Source of the DNA: Verrucomicrobiota bacterium
GTDB lineage: Bacteria > Verrucomicrobiota > Verrucomicrobiia > Limisphaerales > J093
Direction of reading: 5' to 3'
DNA length: 64,000 bases
Assembly (NCBI GenBank): GCA_016716505.1
Contig: JADJWF010000011.1
Coordinates: forward strand, 786,123-850,122
Positions 1-64,000 of this stretch are shown here, piece after piece. Both the position numbers and the translations under genes were made by a program. The notes beneath the pieces are model-generated. The model saw nothing but the letters and a program-made list of their open reading frames with translations, was not told the origin of the DNA and did not search any database. Within the stretch, counting starts at the first letter, position 1. Every line of letters starts with the position of its first letter.

Positions 1-1137
1 TTGTCCGTCCGTGAGCGGCTGCTTCTGGCCCTCGATGGGGCGGACGATTTGGTCGCCGGCGGAAAGCCCCTGCGTCACTTCCACGCTTTGGCGTCCGCGC
101 AGCCCCAAGGTGATTTCTCGCCAGCGGGCGCGACCTTGGTGGTTCACAAACACGCCCGGCTTGCCCTCGCGCCAGCGCACGAACTCCGCCGGCAACTCGA
201 CCACATTGGTTTTGCGCCCGGTCTCGATGAACACCTCGGCCCGCTGGCCAAGCGTCCAGTTCGCGGGCAATTCCTTCACGCGCACGTCCACGACGAATTC
301 CCGCGTTTCGCGGTCTGCTTCGCGCCCGAGCCGGGCCACTTCGCCGGGATAAATCTTCGCGGGTTCGGAACGGAAGACCGCGCGCGCCGGCTGGCCCTCC
401 CTCAATCCGGCCATCGCCGTTTCGTCCACCCAGGCAGACACCCAGATTTCGTTGGTGGCGACGACTTGAAGAATGGACGCGCCCGGAACGACCACCCCGC
501 CCGGGTCGCGGTCGCGCCGCGTGACCAGACCGTCATAGGGACTGCGCATTTCGGTGAACGCGAGCAGTTCCCGCTGATACTGCAACGTCTTGTCGGCCGT
601 CAGCACCTGGCTCTCGGCCTCGACAATCGCGGACTGAGTGCGCTTCAAGTCTGCTTCCGCCACGCGCAGAGCTTCGGCCGTTTTGTCGAAGTCGGCCTGT
701 GCGGCGATCTTGCCGGCCAGCAGTTCCGTCGCCCGATTGTGATCCAGACGCGCTTGTTGCAGGACCGCCTGGGCGCGGGCTTCGTCGGCCCGCACCCGCT
801 CGACCGTGGCCTGGGCCGACGCGAGCGCGGCCTCCGCGATGGCCACCTGCCGGCGCGTGGGCCCATCGTCCAGGCGGGCGAGCAACTGGCCCGCCTTGAC
901 CGGGTCGCCCTGGTCCACGAGCACCTCGGCCAGCCGTTCCTGAATGCGCGGACTGATCACCGTCTTGACGCGCGCCTCCAGGGTGCCCGTGCCCATGACT
1001 TCGCCGCGCACTTCACCGGTGGTGACGGTGTGCGCGACGACCGGTGTCGGGTTGAACTTGAGGCGATAGCCGGCCAGGGCGACGACGCCGATGACCACCA
1101 GCCACGGCAGCAGTTTGCCAGGAGAGATGCGTTTCAT
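1..1137 (-). CDS. Efflux-pump periplasmic adaptor (membrane-fusion protein, HlyD/RND-MFP family); C-terminus runs off the window
   Basis: Absent from the ORF track because there is no stop inside the window. My reverse-complement translation from ATG at 1137 reads MKRISPGKLLPWLVVIGVVALAGYRLKFNPTPVVAHTVTTGEVRGEVMGTGTLEARVKTVISPRIQERLAEVLVDQGDPVKAGQLLARLDD...LRVAEADLKRTQSAIVEAESQVL...MRSPYDGLVTRRDRDPGGVVVPGASILQVV. This gives a membrane anchor, a lipoyl-like hairpin, a coiled coil and a beta-barrel, open to nt 1. The listed + ORF 1..1161 is its antisense shadow. Confidence 0.8.
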   Translation of the reverse strand, partial: MKRISPGKLLPWLVVIGVVALAGYRLKFNPTPVVAHTVTTGEVRGEVMGTGTLEARVKTVISPRIQERLAEVLVDQGDPVKAGQLLARLDDGPTRRQVAIAEAALASAQATVERVRADEARAQAVLQQARLDHNRATELLAGKIAAQADFDKTAEALRVAEADLKRTQSAIVEAESQVLTADKTLQYQRELLAFTEMRSPYDGLVTRRDRDPGGVVVPGASILQVVATNEIWVSAWVDETAMAGLREGQPARAVFRSEPAKIYPGEVARLGREADRETREFVVDVRVKELPANWTLGQRAEVFIETGRKTNVVELPAEFVRWREGKPGVFVNHQGRARWREITLGLRGRQSVEVTQGLSAGDQIVRPIEGQKQPLTDGQ

Positions 1138-1145
1138 ATGCGCAG

Positions 1146-1844
1146 TCACGGTGACGTGTAAATCAGCCAGACGCCGCCCAGTATGACCAGGATGCCGCAA
1201 ACTACCTTCACGCCGGCGGGGCCCTTCGAATGCTCGTTCCAGTTGAGGAGGCGTTGGACCAGTTCGGTGGACGTGCCCGCCACCACGATCACCGCGCAAT
1301 GCCCGACGCCGTAGGCCAGCAGCAGACCAGCCGCATACAGCGGCGCTTCGCCCCCCAGCTTAAACGCGACCGCCAGCATCGGGGCCATGTAGGCAAACGT
1401 GCATGGTCCAAGCGCAACGCCGAACACCAAGCCCAGGATGAACGCGGCCAGCAAGCCCTTGCGTTTCATGCCCACCGGCCCCGCGCCGGAGAAGTTCAAC
1501 GGAATCACACCGACCAGATGCAATCCCACCACGAAGAAGATGAGCGCGACGAAGTAATTCCCGTAGCGTCCCACGTCGCCCATCATGCGGCCGGCGGCCG
1601 CTGTGATCGCACCGATGGCCGCGATCGTGATGAGGATGCCCACAGCAAAAAGCGTGGCTGTCCAAAACGCGCGCCGCACGGTCACCGGCCCCTGTTCGCT
1701 GATAAAGCCAACGATGAGCGGGATGCTGGCGAGGTGGCAGGGGCTCAGCACGATGCTCAGGATGCCCCAGACCGCGGACGCGGCCAGCGCGACGAGTGGC
1801 GCGCCTTCGACCGCGTGACTCAGGTGGGTGAAGAGTTGTTCCAT
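1146..1844 (-). CDS. ccdA: CcdA/DsbD-family thiol:disulfide electron-transfer membrane protein (cytochrome c biogenesis type)
   Basis: 232 aa, polytopic. The two conserved Cys-containing helices (LSPCHLASIPL and ALGPCTFAYMAP) are typical of the DsbD_2/CcdA family. Confidence 0.85.
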   Translation of the reverse strand: MEQLFTHLSHAVEGAPLVALAASAVWGILSIVLSPCHLASIPLIVGFISEQGPVTVRRAFWTATLFAVGILITIAAIGAITAAAGRMMGDVGRYGNYFVALIFFVVGLHLVGVIPLNFSGAGPVGMKRKGLLAAFILGLVFGVALGPCTFAYMAPMLAVAFKLGGEAPLYAAGLLLAYGVGHCAVIVVAGTSTELVQRLLNWNEHSKGPAGVKVVCGILVILGGVWLIYTSP

Positions 1845-1883
1845 AACGACGTTCCTGCTCTGTTCCAGTCGGGCAGCAGCCGA

Positions 1884-2390
1884 CTAATGGCAGCAACATC
1901 CTCCTCCGTCCGACGGTGGCGCTTGGCTGTCGCCAGTGGCCTCGCGGATCACTCGCTGCACGTTGCCCAGACAACAGCAGCCTTGCGGATTGGTGTGTTC
2001 GCAATCGTCCAGTCCCTGGGCGCACCGGGCCTTGATGTCAGCCGCGATGCGCGACGTTCCGGCTTCCCTGACGTCCCGCTGGATCGCGGCTACGGTGTGT
2101 TGGAAACAGTAACAGACCAATCGCTCGGGTTCACTGCGCTTTTGAAAAATCGGCACGCGCACTTCCGCGCAGGCCACCCGGTCGCCGGTTGCGGGATGGA
2201 AATACGCCACAGCGCAGGTCGGCGTGGCGCAAAACAAGAACCCGTCCAGTGACTTGAAGCGGAGTCGTGCCTCGACACACACCAACGATTCCAGCGTCTT
2301 GGCGGAAACCGGGCGGCCTTGACGACCACAGCACGGGCAGAGCGGCATTCTCGGCGCAGCGCAACACTGGGTGGAAGGTAGCTGGTCCAT
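1884..2390 (-). CDS. Cysteine-rich metal-binding protein, CopZ-N-terminal-like (zinc/[2Fe-2S] type) putative metallochaperone with a C-terminal GGGCCCH tail
   Basis: Pattern LCPCCGRQGRPVSAKTLESLV...FLFCATPTCAVAYF...VCYCFQHTVAAIQ...ARCAQGLDDCEHTNPQGCCCLGNV matches my memory of the Archaeoglobus CopZ N-domain family. There are 19 Cys in 168 aa. The start could instead be M15 (nt 2348). Confidence 0.6.
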   Translation of the reverse strand: MDQLPSTQCCAAPRMPLCPCCGRQGRPVSAKTLESLVCVEARLRFKSLDGFLFCATPTCAVAYFHPATGDRVACAEVRVPIFQKRSEPERLVCYCFQHTVAAIQRDVREAGTSRIAADIKARCAQGLDDCEHTNPQGCCCLGNVQRVIREATGDSQAPPSDGGGCCCH

Positions 2391-2409
2391 AGATCAGCGG
2401 TTCAGAGCC

Positions 2410-2629
2410 GTAGCGCAGACTTCCAGTCTGCTGTGTCGCGGATTTCCAATCCGCGAACGCTGCGAACTCTTGGAAGCGCCGCGGTTCGTGAAGCCCTGCC
2501 GACTGGAAGTCGGCGATTGGCTCGCTCGCGCCCGCTCGGTCGGCCCTGCGGGCCTTGCCGTCGCTTCGCTCCGGCAATCCCTTGTACCGCTTCCCCAGCG
2601 GCACAAGTCAGCAGGTTGGAAACCTGCGC
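2410..2629. repeat. REP-A cluster 1 (about 220 bp, at least 4 hairpins of the type GCNGNNT-TCC/GGA-ANNCNGC)
   Basis: Hairpins GCAGACTTCCAGTCTGC, GCGGATTTCCAATCCGC, GCCGACTGGAAGTCGGC and GCAGGTTGGAAACCTGC. The right half is near-identical to the reverse complement of 6705-6840. Confidence 0.85.
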
Positions 2630-2690
2630 GGCGACCATCTGCGCCATGACAATGTTGCCCTTCCGCGCCAACCCAGCTTAGCCTCCGCTC

Positions 2691-3428
2691 ATGCTGCCCG
2701 ACTCCGACAACCCCGGCTTGGAGCGCGTTCGCCACGAACTGCGTGCTTCCGGGGTCAAGGATGCCGCGCGCAATCCACACCGCAGCGGCTTTCACTCGCG
2801 CGGCTATCTGCCCCACGTCAAACGCGAAGGCGCGGAGTATTTCGTGACGTTTCGGCTGGCCGATTCCCTGCCCAAAGAGGTGCTCCTGCGTTACGAGGGC
2901 GAACGAGCGGAGCGGCTGCGGGCGTTTCACGAAGCCAAACGCCTGGGCCGCGCGACGACCGACACCAAAGAGACGATCCATCGCGACTTCCTCCGTCGCG
3001 TCGAGCGTTACCTCGACCAGGGAGCAGGCGCGTGTCACTTGCGGCGACCCGAAATCGCCGACCTCATCGCGGGCGCATTGAAGTTCTTTCACGAGCAGCG
3101 CTATTTGCTGCGCGAGTGGGTGGTGATGCCGAATCACGTCCACGTCTTGTTCTGGCCGATGCCAAACCATTTGGTGGGCCAGATCGTGAAAAGCTGGAAA
3201 CAGTTCACCTCGCTGCGCGCGAAACGAATGCTGGGACTTCCCGAAGGCCGATTCTGGCAGCCCGAGCCGTTTGACCATTGGGTGCGAGACGACGCGGAAC
3301 GGGCCAGGATCGCGCGCTATATCCGAAACAACCCGGTAACGGCGCGGCTTTGTGAGCGGGCGGAGGATTGGCGCTGGAGCAGCGCGTGGCGCGGCCCGGG
3401 CAACGCCGCGAGCGGCCTCCGTCCGTAG
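2691..3428 (+). CDS. rayT: REP-associated tyrosine transposase (RAYT; IS200/IS605 TnpA-like Y1 HUH enzyme)
   Basis: 245 aa. GYLPHVKREGAEYFVTFRLADSLP, HUH motif in WVVMPNHVHVLFWP, catalytic-Tyr region FWQPEPFDHWVRDDAERARIARYIRNNPV. The TAG stop (3426-3428) lies inside the first bases of the downstream REP. Confidence 0.85.
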   Translation: MLPDSDNPGLERVRHELRASGVKDAARNPHRSGFHSRGYLPHVKREGAEYFVTFRLADSLPKEVLLRYEGERAERLRAFHEAKRLGRATTDTKETIHRDFLRRVERYLDQGAGACHLRRPEIADLIAGALKFFHEQRYLLREWVVMPNHVHVLFWPMPNHLVGQIVKSWKQFTSLRAKRMLGLPEGRFWQPEPFDHWVRDDAERARIARYIRNNPVTARLCERAEDWRWSSAWRGPGNAASGLRP

Positions 3429-3557
3429 CGCAGACTTCCAGTCTGCTGTATCGCGGATTTCCAATCCGCAAACGCTGCGATTACCCGAAAGCGCCACGCT
3501 TTGCCACGTTCTGCCGGCTGGAAGCCGGCGAGACAGCAGGTTGGAAACCTGCGCTAC
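3425..3557. repeat. REP-A cluster 2 (about 133 bp)
   Basis: Starts GTAGCGCAGACTTCCAGTCTGCTGTATCGCGGATTTCCAATCCGC, which matches 2410-2454 apart from one mismatch. Contains GCCGGCTGGAAGCCGGC and ends ACAGCAGGTTGGAAACCTGCGCTAC. Confidence 0.85.
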
Positions 3558-3592
3558 GAGGCAGGGCCGTGCCGCATTGTTCCAAGCCACCG

Positions 3593-6109
3593 TCACGTGG
3601 TTGCGGGTTGGCGGTGTTGGAGATGTGGTTGCAGCGCGACCGGCCGGCCCAAGCGCGCGAGCAGCGCGATGATTGACACCACCGCGATCAGCGTCACACC
3701 CACATCAAAGCCGGTGTAAGCCCAGCGGGTCAGCGTAGCGAGCCAGTTGAACTTCACTAACACCAGCGCGCCGCAAATCCCGGTCAAAACCAGCAGCGCC
3801 CACAAGGCCTTGCCGAGAACAGTCGGCGTGGCCACCGCCTTGCCGTTGACGGGACGCTGTAACGCGAGCACCAGGCCCACGATCAGCACGCCGAGGCCAA
3901 CCCAGAAGTGCGCCGCATCGAGCGTGAACCTTCGGGCCGTCATGTATTCCGTCAGTTCGGGCGAACGGGCGACCAGAATTCCACCCACGACCAGGGCCGC
4001 GAGCGCCAGCCAAGACCAACCTACCGCCGCCGATGGCGACAGCACCTGGTGACGCAGCGCCACGCCGCGCAGGCCGAGAATCATCAGCAGACCGCCCAGC
4101 AGCGCCAGCAGCGCGTAGAGGACCGGCTTGAGTGTTTGTTCGCGGAACGCTCCCAGCCAGACTGAGGCCGACGAGTATCCCAGAACCTTCGAGTTCGCTG
4201 TCCAGCGAGGACCGCCGTACTCGGGCGAGAATGCCGTCAGCAGAACTGCGCGATCAAAGAACTGCGACTTCCACGAGTGGCAGTCGGTGCAGCCACCCGA
4301 GCCGAGTGCCGCGCGGGCCGGCGAGATGTCGTGGTTGTATTTGTGGACGTTGGCGTAGGGCGTCGCTTCCCAATCGGCCTTGTCCATCACGCGGTATTGC
4401 TTACTCGAGGAATACACCCGGTCGCTGGAAACCCAGACCACGCGCTTGCCTTTCAAGTCATAGTTCAGCGAGGTCAAGTGCCGGGTCACCGCCGCGATCA
4501 GGGCGTCCACTTCCTCCGGGCGGTTGATCTCCAGCGCGCCGTCGCCGTCGTCGTCCTTGATCATTGCCAGTTCGGCGCACTGGTTCGTGTCCGCGAAGTG
4601 CGCTTTCCACATCGCCACGATGTCCGGCGGACGTGGCTGCATGAGGCCGGGCTTGCCGGGCGTTTCGATGCCCGGCCAGGTCGAGTGGATGCGGTTGACG
4701 GGATAAATCTTGCTTTTGTAGTCGGCCAGGACGGGGCGGAAGGTCTCGGTCGGTTTGTCATCGTAGCCGAGCACCTTGAGGATGCCGTAATGGTTGCGAT
4801 AGGAGCCGTCCACGCCGTAGAAGGTCCAAAGCTGCTTCATCCCGGGATCAATCCAGGCGTCGTGATTGAAGACGTCGCTGGCCTGCACCTGAATGGGCAT
4901 CACCTGCTTGGTCGGCGTGTGGCAGGTCTGACACGCGATGCGTTCCAAGTGAAGCGGCGGGAGCCACGGATGCGCGGCCACCGGCGCGCCGAACTGGCCG
5001 CTCGTATGGCAACTGGCGCAATCGCGCACGGTGTTGTCCAAGTCATCGCGCACGCGCCCGCCCGGATCGTCGCCCTTGGCAATTTGGTGAACCTCGTGAC
5101 CGCGGATACGTGGATCATCGGCGTTGCTCCCGGCTGGATGGCAATCCACACAGCGCAACCCGGCGCGAAAGTGAACGTCCGTGCGGGCGCGATAATCCGC
5201 GCCGCGTTTCTTCCAGCCAGGCTGAGCGTGGCAGTTGAGACAGGTTTCATTCCGCGGTTGCGTCACCACCCGCACCTTGACGTTGCCGCTGGCGTCGAAA
5301 CGGCTCAGATCATAGGCCACCTGCGGCGTTTGATTGCTGGCCACGATGCCGGTCACCTTGCCGAAGCCCGCGCCTTCGGTGGCGGCCCAGCGGAAGTTCA
5401 ACTTGGCGAGATGGTCGTTTCGTTTCTTGATGTCGTATTCGGGCAGGTGGCACAGGAGGCAGTCCGCTTCGATGACGCCGGAGTCGGACCAGCGGGTTTT
5501 GAAATAGTCGCCGTCGAACCGGTTATCGCCGCCGGGGGTGAGTCCGCTTGCCGGGTCGAGCATCCAGGTGTCGTAGCGTTTGCCGTCGCGGTCGAACTCC
5601 AGCGGCCCGCCGCCGGGATGGCATTGGCCGCAGCCGGACGTAATGAACGTGGCCGAAGTCATGTCAATGGTTACCGGCGAGGCGTTGCTCTTGGGGGCAA
5701 GGTAGCGGTAAAGCGGCGCGGGCGAACACCACGTGCCACCGTAGTTGCCGGGCGAGGACACCCATTGAAAGCGCGCCGCCATGTCCGCAGGCACGGGTTC
5801 GCCCTTGCCCTGCATGAAATGGTAGCCCTCGGTGATCTTGTGGTAATCGTGGCAGCCGGCGGCACCGCAAGTTTGCTTCGGCGAATACGGCGCGGTGGCG
5901 TTGAGGCCCTTGACCGGGTTGATGACGTTCCCCTGCTCGTCCTTGAGCTGGTAGGGCGGGCAGATTGTGACGGGGCGCTTTGGGGAGTCGCCGGTGCCCG
6001 TAGCGGCGTGCGCGGGCGTGCGGACGGCCATGAAGAAGGCTCCGCCCAGCACGACGAGCAATCCGGCGCTGAGTTGGGAGAGGAGGCGAGAGTGGTGTTC
6101 TGGTATCAT
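3593..6109 (-). CDS. Multihaem c-type cytochrome (8 haem motifs) fused to a C-terminal domain of about 5 TM helices
   Basis: 838 aa. N-terminal signal/anchor, then CGQCH, CLLCH, CLNCH, CVDCH, CASCH, CQTCH, CTDCH plus one Cx4CH (CGAAGCH). The last 190 aa or so hold about five hydrophobic helices. Confidence 0.85.
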   Translation of the reverse strand: MIPEHHSRLLSQLSAGLLVVLGGAFFMAVRTPAHAATGTGDSPKRPVTICPPYQLKDEQGNVINPVKGLNATAPYSPKQTCGAAGCHDYHKITEGYHFMQGKGEPVPADMAARFQWVSSPGNYGGTWCSPAPLYRYLAPKSNASPVTIDMTSATFITSGCGQCHPGGGPLEFDRDGKRYDTWMLDPASGLTPGGDNRFDGDYFKTRWSDSGVIEADCLLCHLPEYDIKKRNDHLAKLNFRWAATEGAGFGKVTGIVASNQTPQVAYDLSRFDASGNVKVRVVTQPRNETCLNCHAQPGWKKRGADYRARTDVHFRAGLRCVDCHPAGSNADDPRIRGHEVHQIAKGDDPGGRVRDDLDNTVRDCASCHTSGQFGAPVAAHPWLPPLHLERIACQTCHTPTKQVMPIQVQASDVFNHDAWIDPGMKQLWTFYGVDGSYRNHYGILKVLGYDDKPTETFRPVLADYKSKIYPVNRIHSTWPGIETPGKPGLMQPRPPDIVAMWKAHFADTNQCAELAMIKDDDGDGALEINRPEEVDALIAAVTRHLTSLNYDLKGKRVVWVSSDRVYSSSKQYRVMDKADWEATPYANVHKYNHDISPARAALGSGGCTDCHSWKSQFFDRAVLLTAFSPEYGGPRWTANSKVLGYSSASVWLGAFREQTLKPVLYALLALLGGLLMILGLRGVALRHQVLSPSAAVGWSWLALAALVVGGILVARSPELTEYMTARRFTLDAAHFWVGLGVLIVGLVLALQRPVNGKAVATPTVLGKALWALLVLTGICGALVLVKFNWLATLTRWAYTGFDVGVTLIAVVSIIALLARLGRPVALQPHLQHRQPATT

Positions 6110-6173
6110 GGTTCGCTTCGGTTTGATGGATGCATGGACGCGCTGTTGGCCAACTCCGCCTGACGCCTTGGGA

Positions 6174-6653
6174 TCACTTGCCCGCGGCTGCCGGACTGCG
6201 AATGGTCACGCCCAGTTCCTTCCATTTGTTGAGCATGTCGTCTTTGCCATAGAAGCCTTCGTGCCGGAACAGTTCCTTGCCCTCGGCATCAAAGAAGATT
6301 TGCGTGGGAATGGCACGGATGCCGTATTGCTTGGCTGGCGCGGAATCTTTCCATACGTCAATGAACTCCGTGACAAACTGATCCGCGTAGTCCCGCTTAA
6401 ACTCGGCGAGAATCGGCGCCATCATTTTGCACGGAATGCATTTGTCCGCGCCGAGGTCAATCAGCTTGGGCAGCTTGGCAGGCGCGGGTGCGGGTGCGGG
6501 CGCAGCCGGCTCGACCGCTGCGGCCGCAACGGGGGAGGGGGTGGCTGCCGGAGTCTCAGTATCAGTGGACGACCTGGTTTGCTTGAGCGCCACGGCAGCC
6601 ACGGCGGCAATCGCCACGGCGGCAATGATCAGGAGTTTGACGGGTGTTTTCAT
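6174..6653 (-). CDS. Membrane-anchored thioredoxin-fold thiol:disulfide oxidoreductase (TlpA/ResA-like)
   Basis: Start taken at MKTPVKLLIIAAVAIAAVAAVAL (ATG 6653). The upstream part of track ORF 6174..6782 is REP-derived. Pro/Ala linker, then LIDLGADKCIPCKMMAP (CxxC) and a Trx fold. Confidence 0.8.
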   Translation of the reverse strand: MKTPVKLLIIAAVAIAAVAAVALKQTRSSTDTETPAATPSPVAAAAVEPAAPAPAPAPAKLPKLIDLGADKCIPCKMMAPILAEFKRDYADQFVTEFIDVWKDSAPAKQYGIRAIPTQIFFDAEGKELFRHEGFYGKDDMLNKWKELGVTIRSPAAAGK

Positions 6654-6704
6654 CAGAGTTGATGGATATCGGTTGTTGAATTGGTCTGGGGATGGTTGGC
6701 AGTC

Positions 6705-6927
6705 GTAGCGCAGGTTTCCAACCTGCTGACTTGTGCCGCTGGGGAAGCGGCACAAGGGATTGCCGGAGCGAAGCGACGGCAAGGCCCGCAGGGCCGAGCG
6801 AGCGGGCGCGAGCGAGCCAATCGCTGACTTCCAGTCGGCTGGGCGTTGGTTGTTTCAGAGCATAGGAGCAGTTGCGGCGGCAGCGGGTTGGAAACCCGCG
6901 ATACAGCAGACTGGAAGTCTGCGCTAC
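6705..6927. repeat. REP-A cluster 3 (about 223 bp, inverted relative to cluster 1)
   Basis: Starts GTAGCGCAGGTTTCCAACCTGCTGA and ends ACAGCAGACTGGAAGTCTGCGCTAC. 6705-6840 is the near-exact reverse complement of 2498-2629. It sits between the P5CR-like stop (6943) and the TlpA-like start (6653). Confidence 0.85.
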
Positions 6928-6942
6928 GATGAAACGCAGCAG

Positions 6943-7719
6943 TCACGATTTGATTTTTTGGTAAAGCGCGGGCAGCCGCGTGCGATACATCTCGGTTACT
7001 TGCGATTCCATTTCGGCCAGCGGTTTCACGGGGATGAGGTCCATCACTTCCGCGGGCGTCAGCCCAGATTCCAGCAGCGTCCTCGCGCCGCCGCAGACCA
7101 TGCGCTTGAGGGCGGGCGTGATCTCGGCGTCGCTCAACCCAAACCCGGCCGCCAATTCGCGCAATACTTGCAGTTGGAACCAGAGATACGTTGGCCCCAT
7201 CGCGGTGAGAACCGCGTAGGCCTCGAGTTTTTCCTCGGGCACTTCGGGGAAATCGCCCAGCGGTTCGAGCAGGCTCCTCAGGCCGGACCGGTCGGACGCT
7301 GTCAGCGCCGGCGCACAACTCACCGGATTGTATCCCGCGCCAATGATGGACGGCGCGTTCGGGATCACGCGCGCCAGCCGCACAAAGCCGCCGAGCAGCG
7401 CGGTGAGCCTCGTCAGAGTGAATTTGGGCGCGAGCGAAACGACGATGGCATCGGGCTTCACGCTGCCCTTGATGGCCTCACACACGTCGGCCACGACCGG
7501 CGGATGGACGGCCAGAAAGACGATGTCCCGACCAGCCGCCACGGTGCTGGCGGAAGTCGTTTCCACGCTGGGCCAGTGAGCCTTGATCTTGGCGAGCGCG
7601 TCGGTGTTGCAGTCGCTCACCACGATTCGAGCGGGCAGCTTTTGCGCACGTTGCCAGCCTTCGAGAAAGATGCGGGTGATGCGCCCGCCTCCAATAAATC
7701 CAATGGTCTTGTGGTGCAT
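6943..7719 (-). CDS. NAD(P)-dependent oxidoreductase of the pyrroline-5-carboxylate reductase (ProC-like) family
   Basis: 258 aa. Rossmann N-terminus KTIGFIGGGRITRIFLEG and a P5CR-like C-terminal dimerisation region. Last gene of the arsR-permease-Trx string. Confidence 0.7.
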   Translation of the reverse strand: MHHKTIGFIGGGRITRIFLEGWQRAQKLPARIVVSDCNTDALAKIKAHWPSVETTSASTVAAGRDIVFLAVHPPVVADVCEAIKGSVKPDAIVVSLAPKFTLTRLTALLGGFVRLARVIPNAPSIIGAGYNPVSCAPALTASDRSGLRSLLEPLGDFPEVPEEKLEAYAVLTAMGPTYLWFQLQVLRELAAGFGLSDAEITPALKRMVCGGARTLLESGLTPAEVMDLIPVKPLAEMESQVTEMYRTRLPALYQKIKS

Positions 7720-7737
7720 GGCTGCTCCTTTCCCCAG

Positions 7738-7998
7738 TTACTTCGCCGCCTTTTCCGCCTCTGCCGCCTGGCTCAGGAGTGTTTTGAGTTCCGCTACGCT
7801 GGGGACTTTGCCCGTGACCTTGATCGTCCCGTTCACCGCCAGCGCTGGCGTCATCATCACGCCGAGAGCCATGATTTGTTTGAGGTTGGTGACCTTGGTG
7901 ATTTCAGCCGGCACGCCGAGTTCCTTGACGGCTTGCTCGGTGAATTGCGCGAGGGTTTTGCACTTCGTGCAGCCCGGTCCGATAACGAGTAGTTGCAT
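7738..7998 (-). CDS. Small thioredoxin-family protein (redox-active disulfide protein 2 type)
   Basis: 86 aa, MQLLVIGPGCTKCKTL (CxxC). This is the classic partner of the adjacent permease family in ars-type operons. Confidence 0.85.
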   Translation of the reverse strand: MQLLVIGPGCTKCKTLAQFTEQAVKELGVPAEITKVTNLKQIMALGVMMTPALAVNGTIKVTGKVPSVAELKTLLSQAAEAEKAAK

Positions 7999-8020
7999 AT
8001 CTCTGTCCTTTCTTGGTTGG

Positions 8021-9325
8021 TTAAAACAAAGCTCCGTAAATCATCCCGCTGAAGGTCGCCATCACGATGACGAGTGTGACGAATACCACCGTCTTCTTGG
8101 TGCCCATGATGCCGCGTAACACCAGCATGTTGGGCAGCGACAACGCCGGGCCCGCGAGCAGGAGCGCCAGCGCCGGGCCTTTGCCCATGCCGCTGCCGAG
8201 CAGGCCTTGGAGAATCGGCACTTCGGTCAAGGTGGCGAAATACATGAAAGCGCCGACGAACGACGCGAAAAAGTTTGCCCACAGCGAATTGCCGCCCACG
8301 AGATTCGTGACCCAGGCGTTGGGAATAAGGCCCTCATGACCGGGACGTCCCAGCAACAATCCGGCAACCAGCACGCCGATCAGCAGCAGCGGCAGAATTT
8401 GTTTCGCAAACGTCCAGGTGGCCGAGAACCATTCGCCCGATTCGCCCTCGCTGGTGCTGGTGATCACGGACAAACCAACCGCACCGACGACGAAGGCAAT
8501 CATGGGTTCTTGCGGGAATGCAAACGCCAGCGCAACGGTGGGCGCGGCGATCAGCGCCACTTTCCACCATGCCAGCCCAATCCACTTCACCAGCATGATT
8601 CCCAACGCCACGCTGAACGCCGCCGTGATCGGCCATTTTGAGGTCCACACCGCATGCCAGAGGCCGCCATCGCCATCGGGCTTGCCCCAGTTGGCGAACA
8701 CCAGAATCCCGATCATCGCGGCGAAGTAGAGTGTCGTTTGCCAGAGTGGCCGTTTCACTTCCGCCTCGGGCATCGCCGCTGCTGCATCCGCCTTCTCCTG
8801 TTCCTCCTTGCGAAAGATGAAGTGCATCGCAAGTCCAATCACGATGCTGAACACCACCGCCCCAACCGCGCGAGCGATGCCCAGTTCGAAACCCAGAATT
8901 CGCGCCGTCAGGATGATGGCCAGCACGTTGATGGCTGGTCCGGAATACAGAAACGCCGTTGCCGGGCCGAGGCCTGCGCCCATCCGCCAGATGCCGGCGA
9001 ACAACGGCAGCACGGTGCAAGAACACACCGCGAGAATCGTCCCGGACACCGACGCGACACCGTAAGCCAGCGCCTTGTGCGCCTTTGGCCCGAGATATTT
9101 CATCACCGAGGCTTGGCTCACGAACACGCCGATCGCCCCCGCGATGAAGAACGCTGGGATAAGGCAGAGAATGACGTGCTCACGGGCGTACCACTTGACG
9201 AGTTCCAACGACTCGCGAATCGCGTTGTCGAAGCGCTCCGCGCCGATGGGCAGGTAGAAACAGGCCAGAAACAACCCGGCCATGGCCGCCAGCGGTTTCC
9301 ACTCCTTGCGCCACTCCGTTGTCAT
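8021..9325 (-). CDS. arsP: Permease of the YraQ/DUF318 family, ArsP-like (putative trivalent organoarsenical efflux)
   Basis: 434 aa, polytopic. Vicinal-Cys motif TILAVCSCTVLPLF. Context is arsR upstream, the Trx-like partner downstream and arsM nearby. Substrate assignment is inference. Confidence 0.7.
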   Translation of the reverse strand: MTTEWRKEWKPLAAMAGLFLACFYLPIGAERFDNAIRESLELVKWYAREHVILCLIPAFFIAGAIGVFVSQASVMKYLGPKAHKALAYGVASVSGTILAVCSCTVLPLFAGIWRMGAGLGPATAFLYSGPAINVLAIILTARILGFELGIARAVGAVVFSIVIGLAMHFIFRKEEQEKADAAAAMPEAEVKRPLWQTTLYFAAMIGILVFANWGKPDGDGGLWHAVWTSKWPITAAFSVALGIMLVKWIGLAWWKVALIAAPTVALAFAFPQEPMIAFVVGAVGLSVITSTSEGESGEWFSATWTFAKQILPLLLIGVLVAGLLLGRPGHEGLIPNAWVTNLVGGNSLWANFFASFVGAFMYFATLTEVPILQGLLGSGMGKGPALALLLAGPALSLPNMLVLRGIMGTKKTVVFVTLVIVMATFSGMIYGALF

Positions 9326-9363
9326 TTCGTCAATTCGCTAAATATCCGGCCAAAAAAATGGGA

Positions 9364-9690
9364 TCACGCGGCGTGCGCAACCCGGTCCGTTGTCTCGCCA
9401 GCCTTCACAGCCGCCACGCACTGGAAAAAGTTCATCACACAAGGGGTCTTGAGCCGATAAAACACCTGCACCCCGCGCTTTTCGTCCTCGACAATGCCCG
9501 CCTCCCGCAGCAGGGCCAGGTGGCGAGATACGGTGGGCATCTCGGCGCCGACCAAATCAGCGAGCTCACACACACACCGTTCCCCGCGCGAAAGCTCTTC
9601 GACCATGAGCAGCCGCGACGGATGAGCGAGCGCTTTAAGCACGCGCGCTTGGGCCTTGTAACGGGCCATTGTTTGAGCATTGGCAGCCAT
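9364..9690 (-). CDS. arsR: ArsR/SmtB-family metalloregulator (copy 2)
   Basis: Start taken at MAANAQTMARYKAQARVLKALAHPSRLLMVEELSRGERCVCELADLVG (ATG 9690). Has the ELCVCDL-type metal-site motif and a wHTH. Confidence 0.85.
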   Translation of the reverse strand: MAANAQTMARYKAQARVLKALAHPSRLLMVEELSRGERCVCELADLVGAEMPTVSRHLALLREAGIVEDEKRGVQVFYRLKTPCVMNFFQCVAAVKAGETTDRVAHAA

Positions 9691-9693
9691 AAC

Positions 9694-9721
9694 GGCGAAA
9701 TAGTTAGCCAATTGGCGAAAT
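9694..9721 (-). promoter_or_regulatory. Putative ArsR operator/promoter: two GGCGAAAT repeats flanking palindrome GCCAATTGGC
   Basis: Minus-strand reading: TTTACA-catttcgccaattggc-TAACTA-tttcgccgtt-ATG. It has sigma70-like spacing, with the repeats overlapping the -35/-10 spacer. Confidence 0.35.
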
Positions 9722-9777
9722 GTGTAAACCGGTTTTTCAGTTTGCTTGGTGGTTGACGGCACGCGCCTCACCTGCAG

Positions 9778-10261
9778 CTACTTGGGAAGCGTCGCAGCAT
9801 CCTCCTTCCGCGAACTGTTTGCTGCCGCAGCGGCCTTAGCCTGATCGCGCCGGCCAGCGGCGTAGGCTTCAAACACCTTCTTGATTTCATCGCGCACCCG
9901 GCGGAACACAGCCAACTTTTGCTCGTCTGTGCCTGTGGCGTGCGCCGGGTCGTCGAACGGCCAATGATGGCGGTTGACCTGGCCGGGAAACACCGGGCAG
10001 GCCTGATCCGCGTTGCCGCAGACGGTGATGACGGTTTCCACGCGCGTCCAGGAACTCGTTCATGTGCTTGGAGCGATGGCCGGAAATATCAATCCCGATT
10101 TCCGCCATGACTTTGACGGCCAGCGGATGGACGTAACCCGCGGGATTCGAGCCGGCGCTCTGCACATCGAGAAAATCGCCCGCCGCAGCGCGCAGGATGC
10201 CTTCGGCCAGGTGGCTGCGGCACGAGTTGCCGGTGCAAAGGATCAGGACGGCGGGCTTCAT
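9778..10261 (-). pseudogene. arsC: Arsenate reductase ArsC (LMW-PTP, thioredoxin-coupled type), copy 2, interrupted by a frameshift near 10036-10050
   Basis: N-terminus [21 protein letters not shown]...[10 protein letters not shown] is in one frame (track ORF 9887..10276). The C-terminus (V)[31 protein letters not shown]...VFRRVRDEI is in another (track ORF 9778..10041). The shift lies at the GCGCG run. Confidence 0.8.
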
Positions 10262-10334
10262 AAACTGGGGACGCACGGAATCTCCAACCTCGCAGGCCAG
10301 ACGTCACAGTGGTGCTTCGGTGCGGGCCTCAGCG

Positions 10335-10381
10335 TTCGGATGTCGGTCTTCATTCGGATTTCGGATTTCGAGGTTCGGATT

Positions 10382-10383
<2 letters not shown>
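10335..10383. repeat. Short tandem heptamer repeat (TTCGGAT)n, imperfect, in the acr3-arsC2 intergenic spacer
   Basis: ttcggat gtcggtc ttca ttcggat ttcggat ttcgagg ttcggat ttcac. Confidence 0.5.
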
Positions 10384-11485
<1,102 letters not shown>

Positions 11486-11522
11486 GGAAAATGTCAAAGT
11501 TGAAATGGTTCGCTCATCAGCC

Positions 11523-12386
11523 TTAAACGGGTGGTTTCTGCGCGGTGATTTCCAGGCTCGTGATGAAATCACTCGGTTTTGTGCCCGGCGGCAGGTGGGC
11601 GAGGATCTCCCGGTAAAGCGGGTCCTGCCAATCGCTCATGCCGTCCACGTAGTCGGGGCGGGAATTGAGCCGGATGTCCACCAGCCCGGCCTCGCAGGCC
11701 ATGCGCTCGGTTTCGCTGACCAGGACCGCGCCGGCGATGCAGCCCACCAGTGCCTGCACGCTCTGCACAATGGCCGCCGGCAGCGGCCGCAGCAGCGCCA
11801 AGTCCGCCACGGCGACCCGCCCGCCCGGCTTGAGCACGCGCGCGATTTCCCGCCACACCTGCGGCTTGTCCGGCGAGAGGTTGATGACGCAGTTGGAGAT
11901 GACCACGTCCACCGAGTTGTCCGCCACGGGCAGGTGCTCGATTTCGCCCAGCCGAAACTCGACGTTGTCCAGCCCGGTCCGCTCGCGATATGTCGCAATG
12001 TTGTTTCGGGCGTTGGCCAGCATCTCTGCCGTCATGTCCACGCCGATGACACGGCCGGGCGGGCCGACCTTGCGGCTGGCGATGAAGAAGTCGAAGCCCG
12101 CGCCGCTGCCCAGATCGAGCACGACTTCGCCCGGCTGGAGCGCGGCGAGCGCGGTGGGATTTCCACAGGAGAGGCCCAGGTTGGCGCCCTCGGGCAGGGC
12201 CTCGAGTTCCCAGATGGTGTAGCCGAGTTCGGGAGCCAGCTTGTCGGGAGCTTGTAGCGCGGTGCCGCAGCAGGAGCCTCCCGGACCGCAGCAGCCGGTG
12301 GAGGTTGCCGTGGCGATCCTGGTGTAGCCCTCGCGCACGGTGGCACGGACGGACTCGCCCGTGGTGTCCGGAGAGAGTTTGTTCAT
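11523..12386 (-). CDS. arsM: Arsenite S-adenosylmethionine methyltransferase
   Basis: 287 aa. N-terminal Cys pairs STGCCGPGGSCCG, SAM motif VLDLGSGAGFD, and LSCGNP...VISNCVINL, all typical of ArsM. The ATG overlaps the arsC1 stop (ATGA at 12383-12386). Confidence 0.9.
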   Translation of the reverse strand: MNKLSPDTTGESVRATVREGYTRIATATSTGCCGPGGSCCGTALQAPDKLAPELGYTIWELEALPEGANLGLSCGNPTALAALQPGEVVLDLGSGAGFDFFIASRKVGPPGRVIGVDMTAEMLANARNNIATYRERTGLDNVEFRLGEIEHLPVADNSVDVVISNCVINLSPDKPQVWREIARVLKPGGRVAVADLALLRPLPAAIVQSVQALVGCIAGAVLVSETERMACEAGLVDIRLNSRPDYVDGMSDWQDPLYREILAHLPPGTKPSDFITSLEITAQKPPV

Positions 12387-12846
12387 AATGGGTGGGTTTG
12401 GGTGGCGCCCGGCTTGGCCGTGGTCAGGCTCGCCAGCAGGGTTTCGACGAACTGCCGGATCGGCTCCCGCACGCGGCGATAGACGGCCAGCTTCTCCTCG
12501 CCGTCGGGCAGGTGCCGGGTGAGCGTGGGCGGATCCTCGAAGCCGACATGCACACGCGGGTCTTGGTGGGAAAGACGGGGCAATGCTCGTCGGCGTGGCC
12601 GCAGACGGTGACGACGTAATCGAACTCGATAGGTCCCAAGTCGGCGGGGGGCTTCGAGAGCTGGCGCGAAATGTCCACGCCGGCCTCAGCCATGACGCGG
12701 ACGGCGTGGGGGTTCATGCCGTGCTTCTCGATGCCGGCGGAGAAGGCTTCGATCCGGTCGCCCTTGAGGTGGCGCGCCCAGCCTTCGGCCATGTGGCTGC
12801 GGCAGGAATTGCCCGTGCAGAGGAAGAGGACGTTCAGTTTCGGCAT
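12383..12846 (-). pseudogene. arsC: Arsenate reductase ArsC (LMW-PTP, thioredoxin-coupled type), copy 1, interrupted by a frameshift near 12547-12560
   Basis: [22 protein letters not shown]...[21 protein letters not shown] is in one frame (track ORF 12424..12846). It continues as [38 protein letters not shown] in another (track ORF 12383..12583). The junction is at CGCGTGTGCATG. Confidence 0.8.
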
Positions 12847-13199
12847 TGGCGTTTGCAGAGGTCGCTGGGATTGAGTTTGAGGATGTGGGCAAGGCGTTTG
12901 CGGTCCGCGAGGGCCTCTTCGGAGCGGGCGAGGGACTTGAACACCCAGTCAAGGGCCTCGCGGACGACCGCCGGCGAGTCGTTTCCCGCCAGCTTGAAAA
13001 AGATCCAGCGTCCATCCTTGCGGGAACTCAGCAGGCGGGCTTGTTGCAGCAGGGCGAGATGACGGGACACGGTGGACGGGGCGAGGCCGAGCAGTGCGGT
13101 GAGCTGACAGGCGCACAACTCGCCCTCGCGCAGTGCGAGCAACAGGCGCACGCGATTTCGGTCCGCCATCGCCCTCGCGATGTTGATGAACTCGCGCAT
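12834..13199 (-). CDS. arsR: ArsR/SmtB-family metalloregulator (copy 1)
   Basis: Start at [38 protein letters not shown] (ATG 13199), 121 aa. The upstream 88 codons of track ORF 12834..13463 look non-coding. Confidence 0.85.
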
Positions 13200-13212
13200 G
13201 GCAAAGTAACGA

Positions 13213-13234
13213 TATTTCGCCAAAAAACGAAATA
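13213..13234 (-). promoter_or_regulatory. Putative ArsR operator: perfect inverted repeat TATTTCG-N8-CGAAATA inside a sigma70-like promoter
   Basis: Minus-strand reading: TTGTAT-ttcgttttttggcgaaa-TATCGT-tactttgcc-ATG. It shares the ATTTCGCC half-site with the arsR2 upstream region. Confidence 0.4.
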
Positions 13235-13444
13235 CAAGGGTTCTCTTCCGATCGAAGAAGCGCGGGGCAAGCCGCGGACAGATCCCACCCGACCCCAGGT
13301 CATGCGGAAATTCTTTGTCCGCGGCGACCATTGGTGCATCGTGGCTGGGGATAGAGACCGGCGGCCGCCATTCGGGCCGACCTGGCGGCCAGGGAGCCGG
13401 GGGCGGCTCCTGCGGGCCGGTCGGGCTCGGAAAGGAAAGAAGAT

Positions 13445-14221
13445 TCAGGAGGTGATCAGCCACTCACCTTCCACGCGTCGGGCCTTGACGGGCAGGTCGT
13501 AGGTGGCGCTGAGTTTTTCCGAGGTCAAAGTGTTTTCGATGGGGCCGGCGGCGACAATTTCGCCCGCGCGCATCAGAATGAGCGCGTCGGCCATATCGGC
13601 GGCGAGCGCGGGATCGTGAGTGGTGCAGACCACGGTGATGCCGTCGGCCACCAGTTGGCGCAGCACATCGCGCACGCGGCGGCGGTTGGCGAGGTCAAGG
13701 TGGGAGGTGGGTTCATCCAGGAGAAGAATGGCGGGCTGCTGCGCCAGGGCGCGGGCGATCATAGCGAGTTGCCGTTCGCCGCCGCTCATGTGCGTGACCG
13801 GGCGTTCGCTCAGGCTGGTCAGACCCACGCGCGCGAGGGCGCGCCGGGCTTCGTCCACATCCCGACCGCCCGGCATCTCCAGCGGGCCAAGATAGGGGGC
13901 ACGCCCGAGGAGGACGTATTCGAGCAGCGTGAACTCGAAGGGGATGAATTCGCTCTGCGGCACGAGGCCGAGCAGGCGACTCCGTTCCCGGTGGCTGAAG
14001 CTGGCGAGCGAGCGGTCGTTGACGAGCAATGCGCCGGAGCGCGGCTTCAACCAACCGAGCAGCACATGCAGCAGGGTGGTCTTGCCGCCGCCGTTCGGAC
14101 CAAGAATCGCCGTGAGCGCGCCCGTCGCAAGCGTGAGCGAGATCTCGCGCAACACCGGCATGTCCTCGAGGTAGCCGAAGGCGATTCGCTCAAGGCGCAG
14201 AATGGGCGGAGTGTTCTTCAT
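13445..14221 (-). CDS. ABC transporter ATP-binding protein (BtuD/FecE/MolC type)
   Basis: 258 aa. Walker A GPNGGGKTT, signature MSGGERQ, Walker B LLLDEPTSHLD. The ATG overlaps the permease stop (ATGA 14218-14221). Confidence 0.9.
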   Translation of the reverse strand: MKNTPPILRLERIAFGYLEDMPVLREISLTLATGALTAILGPNGGGKTTLLHVLLGWLKPRSGALLVNDRSLASFSHRERSRLLGLVPQSEFIPFEFTLLEYVLLGRAPYLGPLEMPGGRDVDEARRALARVGLTSLSERPVTHMSGGERQLAMIARALAQQPAILLLDEPTSHLDLANRRRVRDVLRQLVADGITVVCTTHDPALAADMADALILMRAGEIVAAGPIENTLTSEKLSATYDLPVKARRVEGEWLITS

Positions 14222-15213
14222 TCGCGGGCTACTTTCGTTCCGCGCAGCAGGATGATGGCGAATCCGAGTGCGCCGATCAGCGAGGTGAGGATGCCGAGCG
14301 GAATTTCCCCCGCGGTCAGGGAGCGGGCCACATTATCGCAGCCCAAGGCAAAAATGCCGCCCAGCCATAGGGAGCCGGGCAGCGAACGGCGCGCGTCGGC
14401 CCCCAGCAAACGGCGGGCGATGTGCGGCACCAGCAGACCGATCCACCCCACGAGGCCCGCGACCGCCACGACGGAGGCGGTGGCGGCGACCGCAGCGATC
14501 ACCAGCAGGGCGCGCTCGCGCCCCGCCGCGACGCCCAACGAAAACGCGGTGACTTCTTCCAACGCGAGAATCGAAATGCGCCAACGCATCAGGCCGATGA
14601 TCATGAGGGCCGGAACCACAATCGGCACCATGCGTTGCACATCGGCCCAGGAGACGCCCCACAGCCCGCCCAGCAGCCAGAACGTCAACTCCGGCAGCTC
14701 GCGGCGCGGATCGGCCATGCTTTTCAACAGTCCGAGGCCCGACGAGAACAACGCCGACACCACGATGCCGGCCAGAACCAGGCGCATGACCCACCCGCCG
14801 AATTTCAGGTGGCGGGCGAGGGTGTAGGACAGAGCCAGCCCGCTCAACGCAAAGGTGCCAGCACTCAGGGGCAGCAAGACAACGGAACCCTGGAAAAGGA
14901 GCATGGACAGCGCCGCCCCAAACGCCGCGCCTTGCGACACCCCCAGCAGACCGGGTTCGACCAGCGGGTTGCGAAAGAGCATCTGCAGAACGGCCCCGCC
15001 CGCACCGAGCGTCATGCCCAGCAACACGGCGGTACAGATGCGGGGCAGACGTAGATTCGTCACCAGTTCCCAGGCCATTTCGTCTTCCCAGAGCAGGCGC
15101 ACGGACATGCCCGGCGGCCGGGGATAGCGGCCCAGCAGCAACGAAACGAGCACCAGCAGCAGCAGCAGCGCCGGCAACAGCACGCCCGAAGCCAAAAGCG
15201 TCCGCCGGCTCAT
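14218..15213 (-). CDS. ABC transporter permease, FecCD/BtuC (type II importer) family
   Basis: Polytopic FecCD-type sequence (LLGMTLGAGGAVLQMLFRNPLVEPGLLGVSQGAAFGAA ... GEIPLGILTSLIGALGFAIILL). Start taken at ATG 15213 (MSRRTLL); the track start 15234 is a GTG. Confidence 0.9.
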   Translation of the reverse strand: MSRRTLLASGVLLPALLLLLVLVSLLLGRYPRPPGMSVRLLWEDEMAWELVTNLRLPRICTAVLLGMTLGAGGAVLQMLFRNPLVEPGLLGVSQGAAFGAALSMLLFQGSVVLLPLSAGTFALSGLALSYTLARHLKFGGWVMRLVLAGIVVSALFSSGLGLLKSMADPRRELPELTFWLLGGLWGVSWADVQRMVPIVVPALMIIGLMRWRISILALEEVTAFSLGVAAGRERALLVIAAVAATASVVAVAGLVGWIGLLVPHIARRLLGADARRSLPGSLWLGGIFALGCDNVARSLTAGEIPLGILTSLIGALGFAIILLRGTKVARE

Positions 15214-15217
15214 GCGC

Positions 15218-16312
15218 TCATTGCCAGTCCCCACGCAGACGCGGTTTGATCCGGGCGTCCACGTCGCTTTCGGTCAAGCCATACCACCGGTAGAAGGTCA
15301 CGACTTCAGCCCACAAGTCCAGGTCGGCGAACCGCTCCGGATGCAGCCGCTTGGCAACCCACATCAGTCCCAGCGCCCAGCGGGGGTCCGGCTGGTCCCA
15401 GGTGACCAGGTCGCCGGGAAATGTCCATACCCTGCGGTTCCTCACCGCCTCCAGCTTCTGCCAGGTGCGGTCGGTGCGGATGAGGGACGCCGTCTCGGGG
15501 TCGCCCTCGCCGTAGTCCACGACCAGGAGAATCTCCGGGTTCCACACCGCCGCCTGTTCGAGGCTGATGACCGTCCAACTGCTGCGCTGGGTGGCATCCC
15601 GCCAAACCGGCAGGCCACCGGCCATCTCGACCAGCCGGGTCTGCAGCCATTCCGCCGCCGGCACCCGGAAGGCGCGGGTGCCGGCGCGGGCCGACGTCTG
15701 GACCAACAGAACACGTGGCCGTTGCTCCGACGGCAGATCCGTCAGGCGCGCCGCGATCCGGGTTCGGCGTTCGCGGTAATAGGACCTCAGGTCCGCGGCG
15801 CGCGGCGCGTCGCCCAGGATTTGCCCCAAGGTGAACAGTTCCCGCTCGTAGTGTTCCGGGGTCTCCAGATCGAATTGGAACGCCGGGAGGCCGATCTTCT
15901 CCAGGGCGTCGCCGAGTCGCGCCGAAGTACTCTTGAGCAGGACAAGATCCGGACGCAACGGCGCGAGTTGCTCCGGCCCTACCTCCCCGCCGAACAGCAC
16001 GAGGTCGGGCGCCACACGTCCGGCGCTGACGAGGAACTCGAGGTTCTCCCCCCGCAATTGGCGGGCGTCCACGGCCGCCCGGAGACGCTCCCTCGCCCCC
16101 GGGAACAGTGCGGCTGTACCGACGATCATGAACGAACCGCGCCCGAGCACGGCGATGCGCGCGGGCGGTTCCCGCAACCACAGTTCCCCCCCGTCGGTGT
16201 TGGTCAGCGTCAGACCCGGGGTTTGCGCCAGAACCGTGCCAGCCCCGACCAGCAGCGCCGCCAGCGCGACCCGCAGGGCGTGGTGCCTATCTTCCCGGGT
16301 GATCATTGCCAT
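15218..16312 (-). CDS. Periplasmic substrate-binding protein of type II ABC importers (Peripla_BP_2; BtuF/FhuD/MolA class)
   Basis: Signal-like ALRVALAALLVGAGTVLAQ, then a two-lobe SBP pattern (PDLVLL..., RVLLVQT..., NPEILLVVDYG). Start is ATG 16312 or 16306. Ligand unknown. Confidence 0.8.
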   Translation of the reverse strand: MAMITREDRHHALRVALAALLVGAGTVLAQTPGLTLTNTDGGELWLREPPARIAVLGRGSFMIVGTAALFPGARERLRAAVDARQLRGENLEFLVSAGRVAPDLVLFGGEVGPEQLAPLRPDLVLLKSTSARLGDALEKIGLPAFQFDLETPEHYERELFTLGQILGDAPRAADLRSYYRERRTRIAARLTDLPSEQRPRVLLVQTSARAGTRAFRVPAAEWLQTRLVEMAGGLPVWRDATQRSSWTVISLEQAAVWNPEILLVVDYGEGDPETASLIRTDRTWQKLEAVRNRRVWTFPGDLVTWDQPDPRWALGLMWVAKRLHPERFADLDLWAEVVTFYRWYGLTESDVDARIKPRLRGDWQ

Positions 16313-16829
16313 CCTTTCCTTCGGAAACCCTGACCGTCTCGATCTCGAACCCACCGAGCCGCGCCACTTGATCGCGGAGCACGGCTAGCAGCGCGGGGCG
16401 CACGGCCAGAATCGCCTGCGTGAACGCGCGCTCACGCAACACCGACCACACGGAAGTCCAGCCCCGATTCGCCTGCAACTCCATCGGCCCCAGTTCATCC
16501 ACCACCAGCGTGTGACACCGCCCGGTTTCCTGCAAACGTGCGTCCGCCCAGGTCAGCACGGCTTCATCAAACTCCCATGAACGGCTCGGGCCTGCGCCAG
16601 CCTCTGGGCGGCGGGTGGCTAGCAGACGCTCCTCGCCCGAGCGGAGGTCCCGCACGCGGATGGCAACTTTCCGGCCGGCCTCGAAGACGCCGGGCGAGAG
16701 CAGTCCCCTCACCTCGTGCCCCGCCGCGCGGAGGTCGGCAACCGCGCGCTCGCACCAGCGGGTTTTGCCCGCGTCTCTTGCTCCGGTCACAAGCCGGAGG
16801 CGCGGCCGGGACTGGAGATCGCCCGTCAT
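16287..16829 (-). CDS. Small P-loop NTPase (THEP1/DUF2478-like)
   Basis: 180 aa. Walker A LVTGARDAGKTRW, Walker B-like TLVVDELGPMEL. ATGA overlap with the upstream gene (16826-16829). The rest of track ORF 16287..17873 is an out-of-frame extension over the neighbouring gene. Confidence 0.65.
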   Translation of the reverse strand: MTGDLQSRPRLRLVTGARDAGKTRWCERAVADLRAAGHEVRGLLSPGVFEAGRKVAIRVRDLRSGEERLLATRRPEAGAGPSRSWEFDEAVLTWADARLQETGRCHTLVVDELGPMELQANRGWTSVWSVLRERAFTQAILAVRPALLAVLRDQVARLGGFEIETVRVSEGKDGNDHPGR

Positions 16830-17764
16830 GGCATGACGACCACGCGATAGAAGACATTGGTCCCGGCCCCGAAAACGGCTTCCATCCAGTTGGTTTCCGT
16901 GCCTGTCACCAAAAGCGTGACAACTTCCGCCCAGTTCGTTGGCGAAGCCAGGTCGAAGCTCCGTTCGATCCGGTGGGGCAGGGATGGAGTGGCGTGGATA
17001 ATGTCCAGGCGGAATGCCGTGGGGCTGGATCGGACGAGGTTGAGGACCGGCCCGCGCAGGGTCAGGGAAACTCGCGGCCGGTATTCCGGCGGATTGGACG
17101 CGCTTTCCGAAGACGTGAACGGCGCACGATCCGAGCCGCTTGCCGGAGGACGGTTTTCCCCGTCCATGATCAGAACGGCTCCGTAGTTCAACAGGTTCGA
17201 CCGGGTCAACGCATGGGTGAGCAGGCCGGTAATGTCCCAACTGAAGAACCGGTCGTTCAGGTCCGGGTCCAAAACCGGCTCCTTCACGGCCACCACGTAA
17301 TGGTCCGCGTCGAAATCGCCGCCCGGCGTCGTCCACTGGTTGGTCCCGTCGCGGGTCAGCCACGTCGCGCCCGTGGCCGTGGCTCCGGAACCTCCTGTGC
17401 CCTCGACGAACGAAGTCGTCAACGGATACAGGCGGATGTCGCGGTCCCGGGTGTTGTCTTGGAAGACGTAGAAATAGACCTTGGCCTGCTGGATGGCGGT
17501 GGGTGGATACGCGGCCACAGCAGCCGGGAGGGCAAACAGCCCGCGCGTCACCGAGGTGTCGCTGTTCACCAGCACGCGCACGCTGCCGTTGAGACCGAAG
17601 TTCGATTGCTGAGCCGCCCCCCGGCTGTCCAGGTAGGAGTCCTGCGTAATGGGGAAGCTCACTTCCGTGGCCCGCACCGGCAGGGTGCCAGCCAGGAGAA
17701 CAGCCGCCAGCCACCTCGGCCGGGCGCGTAGGAAGCTGATCACGGGCAGGGATTGGCATTTCAT
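16826..17764 (-). CDS. Secreted protein with a DNRLRE-like domain
   Basis: 312 aa. Signal peptide LAAVLLAGTLPVRA, then ITQDSYLDSRGAAQQSNFGLNGSVRVLVN...RGLFALP...AKVYFYV...IRLYPLTTSFVEGTG...GATWLTRDGTNQWTTPGGDF. Family assignment is from memory of the domain pattern. Confidence 0.6.
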   Translation of the reverse strand: MKCQSLPVISFLRARPRWLAAVLLAGTLPVRATEVSFPITQDSYLDSRGAAQQSNFGLNGSVRVLVNSDTSVTRGLFALPAAVAAYPPTAIQQAKVYFYVFQDNTRDRDIRLYPLTTSFVEGTGGSGATATGATWLTRDGTNQWTTPGGDFDADHYVVAVKEPVLDPDLNDRFFSWDITGLLTHALTRSNLLNYGAVLIMDGENRPPASGSDRAPFTSSESASNPPEYRPRVSLTLRGPVLNLVRSSPTAFRLDIIHATPSLPHRIERSFDLASPTNWAEVVTLLVTGTETNWMEAVFGAGTNVFYRVVVMP

Positions 17765-17800
17765 GTTGGATCGCGAGGGTTCTGTTAGGATGGAGTGTTG

Positions 17801-18679
17801 TTAGTAAGGGTAGGGAAACCAGGTGAAATCGCCCCGCCGGGGGATGCGCGGATTGGGGCGGGACTGGTCCCACAGGTCGTTGCGCCAGCGGACATGGCCG
17901 TCAAGATGCAGCACGTTGCCGCCCAGCCCGTCCCGCCGCCGGGCATGACGCTCGGCAGCCGCCCGCGCATCCTCGGCGGATTGATAACCAGCCAGGCGAA
18001 ACGAGCCTGCCTGTCCGTAGCCCTGACGGGGATCGAGCGTCTGCTCGAAGAGCAAGATGGTCTGTGACGGGGCGGCGGCCCGCGTGAGCTTCAGGAAACT
18101 CGGCTGTAATTCCGCCCCCCAAGGCAGGCCGTAGAGAAAATCGTGGGCGAGGAACGAATTCATCGCATAGCTGTGATAGCCCTCCACGGACGGACGATAA
18201 TCATATTCGGGGTCGGCCAGCGGGCGGGCCGTGGGACAATGCCAGATGCCACTCGCCGGCTTTTGTCCTTCCGGAAAATCGCGCCAGGCCCGCCCTCCCA
18301 AGTAAGGCGGCAACACGTCCACCCAGCCGTGGTCATGCTCGGGAAAGGTGGGCGAACCAAATGCGCCCCGGTCGCGCCGCCGATCATCCGGGTGCGGCAG
18401 AAAGTCGTCGTTGTCGCTCGCATACAACAGTGCCGCCAGCCCCCACTGGCGCAGATGGCCGAGGCACTGCGTCGCCCGGGCCTGGTCCTTCGCCCTGCTC
18501 AACGTCGGCAGCAGCACCCCGGCCAGCACGGCGAGAATGACGATCACCACCAGCAGTTCAATCAGCGTGAAGCCGTCGCACGCGCCTCCTCCCGGGTCGG
18601 GAAATCTGCCCCGTCCGTTATCCTCGCCGGAGGATAACGCCCCGCCAGCACCATCCCTTCCTGTCCGGTTGCGCCTCAT
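17801..18679 (-). CDS. Prepilin-type N-terminal cleavage/methylation domain protein (pseudopilin-like, DUF1559/H-X9-DG-like)
   Basis: Start at MRRNRTG (ATG 18679, ATGA overlap with the ModE-like stop). GFTLIELLVVIVILAVLAGVLLPTLSRAKDQA, and a C-terminal GGNVLHLDGHVRW motif. Confidence 0.8.
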   Translation of the reverse strand: MRRNRTGRDGAGGALSSGEDNGRGRFPDPGGGACDGFTLIELLVVIVILAVLAGVLLPTLSRAKDQARATQCLGHLRQWGLAALLYASDNDDFLPHPDDRRRDRGAFGSPTFPEHDHGWVDVLPPYLGGRAWRDFPEGQKPASGIWHCPTARPLADPEYDYRPSVEGYHSYAMNSFLAHDFLYGLPWGAELQPSFLKLTRAAAPSQTILLFEQTLDPRQGYGQAGSFRLAGYQSAEDARAAAERHARRRDGLGGNVLHLDGHVRWRNDLWDQSRPNPRIPRRGDFTWFPYPY

Positions 18680-19065
18680 GGATTTTCCCTTGATCCGAGT
18701 GTCGGCCGAAGCAGTCGCAGCACCTGCTGTCGAGTGCGCTCGGTGCTGGCTTGCGCCTCTGCCTCCAGTTGCCGATAAAGCGCCAGCACCCGGCGCCCGG
18801 TCTCCGTCAACCCGGTACCGCCGCCAACCGCCCCGCCACGCTTCGAAGCGACCAACGGTGATGCGAAGCGGTGATTCAGGGCTTGGACGTGCAGCCAGGC
18901 CCGGTTGTAGGACATGCTCATCTGACGTGCCGCGCCGGCGATGGAGCCGGTGGCGCCGATGCGGGCGAGTAATTCCACCTTGCCCGGTCCCAGTTCGAAT
19001 GGCTCGCCGAGATGCAGGCGCAACCCGGAGCGGGCTTTCGGTAACGATTCTCGTCGAGCCTTCAT
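18676..19065 (-). CDS. ModE N-terminal-domain-type transcriptional regulator (wHTH only, no Mop/molbindin domains)
   Basis: 129 aa. LLARIGATGSIAGAARQMSMSYNRAWLHVQALN...KRGGAVGGGTGLTETGRRVLALYRQLE parallels the E. coli ModE N-domain (GSISQGAK..GISYKSAW...GGKGGGGA.LT..G..L..LY). Confidence 0.75.
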   Translation of the reverse strand: MKARRESLPKARSGLRLHLGEPFELGPGKVELLARIGATGSIAGAARQMSMSYNRAWLHVQALNHRFASPLVASKRGGAVGGGTGLTETGRRVLALYRQLEAEAQASTERTRQQVLRLLRPTLGSRENP

Positions 19066-19721
19066 GGTTGCAACCGGGACACAATCGTTCGGGCCATTAT
19101 GCGGGACACAGGCGCTTTGGTGTTCCGTCTCGGGGTATGCGGGGGAAGCGTCGTCGGCGCCGCCAAATCATCAGGCGAGTTCCAGTTGGCGAAGGACGCC
19201 CATTCTACCTCCGGAACGTCTCGCACAATGAGCAAACCAGCCTGCTGGCAGAGCTCGGCGAAGCCAGACGCGGCGCGCAACTGCCTCCGGAGCAGATCGA
19301 GTGCGAGGGGCGTGGCCGCTTTGGGATAAATGGCCGCCAACGGCTCGAGCCGTCGGCCGATCCGGGGCACAACGCCCCTGGCTTCTCGACAGTGCCCCGC
19401 CAAATCGCGCAGCGTTGCGCTCGTCATCGCTGGCATGTCCACCGCCAGCACCAAGACCAGCGGAGCCGTGGCCGCCTCCAATCCGGCGGCGATGCCCGCC
19501 AGCGGACCGGCGTCAGGAAACGCATCGCGTAGCACCGGACAAGCCAGCGCACTGTAATCCGTGTCACCCCGACCTGAGATGAAAAGCTCGACCGGGCCAA
19601 GTTCATTCACCACCGCAATCTGCCTTGCCAGCAGCGGCTGGCCGTCGAGCGGCAGCCAGGCTTTGTCGCGCCCCATGCGGCTGGATTTGCCTCCGGCCAG
19701 GATGACGGCACTGAACTTCAT
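19062..19721 (-). CDS. mobA: Molybdenum cofactor guanylyltransferase
   Basis: MKFSAVILAGGKSSRMGRDKAWLPLDGQPLL...GPLAGIAAGL...VLAVDMP. ATGA overlaps at both ends (19062-19065, 19718-19721). Confidence 0.85.
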   Translation of the reverse strand: MKFSAVILAGGKSSRMGRDKAWLPLDGQPLLARQIAVVNELGPVELFISGRGDTDYSALACPVLRDAFPDAGPLAGIAAGLEAATAPLVLVLAVDMPAMTSATLRDLAGHCREARGVVPRIGRRLEPLAAIYPKAATPLALDLLRRQLRAASGFAELCQQAGLLIVRDVPEVEWASFANWNSPDDLAAPTTLPPHTPRRNTKAPVSRIMARTIVSRLQP

Positions 19722-20191
19722 ACGCCCTCGGTGGCATCGCGGCGCAGCACGCCGCTCGTGAGGATGCGGCAGCGCAGGCCGCCGCGGCCCTGCAACCAGG
19801 CCCGCGCGCCCGGTCCCAGCGCCTGATCCATCCAGTCACACGGGCGGCACTCCTCCACGCCGGCGAAGCGAACGCCCTGGATCTTGAATTCCCGGCCGAT
19901 CAGCCGATTGAGGTCCGCGCCCCGCACGAACACGTTGCGCCGCGTCGCCTGTGGTTGCGCGTTCGGCAGATTCAGTTCCCGACGCAACGCCTCCAGCGCT
20001 TCCATCGCGAAAAAGGTGATCTGACCCTTGTAGTCTTCCTTGTGGTCGAAAAAACGGTCGCCCCGGATGCCCCGGCCCGCCACACATTCGATCTGTTCCA
20101 CAGCGGCGATGGGGTGCTCGCCCGCCGGCTGACCATGATGGCCAAAGAAGTTGTGTCCGGGCGAAATGAACAGGTGTTCGATGCGAAACAT
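19718..20191 (-). CDS. MOSC-domain protein
   Basis: Start at MFRIEHLFISPGHNFFGHHG (ATG 20191), 157 aa, with VEECRPCDWMD (the conserved MOSC Cys). Confidence 0.8.
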   Translation of the reverse strand: MFRIEHLFISPGHNFFGHHGQPAGEHPIAAVEQIECVAGRGIRGDRFFDHKEDYKGQITFFAMEALEALRRELNLPNAQPQATRRNVFVRGADLNRLIGREFKIQGVRFAGVEECRPCDWMDQALGPGARAWLQGRGGLRCRILTSGVLRRDATEGV

Positions 20192-20199
20192 GACGAAGA

Positions 20200-21135
20200 T
20201 CAACCACCAGCAACAGCCGGGGCTGGTTCGGACGGAGACGCGGCTTGATACGTCTCCAGACAGCGATTGCAGAGGCCCTGGTCCGGAAGCCACGCGGGAA
20301 ACTCAGCGGCGATGCGTTGGCGGATTTCCAACGCCAGCGTGCGGGTGTCCGCCCAGTGGAACGTTGGAAAGTCACACAGTGGACACGGCGCGCCCGGCGC
20401 GGGCCGATGGGCGTCGCGCAACCCGCGAGGGTCGGCGATCAGCGCGAGGATGTCGGTCTGGCGCGGGGTTGGGTTTTGCCACAAGGAGGCGAAGGTTGCC
20501 GCCTGTCGTGCCTCCGGCCAGAAGGAATAGCCGCGCGCGAACGCGGCAGCGTGCTGCTCGCGCGGTTGGAGCGGCACGTGGCCGGCGGCGGCGAGGCGGC
20601 CGTCAATCGTGATGTCCCAAAGCAGGCGGTAACGCTCGCGCGCCAGCCGGATTTGAGCGGCGTTCAAGCCGGGCAGATCGAGCGCGGGCGAGTAGCCGAA
20701 AACCGGATCGAGCATGTCGTGTAGATGCATGAACTCGTGGCGAAGGAAGTCCCGCAGTGTGGCGTGATTCGTCAGGCGCTCGGTCTTCAGCGCCAGCAGG
20801 CCGGTGCGCTGGCCGGCCTCGTTGACGTAGAGTTCCGCGCCCTCATCGTTCTTGCCCGTGCTTTTGCGCACGGCCAGGACGGCAAGCCGTTCGCGCACGA
20901 GCGGAAACTCATTGAGCACGTCCGTCAATGGCTGCTCCAGTCCCCATTCGCGAAACCAGTCGAGGTGCAGCTTGAAGAACGCAGCATTGCGCTCGTCGGG
21001 ATCAAGGATGCTGTAGAGCTGCTCACGTTTGCGGTGGAAGCGGGTGATTTGCAGCGGTGGCACGCCGCTGCGCCGGCCGCTGGCGCAGAGAAACACGGCC
21101 GCTTCAAGAAAATCGTCGTCGTAGCGCAGTTGCAT
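20200..21135 (-). CDS. Hypothetical protein with an HExxH motif and a C-terminal double-CxxC (zinc-ribbon-like)
   Basis: 311 aa. LRDFLRHEFMHLHDMLDP, and C-terminal CPLCDF...CNRCLETY. It starts 3 nt after the TorD-like stop and ends 8 nt before the MOSC start. I recognise no family. Confidence 0.6.
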   Translation of the reverse strand: MQLRYDDDFLEAAVFLCASGRRSGVPPLQITRFHRKREQLYSILDPDERNAAFFKLHLDWFREWGLEQPLTDVLNEFPLVRERLAVLAVRKSTGKNDEGAELYVNEAGQRTGLLALKTERLTNHATLRDFLRHEFMHLHDMLDPVFGYSPALDLPGLNAAQIRLARERYRLLWDITIDGRLAAAGHVPLQPREQHAAAFARGYSFWPEARQAATFASLWQNPTPRQTDILALIADPRGLRDAHRPAPGAPCPLCDFPTFHWADTRTLALEIRQRIAAEFPAWLPDQGLCNRCLETYQAASPSEPAPAVAGG

Positions 21136-21138
21136 GGA

Positions 21139-21927
21139 TCAGGCCGTGGCCAGCGCGCCGGGCGGCAGATTCGTGATGCCGCAGGAGTCGCACATCCGCT
21201 CGGCCGCGTCGTCCACGGGGCGGAGCAGCAGGTCCTCGCTGCCGGGGGTGACGCCGAATCGGACACATTCTGATTCGATGAACGCGCGGGTGAACTCGGC
21301 GAGCGCCCGGAGCGTCGGCTCATGGGTCGCAGCGGCGAGGCGGCGCGTGAAGGCGGGTGTCCAGCGGCCCAGATGTTCGCGCAGGAATTTCCTCTGCGCG
21401 TCCCGGCATTGCGCGAGCTGTTCGCCGTCGAGTTGATGTTCCAGCGCGTAGGCTTCCTTGGCGGCGAGCACGCATAGGAATTCCAGTTCGAGGCAGATGT
21501 GGTCGTGGCGCTCGCCGGCGTCTTCGGCGACTTCGAGGCCGAAGGCGCGATAGAACGCGGCGAGGTCGGCCAGACGATGCGGTTGGAAGAGCGGGTCGGC
21601 CTTGAGGTCGCCGTATTCGATTTCGTTGAGTGGACACGAGCCGCGCGCGGCGTGGCCGAAGGTCGCGAGGTAGGAATCGTGGAATCGCGTAGCCGCGTCT
21701 CGGGAGAGCGCCGCTGATAATTTATGAAGCGAGTCCATCAGTGAATCGGCTTGCATGGCGGTGCTCTGCCGAGACGTCGCTATGACCGCAGTGGCCGTCC
21801 GCAAGCTGTCGTGTGTGGTGGCGTCGCAAAGCCAGGCCCAACCTTCGGGGGTATGGTCTTCGTAAGCTTTCGCGAGAAAGCGATGGAGGAACGAGCGGGC
21901 GATGGCGAGGTCAATGGAAGCCTGCAA
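21139..21927 (-). CDS. TorD/NarJ/DmsD-family redox-enzyme maturation chaperone (delta subunit)
   Basis: LAIARSFLHRFLAKAYEDH...PLNEIEYGDLKADPLF...LAAFYRAFGLEVAEDAGERHDHICLELEFLCVLAAKE. The start is uncertain: TTG 21927 just after the REP, or ATG 22113, which would read through the REP. The first 211 codons of track ORF 21139..22746 overlap the beta-subunit gene out of frame. Confidence 0.75.
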   Translation of the reverse strand: MQASIDLAIARSFLHRFLAKAYEDHTPEGWAWLCDATTHDSLRTATAVIATSRQSTAMQADSLMDSLHKLSAALSRDAATRFHDSYLATFGHAARGSCPLNEIEYGDLKADPLFQPHRLADLAAFYRAFGLEVAEDAGERHDHICLELEFLCVLAAKEAYALEHQLDGEQLAQCRDAQRKFLREHLGRWTPAFTRRLAAATHEPTLRALAEFTRAFIESECVRFGVTPGSEDLLLRPVDDAAERMCDSCGITNLPPGALATA

Positions 21928-22000
21928 CGGAGCGCCGGTTTCCAACCCGGCGCGTGGATTCCTATTCTCGGAACTCGCCGGGTCGGAGACCGGCGCTCCG
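21928..22000. repeat. REP-A variant (about 73 bp) between the beta-subunit and chaperone genes
   Basis: CGGAGCGCCGGTTTCCAACCCGGCG ... CGCCGGGTCGGAGACCGGCGCTCCG (terminal inverted repeats, each holding a GCCGG..CCGGC hairpin). Confidence 0.7.
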
Positions 22001-22096
22001 TCGGCACGGTAGTTCCCAAACACCGAACGCCTCGGCGTGTCGGTGCGGGCGGCCCACTCGCCGCTCCTCACTCCGCGCTCCGCATTCCGCACTTGT

Positions 22097-23368
22097 TCAG
22101 ATGGAGTTGGCATGTTTGGCGTCCCGCACGTGCAACGGTTCTTCCACGGTGGTTTCGATGATCTTCGTGCCGTCCTTCGCGTAGCCGATGATGGTGTCGT
22201 TGTAGAGGGCGAACTTTTTGCCGCGCACCTCGGTCTCGAACACCTTCGGGCCTTCCTTGATTTCGTAGCGGTGGCAGATGCGCTGGTCCTTGCCGAAGAG
22301 TTGCAGCACGGCGAGAAGTTCGCGGTCAGGCGCGGAGTATTTCTCGATGGCGTCGTCCACGCCCGGGCCGAACATCTGGCGCAGATACGGACGCGACACC
22401 CAGCGCGGCGGGATGTAATAGCCGTTGGGCTCAGTGCCGAATTGCGGGTAGAGCGGCAGCGCGACTTTGGCGACGTGGATGAGGTAATAGAGCGGATTGT
22501 TCCGCGCTTCCTTCCATGTGCCGTCCTTGTTGAGTTCGATAAGACCTTGAAGACGAATATGGCCAATACATGCAGCCATGCAGCGGGTCTGCATCGGGAG
22601 ACTGCCGCCAGCCTGGTCGCGGCCTTCGACACGCGGGTAACAGGCGATGCACTTTTCGCTGGTGCGCGTCGTCCCGCGATACAGGGTCTTCTTGTAGGGG
22701 CAGGCTTCCATGCACTTGCGGTAGCCGCGGCAGCGTTCCTGGTCAATCAACACGATGCCGTCCTCGGGCCGCTTGTAGATGGCGTTGCGCGGACAGGCGG
22801 CCAGGCAGGCAGGATAGCTGCAATGATTGCAGATGCGGGCGAGGTAGAAGAACCACGTCTTGTGCTCGGGCAACAGTTCGCCACCCTTGAAGTATTGGCC
22901 TTTCACGCCCTTCTCGTTGCCGACCGGATGATCCTCGTAGCGGTTGGGCGCGGACCATTCTTCGTCGGTGGGCAGATAGCCAAGCGCGCGATTCGCGCCT
23001 TCCGGACCGAGGAAGGTTTTCGCCGCTTCGAAAATCGTTTTGCCGTTGAACTTGCCGTAGGGGGCTTTGACGTCCTCGGGCTTGCCGCCCCAGTTTTGGC
23101 CGCCGGGATTGGCCTGCTCGAGCAGGTCGAGCGTCTTCACGTCCCAATGGTGCGGGTAGCCGCCGTAGGGTTTGGTTTCGACGTTGTTCCACCACATGTA
23201 TTCCTGGCCCTTGGCGAAAGTCCAGGTGGACTTGCAGGCCATGGTGCAGGTCTGGCAACCGATGCAGCGGTTGATGTTGAAGATGAAGGCGAACTGCTGG
23301 TCGGGAAACGCCGCCTCGTAGGGGTAATCCATCTCGCGCCCCAGTTGCCAGTTGAAGACGTTGCTCAT
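22097..23368 (-). CDS. Type II DMSO-reductase-family beta subunit (4 Fe-S clusters), NxrB/NarH-like
   Basis: 423 aa. MSNVFNWQLGREMDYPY...FIFNINRCIGCQTCTMACKSTWTF...MWWNNVETKPYGGYP. Further Cys groups CNHCSYPACLAACP, CRGYRKCMEACP and CIACYPR. No signal peptide, so it would hitch-hike on the alpha subunit. Confidence 0.9.
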   Translation of the reverse strand: MSNVFNWQLGREMDYPYEAAFPDQQFAFIFNINRCIGCQTCTMACKSTWTFAKGQEYMWWNNVETKPYGGYPHHWDVKTLDLLEQANPGGQNWGGKPEDVKAPYGKFNGKTIFEAAKTFLGPEGANRALGYLPTDEEWSAPNRYEDHPVGNEKGVKGQYFKGGELLPEHKTWFFYLARICNHCSYPACLAACPRNAIYKRPEDGIVLIDQERCRGYRKCMEACPYKKTLYRGTTRTSEKCIACYPRVEGRDQAGGSLPMQTRCMAACIGHIRLQGLIELNKDGTWKEARNNPLYYLIHVAKVALPLYPQFGTEPNGYYIPPRWVSRPYLRQMFGPGVDDAIEKYSAPDRELLAVLQLFGKDQRICHRYEIKEGPKVFETEVRGKKFALYNDTIIGYAKDGTKIIETTVEEPLHVRDAKHANSI

Positions 23369-23410
23369 GTTCGTGAAGGGTTGAGTCGTTGAAGAATTTC
23401 AGGGTCGCGG

Positions 23411-23863
23411 TCAGACGGTGAATTTGGGAGCGGGCGCGCCGGTGGGGTCGGTGGGTTGTGTAGCGCAGGCTTCCGAGCCTGCTGTGTCGCGGGTTGCCAA
23501 ACCCGCCTGCGCCCCGGCGTTGTCACGCTCTGCCGATTTGGAAATCGGCGATACAGCAGACTTGGAAGTCTGCGCTACCTCGCTTCCGCCGGCCACAGGC
23601 CATTCTATTTTCCTGCCCGAGCGCGCAAACACCTCGGCGATCAGGTCGCGGATGAATGGCTCGCCGCGTTTTTCGAGCGCCATGTGCGGGCCGAGGTAAT
23701 GCGGGTTGCGGAACAACGCAAGCACCTGCTTGTGGCCGTAGCCCATCCGCATGAACTCCTCGATGAACGTCTCGGCCATGTCGTTGGTCGTGTCTTCATG
23801 CGTCATGAACGCCATGCCGTTCAGTTCAAACGGGTCTTCAAAATCGAATTCGTCTTTGGGCAT
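23411..23863 (-). CDS. Small hypothetical protein between the alpha and beta subunits; the 3' third of the ORF is REP-derived
   Basis: MPKDEFDFEDPFELNGMAFMTHEDTTNDMAETFIEEFMRMGYGHKQVLALFRNPHYLGPHMALEKRGEPFIRDLIAEVFARSGRK looks protein-like. From about aa 96 the frame runs through REP 23460-23578 (VAQTSKSAVSPISKSAE...). Confidence 0.5.
   Translation of the reverse strand: MPKDEFDFEDPFELNGMAFMTHEDTTNDMAETFIEEFMRMGYGHKQVLALFRNPHYLGPHMALEKRGEPFIRDLIAEVFARSGRKIEWPVAGGSEVAQTSKSAVSPISKSAERDNAGAQAGLATRDTAGSEACATQPTDPTGAPAPKFTV
23460..23578. repeat. REP-A cluster 4 (about 119 bp)
   Basis: GTAGCGCAGGCTTCCGAGCCTGCTGT, GCGGGTTGCCAAACCCGC, GCCGATTTGGAAATCGGC, ACAGCAGACTTGGAAGTCTGCGCTAC. Confidence 0.85.
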
Positions 23864-23957
23864 ACGTGATTTCCCGATGGCAGCCGACCTGAGGAGGCTC
23901 GAACTTTTGCCACGAAGGAGAAGTGAGCCTCCCTGCGCCGGCGGCTACGAAATATTC

Positions 23958-26900
23958 TCACTCAAACGTTTCTCCGCCGCCGCCTTCGCCTTTGCCCACG
24001 AAGTTGCCGGCGAGGTATTTCTTCATCTTGTCGTTCTCGGCGTCGGGGGACATGCCGTTGAGGCCGGGCTTCCACGGGCCTTTGCCGCCCAGACCGCCGT
24101 CCTCGGCCTTGGTCACACGGACCAGACATTCCTTCGGCACGGTGTTGACGGCGTGGTTGTCGGCCTCGCCGCCGAAGATGAACGCCATCGCCACCTTGGC
24201 CTTGTGAAACAGCGTATCGGTCTGGTGCATCGGCATGTGCCAGTTGCGCGTGACGGATTGCTGCGAGCCGAAGCGGAAGTTCGAGATGTAACCTTCCTCG
24301 GTGAGCGACAGGCCGTCGGGCCGCGTCTGCTGGGCCTTCACGGTCTTCTCCGTCGCGATGAACGAGCCGTGTTTCATCATCACGACGTTGTAGGGATAGG
24401 CGGCGTTGTAAGTCAGCCGCAGCATGAGGCGGCTGACCTTGTAGAACGGATCGCTCGGCGTCGCGCCGAGATACGGGCGGTCGGCGGGATTGGCGTCCAC
24501 ATAGACGTAATCGCCATCGGCGAGGCCGAGGTCGCGCGCGGCCTGCGGGTTCATGTGGAGCTGATGCTCGCCCACGTTGGGCAGGCGTTTGTCCACGCGA
24601 TACGGATCGCCGAAGTTTGAGTTCCAGATGAGGTGCCAGTCCACGTTGGCCCACGACGAATGGACGCTGTGGCGCGACTTGGGCGTGAGGCAGTAGAACT
24701 GGAATCCCTTTTCCCAGAGGAAATTCTTCGTCTTCTTCACCTCGGGCCACGGTAGCTTCACGTTGCGCACGGTGCGTTCGTCCCAATGCTCGGCGTCGAG
24801 CGGGATGCCGTAATCGTTCGGGCGCACGAGCGGATTCGAACTGACGATCACGTTCGGCAGATACGGCGTCGCCTCCGGGCCTTCGCGGTGGACGATGAAG
24901 TTCTCGCCGCACGCGAGCGCGGTGGGGTCGTCGGTGTAACTGTGCAGGCGGCCCGTGTCGGTGTAGAACGGGTAGTTGTCGTGGACCTGTTCGTAGAACG
25001 GGATGCGCGGGTAGCTGCGGAAGAGCATGAGCGCACCGCCGGGCGGGCCGTATTTGCCAGCCATGATGTCTTCCACTTTGTAGCCAGCGGTGGTGGTCGA
25101 GGTGTCGAGCAGGCGCTGGAGATAGACCTTGCGCTGGCCGGTCAGCTCGAAGTGGAAGTAGTCGCGGAAGCGTTGGTCGCCGGTGACCTTGCCGAGCGCG
25201 GCGGCGATGCCGGCCAGGATGGACAGGTCATCCTTCGAGTCGTAGAGCGGTTTGATGCCGCCCTTCCAGATTTGCAGGAAGGGGTTGGAACAACTGGCGG
25301 TGACTTCGAGGTCCTGGAACTCGACCCACGAATTGGCCGGCAGGCCGAAGTCGGAATACTCGACGCTGGCGGTCATCTGGGTTTCGAGCGTGACGATGAG
25401 TTCGACGTTGGGGTTGACGTTCTTGATGACGCCGTAAGCCCATTTGGCGTTGTTGATCAGGTTCACGTTGGTCGTGAAGATCGCCTTGGTGGGCGTGGGC
25501 ATGTGGGTCTTGCCGGTGAAGTTCTTCCGTCCCTCTTTCGGCGTGTTGACGATGAGCGGGCGGTCGCCATGATTCCAATAGGCCGGCTCTTCGTCCTTGG
25601 TGTAACCGTGGGCGTGAACGTCGCGGCCGTGGGCCTTGGGATCGAGGTTCGGCGCAAAGGGGTCTTCCGCCACCCAGCCCTTGAAGCCCGGGCCGGTGAG
25701 TTTGCTGCCCTGGAAGAGCGCGGCCTTGTAGTTGCCGGCCCAGTGGTAGCAACCCGCGCCCGGCTTGCCGATGTTGCCGGTGAGCAGCAGCGGCAGGTGG
25801 GCCGCGCGGTTGGCCTCGGTGGCGTGAAACCAGTGCGCGATGCCCTCGCCCTGGTGGATCGCCGCGGGCTGGATGGTGGCGAGGTCTTTGGCGAGCCGCT
25901 CGATCAAGTCCTTGGGCGCGCTGGTGATTTCCGAGACGGTGTCGAGGTCGTAGTCCTTGAGGTGGACCTGGTAGAGATTCCACGAGGTGGCGACTTCCAC
26001 TTCCGAGCCGTCGGCCAGTTTCACGCGGCCACGGAAATCGAGCTGCGGATCAATGCTGGCCCGGGCCATCGTCGCGCCGACCATGTCGCGGGTGAGGGCC
26101 TTCGGTGAATTCGTCATGGCGTCCCAAACGACGAAGTCGCCGAGTTTCTGGTGCTGCTCGTCGGTGAGGCCCTGCACTTTCTTGCTCGGGCCGTCGTCGG
26201 CGAGGCGGCTGGTGTAGTTGGGGAACACCTCCGCCGCGCGCAGGCGCTTGAGGTTGTCGGTGCGGATGAGCAGCGGGAAATCGGTGAACTGCTTCACGAA
26301 CGCCTCGTCATACCACTTGTTCTCGATCATCACGCGGGTGACGCCGAGCCAGAGGGCGGCGTCGGTGGCGGGGCGGACGGGGATCCAGTAATCGGCCTTG
26401 GTCGAGGGCGCGCCGTATTCGGGGGCGATGACGACGATCTTGCAGCCGCGTTCCATGGCTTCGACGAACCAGTGCGCGTCGGTGAGCTTGTTCTCGACCA
26501 GGTTCTTGCCGTTCATGACGAGCAGCTTGGAGGTGCGCAGGTCGTTGAAGTCGCAATCGGCGTTTTGCAGGCCATGCACCCACGGCTGGCCGGGGGCTTG
26601 ATCGCCGTGCCAGGTGTAATTGGACCAGTTGCGGCCGGCTTTGGCTTCCTCGGGCTTGACGCCGCGCACGTGAACGTCGAGCAGGGCGAGGGAATTGCAC
26701 AGACGATACATGCCGTATTTGCCGAGCACGCCGAGCAGGCCCATGCCGCCGCGCATCTTGATGGTGCGCGTGCCCGCGCCGCCCATTTCCTGAATCATCT
26801 CCGGCTCGTAGCCCTGTTCGGCCAGCAGCTTCGCGCCGGCCTCGCCGGAGTAACGCTTGGCGATGGCCATGGTGGCGCGGGCGATGTAATCGAAGGCTTG

Positions 26901-27440
26901 ATCCCACGAGAGGCGCTCGAACTTGTCCGTGCCGCGCGAGTCGAACTTGTATTTGGCCTTGAGTTCCTTGGTGAGCAGCGGGAAGCCGTCATCGGCCCAG
27001 CGTTTCCAGCCGCGGCGGACGATGGGGTGCTTGAGGCGATACGGCCCGTAAAGGATGCGGTGAAAGGTGTAGCCCTTGGCGCAATGGCGGTTGCCCCAGT
27101 TGGGCGAGGCGTGGTTGCCGTAGAGGTCCTGGTAGGTGTGGATGTCGAACTCTTCGCCGAGGCGAACGATGACGCCGTTGCGCACGTGGGCCGTGATGCG
27201 GCAGTTGTGCGTGTCGTTCGGCGCGCACACCCACGAGAACTGACGATCGTAGGCGTATTGATTGCGGTAGAGCTTCTCCCAGTCGCGGTTCGGGTAATGC
27301 GCGAGGGGGTTGGCGACGTCCTCGGCGGGCTGGGCCTGGAGGAAGCGCAGCGGGAGGAACTGGGCGGCGGTAATGCCCGCGCCGACAAGGCCGCTGCGCT
27401 GGAGAAACGCGCGGCGGGAGAGGGAAGAGTCGTTGCTCAT
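23958..27440 (-). CDS. Type II DMSO-reductase-family molybdopterin alpha subunit, Tat-exported, NxrA-like (periplasmic nitrite oxidoreductase/nitrate reductase type)
   Basis: Start at ATG 27440: MSNDSSLSRRAFLQRSGLVGAGITAAQFLPLRFLQA (twin-arginine signal). 1160 aa. N-terminal Fe-S motif WVCAPNDTHNCRI...NRHCAKGYTF. Large molybdopterin oxidoreductase body. Substrate not determinable by eye. Confidence 0.9.
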   Translation of the reverse strand: MSNDSSLSRRAFLQRSGLVGAGITAAQFLPLRFLQAQPAEDVANPLAHYPNRDWEKLYRNQYAYDRQFSWVCAPNDTHNCRITAHVRNGVIVRLGEEFDIHTYQDLYGNHASPNWGNRHCAKGYTFHRILYGPYRLKHPIVRRGWKRWADDGFPLLTKELKAKYKFDSRGTDKFERLSWDQAFDYIARATMAIAKRYSGEAGAKLLAEQGYEPEMIQEMGGAGTRTIKMRGGMGLLGVLGKYGMYRLCNSLALLDVHVRGVKPEEAKAGRNWSNYTWHGDQAPGQPWVHGLQNADCDFNDLRTSKLLVMNGKNLVENKLTDAHWFVEAMERGCKIVVIAPEYGAPSTKADYWIPVRPATDAALWLGVTRVMIENKWYDEAFVKQFTDFPLLIRTDNLKRLRAAEVFPNYTSRLADDGPSKKVQGLTDEQHQKLGDFVVWDAMTNSPKALTRDMVGATMARASIDPQLDFRGRVKLADGSEVEVATSWNLYQVHLKDYDLDTVSEITSAPKDLIERLAKDLATIQPAAIHQGEGIAHWFHATEANRAAHLPLLLTGNIGKPGAGCYHWAGNYKAALFQGSKLTGPGFKGWVAEDPFAPNLDPKAHGRDVHAHGYTKDEEPAYWNHGDRPLIVNTPKEGRKNFTGKTHMPTPTKAIFTTNVNLINNAKWAYGVIKNVNPNVELIVTLETQMTASVEYSDFGLPANSWVEFQDLEVTASCSNPFLQIWKGGIKPLYDSKDDLSILAGIAAALGKVTGDQRFRDYFHFELTGQRKVYLQRLLDTSTTTAGYKVEDIMAGKYGPPGGALMLFRSYPRIPFYEQVHDNYPFYTDTGRLHSYTDDPTALACGENFIVHREGPEATPYLPNVIVSSNPLVRPNDYGIPLDAEHWDERTVRNVKLPWPEVKKTKNFLWEKGFQFYCLTPKSRHSVHSSWANVDWHLIWNSNFGDPYRVDKRLPNVGEHQLHMNPQAARDLGLADGDYVYVDANPADRPYLGATPSDPFYKVSRLMLRLTYNAAYPYNVVMMKHGSFIATEKTVKAQQTRPDGLSLTEEGYISNFRFGSQQSVTRNWHMPMHQTDTLFHKAKVAMAFIFGGEADNHAVNTVPKECLVRVTKAEDGGLGGKGPWKPGLNGMSPDAENDKMKKYLAGNFVGKGEGGGGETFE

Positions 27441-27478
27441 AGATTGGTCGGGTTGGTGGGATCGCTCGCCGTGCAAAT

Positions 27479-29041
27479 TCAGTCGAGCACGAGCTGATAC
27501 CAGTTGCTCACCATCTTGCGGCCGTTGCGGTCGCCCTGCTCGCCGTTCCAGACGGCGAAGGCGACGGGCACGGATTTGCCGGCGGCGAATTGCACGTCGT
27601 CCTGGTCGTTTGACTTGAGGTCGCGGATGAAGACGACGTTCCAGAAGCCGGCGTGCCAGAGGCCCTTGCCGGCGACGTTTTGCTGGGCCAGCGGCTGCGA
27701 GGTGAACGAGCCGAAGCCGCGCGCGTTGGCGTCCTCGATGGGCGACTTGTGCGGCTGGGCGAGGATGTTTCCGGCACTGGTGGCGGTGGCGAACTGGCGT
27801 TCGGGTTGGAAATAAGTGTCCACGTGCATGGCCTGGTAGGCGTCGCGCATTTCGGGGAGGTCACCGCCGGCTTCCATCTGCCAGCCGGCTTTCCATTGCC
27901 AGAGGTTGACGGGGTTTTGGGCGTCGCCCATGCCGAGGAAGCCGTAGCGACCGGACAGCGAGAACTGCAGCGCGGCGGCGTCCTGGAAATCCTGCACGCG
28001 GATGGTGGTGTTGTGCGGGAGTTCATCGCGCCATTGAAGCAGGACGGCGAGTTTGTTGCCGTCGGTGACCGCGGAAACGGCCACGGCATAAACCTGATTC
28101 GGCTCGGGCCAGAGCGGATTCAGCGGCACGCGCACCGGGTCGAGCGATTCCCAAGCAGCGTCCATCGGCTCGGAGGGCAGGCTCGCGACATGCCGGACGT
28201 GGATGGCATTGTCCTCGGGCGCGAGCAGGTCGTTGACGGCAACATCGGTGCGGCGGAGGGACTGGACGTAGTGAACAAGCGCCCAGCGTTCGGCGGGTTT
28301 GAGCACGTCATCGCCGTAGGGAACCATGGGCGTGCCGGGCAGGCCGTTGTGGATGCGGAGGTAGAGGTCTCGCCCGGTGTGGCCGCCGCGGAAAAGGCCG
28401 GTGTTGAAATCACGCGGGCGGACGGGCAGGCCAGCAGCGTCCTTGAGCGTGGGGACTTGGGGCCCGTCGCCCGCGCCGGTTTCGCCGTGGCAAAGGTTGC
28501 ACTGCATTTTCTGGTAGATTTGGCGACCGAGGGCGAGTTCCTCGACGCCGGCCGCGGGTTCGGGCGGGACAATGACGGGCTGGGCGAGCTGGCCGCTGGC
28601 GGCGGCTTCGTCGAAGAGGTTCACCCGCCTGCCCGAGGCATCGGTGCGCGCGGTGAGGAACTTGACGTACTGCACGACGTCGCTTCGCTCCTTCTCGGAA
28701 AGGTGGGAAAAGCTCGGCATGGAACTTCCCGGGAGGCCGCGAATGATGGATTGATGCAAGTCGTCATCGGAGGGCAGGTCCACGCCCGGGGTGGACTTGA
28801 TTTTGAACTGTCCGGCGCTGAAGTTCCGCGGTCGCGGGTAGAGCCAGACCGAGGCCGGTCCATTGCCGTCGCCCGTGAGCCCGTGGCAGGCGGCACAATG
28901 CTGTTCATAGACGACGCGTCCACCAGCCAGAGACTCCGCCGGAGCCGCGAGGGGAGACGACGCGTGGGCAGCACCCGGTTCGAATGCTGCGACCGATACG
29001 AAGGCCAAACCGGACAGGCACGGCAGCGCTCTCTTCATCAT
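27479..29041 (-). CDS. Gamma-type subunit: dihaem cytochrome c fused to an EB_dh (ethylbenzene-dehydrogenase gamma / haem-b, DOMON-like) domain
   Basis: Start at MMKRALPCLSGLAFVSVAAFEPGAAHA (ATG 29041, Sec signal). CAACHGLTGDG and CNLCHGETGAGDG (two class-I-like cytochrome c modules). The C-terminal 230 aa or so, ...AVLLQWRDE...AALQFSL...NLWQWKAGW...VAFAVWNGEQGDRNGRKMVSNWYQLVL, are typical of the EB_dh family. Confidence 0.85.
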   Translation of the reverse strand: MMKRALPCLSGLAFVSVAAFEPGAAHASSPLAAPAESLAGGRVVYEQHCAACHGLTGDGNGPASVWLYPRPRNFSAGQFKIKSTPGVDLPSDDDLHQSIIRGLPGSSMPSFSHLSEKERSDVVQYVKFLTARTDASGRRVNLFDEAAASGQLAQPVIVPPEPAAGVEELALGRQIYQKMQCNLCHGETGAGDGPQVPTLKDAAGLPVRPRDFNTGLFRGGHTGRDLYLRIHNGLPGTPMVPYGDDVLKPAERWALVHYVQSLRRTDVAVNDLLAPEDNAIHVRHVASLPSEPMDAAWESLDPVRVPLNPLWPEPNQVYAVAVSAVTDGNKLAVLLQWRDELPHNTTIRVQDFQDAAALQFSLSGRYGFLGMGDAQNPVNLWQWKAGWQMEAGGDLPEMRDAYQAMHVDTYFQPERQFATATSAGNILAQPHKSPIEDANARGFGSFTSQPLAQQNVAGKGLWHAGFWNVVFIRDLKSNDQDDVQFAAGKSVPVAFAVWNGEQGDRNGRKMVSNWYQLVLD

Positions 29042-29171
29042 TGGAATGATAAATATCCGGGCCGCTGATGCCGCCTTGACCCGAGTCACGAAATTTCTCG
29101 GTGAACACCTTTGAGCCCCTCAGGGGAATGGTTCCGAGGCCGGGCAGCTCTCCCGCACAGTTGATGCCCAC

Positions 29172-32100
29172 TCAGCGCCGGGGAAGCGACGCGCGATTGC
29201 CGCGGTTGCGATAGAGCTTGGTCGCCGCGCCGTTCTGGGCAACCGCGAGGTCGGGCCATCCGTCGCCATCGAAGTCGGCGGCGGCGCAGCCTCGCTGTTC
29301 GCCGTAGATGGCGATGCCAGACTCCTGCCCCGGCACGGCTTCAAACGTCCCATCACCCCGCCCGCGCAGCCAGAGGCCGCGTCCGGCATCCAGGCGCCAC
29401 GCCTCGCTCGGCAACGCGAAAAAGTTTTGACTCAAGAACACGTCGGGCCGGCCATCGCGATCGAAGTCCGCCACGCAGGCGCCCATCGCCGGGGCGAACT
29501 GCGCCTCCCTGGGAAGCGGACGAATTTCGAAGCGCCCGCCCCGATTCAAGAAGACTTGCGATGCGAGCGTGGTGGCGCGTAGCACGAAGGTCTTCGTGAG
29601 ATCACTTCCCAGGATGCGTTCCACTCCGGCTTCACTAAATGCGCGGTGCGTTGGGAACCGCTCTTGGACGGCCGGCCATGCCCCACCCAATTCCTCCCGC
29701 GTGCGTAGGGGCAGCGTGCGGCCGGTCGTCGGATCGAATCGCGCCTCGATGATCTCGGTCACGCCATCCCCGCTGAAGTCGCCGCAATAGGCCAGCCACG
29801 GCCGTTCGGGCGATGCCTGGCGCACGCTGTTCTCGCCCCAGTTGCCCGCGAGGAGGTCCGGCCGCCCGTCGCCGTCGAAGTCGCCCGCGACCACGCCTTG
29901 CCATAACCCCAGCAGCCCGGCGGTGCCGAAGACTTCGCTGGCGTCGGTGAACCGTCCGCGCTCGTTGCGGAAAATGCGCACGGGGCCCCACTCGACCGCG
30001 AGCACCAGTTCGGGCAAGCCGTCGCCCGTCAGGTCCACGAAGGTTGCGCCAGAAACCAGCCCGGCTGATGCGAACGGACGCGATGCATCCGCGTCAGCCA
30101 CCAGCCGGCCCTCGCGATGGATCCACAGGACGCCGGGGTTGGCGGCGGGATAAAGTCCGGGAATCGCGCCCCCGGCGGTGAAGACGTCGTGGTCGCCGTC
30201 ACCATCCACGTCCGCGACTGCCAGAGTTCCCGAGCCGCCGGCACCGATGGCGGGCAGAGTCTCGACGACAGCGATTGAATTTGCGGTTCCCCCGCCCGCC
30301 AGCAGCCAGGCGGCCGGCAGATTCGTCTGCGGCGTTTCGTATTGGGCGAGGCCCAGGATGAGGTGTGCCTTGTCCCCGAGGGGCAGAGCCGCGACCGCCG
30401 GGGCATCGTCGGGCAAGGCGGGAAGCCCGGTGATGCCAAGCGGCTCGAAGCGTTTCCCACTCCAGCGAAAAACCGCCGGCTGACCGCCCCGGCTGCCCCC
30501 GATCGCCAATTCCGGGCGGTTGTCGCCGTCCAGATCCAGCCAGGCTACGCCGGGACCACGCTGGCTGAGTTTGCGGGGCAGGAGGGGCTGGCGGGCGAAA
30601 TCGTCGAAGGGCTGTTCCACGTGAACGTGTCCCAGCAGATGGCTCACGTCTTCAAAGCGCGGCTCGCCGGCGGGGGCCGGCCCGCCGCCTGCCACGGCCG
30701 GCGCAGCGGAGGGTTCCTCGATCTCGTAGCATCGGTTGGCGACCACTCGGGGCACCGTTGTGGTGTGCCCGCTGCGCCAGACGACCTCGATCCTCATCTG
30801 ATTGGTGAGCCGGCCGGCGGCGAAGACCCGCATCGCGTCATCGCCCGAGACGTAGCGCCCTCCGGACACGATCTCCTGAGTTTGCTCCGGCACCGCGCCG
30901 CCAAGAAGGCGGACGCGCGCCCCGATGCCCTGCGTGTTGGGGGCGAGGCCATTCAACCGCACCGCCACGCGCGGGGCCGGACTGTCGTTGCGGAGCAACA
31001 GCGGCGCGGCGCGCAGGCAGTTCACGACGGCGTCCAGGTCACCGTCGTTGTCGAGGTCGGCCAGGGCCATGCCGTTGGACACGAGCTTGGAATCAAAGCC
31101 CCACGCGCGGCCGGTTTCCTCGAACCGCAGGTTCCCCAGATTGCGAAACGCGCGGTTCGGCGTCGCGGCCCGCGGGAATCGCTCGAGTTTCATGCCGGCG
31201 GCACGGGCATCGCGGCTGGGGCCGCCCTGCAGGGAGTCAAGGTCCAGCAGATCATGCGTCGGGCCGGTGGGAATCAGCACGTCCTCGAAGCCGTCGAGAT
31301 CCACGTCCACGAACAGCGGCAGCCAGGACCAGTCACTCGCGGCGAGGCCGGCGTACCAAGCGACCTCGGCGAACGTCCCGTCACCGCGGCCGAGGAACAG
31401 GGTGTTGCGCCCGGCCTGTGGCCACGCGGTCCCGAGGCCGGGAAGGGGAGGACGCGGTTCATCGGGAGTCATTTGCCGCAGGCGTTCCGCGGGGTCGCGA
31501 CTCAGCATTTCGACCACGAGAAAATCCAGATGGCCATCGCGGTCGAGGTCGGCGAAATCCACTCCCATCGCCGCATAGCTGGACTTGCGGAGGGCCATGG
31601 CCGGCAGCGCGCGAAACCGCCCGCGGCCGTCGTTGACCCACGCGCGGTCCGGGGTGTGGAAGTCGTTGCACACGTAAATGTCCGGCGCGCCGTCGCCGGA
31701 AAAGTCGCGCATCTGCACAGCGAGTCCCCAGTCCCACGGGGCCGGCAGCGGCTCGCCATTTTCGTCGGCGAAGTGCTCCGTCCATGACGCGGCGGCGAAA
31801 CGGCCCCGTCCGTCGTTGAGGTAGAGCGTATCCGGCTCGCCGAACTCGACCAGCTTGCCGTCCACGAACTTGAGCCGGTTCGCCATGCGACCCACGACGA
31901 CCGGCCGGCCGTTGACCAGCCGTGTGGCGATGTTGCCGCCGTCTCGCAGGACAGACTCGACCGCGAAGTTGGCCACGTACAGATCGAGGTCGCCGTCGCC
32001 GTCCACGTCGGCCAGCGCCAGCGAGAGGCTTCCCGCCCTGGATGCCAGGCCGGCGTCGGCGGTGGTTTCGGTGAACCGACCGCGGCCGTCGTTGGTGAAC

Positions 32101-32624
32101 AATCGCACCCCGGCGCCCGTCGCGGTCACGAGCAGGTCGAGGTCGCTGTCGCCGTCCACGTCGGCCAGGGCCGCGCCGCGCGAGAGCTGGCCGGCGCAGG
32201 CGACGCCGGCGGCTGCGGTGATGTCCGTGAAGCGCCAGTTGCCAAGGTTCCGGTAGAGCGCGTTGCCGCCTTCGAGGTTGCAGAGGTAGATGTCGCACCA
32301 GCCGTCGCCGTCCACGTCGCCCAGCGCGACCCCCGCACCGCTCATCAGCGCGGTGTTGCGGTTCAACGTGGCGTCGGAAAGCTGGTTGGTGAAGGCGATG
32401 CCCGCCGCAACGGGATCGAGGGCGGTGAAGCCGGCCCGCCCCGCGCCGATCGGCGTCACTTCCCGGAAACGACCTCCGGAAAAGGCCGCCCATGAGTCAA
32501 CGGTTGCGCCCGATGCCGAAAGCGCCGTGGCGGCCAGCGTGGCGAAGGTCAGCCCGGCGGCGTGGTTCGCGGAATAGATCAGGTCAGCCAGCCGGAGTCG
32601 GGGCCGGCGCGACGGCTGGCTCAC
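29172..32624 (-). CDS. CRTAC1-family protein (FG-GAP/VCBS repeats + ASPIC/UnbV), secreted
   Basis: 1150 aa, GTG start 32624 overlapping the upstream paralogue stop. Many ...DVDGDGWxDIYLCN / FxNxGxGRF repeats and two UnbV-like segments (GIGARVRL...QEIVSGGRYVSGDD; GCAAADFDGDGWPDL). Confidence 0.85.
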   Translation of the reverse strand: MSQPSRRPRLRLADLIYSANHAAGLTFATLAATALSASGATVDSWAAFSGGRFREVTPIGAGRAGFTALDPVAAGIAFTNQLSDATLNRNTALMSGAGVALGDVDGDGWCDIYLCNLEGGNALYRNLGNWRFTDITAAAGVACAGQLSRGAALADVDGDSDLDLLVTATGAGVRLFTNDGRGRFTETTADAGLASRAGSLSLALADVDGDGDLDLYVANFAVESVLRDGGNIATRLVNGRPVVVGRMANRLKFVDGKLVEFGEPDTLYLNDGRGRFAAASWTEHFADENGEPLPAPWDWGLAVQMRDFSGDGAPDIYVCNDFHTPDRAWVNDGRGRFRALPAMALRKSSYAAMGVDFADLDRDGHLDFLVVEMLSRDPAERLRQMTPDEPRPPLPGLGTAWPQAGRNTLFLGRGDGTFAEVAWYAGLAASDWSWLPLFVDVDLDGFEDVLIPTGPTHDLLDLDSLQGGPSRDARAAGMKLERFPRAATPNRAFRNLGNLRFEETGRAWGFDSKLVSNGMALADLDNDGDLDAVVNCLRAAPLLLRNDSPAPRVAVRLNGLAPNTQGIGARVRLLGGAVPEQTQEIVSGGRYVSGDDAMRVFAAGRLTNQMRIEVVWRSGHTTTVPRVVANRCYEIEEPSAAPAVAGGGPAPAGEPRFEDVSHLLGHVHVEQPFDDFARQPLLPRKLSQRGPGVAWLDLDGDNRPELAIGGSRGGQPAVFRWSGKRFEPLGITGLPALPDDAPAVAALPLGDKAHLILGLAQYETPQTNLPAAWLLAGGGTANSIAVVETLPAIGAGGSGTLAVADVDGDGDHDVFTAGGAIPGLYPAANPGVLWIHREGRLVADADASRPFASAGLVSGATFVDLTGDGLPELVLAVEWGPVRIFRNERGRFTDASEVFGTAGLLGLWQGVVAGDFDGDGRPDLLAGNWGENSVRQASPERPWLAYCGDFSGDGVTEIIEARFDPTTGRTLPLRTREELGGAWPAVQERFPTHRAFSEAGVERILGSDLTKTFVLRATTLASQVFLNRGGRFEIRPLPREAQFAPAMGACVADFDRDGRPDVFLSQNFFALPSEAWRLDAGRGLWLRGRGDGTFEAVPGQESGIAIYGEQRGCAAADFDGDGWPDLAVAQNGAATKLYRNRGNRASLPRR

Positions 32625-35600
32625 GGTTTGACCTCCAGTTGGCCCGAGGCGTGCGCGATCACCTCGCGGGCGTCTGGCGGCAGGCGGTAATCACGGACTT
32701 CACCGCCGGGCCAGCGGACTTGCAGCGCCGTGGGTGGCTCCGGTGCCGCGAGCACCTGGACGAAGCCATCCTGCGACCAGTAGCCGCCGCCAGCACGGAC
32801 TTCGCGAACCGGTCCCCGTCGCTCGCCGAAGGCCAAACGGAGCGTGGCCCCGACGCCCGCAGGATTTGTCGGGCTACCGGCCAGCCGCACGCGCAGGCCG
32901 GGCTTCGCACCGACATTCCGCAGCAGCACGGTGGCGTCGCCGTGCTGGGTGACGACCAGGTCCGCGCGGCCGTCGCCATCGTAGTCCGCTGTCGCCGCGC
33001 CGCGTTGTTCCTCATAGATGGCGACGCCGCTGTCCTGCCCTCGCAGAGCGGCGAATCCGCCCTGCCCGTCGCCGAGGAGCAGCAGTCCCCGCCCCGCATC
33101 AAGCCGCGCGTCTTCGGGCCGGACGCCAAAGAAGCCCTGCGCGATGAACAGATCCTCCCGTCCGTCGCCGTCGAAATCGCCGACGACCAACCCGAAGGCG
33201 GGCGCGAGCTGAGCTTCGAGGGGCAGACGACGCGACTCGAAACGATCTCCCCGGTTCAGGAAAACGTACGACGCGAGTTGGCGGGCTTCGAGACGTCGCG
33301 GCGCGGGGGTTCGCCCGGCCAGCAGTTCGGCCACCGTCGCGCGCGAGTAGGCGAGATGGGTTGGGTATTTCGCGCGCAACCACGGCAAGTCGGTTTCGAG
33401 GAGAACCATCTGGCGCCACGGCAGCTCGCGTTGCGAAGCCGGATCGAAATACGCCTCCAAAAGGTGGACCTCACCATCGCCGGCGAGGTCACCGTGGTAG
33501 AGCGACCAGGGGCCCGGGGCGACCTGGTGATGCGCGCTGTTCTCGCCCCAGTTGCCGGCGGTCAGATCCAGCCGGCCGTCCCCGTCAAAATCGCCGGTCG
33601 TCACGCTGATCCACCAGCCGGTGATTACCGCGAGGCCAAGAGCCTCCGTCGCCTCGCGGAATCGGCCGCGCTCGTTGCGGAACACGCGCAGCGGCCCCCA
33701 CTCGCACGCCAGCGCCAGGTCCGGCCAGCCGTCCGCGTTCAAATCCGTGAAGACTGCGCTGCTGACCAATCCCGCCGCGCGGAACGGCTCGCTCGCCGCC
33801 GGGTCCGGCTCCAGCCGGCTGTCCGTGTTGCGCAGCAGCCACGAGCCAGCGGACTCCGGGTAGCGGCCCCGAATCAGACGTGCTCCGACAAAACCATCCA
33901 AATCACCATCGCCGTCCCAGTCGGCCAGCACCACCGGACCGGGACTGGCGGGCGGCGGCAGGGGAACCGAACTCGCGGCAAGGTTAAGCGGACGAGGCGA
34001 GGCGAGACCCGGAGGGGATCCCGTGATGGCGGCGGGATCCGTCGCGAAGTCGAGCCGCCGCAGACGGGGCGTTTGCCCGACGGCGGCTTCGTAATGGGCC
34101 TGCCCGGCAAAGAGCGTGACGCCCGCGAGATTCAAGGGCGCGCCCGCCACGGCGGTCGCATCGTCGGTCTGCGGCTCGTTCAGCGCCGGCCAGTCCAGCG
34201 GCGTGAAGCGGCCTTGCCCGTCGTTACGAAAGGCGCCGAGCCGTCCGCCGCGACCCGCCGCCACGAAGAGGTCTTCGCGGCCATCGCCGTCCGCATCGAG
34301 CCACGCCACGCCGGGGCCCAGGGTGCTGAATTTACGGGGCAGGAGTCGCTGCAACGCGAAGTCGTCGAACGGTTCGTCGCGGTGCTGGTGTTTCAGGACG
34401 GCGGAGTCGTCCCGGAAGAGCGGGCCGCCGGGGCGCTCGGGGAGGACCGGTAGCGGGCCGGGCCGGCCGGTGGCGGCAGCCTCGTCGAGTTCGTAAAGAT
34501 GATTGGCCTTCACGCCGCGAACCACCGTGTACCGACCGCTGCGCCAGAAGACCTCAAGGGTCATTTCGCCGCCCGAGTTGCCCGCCGCAAAGACGCGCAC
34601 CGTGTCATCGCCGCTGAGGTAATGGCCGCCGCAGATCATCTCCTTGATCTGAACCGGGGTGGCGCCACCGGTCAGTCGCAGCCAGGCGCCGATGCCGCGG
34701 GTGTTGGGTGGCAGGCCCTTCAGGCGCACGGCCACCCGGGGTGCAGGTGAGTCGTTCCGATAGATGAGCGCCGGTGCGCGGAGGCAGTTCACCACCACGT
34801 CGAGGTCGCCGTCATTGTCGAGATCCGCGAGCGCCAGGCTGTGCGAGACTGCGGGCGAGTCGAAGCCCCACGCCCGGCCGGTTTCCGCGAAGGTCAGGTC
34901 GCCCCGGTTGCGGAAGGCGACGTTGGGAATGCGGAGCAGCGGGAATGCCTCGAGGACCTTTCGTCCGTCTGCCTTCTCGGCCGGCGAAAACTGGGCGGTG
35001 CGTTCGATGGCATCGAGGTCCTGCGTGTCGTAATAGTGGCCGGTGCCGACGAGGATGTCCTCCCGGCCGTCGAGGTCCACGTCCAGACACACGACCGCCC
35101 AAGACCAATCGGAGGCGGCGACGCCCGCGAAGTTCGCTGCCTCGGCGTAGGTGCCGTCGCCGCGATTCAGAAACAGGGCGTTGCGGCGGAACTGCGGCCG
35201 GTCCGGCGCGCTTTCCAGCGTGTGCTCGATCGGCGGGCTGGCGGGCGCCAGTTGCCGCATGCGCAGGTCGTGACGGCGGCTCACCATGTCCGTGTTGAAG
35301 AAGTCGAGCAGGCCGTCGCCGTTGAAGTCCGCAAAGTCGGCGGACATCGAGAAATTCGGCGTGCTGCGAATCGCGTGACGGGGAATCGCCCGAAACCCGC
35401 CCCGGCCATCGCCGAGCCAGAAGCGGTCGGGATTTTGGAAATCATTGCAGACATGGATGTCGGGGTGGCCGTCCTGGTTGATGTCGCGAATCGCCGCCGA
35501 CAGCCCCATGTCCCACAGCTCGGCCGCGAGCGGCGCCCCGGTTTCATCGCGGAAGGCGCCGCCGGTCCACGAGACCTTTGTGAACCGGCCGCGGCCGTCG

Positions 35601-36337
35601 TTCAGGAAGAGGGCATCCGGCTCGCCGTATTCCACCAGCTTGCCCTCAAGAATCTTGAGCCGGTTCCGCATCCGGCCGACGACCTGTTCGCGGCCGCCCA
35701 CGACGCGGGTGCTGATCCGCATGCCGCTACGGATGGTGTTCTCGCCGTAGTTGGCGATGTACAAGTCGAGGTCGCCGTCGCCGTCCACATCGCCCAGCGC
35801 GAGCGAAGTGCTGCCCGTCTCGGCGACCAGTTCCATGGCCTGAGCGTCCGCGAAGCGTCCGTTGCCCTAATTCAGAAACAACCGCGCGCCGGTGCCGGAG
35901 TAGGTCACCAGCAGGTCGAGATCGCCGTCGCCGTCCACGTCGGCGAAGACCGCGCCGCGTGCCAACTGATTTGTGTTCGCCAGACCGGCCGCGACGGTGA
36001 CGTTCGTGAACTTCCAGCCGCCGAGGTTGCGAAAGAGGGCGCTGGAGCCATTCAGATTGCACAGGAACACGTCGCACCAGCCGTCGCCGTCGTAGTCCCC
36101 GACCGCCAGGCCGGAGCCGTTCAGCAGGTTGTGATTGCGGGCTTCCGGCTCCGGCAGCAACTGGTTGGTGAAGGCGAGGCCGGTGTCTGCCGGCGACAAC
36201 AGGGTGAAGCCCGCGCGGCCCTGAGCCGGCACCGCCAGCGGCACGACGCGCACGCCCGCCGGCCCGGACGACGGGGCGTCAGCCAGTGCGGCACTCACGG
36301 CGAGCAGGAACAGCAAGATCGTCGAACCCACGGGCAT
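32621..36337 (-). pseudogene. CRTAC1-family paralogue interrupted by an in-frame TAG (35867-35869)
   Basis: Track ORFs 35867..36349 (signal peptide MPVGSTILLFLLAVSAALA...ARLFLN*) and 32621..35836 are in the same frame, separated only by TAG + GNGRFADAQA. The paralogue has LFTNDGRGRF at the aligned position. Confidence 0.8.
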
Positions 36338-36602
36338 TTGGCTGGGCAAGGAAATCCTTTCCCGGCTCGGTTTCGCAAGCGCGATTCCCTTTGCCGCCGG
36401 CGGAAGTTCGAAACTGGAGAGGAGGTGGGAGCACGACTGGAAGGTGGATTGGGCAGTGAGGCTAAGGGGAGAACGAGTTGAGGTGGCGGGCCTGACGAGT
36501 TTCTGGGCAGCGGCGAGAGCGACCCGAACGCGCTGCCGGGGTGAGGGCGTGGGCCGTTTTAATGCCGGCGGGAGTGAACGCGCCGGGTACTCGCGCGCGG
36601 GT

Positions 36603-37406
36603 TCAGGCCACGACCACTTCGACCTCGTTCGAGGCGATGCCGCGCGGCCCGGTGCGTTTCACGCAGAGTTTGAGGGTTACGGGTGTTTTCAGAGCCGCCG
36701 CCGGGATGACCGCCTTGATTTCGTTCGGGCTGACGAAGGTGGTGGCGAGTTCCCGGCCCCCCAACAGCACGCGGTCGGTTGGGGCGAACCCTTCGCCGGT
36801 CAGGGTGACGGTGGTGTCGGCCGAGTTGACGGCGATGCGGTCGGGCTGGGCGGGCTGGGTGATCTCCGGTCCGGCGTCGCCGATGGCGTCCTTTCGGTTG
36901 TCGCGCACGCTGAAGATGGCGTCGAAGAGTTCCTTCAACTTCAGGGTGGCCTTTTCCAAGAAGAGGCCGCTCATGAAGGCGAGCGCGCCAATGCCGTAGG
37001 GGTTCAGGCTGGCGGAGGTGTCGGCTCCCGTCCCCATCAACCCGCCCCGGATGGAGAAGTAGATGACGAGGGCCAGGGCAGCGCCGACCGGCGCACGGGC
37101 CGTGTACCACCAAATCCAACTGCGGACGAGATTGCGGTTGCCCACGAAGAGGGTGAACGAACCCAGCGCGTGCAGGCTACCGCCCAAGGCACCCAGCAGG
37201 ACGACCGCCCAGATGAGCGCAAGATCACGGGCGATCCCCGCTTCCTCCATCCCCACCCCATCCGGAACGGTGGTGTTGACTGCGCCACCCCAGACCGCGC
37301 CGATCAGCAGAATCAGCGCGAGCATCACGAGGTAGAGGTAGAAGCCCAGCAGTCGCCGGCCAAGCGGGCCGACCGGCTGCGATTGAATCTCAGTTTTCAG
37401 GTTCAC
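36603..37406 (-). CDS. Hypothetical membrane protein (about 4 TM) with a C-terminal IPT/TIG-like Ig-fold domain
   Basis: 267 aa, GTG start. Helices LLGFYLYLVMLALILLIGAVW, LALIWAVVLLGALGGSL, APVGAALALVIYFSI and YGIGALAFMSGLFL. C-terminus ITQPAQPDRIAVNSADTTVTLTGEGFAPTDRVLLGGRELATTFVSPNEIKAVIP. The antisense + ORF 36444..37499 is rejected. Confidence 0.6.
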   Translation of the reverse strand: MNLKTEIQSQPVGPLGRRLLGFYLYLVMLALILLIGAVWGGAVNTTVPDGVGMEEAGIARDLALIWAVVLLGALGGSLHALGSFTLFVGNRNLVRSWIWWYTARAPVGAALALVIYFSIRGGLMGTGADTSASLNPYGIGALAFMSGLFLEKATLKLKELFDAIFSVRDNRKDAIGDAGPEITQPAQPDRIAVNSADTTVTLTGEGFAPTDRVLLGGRELATTFVSPNEIKAVIPAAALKTPVTLKLCVKRTGPRGIASNEVEVVVA

Positions 37407-37633
37407 GGGAAGGATGGTGGCGTTTTGGGGCAGTTTTTCGGCTCGAAAAACTCTACTACCGCTGCGGCGCGAAAGCGAGCGCCGGCAAGTCGTGGGTAAT
37501 TCGGCGCCGATGCCGGGCGGGCGGCCGGCCCTTGCGGCGCGACGGAAGGTTGCCGCCCCGTGGCCCGTTCGCCGGGTCTGTCAGCATATCGGGCGGATCG
37601 CCCGGTTGTTCGCGTGCCTCCCGCGTGGGCGGC

Positions 37634-38566
37634 CTATTTCATCCGCTCGAAGGACTTGGTGAGGATTTGCCACGGGGCCAGGCCGACCACCTTCGCCTGG
37701 GCGTCGGCGTTGATCTTCGCCTCGAGCGCGTTCTTGGTCGGTCGCTGAACGCGGTAGAAGATGCCGAAGTATCCCGGAGCGGGCGCGCCCGCCAGCCGGT
37801 AGGCTGCCACCTCATCGGTCACGTCATGGTCGGTGGGTACCAGATTGAACGCCCCTCCCTTGCGGGGGTTCGCGGCGTCGAACGCACCCGGGTAGAACTC
37901 GACGCACTCGCTGAGGCATTCGATGAAGCTGAAGCCATCGTGGTCCAACGCCGCTTCCATCATTTGGAGGACGTGGTTCGGATTGGTGTGCGTTGTGCGC
38001 GCGACAAACGTGGCACCCGCGGCGATCGCCTGCCTGAGCGGATTGATCGGCTGGTCCACGGCACCCCAGATGTCCGTCTTGCTCTTGTAGCCGAGCGGCG
38101 ACGTGGGCGAAGTCTGCTTCTTGGTCAGGCCATAGACCTCGTTATCCATGACGACCAGCGTCATCTTGATGTTCTTGCGGGCGGTGTGCGTGAAGTGGTT
38201 GCCGCCGATGGAAAAGGCGTCGCCGTCACCGCTGAACACAAACACGTGCAGGTCCGGCCGCGTGAGCGAGATGCCCGAGGCAAAGGGCAGGGCGCGGCCG
38301 TGGATGAAGTGTGCGCCATGCGCCTGCACGAAGTACGGGAAGCGGCTGGAGCAGCCAATCCCGGACACACTCACCACCTTCTCGTGCCACAGGCGACGCT
38401 TCTCGATCAGCTTGAAGTACAGCGCCAGCACCGAGAAGTCCCCGCAGCCGGGGCACCAGGTCGGGTGATCCGCGGCGAGTTCCTTCTTGGTGAGCGGCTT
38501 GCGATCTTCCGCCGGCGCGGCGGACGTTGACGACGGAGAAACGGGGGCGGAGGCAATGGCGTTCAT
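37634..38566 (-). CDS. korB: 2-oxoglutarate/2-oxoacid:ferredoxin oxidoreductase beta subunit (TPP-binding)
   Basis: Start ATG 38566 (MNAIASAP...). HPTWCPGCGDFSVL, GIGCSSRFPYF, VFSGDGDAFSIGGNH, NEVYGLTKKQ. Confidence 0.9.
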   Translation of the reverse strand: MNAIASAPVSPSSTSAAPAEDRKPLTKKELAADHPTWCPGCGDFSVLALYFKLIEKRRLWHEKVVSVSGIGCSSRFPYFVQAHGAHFIHGRALPFASGISLTRPDLHVFVFSGDGDAFSIGGNHFTHTARKNIKMTLVVMDNEVYGLTKKQTSPTSPLGYKSKTDIWGAVDQPINPLRQAIAAGATFVARTTHTNPNHVLQMMEAALDHDGFSFIECLSECVEFYPGAFDAANPRKGGAFNLVPTDHDVTDEVAAYRLAGAPAPGYFGIFYRVQRPTKNALEAKINADAQAKVVGLAPWQILTKSFERMK

Positions 38567-38609
38567 GGGAGGGATCGAAAGGGGACGGCGGCAATCGGCA
38601 TCGGACCGT

Positions 38610-40439
38610 TCAAGCTTTGCTGAGGCGTTCCTCGACATCGTGGCGGATACGCTCGACGATCTCGCGCACCTTGAACGCGAGGCCGTCGGCCTTGTTGATG
38701 CCTCGAATCTTGTGGCTGCGATAGCGGGCGCGCAACAGCCCGGCCAGTTGGCCGTAGCCATAGACGCCCTCGTCGTTCATCTCCACCACGCGGAGGTGCT
38801 CGAACGCATCGAAGATGTCCTCCAGCCCGAGCGGAAACGGATGCAGGTGCCGCAGGTGCAGGGCCGCGACCTGATGGCCGTCCGCGCGGGCCCGGTCCAC
38901 GGCCTCGCGAATCGGCCCCATGGTGGAACCCCAGCCAACGAGAAGAAGCTGGCCGCTGCGGCAGCCGTACACCTCCGGTCGCGGCAGCGTGGTGGCCAGC
39001 GCCTGGAGCTTCCTGCGGCGCTTGGCCAGCATGGCCGCGTGCAGCTTGGGTGAACTGGTCGGATGACCCAGCTCGTCGTGCTCGAGGCCGGTGACCACGG
39101 GGTAGTTGCCGTTCAGCACGCGGGTGCCGGGGGCAAGGTGCCGGGTGATACCGTCCGCCGCCGTCAGGTCATACGGCTTGTGGGCTTGGACGGGTTCGAG
39201 CGGCAGTGGCAACTCCTGGCAGACTTGCTGCAGATTGGGTTCATCAAACGCCTCGATTCGTGAGGCGATCGCCTGATCGGTGAGGATGATCACCGGCACG
39301 CTGTACTTGCGGGCGATGTTGACGGCCTCGATGGCCATGTAGAAGCAGTCTTCCACGTTCGCGGGCGCGACCACGACACGGGGGGCGTCTCCGTGCCCGC
39401 CGAAGCAGGCGATGTTCAGGTCGGACTGCTCGACGTTGGTGGGCAGGCCGGTGGACGGCCCGCCGCGCTGCACGTCCACCACCACCAACGGCATCTCGGC
39501 CATGACGGCCCACCCCAGCGCCTCGGTTTTGAGCGAAAGCCCTGGCCCGCTGGAGCCGGTGACGGCCACGCGGCCGGCGTAGCTCGCGCCCAGCGCCATC
39601 GAGATCGAGGCGATTTCATCCTCACACTGGACGAAGGTGCCGCCGTACTTGGGCAGCTCGCGGCGGAGCAACTCCATGATGTCCGACCAGGGCGTGATCG
39701 GGTAACCCGCTCCGAACCGCACGCCGGCGGCGATCAACCCGTAGGCGAGCGCCTCGTTGCCGGTCATCACCACCTGCCGGACGCCCCGCGCCTTCGCGTC
39801 GGCGAACTGGAATGTCTGGAGGATGTTCCCCAAGGAGTAGGCGTACCCGGCGTGGAAGGCGTTCAGGGCATTCTGCGCCACGCTGGCGTCCTTGCCGCCG
39901 AACCGCTCGAGGATGAGCGCCTCCAGCTTCGGCACCTCCAGATCGAACATCTTGGCCAGCAGCCCGAGGGCAAACACATTCTTCCCCTTGTCGCGCGCCG
40001 TGCCGCCGATCGCTTCCACCGTCAGGCCGGAAATGGCGACGCCCACGTGATGATAATCGTCCTTCCACTCGGGTCGCGGCTCGACGTGGTCGGAGTCATA
40101 CAGCACCACGCCACCTTTGCGCAGCGAGCCGATGTGTTCCTCGTAGGAATGCTGGTAAAACGCGAGCAGCACATCCGCCTCGTCGCCGGCACTGAGGATC
40201 TCCCCGGATCCCAGTCGAACTTGGTAGATCGAGGGTCCGCCGGAGATGGTCGAGGGGATGGTCATGTAGGTCATGACATCCTGTTCGCTGCGGCCAGCCA
40301 GTCGGGCGAGGAAGCCGCCCAACGCCTGAATGCCGTCCTGGGAATTGCCGGCAATGCGGATCACCGCCTCGCGCAGTTGGACCCGCTGCGGTGCGGCGGG
40401 CGCGGTGGCGGCGGTTTCGGTTGTGGTAGTCGAAGTCAT
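38610..40439 (-). CDS. korA: 2-oxoglutarate/2-oxoacid:ferredoxin oxidoreductase alpha subunit (fused gamma-alpha type)
   Basis: Start ATG 40439 (MTSTTTTETAA...). IRIAGNSQDGIQALGGFLA, MTGNEALAYGLIAAGVRFGAGYPITPWSDIME, EDEIASISMALGASYAG. Confidence 0.9.
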   Translation of the reverse strand: MTSTTTTETAATAPAAPQRVQLREAVIRIAGNSQDGIQALGGFLARLAGRSEQDVMTYMTIPSTISGGPSIYQVRLGSGEILSAGDEADVLLAFYQHSYEEHIGSLRKGGVVLYDSDHVEPRPEWKDDYHHVGVAISGLTVEAIGGTARDKGKNVFALGLLAKMFDLEVPKLEALILERFGGKDASVAQNALNAFHAGYAYSLGNILQTFQFADAKARGVRQVVMTGNEALAYGLIAAGVRFGAGYPITPWSDIMELLRRELPKYGGTFVQCEDEIASISMALGASYAGRVAVTGSSGPGLSLKTEALGWAVMAEMPLVVVDVQRGGPSTGLPTNVEQSDLNIACFGGHGDAPRVVVAPANVEDCFYMAIEAVNIARKYSVPVIILTDQAIASRIEAFDEPNLQQVCQELPLPLEPVQAHKPYDLTAADGITRHLAPGTRVLNGNYPVVTGLEHDELGHPTSSPKLHAAMLAKRRRKLQALATTLPRPEVYGCRSGQLLLVGWGSTMGPIREAVDRARADGHQVAALHLRHLHPFPLGLEDIFDAFEHLRVVEMNDEGVYGYGQLAGLLRARYRSHKIRGINKADGLAFKVREIVERIRHDVEERLSKA

Positions 40440-40680
40440 GGAACGACGCGGCAACCCGCGTGACCGGCCAACCGTGGTCGCCAAATCCACCGGATTGCTT
40501 GAAGTGCGCGGGACACTACTCATCACCTCCGCTGTGTCAAACGGGAAGGGCGGCTAACCGCAGTCGCAAGAGGTTGCCCCGCCGCGAGCTGCCGATCCGC
40601 GGGGGCGGGCGGCTGCGCCGAATTCAGGTCAACCCCGGCGGTTGCGCGCCGGCCGGTTTTACGGCTAACTCGGCCCTCGG

Positions 40681-41832
40681 ATGAACGACCCGGCCAACTC
40701 GAGCCCGTCCCCGGTTTTGCCTGCGGGCGAACCCGTACCCTACCTGGACCTCGCCGCGCAAATGCGCCCGCTGCGGGCTGAGGTGGACGCGGCCATCGCC
40801 GCCGCGCTGGACCGGTGTTCCTTCGTGCTGGGGCCGGATGTCGCCGCATTCGAGCGAGAGTTCGCTGCCGTGTGCGGCGCCCAACATTGCGTGGCGTTCA
40901 ACAGCGGCACCTCGGCCCTGCACGTGGCCCTGCGCCTCCTGGACATCGGCCCCGGAGACGAAGTCATCACGACGCCCTACACGTTCGTCGCCACCAGTTG
41001 GGCGATCCGGTACGTCGGCGCGCGCCCGGTGTACGTGGACATTGATGACCAAACGTTCAACCTCGATCCCCTCAAGGTCGGCCGCGCGATCACGCCCCGG
41101 ACCAAGGCAATGTTGCCGGTGCATCTGTATGGGCAACCTTGTGCCTTGGGGCCCCTGCTGGAGATTTGCCAGCACGCTGGCATCCCGCTGGTCGAGGACG
41201 CCGCACAGGCGCACGGCGCGCTCTATGGCGGCCGGCCGGTCGGCGCGCTGGGGCGCCTGGGGGCGTTCAGCTTCTACCCGGGCAAGAACCTCGGCGCGTA
41301 CGGCGAGGGCGGCGCCCTGACCATGAATGACGACGCGCTCGCGGCGCGTGCCCGCTCCCTCCGTGACCACGGTTCCACCCGCCGGTATTACCACGACGAA
41401 CTCGGCTACAACTACCGGATGGAGGGCCTGCAAGGTGCGATCCTGCGCGTGAAGCTCCAGCGCCTGGCGGCCTGGACTGCCGCGCGCCGCCGCGTGGCGC
41501 GGCGTTACCAGGAACTCCTCGCCGATACCCCGCTGCGCCTCCCACAGGAAGCCGAAGGAAGCCAGAGTGTCTGGCACCTGTTCGTCGTCCGGCATCCGGA
41601 TCGGGATGCCCTCAAGGCGCATCTGGAAGCCGCTGGGATTGGTTGCGCGCTGCACTACCCCTTGCCGCTGCACCTCCAGAAATGCTTCGCGGACCTCGGC
41701 TATCGGGAGGGCGATTTCCCCGTCGCCGAGCAGACGGCCCGGGAATGCCTGGCGCTCCCGATCTATCCCGAATTGACCGATGCCCAGATCGAACGGGTGG
41801 TCGCGGTCATCAAAGGGTTCTTCCAGCGCTGA
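40681..41832 (+). CDS. DegT/DnrJ/EryC1/StrS-family PLP-dependent sugar aminotransferase
   Basis: 383 aa. FEREFAAVCGAQHCVAFNSGTSALHVAL...GDEVITTPYTFVATS...LPVHLYGQPC...DAAQAHGA...FSFYPGKNLGAYGEGGA. Confidence 0.9.
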   Translation: MNDPANSSPSPVLPAGEPVPYLDLAAQMRPLRAEVDAAIAAALDRCSFVLGPDVAAFEREFAAVCGAQHCVAFNSGTSALHVALRLLDIGPGDEVITTPYTFVATSWAIRYVGARPVYVDIDDQTFNLDPLKVGRAITPRTKAMLPVHLYGQPCALGPLLEICQHAGIPLVEDAAQAHGALYGGRPVGALGRLGAFSFYPGKNLGAYGEGGALTMNDDALAARARSLRDHGSTRRYYHDELGYNYRMEGLQGAILRVKLQRLAAWTAARRRVARRYQELLADTPLRLPQEAEGSQSVWHLFVVRHPDRDALKAHLEAAGIGCALHYPLPLHLQKCFADLGYREGDFPVAEQTARECLALPIYPELTDAQIERVVAVIKGFFQR

Positions 41833-41907
41833 CTACGCCCAGTCCGGCAGGCGTTCGGTGGCATGACGCGGGGTCGTGGCGAACGCGAGCGTCGGCAGTG
41901 ACCCGCG

Positions 41908-42468
41908 TCAGATTCGCAAGCGCCAGCCGTTCTCCCACAGGTGGAACTGGTACAGCGCGGCGATCATCAGTGAGTGGTGAAAGCGGCCCGTGGCCATCAG
42001 CTCGGGCAGGGCGCTCAGGGGCATCACGTGGGTGGCGAGGTCTTCGCCGGAGTCGAGGTCCAACGCATGGCGGCGCACGCAGTTTTCCACCAGGACCGTG
42101 TGACAGGCGTTGTTCAGGATGGCCGGATTCGGCGCCACCCGGCCGATCAAGCGGGCGTTTTCGCCTTCAAATCCGGTTTCCTCGCGTAATTCCCGAATCC
42201 CCGTCTCCACCGGCGAGGCGTCGGCTCCATCCATGACGCCCCCCGGGATCTCGAGGTCCACTGAATCGGTCCCATGCCGGTACTGCTCGACCAGAACGAT
42301 CTGCCGGTCCGGCGTGAGGGCGATGACGTTCACCCAATCGGGGCATTCGAGCACGTGGAATTCCATTTCCCGTCCGGTGCGCGGGGAGGTTTTGAAATCC
42401 CGGCGCAGGCGAAACACGTGATAGTCCCCGCGCAACTCCGAGCGGACCAGCGGCCAACGTTGAATCAT
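41908..42468 (-). CDS. NUDIX hydrolase (ADP-ribose pyrophosphatase-like)
   Basis: Start ATG 42468 (MIQRWPLVRSE...). Nudix box GGVMDGADASPVETGIRELREETGF. Confidence 0.8.
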   Translation of the reverse strand: MIQRWPLVRSELRGDYHVFRLRRDFKTSPRTGREMEFHVLECPDWVNVIALTPDRQIVLVEQYRHGTDSVDLEIPGGVMDGADASPVETGIRELREETGFEGENARLIGRVAPNPAILNNACHTVLVENCVRRHALDLDSGEDLATHVMPLSALPELMATGRFHHSLMIAALYQFHLWENGWRLRI

Positions 42469-42856
42469 GGGGCTAACGCTGCCGGTCACCGCTGGAACTG
42501 GCCAGCGCGGAATGAATGACCTGCCCACCTTCACCCGCTTGTTCCGTCTGGGATTCATGATGGGGCCGGGAGCGCGCGCTGAGGGCGGAAGACGCGAGGC
42601 AACGCTCGGCGAATCTTGCGGGAAGGATTGCGTTGCCACCCCGGGCTCAGCACCAGCCGCACGGTCGAGCGCCACTGGGGCGGGTGAACCAGAAAGTTTG
42701 GCCACCGCCTACCAGTGCTGTCCTCAGAAAGGCCAGCGTCAACCGACCGGAGCGCTCACGGATTCTCGCGCCGTCCCGCATCAGGGCAGCGGGCTACGGT
42801 CCGCCCTCCAAGAAATCAGTTGAAGCGCGCGGCCAGATTCCGCCGAATACGCAGGC

Positions 42857-43354
42857 ATGACGAGCACGCTCACCGAAGCCCAACGCGGCCAGGTCGCCAC
42901 CTGGCTGGCCGAGGGCCTGAAGTTGTCCGAGATTCAGAAGCGGCTGGAGACGGAGTTTGGTCTCCGGCTGACCTACATGGAGGTCAAGTTCCTGATTGGC
43001 GATCTGCAGTTGATGCCCAAGGATCAGGAGCCCTCCAAGGCATCTGACGCCGCCGTGCTCGGCGCCGGCCAGAGCGTGCCCCAGTCAAGCCCGCCCGGCG
43101 GTGCCCCGCCGCCGCCCGCTTCACCGGCCCCCAGCCCCGGCGCGGTCGCTGTGTCCGTGGATCAGATCACCCGACCGGGCGCGATGGTCAGCGGCAAGGT
43201 GACCTTTGCCGACGGGCAAAAGGGTGTTTGGTACGTGGATCAAATGGGCCGGCTGGGCCTCGCGCCGGAGCAGAAGGGCTACCGCCCGTCCGCCGCCGAC
43301 ATGCGGGAGTTCCAAATCGCGCTGGATCGCGAACTGGCCCGGCTGGGCATGTAA
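42857..43354 (+). CDS. Hypothetical protein (helical N-domain, Pro-rich linker, small C-domain)
   Basis: 165 aa, MTSTLTEAQRGQVATWLAEGLKLSEIQKRLETEFGLRLTYMEVKFLIGDLQL... I recognise no family. Codon pattern looks coding. Confidence 0.5.
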   Translation: MTSTLTEAQRGQVATWLAEGLKLSEIQKRLETEFGLRLTYMEVKFLIGDLQLMPKDQEPSKASDAAVLGAGQSVPQSSPPGGAPPPPASPAPSPGAVAVSVDQITRPGAMVSGKVTFADGQKGVWYVDQMGRLGLAPEQKGYRPSAADMREFQIALDRELARLGM

Positions 43355-44420
43355 GCGGCCGGGCCGCCGCACACTCCGCGCCGCCACCTGCTCTCGCGCA
43401 TCGAGGTCTCGGCGGACGGGCGCACGGTCACACTGTTCTTTCTCGAGAACTTCCCCGGGGCGGTGCGGGCGGCTGTGCGCTTCGATGGTGACGGCCTGCC
43501 GGAAGCGGACGGCAAGCCGCTCGACGCCGACGGCGACGGCCGCAGCGACGGGGAGGAACTGGTTGCGGGGGAGAATCCGCTTTTGCCCGCGGCCGCCGCG
43601 GATCATCGGCCTCGCGCCCGGACGCGGCGCGCTGGCCGGCGAACTCAACCTTCGCGGCCTGTTCGTGGATGACACGCCGCTGTTGGAGCTGGCGACGCCC
43701 TTGGCGCGGGAGGCCGGGGCGAGCGTGCAGATCGGTTCGTTCGGCACGCTGCGGATTCTGCCCGGGATCGAGTTCGACGTGACCGAAGGGCTCGGCCTGC
43801 GGGTCGGGGGAACCCTGCTGAACGAGGGCGTGGTCCGCACCGCCGACGGGCTGACGGGCACGGCGGACGCGGCCGGCGGCGGCACGGTGCTCAACCGCGG
43901 CCGGCTGGAAGCCCGCAGCGGGCTGCTGCGCCTGCCCCGGGTCCGGCAGACCGAAGGCCGCGTCCACCTCGCGGGCGGCGCCTTGACCTGCCTGCAGGGG
44001 CTGGAGCTGGAGGGCGGCGAGCTGGTTGGCGCGGGCGACCTCTACGCCGACCTGGCCAATGAGGGCGGCACGGTGTCCCCGGGCGGGGACGGGACCGGCA
44101 CGCTGGCCATCGGGCGGGAGCCGGCAAGCGGCCGGGGCGGGGCGTTTCGCCAGGGCGGAAGCGGCCAGCTGATCCTGAATGTCGCGTCGCGGGACCGCCA
44201 CGACCGGGTCACCGTGGACAAGAACGCGACCTTGGGCGGCGTGCTCGAGGTGCGGCTGGCCGAAGGGTTCATCCCGGCGGAGGGCGACGTGTTCACGCTG
44301 CTGGCCTGGCAGGGAGTCGGGGCGGGCGCCTTCGACGAGGTGCGTTTGCCGGCGCTGCCCGGCGACCGGCGCTTCGCGGTGGTGCAGGAGACGCAGGCGC
44401 TGAAGCTGGTGGTGCGGTGA
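43355..44420 (+). pseudogene. Secreted-repeat/adhesin-like gene remnant (TSP3-like Asp repeats + beta-strand-repeat C-terminus) with no start codon and at least one frameshift (about 43585-43615)
   Basis: Frame 2 right after the TAA of the previous gene reads ...HLLSRIEVSADGRTVTLFFLENFPGAVRAAVRFDGDGLPEADGKPLDADGDGRSDGEELVAGENPLLP. The protein-like sequence then continues in frame 0 (track ORF 43206..44420): ...GELNLRGLFVDDTPLLELA...GTLAIGREP...HDRVTVDKNATLGGVLEVRLAEGFIPAEGDVFTLL... Confidence 0.45.
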
Positions 44421-44611
44421 GGCCAGTGGTTCTTGGGGGCGATTCCCGGAGGGTATCGTCGGCATCTCCCGGTGGCCCTCTCGCCAGCCCTCGCCGCAGA
44501 TTGAGAATGGCGTTGCGCGCGCAGCGGCTTCCTTCCTAGCTTCCGGGCGGCGTCCGGTCCGCGATGCCGGACGAACCGTGGAATTAGTCGCGCGAAAACT
44601 CTGCCAGACAC

Positions 44612-45694
44612 ATGATCACGACCATTGAAAAACACCTCGGCGACAAGGCCGACTACCTGAAGTTCAACACCCCCAAGATTCCGAAGGAGCGGCTGCACCT
44701 CCCGGGCCCGGATTGGGTGGACCGCATCTTCGCCCCGTCCGACCGCAACAACCGGGTCCTGGCGAATCTGCAGCGGCTCTACGGGACAGGCCGCCTCGCC
44801 AATACCGGCTACCTTTCGATCCTCCCGGTGGACCAGGGCATCGAGCACTCCGGCGGCGCGAGCTTCGCGAAGAATCCGGACTACTTCGACAGCGAGAACA
44901 TCGTGAAGCTGGCGATCGAGGGCGGTTGCAACGCGGTGGCCTCGACCTACGGCGTGCTGGGGTCGGTCGCCCGCAAATACGCCCACAAGATTCCCTTCCT
45001 GGTGAAGATCAATCACAGCGAGTTGCTGACCTACCCGAACAAGGCCGACCAGATCATGTACGGCACCATCAAGCAGGCGGCGGACATGGGCTGCGCAGCC
45101 GTGGGCGCGACCATCTACTTCGGCTCGGCGGAGAGCGGCCGGCAGATCGTCGAGGTCAGCCAGGCGTTCGCGATGGCGCATGAATTGGGCATGGCCACCG
45201 TGTTGTGGTGCTATCTCCGTAACAGCGCCTTCAAGGTGAAGGGGGCCGACGGCAAGGCCACGGATTACCATGTGTCCGCCGACCTCACCGGGCAGGCCAA
45301 TCATCTCGGCGTCACCATTCAAGCCGACATCATCAAACAGAAGCTCCCGGAGAACAACGGCGGCTACAAGGCGTTGAACCTGGGCAGTTCGGGCTACGGG
45401 AAGTTTGACGAGCGCATCTACACGGACTTGTGCAGCGAGCACCCGATTGATCTGTGCCGTTACCAGGTGGCGAACTGTTACATGGGGCGTGCCGGGCTCA
45501 TCAACTCGGGTGGCGAATCCAAGGGCAAGGGCGACCTCGAGGCTGCCGTGCTCACGGCGGTCATCAACAAGCGTGCCGGCGGCATGGGCCTGATTTCGGG
45601 CCGCAAGGCGTTTCAGCGGCCGATGAAGGAAGGCGTGGCCCTCCTGAACGCGATTCAGGACGTGTATCTCTGTCCCGAAGTGACGGTGGCGTGA
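44612..45694 (+). CDS. fbaB: Class I fructose-bisphosphate aldolase (FbaB/DhnA type)
   Basis: 360 aa, [40 protein letters not shown]...[12 protein letters not shown]...VKINHSE...GATIYFGS... Confidence 0.9.
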
Positions 45695-45721
45695 TTTCTT
45701 TACGGGGCAGCCCGAATGGGT

Positions 45722-45758
45722 CACCCCGCTCTCGTCGCCGGGGGCGGGGTGGCTTTTT
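45722..45758 (+). terminator. Rho-independent terminator after fbaB
   Basis: CACCCCGC-tctcgtcgccgggg-GCGGGGTG followed by GCTTTTT. Confidence 0.6.
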
Positions 45759-45949
45759 GCCGCGGCTTCAACCGCCTTTTCAACGACAGCGTTGCGTTGC
45801 AGGATTCGCCGCGCGGATTCGTTTGCGGTGAATGGCAGCCCGTAGGGAAAAGTGGATTCGATTTCGCGATAGCCATCCCAAGCGGCGACATTCCGCTTGA
45901 CGGGACAGCTAGTGCGATTTGAATCCTAACCATCTTGGGTGACATTATC

Positions 45950-47617
45950 ATGATTGAGCAAACCGCCAAGCGCACGCACAACGAGGAAATCAAAGAGGCG
46001 ATCCCGACTTTGGCGGGAACAATCGCCGCCACGCTCCAAGACCCTGCGGCGGACCGGTTCTCCGAGGATGATCAGCAGTTCATCAAGTTTCACGGCATCT
46101 ACCAGCAGGACGACCGGGATCTCCGCAAGACCGGCAAGAAATACATTCTGATGGTGCGGGGGCGCATCCCGGGCGGCGTCATGACCCCGGCGCAATGGAT
46201 CACGTTCGACGATCTGGCGGCCAGGTACGGCAACAACACGCTCCGCGTCACCACCCGACAGAGTATTCAGTTCCACGGCGTGGTGATGGCGGGATTGGGG
46301 CCGCTGGTCAAAACCGTCAACGAATCCCTGCTCTCGACCTTGGCGGCGTGCGGTGACGTGAATCGCAACGTGCTCGCGCCGCCGACGCCGGCGTACACGC
46401 GCGCCCGGGAGGAGGTGTTCGCCGACTGTGTGCGGGTCGCGGATGCGCTCAGGCCCCAGACCCGGGCGTACCACGCCATCTGGCTCGATGGCGTGCAGCT
46501 CGATCTCGACGACCCGGCGAACAAGAACTTCACCGACCCGCTGTACGGAAAGACCTACCTGCCCCGGAAGTTCAAGACCGCGTTTGTCATCCCGCCGATC
46601 AACGACCTTGACGTGCTGACCAACGACCTCGGATTCATCGCGATCGTCGAGAATGAGCGGCTGGTGGGCTACAACGCGGCGGTCGGCGGCGGTTTGGGGC
46701 GCAGCCACGGCAATGAGGCCACCTACCCGCGGCTGGCGGACGTCATTGGCTTCCTGCCTCCGGAACGACTCGTGGACGTGGCGAAGGCCGTGGTGACCGT
46801 GCATCGCGATTTCGGCGACCGCACCGACCGTAAGCACGCCCGGCTCAAGTACGTCGTACAGGAGCGCGGCGTCGAGTGGACGCGGGCGGAGATTGAACGG
46901 CGCGCCGGACTGACCCTCGAGCCCCCGCGGCCGTATCACTTCACCACCACCCACGATCTCCTGGGCTGGCATCGCGCGGTGGATGGGTCGGCCTTTTTCG
47001 GTTTGCACGTGGAGAACGGCCGAATTCGCGACGCAACGGGCAAGGCCATGAAGACGGCGTTGCGCCGCATTGCCGAACGATTCCCTCACATCGAATTCCG
47101 GCTCACGGGCAACCAGAACGTCATCCTCGCCCGCGTGGCGCCGGCGGACCAGGGAGCGATTGACGCCCTGCTGAACGAGCATGGTGTTCCCACGGGCCGG
47201 CAGGCCTCTGTCCTCCACGCCGCCGCGATGGCCTGCGTGGCGTTGCCCACGTGCGGGCTGGCACTGGCCGAATCGGAACGTTTCCTCCCGGGTCTCCTGG
47301 ACCGGATCGAGAAACTACTGGCCGATGTCGGGTTGCCCGACGAGGAGATCATCATCCGCATGACCGGTTGTCCGAACGGCTGCGCGCGTCCCTATACCGC
47401 GGAACTGGCGTTTGTGGGCAAGGCCCCCGGTCGCTACCAGGTCTGGCTGGGCGGCAATGCCACCGGCACGCGGCTCAACCGCGTCTGGAAAGACATGGTC
47501 AAGGAAGCGGAAATCGAAGCGGAACTGCGCCCGCTTTTCGAACGATTCCGCGGAGAGCGTCAGCCCGGCGAGCGGTTTGGCGACTGGGTGGCCCGCGCGG
47601 TATGGACTGCCACCTGA
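45950..47617 (+). CDS. cysI: Assimilatory sulfite reductase hemoprotein (sirohaem/[4Fe-4S])
   Basis: ATG 45950 (MIEQTAKRTHNEEIKE; the track start 45935 is a TTG). FIKFHGIYQQDDRD, RVTTRQSIQFHGV, CVALPTCGLALAESER, MTGCPNGCARPY. Confidence 0.9.
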   Translation: MIEQTAKRTHNEEIKEAIPTLAGTIAATLQDPAADRFSEDDQQFIKFHGIYQQDDRDLRKTGKKYILMVRGRIPGGVMTPAQWITFDDLAARYGNNTLRVTTRQSIQFHGVVMAGLGPLVKTVNESLLSTLAACGDVNRNVLAPPTPAYTRAREEVFADCVRVADALRPQTRAYHAIWLDGVQLDLDDPANKNFTDPLYGKTYLPRKFKTAFVIPPINDLDVLTNDLGFIAIVENERLVGYNAAVGGGLGRSHGNEATYPRLADVIGFLPPERLVDVAKAVVTVHRDFGDRTDRKHARLKYVVQERGVEWTRAEIERRAGLTLEPPRPYHFTTTHDLLGWHRAVDGSAFFGLHVENGRIRDATGKAMKTALRRIAERFPHIEFRLTGNQNVILARVAPADQGAIDALLNEHGVPTGRQASVLHAAAMACVALPTCGLALAESERFLPGLLDRIEKLLADVGLPDEEIIIRMTGCPNGCARPYTAELAFVGKAPGRYQVWLGGNATGTRLNRVWKDMVKEAEIEAELRPLFERFRGERQPGERFGDWVARAVWTAT

Positions 47618-47689
47618 GCCCCTCAACCGCGCCACAACTCCCGAGAACTACCCACAGCGCCGATGGACCGGGGGCAAACACACTCCGCC

Positions 47690-48358
47690 ATGACTGCTGA
47701 AGAAATCGCCCGGGCCAACGCCGCGCTTCGCTCGCAGCCGCCCCTGGAAATCATCCGGTGGGCGATTGCGCAGGCCGAGGGTCGCGCGATCGTCTCCACG
47801 AACTTTCGCCCCTACGAGGCGGTCCTGCTGCACCTGGTTACCCAGGTCCAGCCGGACATTCCCGTGCTGTGGGTGGACCACGGCTACAATCGCCCGGCCA
47901 CCTACCGGCACGCCGAGGAGCTGAAGCGGCGACTCAACCTGAATCTTCGCCCGTATTTGCCCCGCCTGACCGCCGCGCACTACGACGCCGTCCACGGCGG
48001 CGTGCCCGAGGCCACGCCCGAAAACGAGGAGCGGCTCAAAGCCTTCAGTGCGGTGATGAAACTCGAACCCTTCCAGCGCGGAATGCGGGAGCTGGCTCCG
48101 CGCGTCTGGTTCACCGCGCTGCGCCGGGTGCAGAACCCTCATCGGGCCGGTCTCGACATCCTTTCCCTCGACAGCAACTTCGGCACCCTCAAGGTGTCAC
48201 CCGTGTTCTACTGGACCGACGCGGAAATGGAGGCCTACCTGGCCCGGCACCAACTCCCCAACGAATGGGATTACTACGATCCCGCGAAGGCCGACGAGAA
48301 ACGGGAGTGCGGCCTGCACGCGACTTGGGGCGGCCGCGCGGCGGCGGCCGTGCAGTGA
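47690..48358 (+). CDS. cysH: Phosphoadenosine phosphosulfate (PAPS/APS) reductase
   Basis: MTAEEIARANAAL...IVSTNFRPYEAVLLHLV...PVLWVDHGYNRPATY...KRECGLH (C-terminal ECGLH motif). Alternative start at ATG 47663. Confidence 0.9.
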   Translation: MTAEEIARANAALRSQPPLEIIRWAIAQAEGRAIVSTNFRPYEAVLLHLVTQVQPDIPVLWVDHGYNRPATYRHAEELKRRLNLNLRPYLPRLTAAHYDAVHGGVPEATPENEERLKAFSAVMKLEPFQRGMRELAPRVWFTALRRVQNPHRAGLDILSLDSNFGTLKVSPVFYWTDAEMEAYLARHQLPNEWDYYDPAKADEKRECGLHATWGGRAAAAVQ

Positions 48359-48522
48359 TGGACCCCACGTCTTGCCCTGCCAGAGATTCGATGCCGTCGG
48401 TCCCCTCATCCCCGCCTCACCTCGTCACTGCGCCGCGCGCGGGGTGTCGCGCCCGCGCGGCCGGGAGGTCGGCGCACCCGTGAGCTTCGCCCGGCATCCT
48501 TACTGTCGAACCTTTTCCTCCG

Positions 48523-49425
48523 ATGCCCTCCTACCATCTTGACCATCTCGCGTATCTCGAAACCGAGGCCGTCCACGTGATGCGCGAGGTTGCGGCCGAG
48601 TTCGAACGACCGGCCCTGCTGTTCTCGGGCGGGAAAGACTCGATTTGCCTGCTGCGCCTGGCGGAAAAGGCGTTTCGCCCGTCTGATCTCCCCATGCCCT
48701 TGCTCAACGTGGACACGGGTCACCACTTTCCCGAGCTGAACGAATTCCGCGACCGCCGGGCCTCTGAACTGGGCGCGAAACTGATCGTTCGCAAGGTGGA
48801 AGATGCCATCGCCGCCGGCGTTGCCGTTCCCACGCCGGGGGAAATCAGCCGCAATCGGCTTCAGATCCCCACGTTGCTCGCCGCCATCGAGGAGTTCCGG
48901 TTTGATTGCGCCATCGGGGGCGCCCGCCGCGACGAGGAGAAGGCCCGCGCCAAGGAGCGCTTCTTCAGTTTCCGGGACGCCTTTGGCCAGTGGGATCCGA
49001 AAAACCAGCGCCCTGAGCTTTGGAACCTCTACAACGCCCGGGTCAATCCGGGCGAGCACATGCGCGTGTTCCCGCTCTCGAACTGGACCGAGATGGACGT
49101 GTGGGAGTACATCCGCCGCGAACGGTTGGAAGTGCCGCGCATCTACTTCAGCCATCGGCGCCTCGCGGTCCGCCGCGGCGGCCAATGGTTGCCGGTCACC
49201 GACCTGTTGCCGCCCAAACCCAACGAAACGGTCCGGGAACTCGTCGTCCGGGTGCGGACCATCGGCGACATCATCAGCACCGGTTTGGTGGAAAGCCCCG
49301 CCAACACCGTGGACGACATCATCGCGGAAATCGCCGCGGCCCGCGTGACCGAACGCGGCTCGCGCGCGGACGACAAGACCAGCGAAGCCGCCATGGAAGA
49401 TCGCAAGAAAGCAGGGTATTTCTGA
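48523..49425 (+). CDS. cysD: Sulfate adenylyltransferase subunit 2
   Basis: 300 aa. LDHLAYLETEAVHVMREVAAEFERPALLFSGGKDSICLLRLA...NVDTGHHFPE... Confidence 0.95.
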   Translation: MPSYHLDHLAYLETEAVHVMREVAAEFERPALLFSGGKDSICLLRLAEKAFRPSDLPMPLLNVDTGHHFPELNEFRDRRASELGAKLIVRKVEDAIAAGVAVPTPGEISRNRLQIPTLLAAIEEFRFDCAIGGARRDEEKARAKERFFSFRDAFGQWDPKNQRPELWNLYNARVNPGEHMRVFPLSNWTEMDVWEYIRRERLEVPRIYFSHRRLAVRRGGQWLPVTDLLPPKPNETVRELVVRVRTIGDIISTGLVESPANTVDDIIAEIAAARVTERGSRADDKTSEAAMEDRKKAGYF

Positions 49426-49522
49426 TGTGTCGGGCGCGGCATCACTTTCATTTCCGGGGCGACCTTCAGGCCTCACGCACGGCCGCGCCCCGCATGGACT
49501 GACCCAAGACTGTTTCCCCCTC

Positions 49523-50842
49523 ATGCTCCCCGGCTCCCATCCGATTGACATCCTCCGCTTCAACACCTGCGGCTCGGTGGACGACGGCAAGTCCACCCTG
49601 ATCGGCCGCCTGTTGTACGACTCGAAGAACCTGATGGAGGATCAGATCGAGGCGCTCGAACGCTCCGCCGACATCACCGGCGGCGGCCAGATCAACCTCG
49701 CCAACCTGACCGACGGCCTCCGTGCCGAGCGCGAGCAGGGCATCACCATTGACGTGGCCTATCGCTACTTCGCCACGCCGCGTCGCCGCTTCATTGTGGC
49801 CGACACCCCCGGCCACGTGCAGTACACCCGCAACATGGTCACCGGCGCCTCCTCGGCCAACCTCTCTGTCGTGTTGGTGGATGCCCGGCAGGGCGTCATT
49901 GAACAGTCGCGCCGGCACACGTACATCGCGGCCCTCCTCGGCATTCCTCACGTGGTGATCGCCGTCAACAAGATGGACCTCGTGGACTGGAGCGAGGCGC
50001 GCTTCCGGGAAATCCGCGAGCAGTTCGAGGCCTTCCTGCCCCGCCTGAATGTGTTGCGCGACGTCAAGTTCATCCCCATCAGCGCCCTGAACGGCGACAA
50101 CGTCGTGGACCCCTCGCCGCGAACGCCCTGGTACGAGGGGCCGCCGCTGCTGCGGCACCTTGAGAACGTCCACATTGCCAGCGACTGGAACCTCGAAGGC
50201 CTCCGCTTCCCCGTGCAATGGGTCAACCGCCCGCACGCGCCGCGCGACCCCGCCCTCCACGACTTTCGCGGGCTCAGCGGCCAGCTCGCCGGTGGCATCG
50301 TTCGCGCTGGCGACAAGGTCCTCGTGTTGCCCGGCGGTCTTCGTTCCACCGTCCGGCAGATTCACACCTTCGACGGCCCCTTGGCGGAAGCTTTCTCCCC
50401 GCAGTCGGTCACCTTGCTGCTCGCGGACGATCTCGACGTCAGCCGGGGCGACATGATCGTCGGCGCCGACCATTTGCCCGGCGTCGGCAGCGATCTGCGC
50501 GCCAAGCTGTGCTGGATGCACCAGAAGCCGCTGGTACGGGGACGGAAATTCTGGCTGAAGCACACCACCCAAACCGTCCAGGCCGTCGTCACCACGCTCG
50601 AGTCGCGGATCAACATCGCCACCTACGACGAGGAACCCGACCCGCCGCAGTTGCTGCTCAACGATATCGGGGCGGTTCGCCTGCAGACCAGCAAGCCGCT
50701 GGTGTACGACGGGTATGCCCAAAACCGGCTCACGGGCGCGTTCATCCTCATCGAGCCCGGCACCAATCTCACGGTCGCCGCCGGCATGCTCCAGCCGCCC
50801 GCGGAACTCTACAAACCGGAGTACACCGACTTTGCGATTTGA
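49523..50842 (+). CDS. cysN: Sulfate adenylyltransferase subunit 1 (GTPase)
   Basis: Start ATG 49523 (MLPGSHPIDILRFNTCGSVDDGKSTLIGRLLYDSK). DTPGH, NKMD. No APS-kinase domain is fused. Confidence 0.9.
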   Translation: MLPGSHPIDILRFNTCGSVDDGKSTLIGRLLYDSKNLMEDQIEALERSADITGGGQINLANLTDGLRAEREQGITIDVAYRYFATPRRRFIVADTPGHVQYTRNMVTGASSANLSVVLVDARQGVIEQSRRHTYIAALLGIPHVVIAVNKMDLVDWSEARFREIREQFEAFLPRLNVLRDVKFIPISALNGDNVVDPSPRTPWYEGPPLLRHLENVHIASDWNLEGLRFPVQWVNRPHAPRDPALHDFRGLSGQLAGGIVRAGDKVLVLPGGLRSTVRQIHTFDGPLAEAFSPQSVTLLLADDLDVSRGDMIVGADHLPGVGSDLRAKLCWMHQKPLVRGRKFWLKHTTQTVQAVVTTLESRINIATYDEEPDPPQLLLNDIGAVRLQTSKPLVYDGYAQNRLTGAFILIEPGTNLTVAAGMLQPPAELYKPEYTDFAI

Positions 50843-50848
50843 GCGCCG

Positions 50849-51859
50849 CTACGGCTTTCCCCACGGCAACCGCTCGATCGTCAACTGCGACGGACGGCGG
50901 CCCTCCGGGTCAACCTCCAGCCAGCCGAACCCGCCGTCCTTGAGCAACTGACAGCCGGTGAGACTCGGCACGAGCCGCACACGAAACGGCTTCCACAATC
51001 GCGCCCGGCTGAGCGCCTCGCTCATGCGACGGATGGAGGTGCCCAGGAATCGAATCGGCGGAATTCCCGCCAGGATACGGCTGGCCCGGTAAATCACCGG
51101 CGTGTGGAGATGACCGATGATTGTCATCTCGAGCTGCGCCCGCCGCGACTGCAGTGCCGGCTCCTCCCACAAGAACGGCAACGCTGTCGGGTCATGGACA
51201 AACAGGATCAGCCGGTCCTCCGGTGCCAGGCCTTCGAGGAATTGCCGGAACGCCGCCAAGTGCTCCGCGCGCCAGCGCTCCCAGGCGGGCAGTTCCTCCG
51301 CCAGCGTCTCCGGCGCGAACACCGGCAGGGCCACCAGTGACGACACAACCCCCGCCAACACCACCCGCCCAAACCGACGCTGCCACAGGGGCGGCATTCC
51401 CAACTCGTGAACGCAGCGCGACCAGCTCAGCCGCCGCAAGCCGCCGACGCCCCCAAACAGGCTCATCTTGCCAAGCTCGTGATCGCCGTACGTGAGATCG
51501 AGCCGCGTTCCGAAGACCGCGCGCAGGCGATCCAACACCTGCTGCGCGCTGGCGTACGCCGCGTTATCGCTGACCCCCACGAACGCGGTGTCGCACGAGT
51601 AATCCCCGTTGGCCACGCAATGGTCCGCGTCGCGCGCCCGGAGCAGAAAATCGTCCAGCCGATGGTTGTGGGCGAGCGGATCGGCGAGCCAGAAAAACCG
51701 CCGGTAGGCGCGTACCAAAAGACGGAGCGGCCGGTTGCGAATTGCCCGGCTTTCATGGCCGCGACGCCGTTGCTCCGCCGGGCTGGCGTGGTGGATGTCA
51801 CTGACGACGGCGATGCGCACGATCGCGCCATCAAAGGGGCCGCGGTGGGCTGCCGTCAA
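50849..51859 (-). CDS. Metallophosphoesterase (calcineurin-like)
   Basis: VRIAVVSDIHH, GDYSCD, YGDHE, GHLH. The true start may be GTG 51820 (VRIAVVSD). Confidence 0.75.
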   Translation of the reverse strand: MTAAHRGPFDGAIVRIAVVSDIHHASPAEQRRRGHESRAIRNRPLRLLVRAYRRFFWLADPLAHNHRLDDFLLRARDADHCVANGDYSCDTAFVGVSDNAAYASAQQVLDRLRAVFGTRLDLTYGDHELGKMSLFGGVGGLRRLSWSRCVHELGMPPLWQRRFGRVVLAGVVSSLVALPVFAPETLAEELPAWERWRAEHLAAFRQFLEGLAPEDRLILFVHDPTALPFLWEEPALQSRRAQLEMTIIGHLHTPVIYRASRILAGIPPIRFLGTSIRRMSEALSRARLWKPFRVRLVPSLTGCQLLKDGGFGWLEVDPEGRRPSQLTIERLPWGKP

Positions 51860-51929
51860 GCGAGTGCCTTTGGGTCAGGGGTGGCGACGGTCAGGTGGAG
51901 GCTGGCCCCCTCCCGTTCAGAAGTCGGGT

Positions 51930-54900
51930 TCACCAGTCGGCTCGCAGCGTGACCAGGCCTCGGGACGGCACCTTCACCGTTCCCCTCACCAGCGGTCCGC
52001 GACGCTCGCTGGTGTCGCTGAGGTGGATGGCCCTCGGCGTGCGCCCACTCCAGCGCAGCCGGGCGGATTCCTCGCGCTCCGCCGCACCGAACAGGCGGAT
52101 GATCCACCCTTCACCGTCATCGGCGGGCTTGAGCCCCGTCACCAGCGCGGACGCGGGGGTGACGCGAAAGAGCGGTTCGCCCGAAGGCGCGGGGCCCGCC
52201 GCCGGCACCGGCAACAGCGGCTGCGTGAAGCCGGTGGCGAAGCGCGACGCCTCGGCCGCATCGTGCTTGCGGAAGGGGCGGAGAACGAAACGGAACACGG
52301 TCAGCCCTTCCTGATACGCGCGATAGTTGGTGCCCCAGTGGTTGTTCATGGCCCACGAATACAGGCGTTGCGTGCGCGGCACGGTTTGCCGCCACACGTC
52401 CGGGTTCGCCTGCGAGTTGAGCAGCGTGGCGGTGAGTTCGCCCACCTGCACCAGCGGCGCGTCCAGCGTCACCCACGTGATGCCGCGCTGGCGGTTCCAC
52501 ACGTTGGCCCAGCGCCCGATCGTGAACCAGTTTTTGCACGCGCTCGGGAGTTGATCCGCCTCGGGCCGCATCCAGCCGAGCGGAAGGTCCAGCACCAGGT
52601 CTCCCTCCGGCACGAGGAAGGGAAACGCAAAGTTCAGACTCTCCTTGCCCTCGCGGGCCAGATAGCTCGGCGCGGCGAGGCGCGCCTTGTCCACTTGATT
52701 GATCAACTCGACGTGATCGAAGCCCGCAACCACGCGAACCTCGCGGCGCAACGACCGGCAACCCGGCGCGTCAGACTCGATGATCAGGGATGCCACCAGC
52801 GGCCCCGGCTCGCCCACGGAGATCCGCACCGGGCCGTTGCGCTGCACGTCCTTCACATCGTCCCCGATCAGGTAGCGGTAGTCGTTGAGCGTCTCGCCGC
52901 CGCTGGTGTCGGCGAAATTCCCCGGCAGGCCGCGCGCCGTGAGTTCCGCGAGGCCGCCCGTGACCTCGTCCACCCGCACCCGCACGCGGCCGTTGTCGAG
53001 CACCGCCCCGCGGGCGGTCGCGCTCCCCTGCCGGGGCGCCGCGCCGGCAGAGACGACATAACGCCGCGCCGCCAGGGGCGGAACCTTGGTCGCGAGGAAG
53101 ACCAGTTCCCCCGAGCGCAGCCGTTGCGACGGGACCACCCGGCCTTGCGCATCGGTCACGCGATCTCCGGCCGCCGACAACTCCGCCGGCACCGTGACCA
53201 GCTCGGTGCGTTCCCAGGACGTGGTGTTGAACACATCCAACCCGCCCGCCGGCGTGGCCTCTCCTGTGCCCGCCGCCGCCACGGCCGCTCGGGCCAGCAA
53301 CTCGCGCGACTGCCGGTCCGCCGCCTCGGCGTAGCCGCGCTTGATGTCCCACTGCTCGATGGTCTCCTTGCGCCCGGGTTCGCTCACACTGCACCACGCG
53401 CCCCACGTGTGCTCGGAGTAGAGCAGCACGCGGGTCCACGCGTCCTCGAAAGCCGCCACCGGATACACCCGCGGCGCGCGCAACGCGAACAGCGCCTCCG
53501 CCTGCGTCATTCGCTCGGAGCTTTGCCGGTTCATCGCCGTCTCGCGGGCCGAAGATCCCGCGCCGTCCTCCCAGTAGGGGGTCCAGTCTCCAGTGGCGCG
53601 CGGAAGCTGATCCCCGTAGCGGGCTTCGAGCGCGCGAAACGCCTCGCTCGCGCCGCTGATGATGAACCGCGGCCAGGCGTACCGGGCGTTCCAGTCGCGC
53701 ACAAAGTCGCAGATTGCCGGGTCGGGCACCGCGTTGTCGCCGTGGCCGGCCCAGCGCACGTGCGCGATGTCGTACGGGTAGCCGCGCTGCTCGAGGCCGT
53801 CGTAAAACTCGTCCACCAACTGCGGCGACAGCTTCCCGTACCGGTGGGACATCGCGTAGCCCCAGAAGGGAATCCACGTCAGCACCTTGGTTCGTCCGTC
53901 CGGGCCGATCCACCAGAACGGCCTGTTCTCCCACTCGCGCAGGATGGTGCCGATCCGGTCGAAGTAGTTCGGCGCGGTGGAAAAGTACCGTATGCCCGCG
54001 TGGGCCATCGCCGTCACCGTGCCCCAGGTGTAACCCGGCACGTCGGAAATCATCGCCGCGTCAATCGGCTGGCCGGTCTGCTCGCTCAGCTTCGTCGCAA
54101 ACCGGAACAGACGGACCAGTTCCTCCGGCCGGCACAACCCGGTCAACTCGTTCAGGTACATCCCGCACAGCGCCACCTGCCCGCGCTTCACCGCGTCGAA
54201 GAACCGCGCCCGCTGCGCGTCGTCGAGCCGGCGCAGGTACAGGTCCGCCGCCCAGAGAACTTCCACGTTCCAGACGAAGCGCGCCCCCTCCGGGTAATCC
54301 TTCGTCCGGTCCGCGTGGGCGATACCGTCCACGAGGTTCTGCACCTGGCGGTCCTCGATGGCGGTCTGAATTTCCGTGTAGCCGATGTCCGTGTGCGAAT
54401 GCGGCAGGACGTACACGGTCAGTTGGCGGACGGGCTTCCGCACGAGGTCGGCCGTCGCCACCACCTGCCCCAGCGCCTCCACGGTGATGCGGGTGGGCGT
54501 GTCGGACACCGCCTCGGGCAACGACACCTCGACGGTCTGCGTCCCCGGTTTCAACGCGAACGACAGCGGTGCCGCGCCGGTCACGGTCAGCGTTGCCGGC
54601 ACCGGCTGGGCGTACGGGTGATGCAGCGTGACGCGCACCGGCTGGCGCAGCCCGGCCGGCGTCTTCTCGGCCAGTGGTTTCGCCCGCGCCTCGATCGTAA
54701 GGCCGCGCGGAAGCGACTCCGTCTCGCCGGCCCGGAAGAACTCGATCTCCGCGCCCCCCACGGTGCTATAGTTCTGCGGCCCCAGTCCGGTGACCTGCCA
54801 GCGGACCCGCCGGGCGGTCACGGGCTGCGGCCAGGCGACGAAGGTGACGCCCCCGCGCTCGTTCGCGTGGGTGACCGACTGTTCGCCCACAAGCCGGCCG

Positions 54901-55256
54901 GCGTCGTCGAAGAAGCTCAGCCGCGAGGCGGAGATTGTGGCCGGATCGTTCCGGTCCACGTGGCGAAACGCCGCCAGCGGCACCGGCGCGCCGAAGTCGA
55001 ACTCGACGAACGTTTCCGTGCCCTTGCTGCTCGACGAGTACTCGGAACGCACGTTGCCATCGGTCAGGTGCGCCACGCGGTGATTGCCGCCGGGAAAATC
55101 CGGTGCGCTGGCCGTGATCCGCGGCGCGGGCACGGGCAGCAGCCGGACAAAGTCCCCGGCGCCCGCCGGGAGCAACGTGAACAGGGCGGCCGTCACCAGC
55201 GCGAGCGAGATAGGTCTCCGAAGGTCAGCAGCGAATCGCATGGAAGGGGCGTTCAT
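51930..55256 (-). CDS. Glycoside hydrolase family 38 (alpha-mannosidase-like) with an N-terminal discoidin/F5-8-C-like domain
   Basis: Start ATG 55256 (MNAPSMRFAADLRRPISLALVTAALFTLLPAGA). VYVLPHSHTDIGYT (the GH38 HxHxD signature). About 1108 aa. The upstream 416 codons of track ORF 51930..56504 are Arg/Pro-rich junk. Confidence 0.85.
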   Translation of the reverse strand: MNAPSMRFAADLRRPISLALVTAALFTLLPAGAGDFVRLLPVPAPRITASAPDFPGGNHRVAHLTDGNVRSEYSSSSKGTETFVEFDFGAPVPLAAFRHVDRNDPATISASRLSFFDDAGRLVGEQSVTHANERGGVTFVAWPQPVTARRVRWQVTGLGPQNYSTVGGAEIEFFRAGETESLPRGLTIEARAKPLAEKTPAGLRQPVRVTLHHPYAQPVPATLTVTGAAPLSFALKPGTQTVEVSLPEAVSDTPTRITVEALGQVVATADLVRKPVRQLTVYVLPHSHTDIGYTEIQTAIEDRQVQNLVDGIAHADRTKDYPEGARFVWNVEVLWAADLYLRRLDDAQRARFFDAVKRGQVALCGMYLNELTGLCRPEELVRLFRFATKLSEQTGQPIDAAMISDVPGYTWGTVTAMAHAGIRYFSTAPNYFDRIGTILREWENRPFWWIGPDGRTKVLTWIPFWGYAMSHRYGKLSPQLVDEFYDGLEQRGYPYDIAHVRWAGHGDNAVPDPAICDFVRDWNARYAWPRFIISGASEAFRALEARYGDQLPRATGDWTPYWEDGAGSSARETAMNRQSSERMTQAEALFALRAPRVYPVAAFEDAWTRVLLYSEHTWGAWCSVSEPGRKETIEQWDIKRGYAEAADRQSRELLARAAVAAAGTGEATPAGGLDVFNTTSWERTELVTVPAELSAAGDRVTDAQGRVVPSQRLRSGELVFLATKVPPLAARRYVVSAGAAPRQGSATARGAVLDNGRVRVRVDEVTGGLAELTARGLPGNFADTSGGETLNDYRYLIGDDVKDVQRNGPVRISVGEPGPLVASLIIESDAPGCRSLRREVRVVAGFDHVELINQVDKARLAAPSYLAREGKESLNFAFPFLVPEGDLVLDLPLGWMRPEADQLPSACKNWFTIGRWANVWNRQRGITWVTLDAPLVQVGELTATLLNSQANPDVWRQTVPRTQRLYSWAMNNHWGTNYRAYQEGLTVFRFVLRPFRKHDAAEASRFATGFTQPLLPVPAAGPAPSGEPLFRVTPASALVTGLKPADDGEGWIIRLFGAAEREESARLRWSGRTPRAIHLSDTSERRGPLVRGTVKVPSRGLVTLRADW

Positions 55257-55498
55257 GTGAAGTCGCCCGGATGCTGGACCTCCGGCCGCCCGGCGTAAAG
55301 CGGAACCCCGTTTGCGAACGAGTGTGGCGGACGGCGGGGGGGGGCGACTGGTCGGCGGGACGCCGACCAGAGCAGGCGAGACGCCCGCGCTCCCCCGGAC
55401 CGTCGCGGCCCTTGGTGCCGCCGGCGCTTCCGTGGGCCGGCGTACCGGAAGTTTTCCGCCACGCGCCATCAAGCGGCAGTGCCGGGTGGGGGCTTGGG

Positions 55499-56431
55499 TT
55501 ACGGGGTGGCGGAGGATAGCTTCGCCAGCACCGGCAGGACCGGGCCCAGCAAGGCCGCGTCGGGCGGCTTGCCCAGCGTTTCGCTGAGGCGCTGATACTC
55601 CTGCACCAGCCAGGCCATCACCGGCTGGTGCGCCGCGGGCAGGGCAAGGAAATACGGTGTCAGCAGCCCAATCCCCTCGGCGAAGCTGGCCCGCGCTTCG
55701 ACAGCGCGTTCGTTGCCCTCCAGCACGGATCCCAAGACTCCCAGCGAACTGGCCAAATCCGGGGTGAAGGCGTCGGGATTGGCCCGCGCCAGCGCCCGCC
55801 TCAACTCGACCGCCTCCTGCGCCGGCCCCAGCGCCTCCGCCCGCCGGCCCAACGCGCTCAACCAGATCGCCAAGACGGTGGCTAGCCGGGCACGTGGGGC
55901 TTTCAACTCCGGCTGACCGGCGTGGTCCGCAGCTTTGATCCGATCGTAAAGCTGCCGCGCGATGTCGGCCAGCACGGGCCGCAGCAGGACCGTTTGGCCG
56001 GGCGCGGGCATGCCGTCCACAAGCTTCTCCAGCCGGCGGGCAAGGACGGCAGCGGGCGGTAGCTCGTGCGCGAGCAAGGCGGCGGCGTGCGCGAGCACGT
56101 TCTGGACGGGGCGGGGGTCTTGCGGTGGTGGGGAAGTCTGGAACGCCTTCACGGCGGTGGCGAAGGCGGCCACCACCCAGTCGGCGAGCGCGAGGAGGAC
56201 GGGGGCCGTATCGGCCGGGGCGGTGGCAGTTCCGCCAGGTTTTGGAGTGCGCCAGTCCGCTGGCGCTTTTTCCCCGCCCGACGCGCCCGAAAGCGGCAGA
56301 GGGCTGCCGCAGTCCAAGACGCTGGCGCGCTCCACGGCGTAGCGGTAGGCCAGGGCGTGGCAAATGCGCCAGCGGTCGTCGTCGTCCGTGGGCGGGGTGA
56401 GGAAGCCGTGCTGGACAAGCTGGCGCAGGGC
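55499..56431 (-). pseudogene. TPR-repeat protein, probably the 3' remnant of a STAND (NB-ARC-type) NTPase gene; start undefined, body pierced by REP-B elements
   Basis: ALRQLVQHGFLTPPTDDDDRWRICHALAYRYAVE resembles the winged-helix end of NB-ARC modules. The C-terminal LATVLAIWLSALGRRAEALGPAQEAVELRRALARANPDAFTPDLASSLGVLGSVL is TPR-like. No P-loop region exists upstream, because HemN-like ends at 56589. Confidence 0.35.
56242..56335. repeat. REP-B element copy 1
   Basis: TTGGAGTGCGCCAG...CTGGCGCGCTCCAC terminal inverted repeat. Inner hairpins GCGCCAGtccgCTGGCGC and GCGGCAGagggCTGCCGC. Shares AAAGCGGCAG...GCCGCA(G/C)TCCAAGACGCTGGCGCG with copy 2. Confidence 0.7.
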
Positions 56432-56441
56432 GGCTGCTGGC

Positions 56442-56519
56442 TGCCGCTTTGGGGTGCCCCAGGAGGGAAAAGCGGCAGCTCGCCGACTCGCAGCCGCACT
56501 CCAAGACGCTGGCGCGACG
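56442..56519. repeat. REP-B element copy 2
   Basis: GCTGCCGCTTT-ggggtgccccaggaggga-AAAGCGGCAGC (11-bp stem), then GCCGCACTCCAAGACGCTGGCGCG. Confidence 0.7.
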
Positions 56520-56588
56520 GGTTTGTCGCTCTCTGACCGGCTTACGCCCGCCGGAGGCTGCGCCAGACCCTTTCCTGCTCCGCTGTTC

Positions 56589-57950
56589 TCAAGCGTAGCG
56601 CCCCGTGTTGTGTTCCGGCTTGAAGAACTCGTGGAGCAGACGGTCCACCTGCAGCAGGCCGGCGCGGGTGATGGCGATGCGGTCACCGTTGCCGGCGTGG
56701 CCGTCGCTGGCGAGGAAGCCCCATTCCTTCAGGGTCGCCAGCGGGGCGGCGAATTTCACGCGCGGGTCTTCGCCGAACTTCTGCGTGAAGTAGTTCGCGC
56801 TGACGCTGCCGAGCTTGAGCTGGAGGATGAGTTCGCGGATGTAGCGTTCCTCGGGCGTCGGGGTCAGGGCGCGATAGACGGGCAGTTGACCTGCGTTCAC
56901 GGCGTCCACGTAGGGCTGGAAGTCGTGCTGGTTCTGGTAGTGCGTGCCGCCGATGTGCCCGAAGCTCGCCACGCCGATGCTCAGCAAGTCCGCGCCGGCC
57001 CAGAGGTAATCGCGATAGACGAAGCGGGTCTTCGCCTTGTCCTTCACGGCGGTGTAGGCGCTGCCGACGGTGTAGCCGGCGCGCTCGAGTTCCTTGAAGG
57101 CGTAGTCCACCCAGCGGCGTTTGGTGTCCCAGTCGGCCACGGGCGCGACAAGTTTGCCCTCGGCCTTCATCTGCCGGTAGATGCCGGTGTTGAAGGGCAC
57201 TTCCATCTGGTAAATCGTCACCGAGTCGGGCGCGAGTTCGAGGGTCTTCGCCACCGCCATGCGCCACTTCTCCTCGGTCTCCTCGACCATGCCGGCGATG
57301 AGATCAATGTTGATTTGCGGGAAGCCGACCTCGCGCGCGTAGGCATAGGCGCGGGCGATCTCTTTCGAGCGATGCGCCCGGCCGTTGATCTCGAGGATGT
57401 GGTCGTCGAAGTGCTCGATGCCGAGGCTCAGGCGGGTGACGCCAAGCTCGCGCAGGGCGGCGAGCTTGTGGTCAGTGAGCGTGCCCGGCTCGGCCTCGAA
57501 GGCGACTTCCTCGGCTTCGTCCCAGGGGAGCAGGCGCTTCATGCCGTCGGTGAGGAAGCGGAGCTGGTCCACGCTCAGGTAGCTGGGCGTGCCGCCGCCG
57601 AAATAGATGAAACTCGGCTTGCGCCCGCCGATGAAGGGCTTGCGGGCGTAGATCTCGAGTTCGGCCAGGAGGGCGTCGAGGTAGCCGCGGATGGCGGCGG
57701 AGTCCTTGTCGGTATAGACCTTGAAGTAGCAAAAGTGGCAGCGTTTACGGCAGAAGGGGATGTGGGCGTACACACCGAGCGGGTTGCGACCCGGCAGGCG
57801 CTCGAGGGCAGCGAGAAACTCGGGCACGAACTCCGGCTTCCAGAAAGCGAACGGCGGGTAGTTGGAGACGAAGTAGTTGCCGGCTGTCGTGGCCTTCTCC
57901 AGCGGCGGCTGAGCGGCAGCGGCCGGCGGCTTGGGCAGGGAAGCGTTCAT
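56589..57950 (-). CDS. Radical SAM protein of the HemN/HemZ (oxygen-independent coproporphyrinogen-III oxidase-like) family
   Basis: Start ATG 57950 (MNASLPKPP...). YAHIPFCRKRCHFCYF (CxxxCxxC), IYFGGGTPS, 453 aa. Confidence 0.85.
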   Translation of the reverse strand: MNASLPKPPAAAAQPPLEKATTAGNYFVSNYPPFAFWKPEFVPEFLAALERLPGRNPLGVYAHIPFCRKRCHFCYFKVYTDKDSAAIRGYLDALLAELEIYARKPFIGGRKPSFIYFGGGTPSYLSVDQLRFLTDGMKRLLPWDEAEEVAFEAEPGTLTDHKLAALRELGVTRLSLGIEHFDDHILEINGRAHRSKEIARAYAYAREVGFPQINIDLIAGMVEETEEKWRMAVAKTLELAPDSVTIYQMEVPFNTGIYRQMKAEGKLVAPVADWDTKRRWVDYAFKELERAGYTVGSAYTAVKDKAKTRFVYRDYLWAGADLLSIGVASFGHIGGTHYQNQHDFQPYVDAVNAGQLPVYRALTPTPEERYIRELILQLKLGSVSANYFTQKFGEDPRVKFAAPLATLKEWGFLASDGHAGNGDRIAITRAGLLQVDRLLHEFFKPEHNTGRYA

Positions 57951-57954
57951 GGGG

Positions 57955-58437
57955 TCAAAGTCGGGCCAACACCGAATCAAACCGCGGAATCTTTGGCGGC
58001 AGTTTGCCTTTCGCCGGCAAGAGCGGGTGGCCTTCGGCGCGCAGGCGCCGCGCCTGCTCGGCAACGCCGCCGGGGAATTTCGGGTTCAGTTTGCCGCCTT
58101 CTTTCAACACTCGACACCAAGGCGTGACGCGCTGGCGGCCCTCGGCTTCGTCCTCGGCCGCCGCGTGGGCGGCGATCCACGTGAAGAGGTCCGTGGTCAT
58201 CGGGCAGCCGATCGTTGGGCCGTGCTGCCGGGCGATGTCGGCCCGCAGCGCGTTGATGGTCGTGACGCGGCCCTTGCGCACGCGGCGGATGAGGGCGTCC
58301 TCCTCGCGTGGCGCCGGGATGGCGCAGGTGCCTTCGCCCCAGCTTTTGCGGAGCTTGCCGGTGATGGAGATGACCTTGGGCAGGCCCGTGTCGTCGGCGA
58401 GCGTCTCGTGCCAGGAGGTGGGTTTGCGGGTGTTCAT
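57955..58437 (-). CDS. MGMT/ATL-family DNA-binding-domain protein (alkyltransferase-like)
   Basis: 160 aa. IPAPREEDALIRRVRKGRVTTINALRADIA...RVTPWCRVLKEGGKLNP aligns with the PCHRV helix-turn-wing region, but reads PWCRV. ATGA overlap with the upstream propeller gene. Confidence 0.6.
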   Translation of the reverse strand: MNTRKPTSWHETLADDTGLPKVISITGKLRKSWGEGTCAIPAPREEDALIRRVRKGRVTTINALRADIARQHGPTIGCPMTTDLFTWIAAHAAAEDEAEGRQRVTPWCRVLKEGGKLNPKFPGGVAEQARRLRAEGHPLLPAKGKLPPKIPRFDSVLARL

Positions 58438-59555
58438 TTGGCGCCAAAGCAGTACACGCTGCCGTCCTCGCTGCCGATGACCACCTTGCCGCCCGCGACG
58501 GCCGGTGACGCCGTCACCGCCCCGCCGATGTCGTAATGCCAGAGCTCCTTGCCGTCCGCGAGCGACACGATGTAGAGCCTCCCGTCGTCTGATCCCACGA
58601 CGACCTTGTTGCCAACGACGACGGGCGAACTGTCCACCTTGCCCCGCGCGGCAAACGACCAGAGCGGCTTGCCGTCTGCCTTGTTCACGCAGTGCAGCCG
58701 CCGGTCGCGGCCGCCGAAGACCACCCGGTCCGCGGTCACGGCGGGGGAGGAGAAGTACGGGAAGTTGCGATCCTTGAACGTCCACACCCGCTCGCCCTTG
58801 GCGATGTCCACGCATTGGAACTCGTTCTGGTAATGGCCGAAGTACGCGCGGTCGCCTTCCAGCGCGACCGACCCGGCGATGTAGGCGCCCGCCTCGACCT
58901 CCTTGAGCTTCTGGCCGTCGGCGAGGTTGATGACGTGCAAGATCGCATCGCAGCCGCCGAAGACGGTTCGGCCTTGGGCGACGGACGGGGCGCCGTTGAT
59001 GTAATTGCCGGTCTCGTAGGTCCAGTTGGTTTTGCCGGTGGCGGCGTCGAGGGCGTACAGCTTGAAATCATAGCTGCCGACGAGAACCCAATTGGCGTCG
59101 CCGCTCGGGGCTTTCACCCAGTTGGGCGCGCCGAGGATTTTGTCTCCCGTCTCGGCCTTCCAGAGGAGTTTTCCGTCCGCCGCGTTCAGGGCATAGACAT
59201 AGGCGTCGCCACCCCCGAAATACACGCGGCCGTCGAGGACGAGCGGTGAGGATTCGATCGGCGCATCCGTTTTGAAGGTCCACAGCTTCTGGCCGTCAGC
59301 GAGATTCAGCGCATAGAGAAGGCCGTCGTCCGAACCGACGAAGACCTTGCCCGCGACCACGGCGGCGGACGACTTCACCGGCCCGCCCGTCTTGAACGTC
59401 CACAGCAGCGCGGGCTTGTCCGGCAGCGAACCACTGGCGATTCCCAACAGCGCGGGCGAGCCCCGGAAGCTCGGCCAGTCCGCGTCGGAGGCCCCCGAGG
59501 ACGCGGGGCCCAGCGCGAGAGTGGCGAAGACCAAAGGGATGATTGACGCCTTCAT
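58434..59555 (-). CDS. PQQ-like beta-propeller repeat protein (BamB-like fold), secreted
   Basis: Start ATG 59555 (MKASIIPLVFATLALGPASSGA). Repeated ...DGxLYALNxADGKxLWxF... blades. Confidence 0.85.
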   Translation of the reverse strand: MKASIIPLVFATLALGPASSGASDADWPSFRGSPALLGIASGSLPDKPALLWTFKTGGPVKSSAAVVAGKVFVGSDDGLLYALNLADGQKLWTFKTDAPIESSPLVLDGRVYFGGGDAYVYALNAADGKLLWKAETGDKILGAPNWVKAPSGDANWVLVGSYDFKLYALDAATGKTNWTYETGNYINGAPSVAQGRTVFGGCDAILHVINLADGQKLKEVEAGAYIAGSVALEGDRAYFGHYQNEFQCVDIAKGERVWTFKDRNFPYFSSPAVTADRVVFGGRDRRLHCVNKADGKPLWSFAARGKVDSSPVVVGNKVVVGSDDGRLYIVSLADGKELWHYDIGGAVTASPAVAGGKVVIGSEDGSVYCFGAK

Positions 59556-59639
59556 GCGGCCATTATCGGTCGGCTCCCCGGGGCTGGCAAACGGCAAGGC
59601 GGGTTGTTTCCGCGCGGCGGCCCTGCTCCGGCGGTGCCT

Positions 59640-60545
59640 TCAACGGCGCGGTGCATCCGGCGCCGGCGCGAGGAGGTCATCCACCGCGAGTGCCAGGGCT
59701 TCCAGGTAGGCGTCACCCGCGGGATGATGGGTCAGGGCCACCAGCACATAATGCCGGCCCGGGCCGGTGATCACGGCCGAGTCGTGGAACCAGTCCTGCC
59801 ACCAACCGGATTTGCGGCGCAGTTCCAGCCCGCGTCCTGCCAGCGCCCGCACAAACCGGTCATTCAGGTGCGGGATGTCCGGCGAGGCAAAGATCTCGCG
59901 CATGACTTGCGACGCGGCGGGTGAGACCAGTCGGCCTTGTTCCAGCAACAGGTAGAACCGCAGAACCTGGCGCACCGTGGCCGCGTGCGAGTGATCCCCC
60001 ACCGGATCTCCCACGCGTTCTCCGCCCTGGCCGTAGTGCTTGCCCAGCCAGATCCCGCCGCCGTGCCGTGGGTCGTAAAACCGATACTGGTCGAGCACCT
60101 CCCGGATGGCAGTGAGGCCCAACTCGCGGGAATATTTTGCCGCCAGCTCATTGCTGGACTGCTTGATCATCAGCCCCAACTCGTGACGCGTGGCCGCGGA
60201 AAGATTCGTGGTCGCATCGGGCCGCAGTTGAAACCACGCCAGCAAGATGGCGATCTTCGGCAGGCTGGCCGCGTACTCGACACGGTCGGGACGGAGCATC
60301 GCCAGCCGGAGCGTCCGCAGGTCCAACAAGCCGACGGCAGTTTGCTCCGGGGTCATGCCGAATCGGTGACGCAAGTCGGCATCTATCGCTTCGAGTTTCG
60401 CCTGCAGTCCGGCGTCGGTGGGCGTGGAGTAATCCAGCGCGTAGCGGTGGAACGACGGGGTCATGGATGAAGGCAGCGTGGCGCAGCCGGCAAAGACGCC
60501 GGCGAGCAGCACGCCGGCGGTCAGGGTGCGCAGTTTGGTCATCAT
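59640..60545 (-). CDS. Serine hydrolase, class A beta-lactamase-like fold, lipoprotein
   Basis: MMTKLRTLTAGVLLAGVFAGC (lipobox). YAASLPKIAILLAWF (possible SxxK) and MIKQSSNELA (SxN-like). Function uncertain. Confidence 0.65.
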   Translation of the reverse strand: MMTKLRTLTAGVLLAGVFAGCATLPSSMTPSFHRYALDYSTPTDAGLQAKLEAIDADLRHRFGMTPEQTAVGLLDLRTLRLAMLRPDRVEYAASLPKIAILLAWFQLRPDATTNLSAATRHELGLMIKQSSNELAAKYSRELGLTAIREVLDQYRFYDPRHGGGIWLGKHYGQGGERVGDPVGDHSHAATVRQVLRFYLLLEQGRLVSPAASQVMREIFASPDIPHLNDRFVRALAGRGLELRRKSGWWQDWFHDSAVITGPGRHYVLVALTHHPAGDAYLEALALAVDDLLAPAPDAPRR

Positions 60546-60733
60546 GTCGCTTCGGTCGGTTGAGGGCGTCGGCATCGCGAACCCACGGAGCGTGAAGTTG
60601 GGGCGGGGTGAGCACAAGGTCGAGAAGGACCGGGGCCAAACCGGGTCGGAGGGAGAAACAGTCGTGCTCGGGCGCGGCGATCAGAACTCTTGGCGGCTGT
60701 GGACGAGAAGGTATCCTCGGCCGTGCAATCGTT

Positions 60734-61364
60734 ATGACGCCCGCGCCCGGTGGCGAAACCGCTCCTCAATCCCTCGCTGACCGCAGCGCCCGATTGTTTG
60801 TGGCAATCAAATGTCCGTCGGCCCTCGTGAGGCCGCTGATGGCGTTGCAACGCCGTTGGGAGGAAGGTCTGCCGCGCCGGTTGGTTCGCTGGGTGTCGGA
60901 ACATCAGTTCCACATTACCCTGTTGTTTTTCGGCCGGGTGGCGCGGGAACGAATGGATGAGTTGACCGGGCGGTTGGCCGACGCCACCGCCGACTGTCCG
61001 GCGCTCCCGCTGGGTTTGATCGGCGTGGGCGTTTTTCCCGACTGGCGGCATCCCCGCGTGCTGTGGACGGGCGTGGACGGCGAACTGGCGGAGCTTGCTG
61101 CGCTTCAACGGCGGATCTGGGAAGTCGGCCGGGCCTGTGGAGAAGCCCGAGGACCGAGACTTTCACGCTCATGTCACGTTGGGGCGAGTGATGGGCCGGG
61201 AACGCGCGGATGGCGACGCCGTGCGCCGGGCGGCGGGCAAAGACCTCCAGGCGCGCTGGGGGAGTTGGCAGGCGACTGAGGTGATCCTGATGAGCAGTGA
61301 GCTCCGGCCCGGCGGCTCGGTGTACTCGGACCTCGCGACCTTTCCGCTTCGACCGGCCTCGTGA
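60734..61364 (+). pseudogene. thpR: RNA 2',3'-cyclic phosphodiesterase / 2'-5' RNA ligase family (ThpR/LigT), interrupted by a frameshift near 61120-61140
   Basis: Frame 2: MTPAPGG...RLFVAIKCP...VRWVSEHQFHITLLFFGRV...LGLIGVGVFPDWRHPRVLWTGV...LQRRIWEVGRA. Frame 0 (track ORF 61095..61364): EKPEDRDFHAHVTLGRV...WQATEVILMSSELRPGGSVYSDLATFPL. The two HxTx motifs lie in different frames. Confidence 0.8.
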
Positions 61365-61413
61365 AGCGCGGCCGGCGGGCTCGACCCGCCGCGGGGCGCT
61401 GCTAGCTTGCGGC

Positions 61414-64000
61414 GTGGCACGGATTCGAACAGCCGCGGCCGGTGGCGAAGGAGTAATCGCCATCCACGGCGCGCGCGAACACAACCTCAAAAACCTCTCG
61501 GTGGAAATTCCGCGGGGCGCGTTTGTGGTGGTCACCGGGGTCAGCGGCTCGGGCAAGAGCACTCTGGCGTTTGACCTGTTGTTCGCCGAGGGCCAACGCC
61601 GATTTCTCGACGCGATGAACGCCTACGCCCGCCAGTTCGTGGAGCAGATGGCGCGGCCGGACGTGGACCTCATCACCGGCATTCCCCCGACGGTCAGCAT
61701 TGAGCAGAGGAACTCCCGTGGCGGGGGCAAAAGCACGGTGGCGACCGTGACCGAGGTGCATCACTTCGTCCGACTGCTGTACGCCCGCCTCGGCGTGCAG
61801 TACTGCCCGGATTGCCAGCGGCCCGTCGAGCCGCAGACCCGCGATGAGATCGGTCGTCGTCTCGCGGAAGAGGCCCGCCGGCGCGGTCCGCTCACCTTGC
61901 TGGCGCCGTTGGTGCGCGGGCGCAAGGGCTTTCACAGTGAGGTTGCCGAGTGGGCGCGCAAGCACGGTTATGCGCAGGTGCGCGCGGACGGGAAACTGCT
62001 CGACGCGAGTCAACCGCTGCGGCTCGACCGGTTTCGGGAGCACCATGTCGAGGTCGTTACCGGAACGCTGGCGGCGCAGGGCCGCGGGCGGGCAGGCAGC
62101 TCGCTGCGGGTGGTGGGTGCGGTCGGAACGAAAGCGGCCCAGCAGGTCATAGATGCAACCCTGCGGCTGGGGAGCGGGACCTTGCTGGCGCTCGACGAGC
62201 GGGGCCACGTGACCACGCACTCGACCGAGCGGACTTGCGGCGCTTGCGGCCGGTCATTTGCGCCGCTGGATCCGAAGTTTTTCAGCTACAACTCGGCGGC
62301 GGGCTGGTGTCCCCGCTGCCGGGGTTTCGGGGAGCTGTTTTACCTGCCGGAAGACGTGGATCGCGGCGCGCGGGCCGATGCCATCGAGGAATCGTGGTGG
62401 GGCTGGCAGGAAGGCAAGCGCGAACCATGTCCGGAGTGCGGCGGAGCCCGGCTCAATCCGGTGGCCCGGGCCGTCCGGCTCGGGGGCGAGGCGTCCCCGT
62501 TCCGCCTTCGAACCTCCGGGGGTGAAAGCGGGAGCGAACCAGGGTGCGGCCCGACGATTGACGAGTTGGGCGCGCTGCCGGTGGCGGCGGCGTTTGACTG
62601 GATTCGGCACGTCAAGCTTGCCGGGCGGGAGGCCGAGATCGCGCGGGACATCCTGCCGGAGATTCGCGAGCGGTTGCGGTTCCTCGTCGAAGTGGGTCTG
62701 GGCTACCTCCAGTTGAACCGGGCGGTGACGACGCTCTCGGGCGGGGAAAACCAGCGCATCCGTCTCGCGGCGCAACTGGGCTCCAACCTCAGCGGGGTGT
62801 TGTACATCCTCGATGAACCGACGATCGGACTGCACGCCCGCGACAATGATCAACTCCTTGCCGCGCTCGCGAAACTGCGGGAGCGCGGCAACTCTTTGCT
62901 GGTGGTTGAGCATGACGAGGAAACCATGCGTCACGCGGACCACGTGATTGACCTGGGCCCGGGCGCGGGCGCCAACGGTGGTCGGGTGGTGGCAGCCGGC
63001 CCGTTAAAGGCGCTGTTGCGGCACCCGGATTCAATCACCGGCCAGTACCTGCGGACCCGACGTTCCTTTCCCTCGCGGGGCGCGCGACGTGAGGTGAACC
63101 CCCGCACGGGGGCCTGGCTGACGTTGAGAGACGCGGCGCTCCACAACCTCAAAAACCTCACGGTCCGTTTTCCGCTCGGGCGGTTGGTGGTGGTCACGGG
63201 CGTCAGCGGGTCGGGCAAGAGCACGTTGATTAGGGAATGCCTGCTCCCCGCGTTGGAGACCGCGCTCGCGAGACGAAGGCGGCGCGACCGGGCCGGCGAC
63301 GCGCCGGGCAAGGGGCACACGACGGTATCCGGCTACGAATCCATCCGCGGGGTGTACGAAGTGGACCAGAGCCCCATCGGTCGCACGCCGCGTTCCACCC
63401 CCGCCACGTATGTCGGCTTCTTTGACGACATCCGCCGACTCTTTTCGCAGGCGCCGGAAGCGCGGCTGCGCGGCTACGGGCCCGGGCGCTTCAGCTTCAA
63501 CAGCGCGGCCGGCCGGTGTCCGGAATGCGAGGGGGCCGGCGTCGTGAAGCTCGAAATGAACTTTCTTCCGCCTGCCTTCGTCCGTTGCGAGACCTGCAAC
63601 GGGTCGCGCTTCAACGCCGAGACCCTCGACATCCGGTGGAATGGGCGAAACATTGCCGAAGTGCTCGATCTGAGCGTGGCTGAGGCGCTCGCGTTCTTCG
63701 CGGCGCAGGCGAGAATCCGCCGCCCGCTCGAGGCGCTGCACGACACCGGGCTGGACTACCTCAAACTGGGACAGACCAGCCCCACCTTGAGCGGCGGCGA
63801 AGCCCAGCGCGTGAAACTGGTCACGCACCTCCTCGGAGGACTGAGACCCGGGCCGGGGGGACCATTGCCGACTGAGAGCCGCGCTGACCCCGCGCGCGGT
63901 GGCATCGGCGGCAAGCTCTTCGTCCTCGAGGAACCGACCATCGGTCTTCACATGGCGGATGTGCGTCGGTTGGTGGACGTTCTTCAGCGATTGGTGGACG
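61414..64000 (+). CDS. UvrA-like excinuclease ABC subunit A paralogue; runs off the right edge
   Basis: Absent from the ORF track because there is no stop in the window. My translation from GTG 61414: (M)ARIRTAAAGGEGVIAIHGAREHNLKNLSVEIPRGAFVVVTGVSGSGKSTLAFDLLFAEGQRRFLDAMNAYARQF...TLSGGENQRIRLAAQLGSNLSGVLYILDEPTIGLHARDN...VVVTGVSGSGKSTLI...YEVDQSPIGRTPRSTPATY...TLSGGEAQRVKL...FVLEEPTIGLHMADV. The frame is open to nt 64000. The antisense track ORFs 61402..62220, 62254..62943 and 63031..63951 are shadows. Confidence 0.85.
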   Translation, partial: MARIRTAAAGGEGVIAIHGAREHNLKNLSVEIPRGAFVVVTGVSGSGKSTLAFDLLFAEGQRRFLDAMNAYARQFVEQMARPDVDLITGIPPTVSIEQRNSRGGGKSTVATVTEVHHFVRLLYARLGVQYCPDCQRPVEPQTRDEIGRRLAEEARRRGPLTLLAPLVRGRKGFHSEVAEWARKHGYAQVRADGKLLDASQPLRLDRFREHHVEVVTGTLAAQGRGRAGSSLRVVGAVGTKAAQQVIDATLRLGSGTLLALDERGHVTTHSTERTCGACGRSFAPLDPKFFSYNSAAGWCPRCRGFGELFYLPEDVDRGARADAIEESWWGWQEGKREPCPECGGARLNPVARAVRLGGEASPFRLRTSGGESGSEPGCGPTIDELGALPVAAAFDWIRHVKLAGREAEIARDILPEIRERLRFLVEVGLGYLQLNRAVTTLSGGENQRIRLAAQLGSNLSGVLYILDEPTIGLHARDNDQLLAALAKLRERGNSLLVVEHDEETMRHADHVIDLGPGAGANGGRVVAAGPLKALLRHPDSITGQYLRTRRSFPSRGARREVNPRTGAWLTLRDAALHNLKNLTVRFPLGRLVVVTGVSGSGKSTLIRECLLPALETALARRRRRDRAGDAPGKGHTTVSGYESIRGVYEVDQSPIGRTPRSTPATYVGFFDDIRRLFSQAPEARLRGYGPGRFSFNSAAGRCPECEGAGVVKLEMNFLPPAFVRCETCNGSRFNAETLDIRWNGRNIAEVLDLSVAEALAFFAAQARIRRPLEALHDTGLDYLKLGQTSPTLSGGEAQRVKLVTHLLGGLRPGPGGPLPTESRADPARGGIGGKLFVLEEPTIGLHMADVRRLVDVLQRLVD

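Follow-up and report, generated by a model that had tools for sequence, protein, structure and literature searches.

Gene content and packing of the locus

The window, a 64,000-nt stretch from a Verrucomicrobia MAG, carries 15 minus-strand genes between 13445 and 29041, which were reproduced with an ORF listing and a start-codon scan (Table 1). A sequence-only reading of the same DNA had described these ORFs as one single-strand unit with serial overlaps, and the ORFs and junctions that it listed were recovered at their given coordinates. Five junctions are 4-nt ATGA overlaps (19718-21, 19062-65, 18676-79, 16826-29 and 14218-21), and gaps of 3 nt (21136-38), 8 nt (20192-99) and 4 nt (15214-17, between the SBP and permease genes) separate other neighbours. 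Wider spacings occur between the pseudopilin and DNRLRE-like genes (36 nt), gamma and alpha (38 nt), and alpha and the small ORF (94 nt); the largest gap within the string is approximately 170 nt. From the ATPase stop at 13445 to the arsR start ATG at about 13199 there are 245 nt, the same distance as previously given between the string and the ars island. The overlap of about 26 nt proposed for the NTPase and SBP genes applies if the SBP begins at ATG 16312, but is 20 nt with ATG 16306, the likelier start, which has better Shine-Dalgarno spacing and fits a 362-aa database protein. The earlier gene labels were borne out by family searches, except that “DNRLRE-like” holds only through homologues that reach CBM96.

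Table 1. Genes and repeat elements of the locus (coordinates in the window).
Feature	Coordinates	Strand	Characteristics
nxrC-type gamma subunit	27479..29041	-	Sec signal peptide; c-type haem domains CAACH, CNLCH fused to EB_dh/NxrC haem-b domain
nxrA-type catalytic bis-MGD subunit	23958..27440	-	Twin-arginine signal SRRAFLQ; Kuenenia NxrA homology
Small cytoplasmic protein	23411..23863	-	Conserved N-terminal domain of ~85 aa, hypervariable linker, conserved C-terminal TDPTGAPxP motif
REP pair type B, two inverted copies	23460..23578	.	Inside small-ORF linker; 47-nt arms, 81% complementary
nxrB-type iron-sulfur subunit	22097..23368	-	Fer4_11 and related Fe-S domains (Pfam)
REP pair type A, two inverted copies	21927..22001	.	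Beta/TorD-like gap, abuts likely TTG start; 29-nt arms, 90% complementary
NarJ/TorD-family chaperone (type II DMSO-reductase chaperone)	21139..21927	-	Pfam Nitrate_red_del 77 bits
HExxH/4-Cys conserved cytoplasmic protein	20200..21135	-	Invariant RHEFxHLxDM (HExxH); C-terminal CPLC...CxRC four-cysteine motif
Small MOSC-domain protein	19718..20191	-	Pfam MOSC 36 bits
MobA (molybdenum cofactor guanylyltransferase)	19062..19721	-	NTP_transf_3 125 bits
ModE N-terminal-type winged-helix regulator	18676..19065	-	First gene of module 2; TIGR00637 81 bits (cutoff 98.5), HTH_1
Pseudopilin-like protein	17801..18679	-	Prepilin N-methylation motif GFTLIELLVV; weak DUF1559, HX9DG signatures
Secreted protein, two beta-sandwich domains (CBM96/DNRLRE-like via homologues)	16826..17764	-	
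THEP1-like P-loop NTPase	16287..16829	-	Pfam NTPase_1 54 bits; weak DUF2478
Cluster-A periplasmic binding protein (SBP)	15218..16312	-	Peripla_BP_2, Pfam 61 bits; signal peptide
FecCD-family (type II) ABC permease	14218..15213	-	FecCD 251 bits; closest to MolB
ABC ATPase of type II importer	13445..14221	-	ABC_tran 107 bits
IS200/Y1-type transposase gene	2682-3428		REP copies on both flanks

Although all 15 genes are present as a single-strand series, the same-strand run is not confined to them. Minus-strand genes continue from about 3593 to 40553 and include unrelated ars, FG-GAP and oxidoreductase genes, and 4-nt overlaps are also found between unrelated neighbours outside the string (e.g. 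32621-32624); co-orientation and overlaps thus appear normal for this genome. Judged by the packing, the 15 genes may be co-transcribed. A terminator scan, uncalibrated for Verrucomicrobia, found no terminator-like site in any intergenic gap of the string, and consensus promoter and terminator scans gave matches at or below chance levels with a consensus not calibrated for this group. No mobility genes were found flanking the string.

Two inverted copies of the type A REP are present where chance alone would give 0.03; similar ones occur in related loci L011 and L018. The type B pair is in frame within the 3' half of the small ORF; this REP also flanks the Y1 transposase gene (2410-2449 and 3425-3464), has a further copy at 6888-6927, and also occurs in L010, L020, L022 and L048. 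The elements at 23460-23578 and 21927-22001 are genuine REPs, as copies flank an IS200/Y1-type transposase gene. Earlier placement of REPs was correct for the beta/TorD-like gap, but the other pair lies inside the small ORF and not between it and beta.

A predicted nitrite oxidoreductase and its accessory genes

Module 1 (19062-29041) is predicted to encode a Tat-exported nitrite oxidoreductase (NXR) of the Nitrospira/anammox lineage. The periplasmic bis-MGD enzyme proposed previously can accordingly be specified as NXR-type, based on homology to Kuenenia NXR and retained ligands. NxrA and NxrB match their Kuenenia counterparts over full length (7b04_B, 1737 bits; 7b04_A, 597 bits), and NxrA keeps the equivalents of Cys67, Asn70, Asp71 and Cys75 together with the Mo ligand Asp275. 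The gamma subunit contains two Cytochrom_C domains and an EB_dh domain (Pfam); its N-terminal half matches the dihaem cytochrome 6h5l_B (157 bits) and its C-terminal half Kuenenia NxrC 7b04_C (111 bits), with the haem ligands Met155/Lys305 (NxrC numbering) conserved. The roles of Asn70, Asp71, Asp275, Met155C and Lys305C have been defined for Kuenenia NXR (PMC8387239). The fusion of dihaem cytochrome and NxrC is kept in relatives at 91-100% coverage, alpha shows 84-97% identity at all of the 23 full-length Verrucomicrobiota loci but L034, which has 75%, and beta has a median identity of 92%. Whether the enzyme oxidizes nitrite or reduces nitrate cannot be told from sequence.

The accessory genes are also shared among relatives. 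The small-protein gene separates alpha from beta in 24 related loci, whose alignment gives its three-part architecture; family searches assigned it to no Pfam or NCBIfam family. The TorD-like chaperone gene is syntenic in 33 loci, and its product scores 87 bits against TIGR03482, under the cutoff of 152. Its start is uncertain (TTG 21927 or 21945), and a longer alternative from ATG 22113 would read through the REP. The HExxH/4-Cys protein likewise has no Pfam or NCBIfam family. A search at E <= 0.001 gave 755 homologues; the best 120 share 65-86% identity with it, and those of them with a name belong to Verrucomicrobia. Its predicted model is all-alpha (pLDDT 69) with no PDB fold match. Of 33 loci, 27 have the MOSC gene next after the HExxH gene and 21 have MobA. 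MobA scores 97.5 bits against TIGR02665 (cutoff 151.85), a match that stops at residue 187 of 219; the protein ends in a non-conserved stretch of about 30 residues whose coding sequence reaches into the start codon of ModE-N. Synteny in many relatives supports the earlier assignment of the chaperone and MGD synthesis to the enzyme. The string had also been said to supply everything needed for the enzyme, which fails on MoaA-E, MoeA and MogA, all absent from it in family searches.

Judging by protein families, MobA would make MGD and NxrA would take up Mo-bisMGD in the cytoplasm with NarJ/TorD binding the apo-form; conserved accessories of the enzyme would further include the small protein, the HExxH/4-Cys protein and MOSC. 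Tat would export NxrA together with NxrB, and both would join the Sec-exported gamma subunit, whose fusion may form a built-in electron path that links the Fe-S chain with soluble carriers of the periplasm. The expected product is a soluble periplasmic NXR.

The importer cassette and its probable cargo

Module 2 (13445-19065) would encode a ModE-N-regulated importer of the MolBC-A kind, most likely for molybdate or tungstate, which the pseudopilin, secreted beta-sandwich protein and P-loop NTPase appear always to accompany. Family searches found no Mop/TOBE domain in the regulator, such that the Mo-responsive regulator claimed earlier retains its ModE DNA-binding domain but lacks the molybdate-binding Mop domain; a search of the window gave no ModE-like operator. 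A homologue (73%) heads the same cassette in L048, and an HTH_1 gene is divergent to the importer cassette in L052. The pseudopilin-like protein (N_methyl 30 bits; TIGR02532; TIGR04294 17 bits) is 72-86% identical and in the same position in L042-L044 and L047-L049. The secreted protein has no Pfam match even at E <= 1 and no NCBIfam match at E <= 0.01; its homologue P0155 matches CBM96 at 31.8 bits (cutoff 26), its model (pLDDT 79) gives weak beta-sandwich matches, and it is 69-78% identical in six cassette loci. The THEP1-like NTPase has no PDB sequence match and is shared by all cassette copies, among them the distant L045 and L052. The two envelope proteins, formerly grouped with the enzyme, co-occur with the importer instead.

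Molybdate is the cargo of MolBC-A, a type II importer (PMC4031551). The importer in the window is probably MolBC-A-like, with molybdate or tungstate as putative cargo. The best solved relative of the permease is MolB/HI1471 (174 bits), ahead of HmuU (148) and BtuC (114) and also of BhuU and FhuB. The SBP, with 25 homologues of which 11 are 66-74% identical, matches 4ovk, 4hn9 and MolA/HI_1472 (6e-15) in that order in the PDB; the two that outscore MolA are uncharacterised, and MolA is the only one of the three with a characterised ligand. Assignment to ModABC was rejected. The Mo uptake proposed earlier is plausible as a Mo/W role, given the MolB/MolA matches and the Mo-type regulators and XdhC that the cassette has beside it at other loci.

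It is possible, though on balance unlikely, that the importer carries an iron chelate, haem or corrinoid, its adjacency to nxr being incidental or serving haem/Fe-S demand. Siderophores, haem or B12 are the usual cargo of Peripla_BP_2/FecCD systems, and the top NCBIfam matches, all under cutoff, are haem, corrinoid and siderophore systems (IsdE for the SBP, BtuC for the permease, F420-0/corrinoid/haem ATPases). PDB matches of the ATPase do not discriminate, with FhuC, HI1470 and HmuV scoring near-equally, and a SAM methyltransferase with a weak match to corrinoid-protein methyltransferases follows the cassette in most relatives. In addition to the permease and SBP rankings, the genomic context argues against such cargo: cassette regulators are of ModE-N type or combine HTH with a PBP_like domain whose match is to the C-terminal portion of PRK14498, a MoeA-fusion family, no Fur-type or other recognised iron-responsive regulator is found among them, and the cassette adjoins MobA here and XdhC in L045 and L052.

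Linkage of the two modules and comparison with known systems

Of 23 related loci that are long enough, 22 contain the gamma-to-HExxH block. By contrast, 33 related nxr loci extend 2 kb or more downstream, and not one of them has any module-2 gene (ModE-N, pseudopilin, NTPase, importer); the genes after MobA differ between relatives. The seven genes of module 2 form their own conserved cassette at unrelated loci elsewhere in Verrucomicrobia, recurring at 54-89% identity among unrelated neighbours in L042-L044, L047-L049 and L051; one MAG holds the cassette (L042) and an nxr locus (L007) on separate contigs. The MobA-to-ModE-N junction order is shared by one relative only, L048, which has MobA, a spacer of about 360 nt holding an 18-nt inverted-repeat pair, ModE-N, the cassette, ArsR and ArsM; its contig ends inside mobA, and upstream nxr is assumed. 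These patterns do not support the single evolutionary cassette suggested before, and the earlier reading is borne out in part only. We consider it likely that two independently conserved modules, for an NXR-type enzyme and a likely Mo/W importer, came to lie side by side within a single sub-lineage of Verrucomicrobia.

The host genome would have lost the spacer that parted the two modules, so that transcription of nxr probably continues into the importer genes. If it does, metal supply would be coupled to expression of the Mo-dependent enzyme. Expression could be divided by the REP hairpins that follow nxrB, or by an internal promoter that may lie in the non-conserved 3' end of mobA.

A chance rearrangement in a REP/IS-rich region, with overlaps due to genome compaction and an adjacency of no functional meaning, seems improbable. 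It would account for the unrelated genes in the minus-strand run and their shared overlaps, for the REPs and Y1 transposase gene, and for the variable genes after MobA, but not readily for L048 keeping the junction order despite 61-89% protein divergence. The joined functions are moreover related (MobA and a Mo enzyme beside a ModE-type regulator and MolBC-like importer), and the lost spacer, in whose place two ATGA overlaps now stand, suggests that coupling was selected for, or at least tolerated. That all 15 genes are one portable cassette, inherited and transcribed together and fully supplying one bis-MGD enzyme, is very improbable: the five ATGA overlaps with both ModE-N junctions among them, the short terminator-free gaps, the order in L048 and codon usage speak for it (distances of 0.54 and 0.50 for the two halves, at or beyond the 0.51 that random sets of background genes reach at most), but the second half is missing from related nxr loci and stands alone elsewhere, L048 retains its repeat-bearing spacer, flanking mobility genes and Moco biosynthesis genes other than mobA are absent, and GC3 (0.82 and 0.80 against 0.82) and tetranucleotide correlation (0.973 and 0.975; background range 0.934-0.986) match the background, giving no clear signal of the horizontal acquisition raised earlier.

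The two-module locus resembles several known systems. As in the ModE/ModABC regulon, a ModE-type DNA-binding domain stands beside a metal importer and mobA; here, the Mop/TOBE sensing domains are lacking, the window yielded no ModE-like operator, and the importer is of another kind than ModABC. Type II DMSO-reductase-family operons (ebdABCD, serABDC, pcrABCD, ddhABDC) also combine alpha, beta and gamma with a dedicated NarJ/TorD-type delta chaperone, and all four window proteins match models TIGR03477-03482, each under the subfamily cutoff. The window differs in having gamma first, an extra gene between alpha and beta, and three maturation-type genes afterwards.

The closest enzymes are NXR-ABC of Kuenenia stuttgartiensis (7B04) and Nitrospira/Nitrospina-type NXRs, with subunits A, B and C homologous over their full length, a Tat signal on A, a soluble gamma without membrane anchor, FS0 ligated by three Cys and one Asp, an Asp Mo ligand, a substrate Asn, and Met/Lys haem b ligation. 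Kuenenia also has at least one gene between nxrA and nxrB (kustd1700 and kustd1703 are non-adjacent). Unlike Kuenenia NXR, the window's gamma has an added N-terminal dihaem cytochrome c domain, NXR-T was not detected, the accessories are the small protein, TorD, HExxH, MOSC and MobA, and the host is a Verrucomicrobia MAG whose window carries no anammox genes. An nxrABC NXR-like cluster was reported in the Pedosphaeraceae MAG WB-IL-17 (Poghosyan et al. 2020, bioRxiv 10.1101/2020.05.19.103440), and NXR-like genes in Verrucomicrobia have thus been known since 2020. That cluster has the same gene family and block, and its contig is locus L018 (alpha 88%, beta 93% identical). The paper covered nxrABC only and judged the Fe-S motif absent, whereas the window has the Cys3/Asp FS0 motif; the conserved downstream accessory genes and importer link were not described there (10.1101/2020.05.19.103440).

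The molybdate/tungstate importer MolBC-A of Haemophilus influenzae (HI1470/71/72) shares with the window's importer a FecCD permease nearest MolB, a Peripla_BP_2 SBP matching MolA (58 bits only) and a Mo-related genomic context. The window's importer differs in being accompanied by a pseudopilin, a CBM96-like secreted protein and a THEP1-like NTPase, joined in most relatives by the SAM methyltransferase. The arrangement had been thought undescribed as a whole; the NXR-like genes were already reported, but the accessory-rich importer cassette appears to be new to the literature.

Arrangement of the 15-gene string

The string of 15 consecutive minus-strand genes is read here as an NXR structural-plus-maturation module (module 1, from gamma to MobA) and a separately evolving importer cassette (module 2, from ModE-N to the ATPase), the latter probably serving Mo/W. 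The string, described in a sequence-only reading of the window, was reproduced from an ORF list, translations and a start-codon scan. All of its junctions were verified, i.e. five ATGA overlaps, gaps of 3, 8, 4, 36, 38 and 94 nt, an overlap between the NTPase and the SBP, and a distance of 245 nt from the string to arsR. A start at ATG 16312 gives the approximately 26 nt previously put forward for the NTPase/SBP overlap, and ATG 16306 gives 20 nt; the latter has better Shine-Dalgarno spacing and agrees with the 362-aa database entry. The start codon of the TorD-like gene is ambiguous (TTG 21927 or 21945). The same-strand run far exceeds the string, extending from approximately 3.6 to 40.5 kb, and 4-nt overlaps also join unrelated neighbors, e.g. 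at 32621-32624; a shared strand and overlapping ends are therefore the norm in this genome rather than a peculiarity of the 15 genes. A sigma-70 promoter scan returned two promoter-like sites against 2.0 in shuffled sequences, and an intrinsic terminator scan returned nine terminator-like sites against 14.4; because none of these sites falls between genes on the coding strand, the scans are uninformative. The overlaps, and gaps free of terminator-like sites, speak indirectly for one 15-gene transcript, and the separate modules of relatives speak against it. No conserved structure emerged from a search for a hairpin in the beta/TorD gap of 27 relatives (Z-scores from -7.8 to +1.5). The arrangement is an ordinary operon-level juxtaposition.

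All 15 genes had been proposed to form one, possibly portable, cassette. This proposal is only partly supported. An alignment of HExxH homologues gave access to 37 loci in species-representative genomes, of which 36 are Verrucomicrobiota-like and one is from Planctomycetota, and all window proteins were placed onto them by tblastn. Gamma, alpha, the small protein, beta, TorD and HExxH occur together in 22 of the 23 loci with at least 8.5 kb upstream, and where at least 2 kb of downstream sequence is available (33 loci), MOSC follows in 27 and MobA in 21. The genes after MobA vary between loci. None of these 33 loci carries ModE-N, the pseudopilin, the CBM96-like protein, the NTPase, the SBP or the permease by tblastn, and the cassette stands alone elsewhere. 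Matches to the ATPase query among the nxr loci were found in L006, L026 and L030 only, where they are generic ABC proteins at 28-32% identity. One MAG carries the cassette and the nxr block on separate contigs (L042 and L007, respectively).

A 9.6-kb locus, L048, is the sole relative that repeats the window order from MobA onwards, with identities of 61% (C-terminal half of MobA), 73% (ModE-N), 86% (pseudopilin), 78% (CBM96-like), 74% (NTPase), 70% (SBP), 89% (permease), 88% (ATPase), 68% (ArsR) and 78% (ArsM). At L048, MobA and ModE-N are separated by an AT-richer spacer of approximately 360 nt, in which a pair of 18-nt inverted repeats lies close ahead of ModE-N. The window has neither the spacer nor, when searched, its palindrome; an unconserved extension of approximately 30 aa carries MobA to the ModE-N ATG. 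The fused arrangement is thus real in a small sub-lineage yet derived. Loss of the spacer would make read-through transcription from the nxr module into the importer plausible. When metagenomes were scanned with ModE-N, a single homologue came up, in an unrelated context.

The composition of the two modules gives no clear sign of recent transfer. GC3 is 0.82 in module 1, 0.80 in module 2 and 0.82 in the other window genes, and the tetranucleotide correlation with background is 0.973 and 0.975 for the two modules (0.934-0.986 for background segments); recent horizontal transfer was rejected on these two measures. Codon-usage distance is somewhat high (0.54 and 0.50, against 0.33 +/- 0.06 and a maximum of 0.51 in random groups), which expression level or amino-acid bias could explain. 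The string is neither a self-sufficient nor a demonstrably mobile cassette.

Positions of the modules, neighboring genes and repeats within the window
Feature	Position	Strand	Description
REP type B copy	2410-2449		flanks Y1_Tnp gene
Y1_Tnp gene	2682-3428		31 bits, a modest match
REP type B copy	3425-3464		flanks Y1_Tnp gene
Multihaem cytochrome c	3593-6205	-	870 aa; 7 CxxCH and 1 CxxxxCH; hydrophobic C-terminal region; downstream of ars genes
REP type B copy	6888-6927		
ars genes			ArsR, ArsM, Acr3, second ArsR, ArsP
ArsM	11523-12386		306 bits (cutoff 263)
Inverted repeat	13199-13260		ATTTCG-N8-CGAAAT, just upstream of arsR start
15-gene string	13445-29041	-	gamma to ATPase
Module 2	13445-19065	-	importer cassette
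Module 1	19062-29041	-	NXR-type enzyme and maturation
REP inverted pair	21927-22001		confirmed
Small ORF	23411-23863	-	REP-derived sequence in frame in linker
REP inverted pair (type B)	23460-23578		in frame within small ORF linker
FG-GAP/ASPIC genes	29172-36658	-	big genes, immediately upstream of gamma (130 nt off)
Assimilatory sulfur cluster	45923-50842	+	NIR_SIR sulfite/nitrite reductase, two PAPS-reductase-family genes, CysN-like GTPase

The repeat ahead of arsR is consistent with a separate, ArsR-controlled ars promoter. Nothing equivalent to the multihaem cytochrome occurs in the related nxr loci. REP type B copies flank the IS200/Y1-type gene, the configuration expected of a REP-associated tyrosine transposase (RAYT). 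The same repeat was found by blastn-short in several relatives, and the view that REPs are confined to the nxr cluster and missing from relatives was rejected because this search recovered copies with a 1-nt indel that IUPAC searches had missed. At L048, a 217-nt gap (3457-3675 of that locus) with a REP copy at 3513-3542 stands between the NTPase and SBP genes, where the window has the overlap instead.

The enzyme and its accessory proteins

Most gene labels of the sequence-only reading were borne out by Pfam and NCBIfam; the protein labelled DNRLRE-like has no family match of its own. Against the four subfamily models for type II DMSO reductases, the enzyme subunits score below cutoff in every case. 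What proved decisive for the predicted identity as a periplasmic NXR of the Nitrospira/Nitrospina/anammox lineage was a sequence search of solved structures. Alpha aligns over its full length with NxrA of Kuenenia stuttgartiensis (7B04; 1737 bits, residues 7-1148), beta with NxrB of the same structure (597 bits, residues 2-423) and the C-terminal half of gamma with NxrC (111 bits); the catalytic and Fe-S subunits are full-length homologues of a biochemically characterised NXR. Key residues of the Kuenenia enzyme are the Mo ligand Asp275, the substrate residue Asn70, the FS0 ligands Cys67, Asp71, Cys75 and a further Cys, and the haem-b ligands Met155 and Lys305 (Chicano et al., PMC8387239). The alpha equivalents of Asp275, Asn70, Cys67, Asp71 and Cys75 are identical, Cys67 and Cys75 being the only FS0 cysteines located in the alignment. 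The surrounding motifs are close (CAPNDTHNC in alpha vs CSPNDTHAC in 7B04; WHGDQAPG shared by both).

Translations read by eye give alpha a twin-arginine signal (SRRAFLQRSG) and gamma a Sec-type hydrophobic signal ending in AHASS, which together point to a predicted periplasmic location. Gamma combines an N-terminal dihaem cytochrome c half (157 bits to 6h5l_B) with an NxrC-like half that keeps the equivalents of Met155 and Lys305 in alignment to 7b04_C; gamma is therefore a three-haem fusion. Kuenenia NXR runs in both directions in vitro, and the direction of the reaction, nitrite oxidation or nitrate reduction, cannot be read from sequence. NXR-like nxrABC genes have been reported in the Pedosphaeraceae MAG WB-IL-17 (Poghosyan et al., bioRxiv 10.1101/2020.05.19.103440), so that such genes are already known in Verrucomicrobiota, though uncharacterised. 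One of the loci compared here, L018, is a contig of that MAG.

With a single exception, alpha is 84-97% identical in the full-length loci. The accessory proteins include a HExxH protein with 755 homologues at E <= 0.001 and the invariant motifs RHEFxHLxDM and CPLC...CxRC. Its model is all-alpha (pLDDT 69), and a fold search returned no match at E <= 0.001. Five homologues (P0004, P0034, P0058, P0061, P0099) contain inserts of 35-50 aa of repeat-like peptide, e.g. SADFSPLQ...LKRAEARAP, in the low-confidence loop of the model (residues 85-119); these look like in-frame insertions of a repeat element. The small protein consists of a conserved N-terminal domain (approximately 85 aa), a hypervariable linker with REP-derived sequence in frame (in the window and in loci L001-L039) and a conserved C-terminal TDPTGAPxP motif, which is retained because the ORF is left open across the REP sequence.

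Several loci depart from the common plan or are flanked by other genes. At L039 (5105-9975), TorD and HExxH are separated by the insertion of a 733-aa multihaem-like protein and an FG-GAP/ASPIC/TPR protein, and L001, like the window, has big FG-GAP/ASPIC genes immediately upstream of gamma on the same strand. At L010, a TorD-HExxH pair (73% and 71% identical) has no close NxrAB ahead of it (best alpha 23%, best beta 39%), and five REP type B copies suggest rearrangement of this locus. Seven public MAG records (L003, L005, L006, L009, L011, L013, L035) bear the verrucomicrobial nxr block under the titles "uncultured Bifidobacterium", "Bifidobacteriaceae" or "Hyphomicrobiales", and look like cases of mislabelled source taxonomy.

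The importer cassette and its predicted substrate

The SBP has 25 homologues, 11 of them at 66-74% identity. Their contigs carry the pseudopilin, a protein of approximately 315 aa, NTPase_1, SBP, FecCD and ABC genes in window order (54-89% identity), with junctions mostly as tight as in the window. The pseudopilin and the secreted protein, two envelope proteins that had been assigned to the enzyme unit, are therefore part of the importer cassette. Most copies are followed by a SAM methyltransferase; the methyltransferase near the window cassette was rejected as its equivalent, being a true ArsM. The CBM96-like window protein has no Pfam match at E <= 1 and no NCBIfam match at E <= 0.01; of the families tested (PF24517 / NF033679), the CBM96 cutoff of 26 bits is reached only among its homologues (P0155 at 31.8 bits, with P0181 falling short at 20.4 bits). 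Its model has two beta-sandwich domains (pLDDT 79), and a fold search gave generic beta-sandwich matches only, with TM below 0.3.

The importer is a type II system with a Peripla_BP_2 SBP, a FecCD permease and an ABC ATPase (Pfam). This composition rules out ModABC, and no ModA or ModB match was found in Pfam or NCBIfam. The best solved relative of the permease is MolB/HI1471 (174 bits, vs 148 for HmuU and 114 for BtuC), and the SBP matches MolA/HI_1472 at 6e-15, ranked behind two uncharacterised SBPs. The ATPase scores equally against FhuC, HI1470 and HmuV and does not discriminate between them. MolBC-A is an established low-affinity type II importer of molybdate/tungstate (PMC4031551). The regulator (129 aa) consists of the ModE N-terminal domain alone (TIGR00637, 81 bits against a cutoff of 98.5); no Mop/TOBE molybdate-binding domain was found with Pfam or NCBIfam, and with the C-terminal di-Mop/TOBE domain absent it is not a full ModE molybdate-responsive regulator.

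The cassette is preceded at L042-L044 by an HTH_3 + PBP_like regulator whose C-terminal domain matches the C-terminal part of the MoeA-fusion family PRK14498. In the distant copies L045 and L052, the importer, NTPase and methyltransferase adjoin XdhC, and L052 has a ModE-N-like HTH_1 gene divergent to the cassette. The L045 set also adjoins radical-SAM, AMP-binding, C_GCAxxG_C_C and DUF364 genes, a neighborhood that presumably resembles a named Desulfovibrio cluster. Taken together, the permease and SBP matches, the ModE-N or PBP_like regulators and the XdhC and MobA neighbors make Mo/W the best-supported predicted substrate.

Significance and comparison with known systems

Nearly all nitrate in nature is made by NXR. 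A highly conserved NXR block is present in dozens of Verrucomicrobiota species genomes, and should these organisms actively oxidise nitrite, or reduce nitrate in the periplasm, more organisms would enter nitrogen-cycle models and the study of wastewater and drinking-water systems. Of most interest here are the accessory genes conserved with the verrucomicrobial NXR and the MolBC-A-like cassette that contains the pseudopilin. A bolder reading, which appears unlikely, is that the cassette represents a Mo/W acquisition system, not yet described, that is confined to Verrucomicrobia and relatives. The pseudopilin and the secreted CBM96-like beta-sandwich protein would capture the substrate or pass it through the envelope to an importer of MolBC-A type, the THEP1-like NTPase would handle the metal cytoplasmically, and the system would have become welded in this lineage to the operon of an NXR of anammox/Nitrospira type that has its own dihaem exit. 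If true, widespread Verrucomicrobiota would be unrecognised nitrite oxidisers or periplasmic nitrate reducers with growth limited by molybdenum supply.

The small protein, the HExxH/4-Cys protein and MOSC are candidates for maturation steps of Tat-exported NarG-type enzymes. The cassette would provide the first functional context for a pseudopilin-like gene among the very many that these phyla carry. The fused dihaem gamma suggests a route of electron exit from haem b, a question left by work on the Kuenenia enzyme, and the importer cassette would take the MolBC-A type beyond Haemophilus.

What the first reader, a model, noticed from the sequence alone, without database searches (positions are those of the whole stretch)
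21139..29041. Periplasmic NXR-type (Nitrospira/anammox-like) molybdoenzyme in a genome that otherwise does not look like a nitrifier
Seen:
- The alpha subunit is 1160 aa with a twin-arginine signal (SRRAFLQRSG).
- Its N-terminal Fe-S motif reads C-x3-D-x3-C (WVCAPNDTHNCRI), not H/C-x3-C-x3-C.
- The beta subunit is 423 aa and starts MSNVFNWQLGREMDYPY...NINRCIGCQTCTMACK.
- There is a TorD-like delta subunit and a haem-b-type gamma subunit.

From memory, to be verified: an alpha of about 1150 aa, a beta of about 430 aa, Tat export, the Asp-containing FS0 motif and the NWQLGR beta N-terminus are features of the periplasmic NxrAB of Nitrospira, Nitrospina and anammox bacteria. SerA, PcrA, ClrA, DdhA and EbdA are about 900-1000 aa.

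Inference: the complex could oxidise nitrite, reduce nitrate, or act on a different oxyanion. No other nitrification or denitrification gene is in the window. The neighbouring korAB suggests low-oxygen metabolism.
Basis: partly seen in the sequence, partly recalled or inferred. Interest (0 to 1): 0.75.

Follow-up and report, generated by a model that had tools for sequence, protein, structure and literature searches.

The report
Periplasmic NXR-type nitrate/nitrite oxidoreductase in Verrucomicrobia
A sugar-eating Verrucomicrobium carries a complete, intact operon for the same kind of periplasmic molybdenum enzyme that nitrite-oxidising and anammox bacteria use, but it probably runs it backwards to breathe nitrate; the operon is widespread in non-nitrifiers, so "nxr" genes in metagenomes are not proof of nitrification.

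Summary
On the minus strand, 29041..21139 encodes gamma, alpha (1160 aa), a 150-aa ORF, beta (423 aa) and a TorD-like delta.

- **Alpha:** scores 1737 bits against Kuenenia NxrA (7b04_B), 62% identity end to end. PcrA scores 197, EbdA 137 and NarG 111.
- **Cofactor ligands:** the Tat motif, FS0 Cys3/Asp, Mo-ligand Asp280, all beta Fe-S cysteines and the haem-b Met/Lys ligands are present.

- Gamma is a fusion of a dihaem cytochrome c with the haem-b domain.
- No membrane anchor is encoded.
- The operon continues into a conserved unknown HExxH/Cys4 protein, then MOSC and MobA genes.

The organism is a Limisphaerales-like Verrucomicrobium. The same six-gene cassette sits in at least 80 species of more than 10 non-nitrifier phyla.

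An 85% orthologue is in cultured Limisphaera sp. VF-2. That strain respires nitrate heterotrophically.

My best reading is a soluble, cytochrome-c-linked, reversible NXR-type enzyme used mainly as a respiratory nitrate reductase. Physiological nitrite oxidation is not excluded.

It is a new member of a known kind and of moderate interest. No Nitrospira or Nitrospina sequence could be placed in my tree.

The parts
27479..29041 (-). nxrC-like gamma subunit, 520 aa (alternative GTG start at 29089). It has a Sec signal peptide, a dihaem cytochrome c domain and an EB_dh haem-b domain. No transmembrane helix.
   Evidence: Pfam gives Cytochrom_C x2 at 8e-24 and EB_dh at 1.2e-25. In the PDB the N-terminal half matches 6h5l_B, a Kuenenia cytochrome, at 9e-45, and the C-terminal half matches 7b04_C NxrC at 5e-31. 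The maximum KD19 hydropathy, 1.37, falls only at the signal peptide. The same fusion lies directly upstream of alpha in 66 of 67 related loci.
28883..28897 (-). Haem c binding site 1, CAACH (gamma residues 49-53).
   Evidence: Read directly from the sequence.
28487..28501 (-). Haem c binding site 2, CNLCH (gamma residues 181-185).
   Evidence: Read directly from the sequence.
27515..28159 (-). EB_dh / NxrC haem-b domain. The axial ligands are Met371 (codon at 27931) and Lys509 (codon at 27517).
   Evidence: In the alignment to 7b04_C the Met aligns with Ks Met155 and the Lys with Ks Lys305. Those are the haem-b ligands named in PMC8387239.
23958..27440 (-). nxrA-like catalytic alpha subunit, 1160 aa, Mo-bis-MGD plus FS0.
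   Evidence: 1737 bits against 7b04_B over residues 7-1148 and 62.2% identity. NCBIfam type II DMSOR alpha scores only 351 bits against a cutoff of 985, and narG 138 against 1084. GenBank record MBK9140804.1 is named 'molybdopterin-dependent oxidoreductase'.
27399..27419 (-). Twin-arginine export motif S-R-R-A-F-L-Q (alpha residues 8-14).
   Evidence: Read from the sequence. It aligns with LTRRAFLQ of Kuenenia NxrA.
27201..27227 (-). FS0 motif C72-x2-N75-D76-x3-C80. A further Cys120 in NRHCAKG is the probable third Cys ligand. Asn75 is the substrate-positioning Asn.
   Evidence: The residue roles are taken from the Kuenenia structure paper.
26601..26603 (-). Asp280, the Mo ligand, within Y275-4x-D280-11x-Q292-N293.
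   Evidence: It aligns with Ks Asp275. The motif is as described for N. defluvii. Asp280 is invariant in 14 relatives.
23411..23863 (-). orf150, a small acidic cytoplasmic protein of unknown function. The N-terminal ~85 aa are conserved and the tail is variable.
   Evidence: It lies between alpha and beta in 74 of 75 loci. It has no Pfam, NCBIfam or PDB-profile match. GenBank lists it as hypothetical IPM17_18965.
22097..23368 (-). nxrB-like beta subunit, 423 aa, with ligands for three [4Fe-4S] clusters and one [3Fe-4S] cluster.
   Evidence: 597 bits against 7b04_A. The Cys groups are 35/38/41/45, 180/183/188/192, 213/219/223 (with Tyr at the second position, as expected for a 3Fe-4S site) and 240/243/263/267.
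21139..21945 (-). TorD/NarJ-family delta chaperone. The start is uncertain: TTG 21945, TTG 21927 or GTG 22023.
   Evidence: Pfam PF02613 at 1.9e-21 and TIGR03482 at 1.2e-24. Candidate starts are listed. It is present in 54 of 54 loci.
20200..21135 (-). orf311, a conserved cytoplasmic protein of unknown function. It carries HExxH (H133, E134, H137), D140-M-x-D-P-x-F-x-Y, and a C-terminal C251-x2-C254...C289-x2-C292.
   Evidence: It follows delta in 51 of 52 loci. It has no Pfam or PDB match. The AF2 model has pLDDT 75 and no Foldseek hit below E = 0.1.
19718..20191 (-). MOSC-domain protein, about 157 aa from ATG 20191.
   Evidence: Pfam MOSC at 1.3e-8. Orthologue alignments start near residue 35 of the longer ORF. 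It follows the cassette in Verrucomicrobia and in L083.
19062..19721 (-). MobA, molybdenum cofactor guanylyltransferase, which makes the MGD form needed by alpha.
   Evidence: Pfam NTP_transf_3 at 5e-36. The GenBank name is 'molybdenum cofactor guanylyltransferase'.

Best explanation
**What it is.** The region is an intact operon for a soluble, periplasmic, NXR-type nitrate/nitrite oxidoreductase in a heterotrophic Limisphaerales-like Verrucomicrobium.

**Assembly (inferred).**
- Alpha is loaded with Mo-bis-MGD in the cytoplasm.
- MobA and the TorD-like delta take part in this. orf150, orf311 and MOSC may help as well.
- Alpha is exported by Tat with beta as a hitchhiker.
- In the periplasm the pair docks on the Sec-exported gamma.

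**Electron wire (shown by conserved ligands).** Mo/Asp280 - FS0 (Cys3/Asp76) - four Fe-S clusters of beta - haem b (Met/Lys) - two c haems of the fused cytochrome domain.

**Partner (inferred).** No membrane anchor is encoded. The enzyme must therefore trade electrons with the periplasmic cytochrome c pool rather than with quinones.

**Physiological direction (inferred, the weakest step).**
- It works mainly as a respiratory nitrate reductase under low oxygen. The path is menaquinol -> alternative complex III or bc-type complex -> cytochrome c -> gamma -> beta -> alpha -> nitrate.
- Energy is conserved at the quinol:cytochrome c step.
- Chemically the enzyme is expected to be reversible, like Kuenenia NXR.
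For: **Identity**
- Alpha scores 1737 bits against Kuenenia NxrA, 197 against PcrA, 137 against EbdA and 111 against NarG.
- Beta scores 597 bits against NxrB. The haem-b domain of gamma matches NxrC at 5e-31.
- Alpha is 62% identical to Kuenenia NxrA. That equals the published Nitrospina-Kuenenia value.
- In the NJ tree the group containing Kuenenia has 100% bootstrap.

**Ligands**
- All cofactor ligands are present.

**Soluble and cytochrome c-linked**
- Two CxxCH sites lie in gamma, and no transmembrane segment occurs in any product.
- The fusion is conserved in 66 of 67 loci.

**Direction**
- Limisphaera sp. VF-2 carries the whole cassette, with alpha 85% identical.
- Strains VF2 and 4302-co respire nitrate on sugars and do not grow lithoautotrophically.
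- Their genomes are reported to hold 'distant homologs of NarGHI' that the strictly aerobic L. ngatamarikiensis lacks.
- They also have ACIII instead of bc1, NrfAH and MK-7 (PMC13608581).
- A Crp/Fnr regulator sits directly upstream of gamma in the 91% orthologue, next to PFOR and an ADP-forming acetyl-CoA ligase-type gene (Pfam CoA-ligase/ATP-grasp domains). Crp/Fnr regulators also flank other Verrucomicrobial loci.
- Rrf2 (NsrR-like) regulators and hemerythrin genes flank or interrupt the cassette in 12 or more loci of other phyla.
- Kuenenia NXR catalyses both directions in vitro.
Against: - No activity, expression or genetic data exist for this enzyme or for any member of its clade.
- The link between L011 and the 'distant NarGHI homologs' of the Limisphaera paper is my inference. 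The paper's supplementary tables are not held.
- That paper did not test nitrite oxidation.
- The closest characterised enzyme, Kuenenia NXR, oxidises nitrite in vivo.
- Authors who found relatives in Planctomycetota and KSB1 MAGs favoured nitrite oxidation (PMC10732223).
- In the window itself no Fnr, Crp or Rrf2 gene or FNR box lies next to the operon.
- A high-potential Met/Lys haem b plus c haems would suit either direction.
Confidence: 0.6

Rival explanations
1. The enzyme works physiologically as a nitrite oxidase. Nitrite is oxidised in the periplasm, and the electrons pass through the haem b and the fused c haems to cytochrome c and a cbb3- or caa3-type oxidase. This would give a heterotroph extra energy (mixotrophy) or remove toxic nitrite. 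Verrucomicrobia with this cassette would then be unrecognised nitrite oxidisers.
For: - It sits in the same well-supported group as Kuenenia NxrA and is as similar to it as Nitrospina NxrA is.
- It has the Y-4x-D-11x-QN pattern of N. defluvii.
- Cytochrome c is the expected acceptor of nitrite electrons in nitrite oxidisers. Nitrospina has 'alt_NxrC' proteins that combine c-haem sites with the haem-b domain.
- A periplasmic NXR contributes directly to proton motive force.
- Suarez et al. proposed nitrite oxidation for relatives in Planctomycetota MAGs.
Against: - Cultured Limisphaera strains with the orthologue are sugar-fermenting, nitrate-respiring heterotrophs that do not grow autotrophically.
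- The neighbouring regulators are of the anaerobic or NO-responsive kind.
- The window shows no CO2-fixation or nitrifier hallmark genes.
- Many of the hosts are MAGs recovered from groundwater and are labelled Omnitrophota, Syntrophobacteraceae, Binatia or Methylomirabilota.
Confidence: 0.25
2. The enzyme acts on another substrate of type II DMSO reductases, such as chlorate, perchlorate, selenate, dimethylsulfide or a hydrocarbon or steroid.
For: - The family is catalytically diverse.
- All NCBIfam family models score far below their cut-offs, so no curated family claims it.
Against: - It is 62% identical to a structurally characterised NXR, with the substrate-positioning Asn and the Mo-ligand Asp in place.
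- PcrA and EbdA score about one tenth as much.
- Limisphaera VF2 does not respire selenate or arsenate.
Confidence: 0.05
3. The operon is a decaying or silent horizontally acquired relic with no current function.
For: - G+C dips to 0.605-0.63 over 22-26 kb, against 0.66-0.70 in the flanks.
- In the 91% orthologous locus a 2000-aa RHS gene follows alpha, and no beta is called within the next 10 kb.
Against: - All eight genes are intact and full length.
- GC3 is 0.74-0.88.
- Every cofactor ligand is conserved.
- Alpha and beta are 77-97% identical across more than 30 Verrucomicrobial species, which form a clade with 100% bootstrap. That pattern indicates purifying selection.
Confidence: 0.03

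Closest known systems
Kuenenia stuttgartiensis NXR-ABC (PDB 7B04; Chicano et al. 2021, PMC8387239)
   Same: - Alpha, beta and the haem-b domain align end to end: 1737, 597 and 111 bits, with alpha 62% identical.
- Both have a Tat signal, FS0 Cys3/Asp, the Mo-ligand Asp, the substrate Asn and a Met/Lys haem b.
- Both are soluble complexes without a membrane subunit.
- The Kuenenia enzyme is bidirectional in vitro.
   Different: - Here the haem-b subunit is fused to a dihaem cytochrome c, whereas Kuenenia NxrC is 322 aa and carries haem b only.
- My searches of the paper's text turned up only the monohaem cytochrome NXR-T (kustd1705) as a further product of the 15-gene Kuenenia cluster. No such gene lies in this cassette.
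- The Mo motif ends in QN here and in QT in Kuenenia.
- The host is a periplasm-bearing heterotroph, not an anammox bacterium with an anammoxosome.
Periplasmic NXR of Nitrospira and Nitrospina (Lucker 2013, PMC3578206; Kitzinger 2018, PMC6050957)
   Same: - Alpha is about 1150 aa with a Tat signal, and beta is about 425 aa.
- The Y-4x-D-11x-QN motif is shared.
- A TorD-like chaperone is present.
- Nitrospina encodes 'alt_NxrC' proteins with 1-3 c-haem sites plus the haem-b domain, the architecture seen here.
- A 'putative zinc finger' protein is conserved in their nxr gene sets and may be the counterpart of orf311. This is untested.
   Different: - Those hosts are chemolithoautotrophic nitrite oxidisers.
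- Their operons are nxrABC or nxrAB, with chaperones elsewhere.
- Nitrospira NxrC is described as membrane-integral (PMC3578206).
NXR-like cassettes of non-anammox Planctomycetota and KSB1 MAGs (Suarez et al. 2023, PMC10732223) and the 'distant NarGHI homologs' of Limisphaera (PMC13608581)
   Same: - They belong to the same family. KSB1 and Phycisphaerae members fall in the window's multi-phylum clade at 72-73% identity.
- The Limisphaera VF-2 cassette is orthologous, at 85% identity.
- The Pirellulales-type sister clade has the same gene order.
   Different: - Those papers did not describe the cytochrome c::NxrC fusion, orf150 or orf311.
- They disagree on direction: nitrite oxidation is hypothesised in one, nitrate respiration is observed in the other.
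Membrane-bound respiratory nitrate reductase NarGHI (E. coli, PDB 1Q16)
   Same: Same superfamily, the same Mo-Asp ligation, the same Fe-S wire in beta, and the same chemistry (nitrate/nitrite couple).
   Different: - It scores only 111 bits (alpha) and 179 bits (beta).
- NarG faces the cytoplasm and has a His/Cys3 FS0.
- NarI is a dihaem b quinol-oxidising membrane anchor, and no such gene is present here.
- NAR is stated to lack nitrite-oxidising activity.

Membership tests
Periplasmic NXR-type enzymes (anammox / Nitrospina / Nitrospira lineage of type II DMSO reductases) | The catalytic subunit groups with bona fide NxrA, apart from Nar, Pcr, Clr, Ser, Ddh and Ebd. | tested here: met
   - 1737 bits against Kuenenia NxrA, versus 197 or less for any other solved type II enzyme.
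- The NJ group containing Kuenenia has 100% bootstrap. The next representatives are only 33-45% identical.
- The test was made against Kuenenia only.
Periplasmic NXR-type enzymes | A twin-arginine signal on alpha (periplasmic orientation), with beta lacking a signal. | tested here: met
   SRRAFLQ lies at residues 8-14. Beta starts directly with MSNVFNWQLGR and has no hydrophobic N-terminus.
Periplasmic NXR-type enzymes | A Mo-ligand Asp in Y-4x-D-11x-Q(N/T/M), and a substrate Asn next to FS0. | tested here: met
   Y275...D280...Q292-N293 and N75.
Periplasmic NXR-type enzymes | FS0 coordinated by three Cys and one Asp (C-x3-D-x3-C) rather than by His/Cys3. | tested here: met
   C72, D76 and C80 align with Ks Cys67, Asp71 and the following Cys.
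Periplasmic NXR-type enzymes | Beta carries ligands for three [4Fe-4S] clusters and one [3Fe-4S] cluster. | tested here: met
   Fifteen Cys in four groups, with Tyr in place of the second Cys of group 3. 597 bits against NxrB.
Periplasmic NXR-type enzymes | A gamma subunit with an EB_dh-type haem b ligated by Met and Lys. | tested here: met
   Met371 and Lys509 align with Ks Met155 and Lys305.
Periplasmic NXR-type enzymes | The enzyme oxidises nitrite to nitrate in vivo, which is the functional definition of an NXR. | not testable with these tools
   Only indirect evidence exists, and it points the other way. Limisphaera strains with the orthologue respire nitrate.
NarGHI respiratory nitrate reductase | Cytoplasm-facing NarG reaching the narG equivalog score, plus a NarI dihaem b membrane anchor. 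| tested here: not met
   TIGR01580 narG scores 138 bits against a cutoff of 1084, and narH 186 against 524. Alpha has a Tat signal. No transmembrane protein is encoded in the operon.
Pcr / Clr / Ser / Ddh / Ebd group (NCBIfam TIGR03479, TIGR03478, TIGR03477) | Scores above the curated cut-offs of the type II DMSOR subfamily models. | tested here: not met
   Alpha scores 351 against 985, beta 253 against 481 and gamma 121 against 170. EbdA, EbdB and EbdC all score far below their cut-offs.

The most novel reading that the evidence does not exclude
The cassette (cytochrome c::NxrC fusion, NxrA, orf150, NxrB, TorD-like, HExxH/Cys4 protein) would be a horizontally mobile module that lets ordinary heterotrophs of many phyla oxidise nitrite aerobically or micro-aerobically. 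Verrucomicrobia, non-anammox Planctomycetota, Omnitrophota, Methylomirabilota, Binatia and others would then be a large hidden guild of non-autotrophic nitrite oxidisers.
Probability: 0.15. Interest if true: 0.8.

Novelty: new member of a known kind. Interest (0 to 1): 0.45.

Why it matters
- **Gene-based surveys.** Metagenomic nitrogen-cycle surveys commonly score nxrA and nxrB as 'nitrite oxidation'. This enzyme type, 62% identical to a bona fide NXR, occurs in hundreds of non-nitrifier species. In cultured Limisphaera it accompanies heterotrophic nitrate respiration. Gene-based nitrification budgets can therefore be wrong in either direction.
- **An open question.** What sets the working direction of NXR-type enzymes is stated to be unresolved (PMC8387239).
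- **A route to an answer.** A fast-growing, cultivable thermophilic heterotroph with an 85% orthologue offers an easier system than anammox or Nitrospira for expression, purification and perhaps genetics.
- **New accessory proteins.** The two conserved unknown proteins, orf150 and orf311, are candidate maturation factors specific to this enzyme lineage.

Tried and rejected
1. **Nitrospira and Nitrospina references.** I could not obtain sequences for a labelled tree.
   - The single genome-contig scan returned only the 80 closest loci, all from non-nitrifiers.
   - The 50% representative search and the cluster look-up gave unnamed or non-nitrifier representatives.
   - A second homologue search, seeded with P0121, landed in a Pirellulales/Gemmataceae clade.
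   - I reconstructed Kuenenia NxrA residues 3-1144 from the PDB alignments and used published identities for the rest.
2. **Exact look-up of beta in the assembly index.** It is not on record. The source was instead identified through orf311 and the cluster look-ups.
3. **Regulatory sites upstream of gamma.** There is no TTGAT-N4-ATCAA site near the operon and no sigma-70-like promoter. Terminator-like hits are below the shuffled expectation.
4. **orf150 and orf311.**
   - No Pfam, NCBIfam or PDB-profile hit.
   - The AF2 model of orf311 has pLDDT 75. It shows a three-strand sheet followed by the HExxH helix.
   - Foldseek found nothing below E = 0.1. A zincin-like fold is therefore only a suggestion.
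5. **Supplementary tables of the Limisphaera paper.** They are not held, so its 'NarGHI' locus tags could not be matched to L011.
6. **Genes upstream in Limisphaera L011.** These are glycoside hydrolases and unknowns and are uninformative.
7. **Lucker 2010 PNAS.** The paper is not held.
8. **Literature searches for a Verrucomicrobial NXR study.** They found none.

Full report
**1. What is in the sequence**

The finding lies on the minus strand. Mechanical ORF listing and GC3-guided gene picking give one co-directional, tightly packed string of genes.

| Gene | Coordinates (-) | Size |
|---|---|---|
| gamma | 29041..27479 | 520 aa from the ATG; a GTG at 29089 is an alternative start |
| alpha | 27440..23958 | 1160 aa |
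| orf150 | 23863..23411 | 150 aa |
| beta | 23368..22097 | 423 aa |
| delta | about 21945..21139 | about 268 aa |
| orf311 | 21135..20200 | 311 aa |
| MOSC | 20191..19718 | about 157 aa |
| MobA | 19721..19062 | 219 aa |

**2. Domain and family assignment**

- Alpha contains the Molybdopterin domain (Pfam).
- Beta contains the Fer4_11 dicluster domain.
- Delta contains Nitrate_red_del.
- Gamma contains two Cytochrom_C domains plus EB_dh.
- MobA and a MOSC protein follow.
- Against NCBIfam, all subunits hit the type II DMSO reductase models best but far below the curated cut-offs. Alpha scores 351 against 985, beta 253 against 481 and gamma 121 against 170. The narG/narH and ebdABC equivalogs also fail. 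No curated family claims the enzyme.

**3. Comparison with solved structures**

| Subunit | Best PDB match | Other matches |
|---|---|---|
| alpha | 1737 bits to Kuenenia NxrA (7b04_B), residues 7-1148 on 3-1144 | PcrA 197, EbdA 137, E. coli NarG 111 |
| beta | 597 bits to NxrB | Pcr, Ebd and Nar beta subunits 179-197 |
| gamma, C-terminal half | 111 bits (E = 5e-31) to NxrC (7b04_C) | EbdC 45 bits (E = 6e-11) |
| gamma, N-terminal half | 9e-45 to a Kuenenia cytochrome (6h5l_B) | |

I rebuilt Kuenenia NxrA residues 3-1144 from the printed alignments. It is 62.2% identical to the window's alpha.

Lucker et al. 2013 report 62% identity between Nitrospina and Kuenenia NxrA, and 54-55% between Nitrospina and N. 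defluvii. The window's enzyme therefore lies inside the identity envelope of accepted periplasmic NXRs.

**4. Cofactor ligands**

Residue roles come from the Kuenenia structure paper.

- C72, N75 and D76 correspond to Ks Cys67, Asn70 and Asp71. These form the unusual Cys3/Asp FS0 site and the substrate-positioning Asn.
- D280 corresponds to Ks Asp275, the Mo ligand. It sits in Y-4x-D-11x-QN, the pattern given for N. defluvii.
- Gamma Met371 and Lys509 correspond to the haem-b ligands Met155 and Lys305.
- Beta has 15 Cys in the four expected groups. Tyr stands at the second position of group 3, which is the 3Fe-4S signature.
- Alpha carries SRRAFLQ. Gamma has a Sec-type signal peptide (MMKRALPCLSGLAFVSVAAFEPGAAHA).
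- No product has a transmembrane segment beyond its signal peptide.

The encoded complex is therefore soluble and periplasmic. Its electron wire ends in two c-type haems.

**5. Who carries it**

- The exact alpha, beta, orf150, orf311 and MobA proteins are GenBank entries of a MAG named 'Verrucomicrobia bacterium'. They lie on an 884,791-bp contig with locus tags IPM17_189xx. [quoted passage not shown]
- The rest of the window fits a heterotrophic Verrucomicrobium. It holds:
  - FG-GAP/ASPIC giants;
  - an N-methylation-motif protein;
  - a GH38-like hydrolase;
  - an ars cluster;
  - assimilatory sulfate reduction genes;
  - korAB-like 2-oxoacid:ferredoxin oxidoreductase.
- The homologue search found 2638 proteins below 1e-50. 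The top hits, at 77-97% identity, are Verrucomicrobial wherever they are named.
- In one genome per GTDB species, 581 or more stretches encode a relative. The best 80 comprise more than 30 Verrucomicrobiota, including the cultured Limisphaera sp. VF-2 at 85%.
- At 70-75% identity come Methylomirabilota, Binatia, Omnitrophota, Phycisphaerae and other Planctomycetota, Acidobacteria, Sumerlaeota, Eiseniibacteriota and others.

**6. Phylogeny**

I built a neighbour-joining tree of 60 alpha sequences over 1140 columns, with Kimura distances and 100 bootstraps.

| Clade | Bootstrap |
|---|---|
| Verrucomicrobial sequences | 100 |
| Multi-phylum clade containing them | 100 |
| That clade plus a Pirellulales/Gemmataceae-type clade, an Anaerolineae sequence, Kuenenia NxrA and a Tectimicrobiota sequence | 100 |

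The last group is separated from the SAR202, Gaiellaceae, Halorussus, Thermincola and Obscuribacterales representatives, which are 33-45% identical.

The branching order among Kuenenia and the non-nitrifier clades is weak, at 55-58.

The tree has three limits:
- it uses NJ rather than ML;
- it holds no Nitrospira, Nitrospina or Scalindua sequences;
- the Kuenenia sequence was reconstructed from alignments.

**7. A conserved cassette**

tblastn of the window's proteins against the 80 loci shows the same order almost everywhere.

| Element | Loci with it / loci with enough flanking DNA |
|---|---|
| fused cytochrome c::haem-b gamma directly upstream of alpha | 66 / 67 |
| orf150 | 74 / 75 |
| beta | 60 / 60 |
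| delta | 54 / 54 |
| orf311 | 51 / 52 |

- The Pirellulales-type sister clade has the same order plus MOSC.
- orf150 and orf311 have no Pfam, NCBIfam or PDB-profile match.
- orf311 conserves H133-E134-x2-H137, D140-M-x-D-P-x-F-x-Y and C251/C254/C289/C292.
- Its AF2 model has pLDDT 75, with a three-strand sheet followed by the HExxH helix. It has no significant structural neighbour.
- Lucker 2013 lists an 'alternative NxrC' (c-haem sites plus the haem-b domain), a TorD-like chaperone and a 'putative zinc finger' protein among the genes conserved between the Kuenenia, Nitrospira and Nitrospina nxr sets.
- The cassette here looks like a compact version of that set. The equivalence of orf311 with the zinc-finger protein is untested.

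**8. Which way does it run?**

The sequence cannot decide this. The Kuenenia enzyme catalyses both reactions, and what controls direction is stated to be unknown.

*Circumstantial evidence for nitrate reduction*

- Limisphaera strains VF2 and 4302-co are sugar-fermenting heterotrophs that respire nitrate and nitrite and do not grow autotrophically.
- Their genomes, but not that of the strictly aerobic type species, contain 'distant homologs of NarGHI'.
- They also have ACIII, NrfAH and MK-7 (PMC13608581).
- L011 from Limisphaera sp. VF-2 carries the full cassette.
- I infer that the cassette is that 'distant homolog'. I could not check locus tags.
- A Crp/Fnr regulator lies immediately upstream of gamma in the 91% orthologue. 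It sits beside PFOR and an ADP-forming acetyl-CoA ligase-type gene (Pfam CoA-ligase/ATP-grasp domains). Crp/Fnr genes also adjoin other Verrucomicrobial loci.
- Rrf2 regulators and hemerythrin genes adjoin or interrupt the cassette in many loci of other phyla.

*Against, or for nitrite oxidation*

- The nearest characterised enzyme oxidises nitrite in vivo.
- Cytochrome c is the natural acceptor in nitrite oxidisers.
- Suarez et al. 2023 favoured nitrite oxidation for related genes in Planctomycetota and KSB1 MAGs, while admitting that direction cannot be assigned.
- The window itself shows no adjacent regulator or FNR box.

I therefore give about 0.6 to the composite explanation that this is an NXR-type enzyme used mainly as a cytochrome-c-dependent nitrate reductase. 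I give about 0.25 to physiological nitrite oxidation.

**9. Proposed mechanism (inferred)**

- *Cytoplasmic maturation.* MobA supplies MGD. Delta holds apo-alpha. orf150, orf311 and MOSC are possible helpers.
- *Export.* Tat exports alpha and beta together, and Sec exports gamma.
- *Nitrate respiration.* Electrons flow from NADH or ferredoxin to MK-7, then through ACIII or a bc-type complex to cytochrome c. From there they pass to the c haems of gamma, then haem b, FS4 to FS1, FS0 and the Mo centre, where nitrate is reduced. Energy is conserved upstream of the enzyme.
- *Reverse direction.* Nitrite oxidation in the periplasm would feed cytochrome c oxidases.

**10. Novelty and interest**

- The enzyme type, its periplasmic orientation and its presence outside nitrifiers are already in the literature (PMC10732223, PMC13608581) and in public databases, although under generic names.
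- This is a new member of a known kind.
- The analysis adds several points:
  - the Verrucomicrobial clade is large and monophyletic;
  - the cassette is conserved across phyla;
  - it includes a cytochrome c::NxrC fusion and two uncharacterised proteins;
  - a cultured nitrate-respiring strain carries it, which makes the direction question experimentally tractable.
- Interest is moderate, at 0.45.

Noticed in passing
window 20200-21135 (-): orf311 (GenBank hypothetical IPM17_18950) follows the TorD-like gene in 51 of 52 related loci across phyla. It has conserved HExxH, DMxDPxFxY and C-terminal CxxC...CxxC motifs. It matches nothing in Pfam or the PDB and has no significant Foldseek neighbour. 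It may be an NXR-specific maturation factor, or the 'putative zinc finger' protein of nitrifier nxr gene sets.
   Followed up: partly
window 23411-23863 (-): orf150 is a small acidic protein that always lies between alpha and beta (74 of 75 loci). Only the first ~85 residues are conserved (D10, P11, E36, G41 and G67 are invariant). Its function is unknown.
   Followed up: partly
L081 13510-19602 and L082 13107-19091: In the 91% orthologous Verrucomicrobial locus, seen in two assemblies, a ~2000-aa RHS/YD-repeat gene follows alpha directly. No beta or delta gene is called in the next 10 kb. The operon may be disrupted by an insertion, or this may be an assembly join.
   Followed up: no
L060, L061, L078, L051, L058 (between orf150 and beta); L083 4732-5842; many loci about 300-700 bp upstream of gamma: Hemerythrin-domain genes are inserted inside the cassette in Planctomycetota and Sumerlaeota loci. 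Rrf2-family (NsrR-like) regulators lie next to the cassette in at least 12 loci. Crp/Fnr regulators lie next to it in 5 Verrucomicrobial loci. The window itself has none of these.
   Followed up: partly
window 3593-6109 (-): An 838-aa secreted multihaem cytochrome c with 7 CxxCH sites and 1 longer CxnCH site, giving weak NapC/NirT, c7 and c554 hits. Limisphaera relatives are reported to reduce Fe(III), so this may be part of an extracellular electron-transfer route.
   Followed up: no
window 8021-13463 (-): An arsenic resistance cluster: ArsP-type permease, ACR3/SBF arsenite carrier, ArsM-like methyltransferase, LMW-phosphatase-type ArsC and ArsR.
   Followed up: no
window 22000-26000: G+C falls to 0.605-0.63 over beta and alpha, against 0.66-0.70 in the flanks, and AT skew is strongly negative. 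This could reflect old horizontal acquisition or amino-acid constraint.
   Followed up: no
window 29172-36349 (-): Two very large FG-GAP/VCBS plus ASPIC/UnbV repeat proteins (1150 and 1071 aa) and a 160-aa fragment lie directly upstream of gamma. The first is also upstream in L001 at 95% identity. Only 82 bp separate it from the gamma ORF, so the nxr promoter is unclear.
   Followed up: no
window 2691-3428 (+): An IS200/Y1-type transposase ORF.
   Followed up: no
L005, L016, L024, L007, L015: Several GTDB records with clearly Verrucomicrobia-type cassettes (82-87% identity) carry unlikely organism labels: Bifidobacteriaceae, Bifidobacterium sp., Akkermansia muciniphila, Limnocylindrales and Myxococcales. 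Mis-binning or mislabelling is the likely cause.
   Followed up: no
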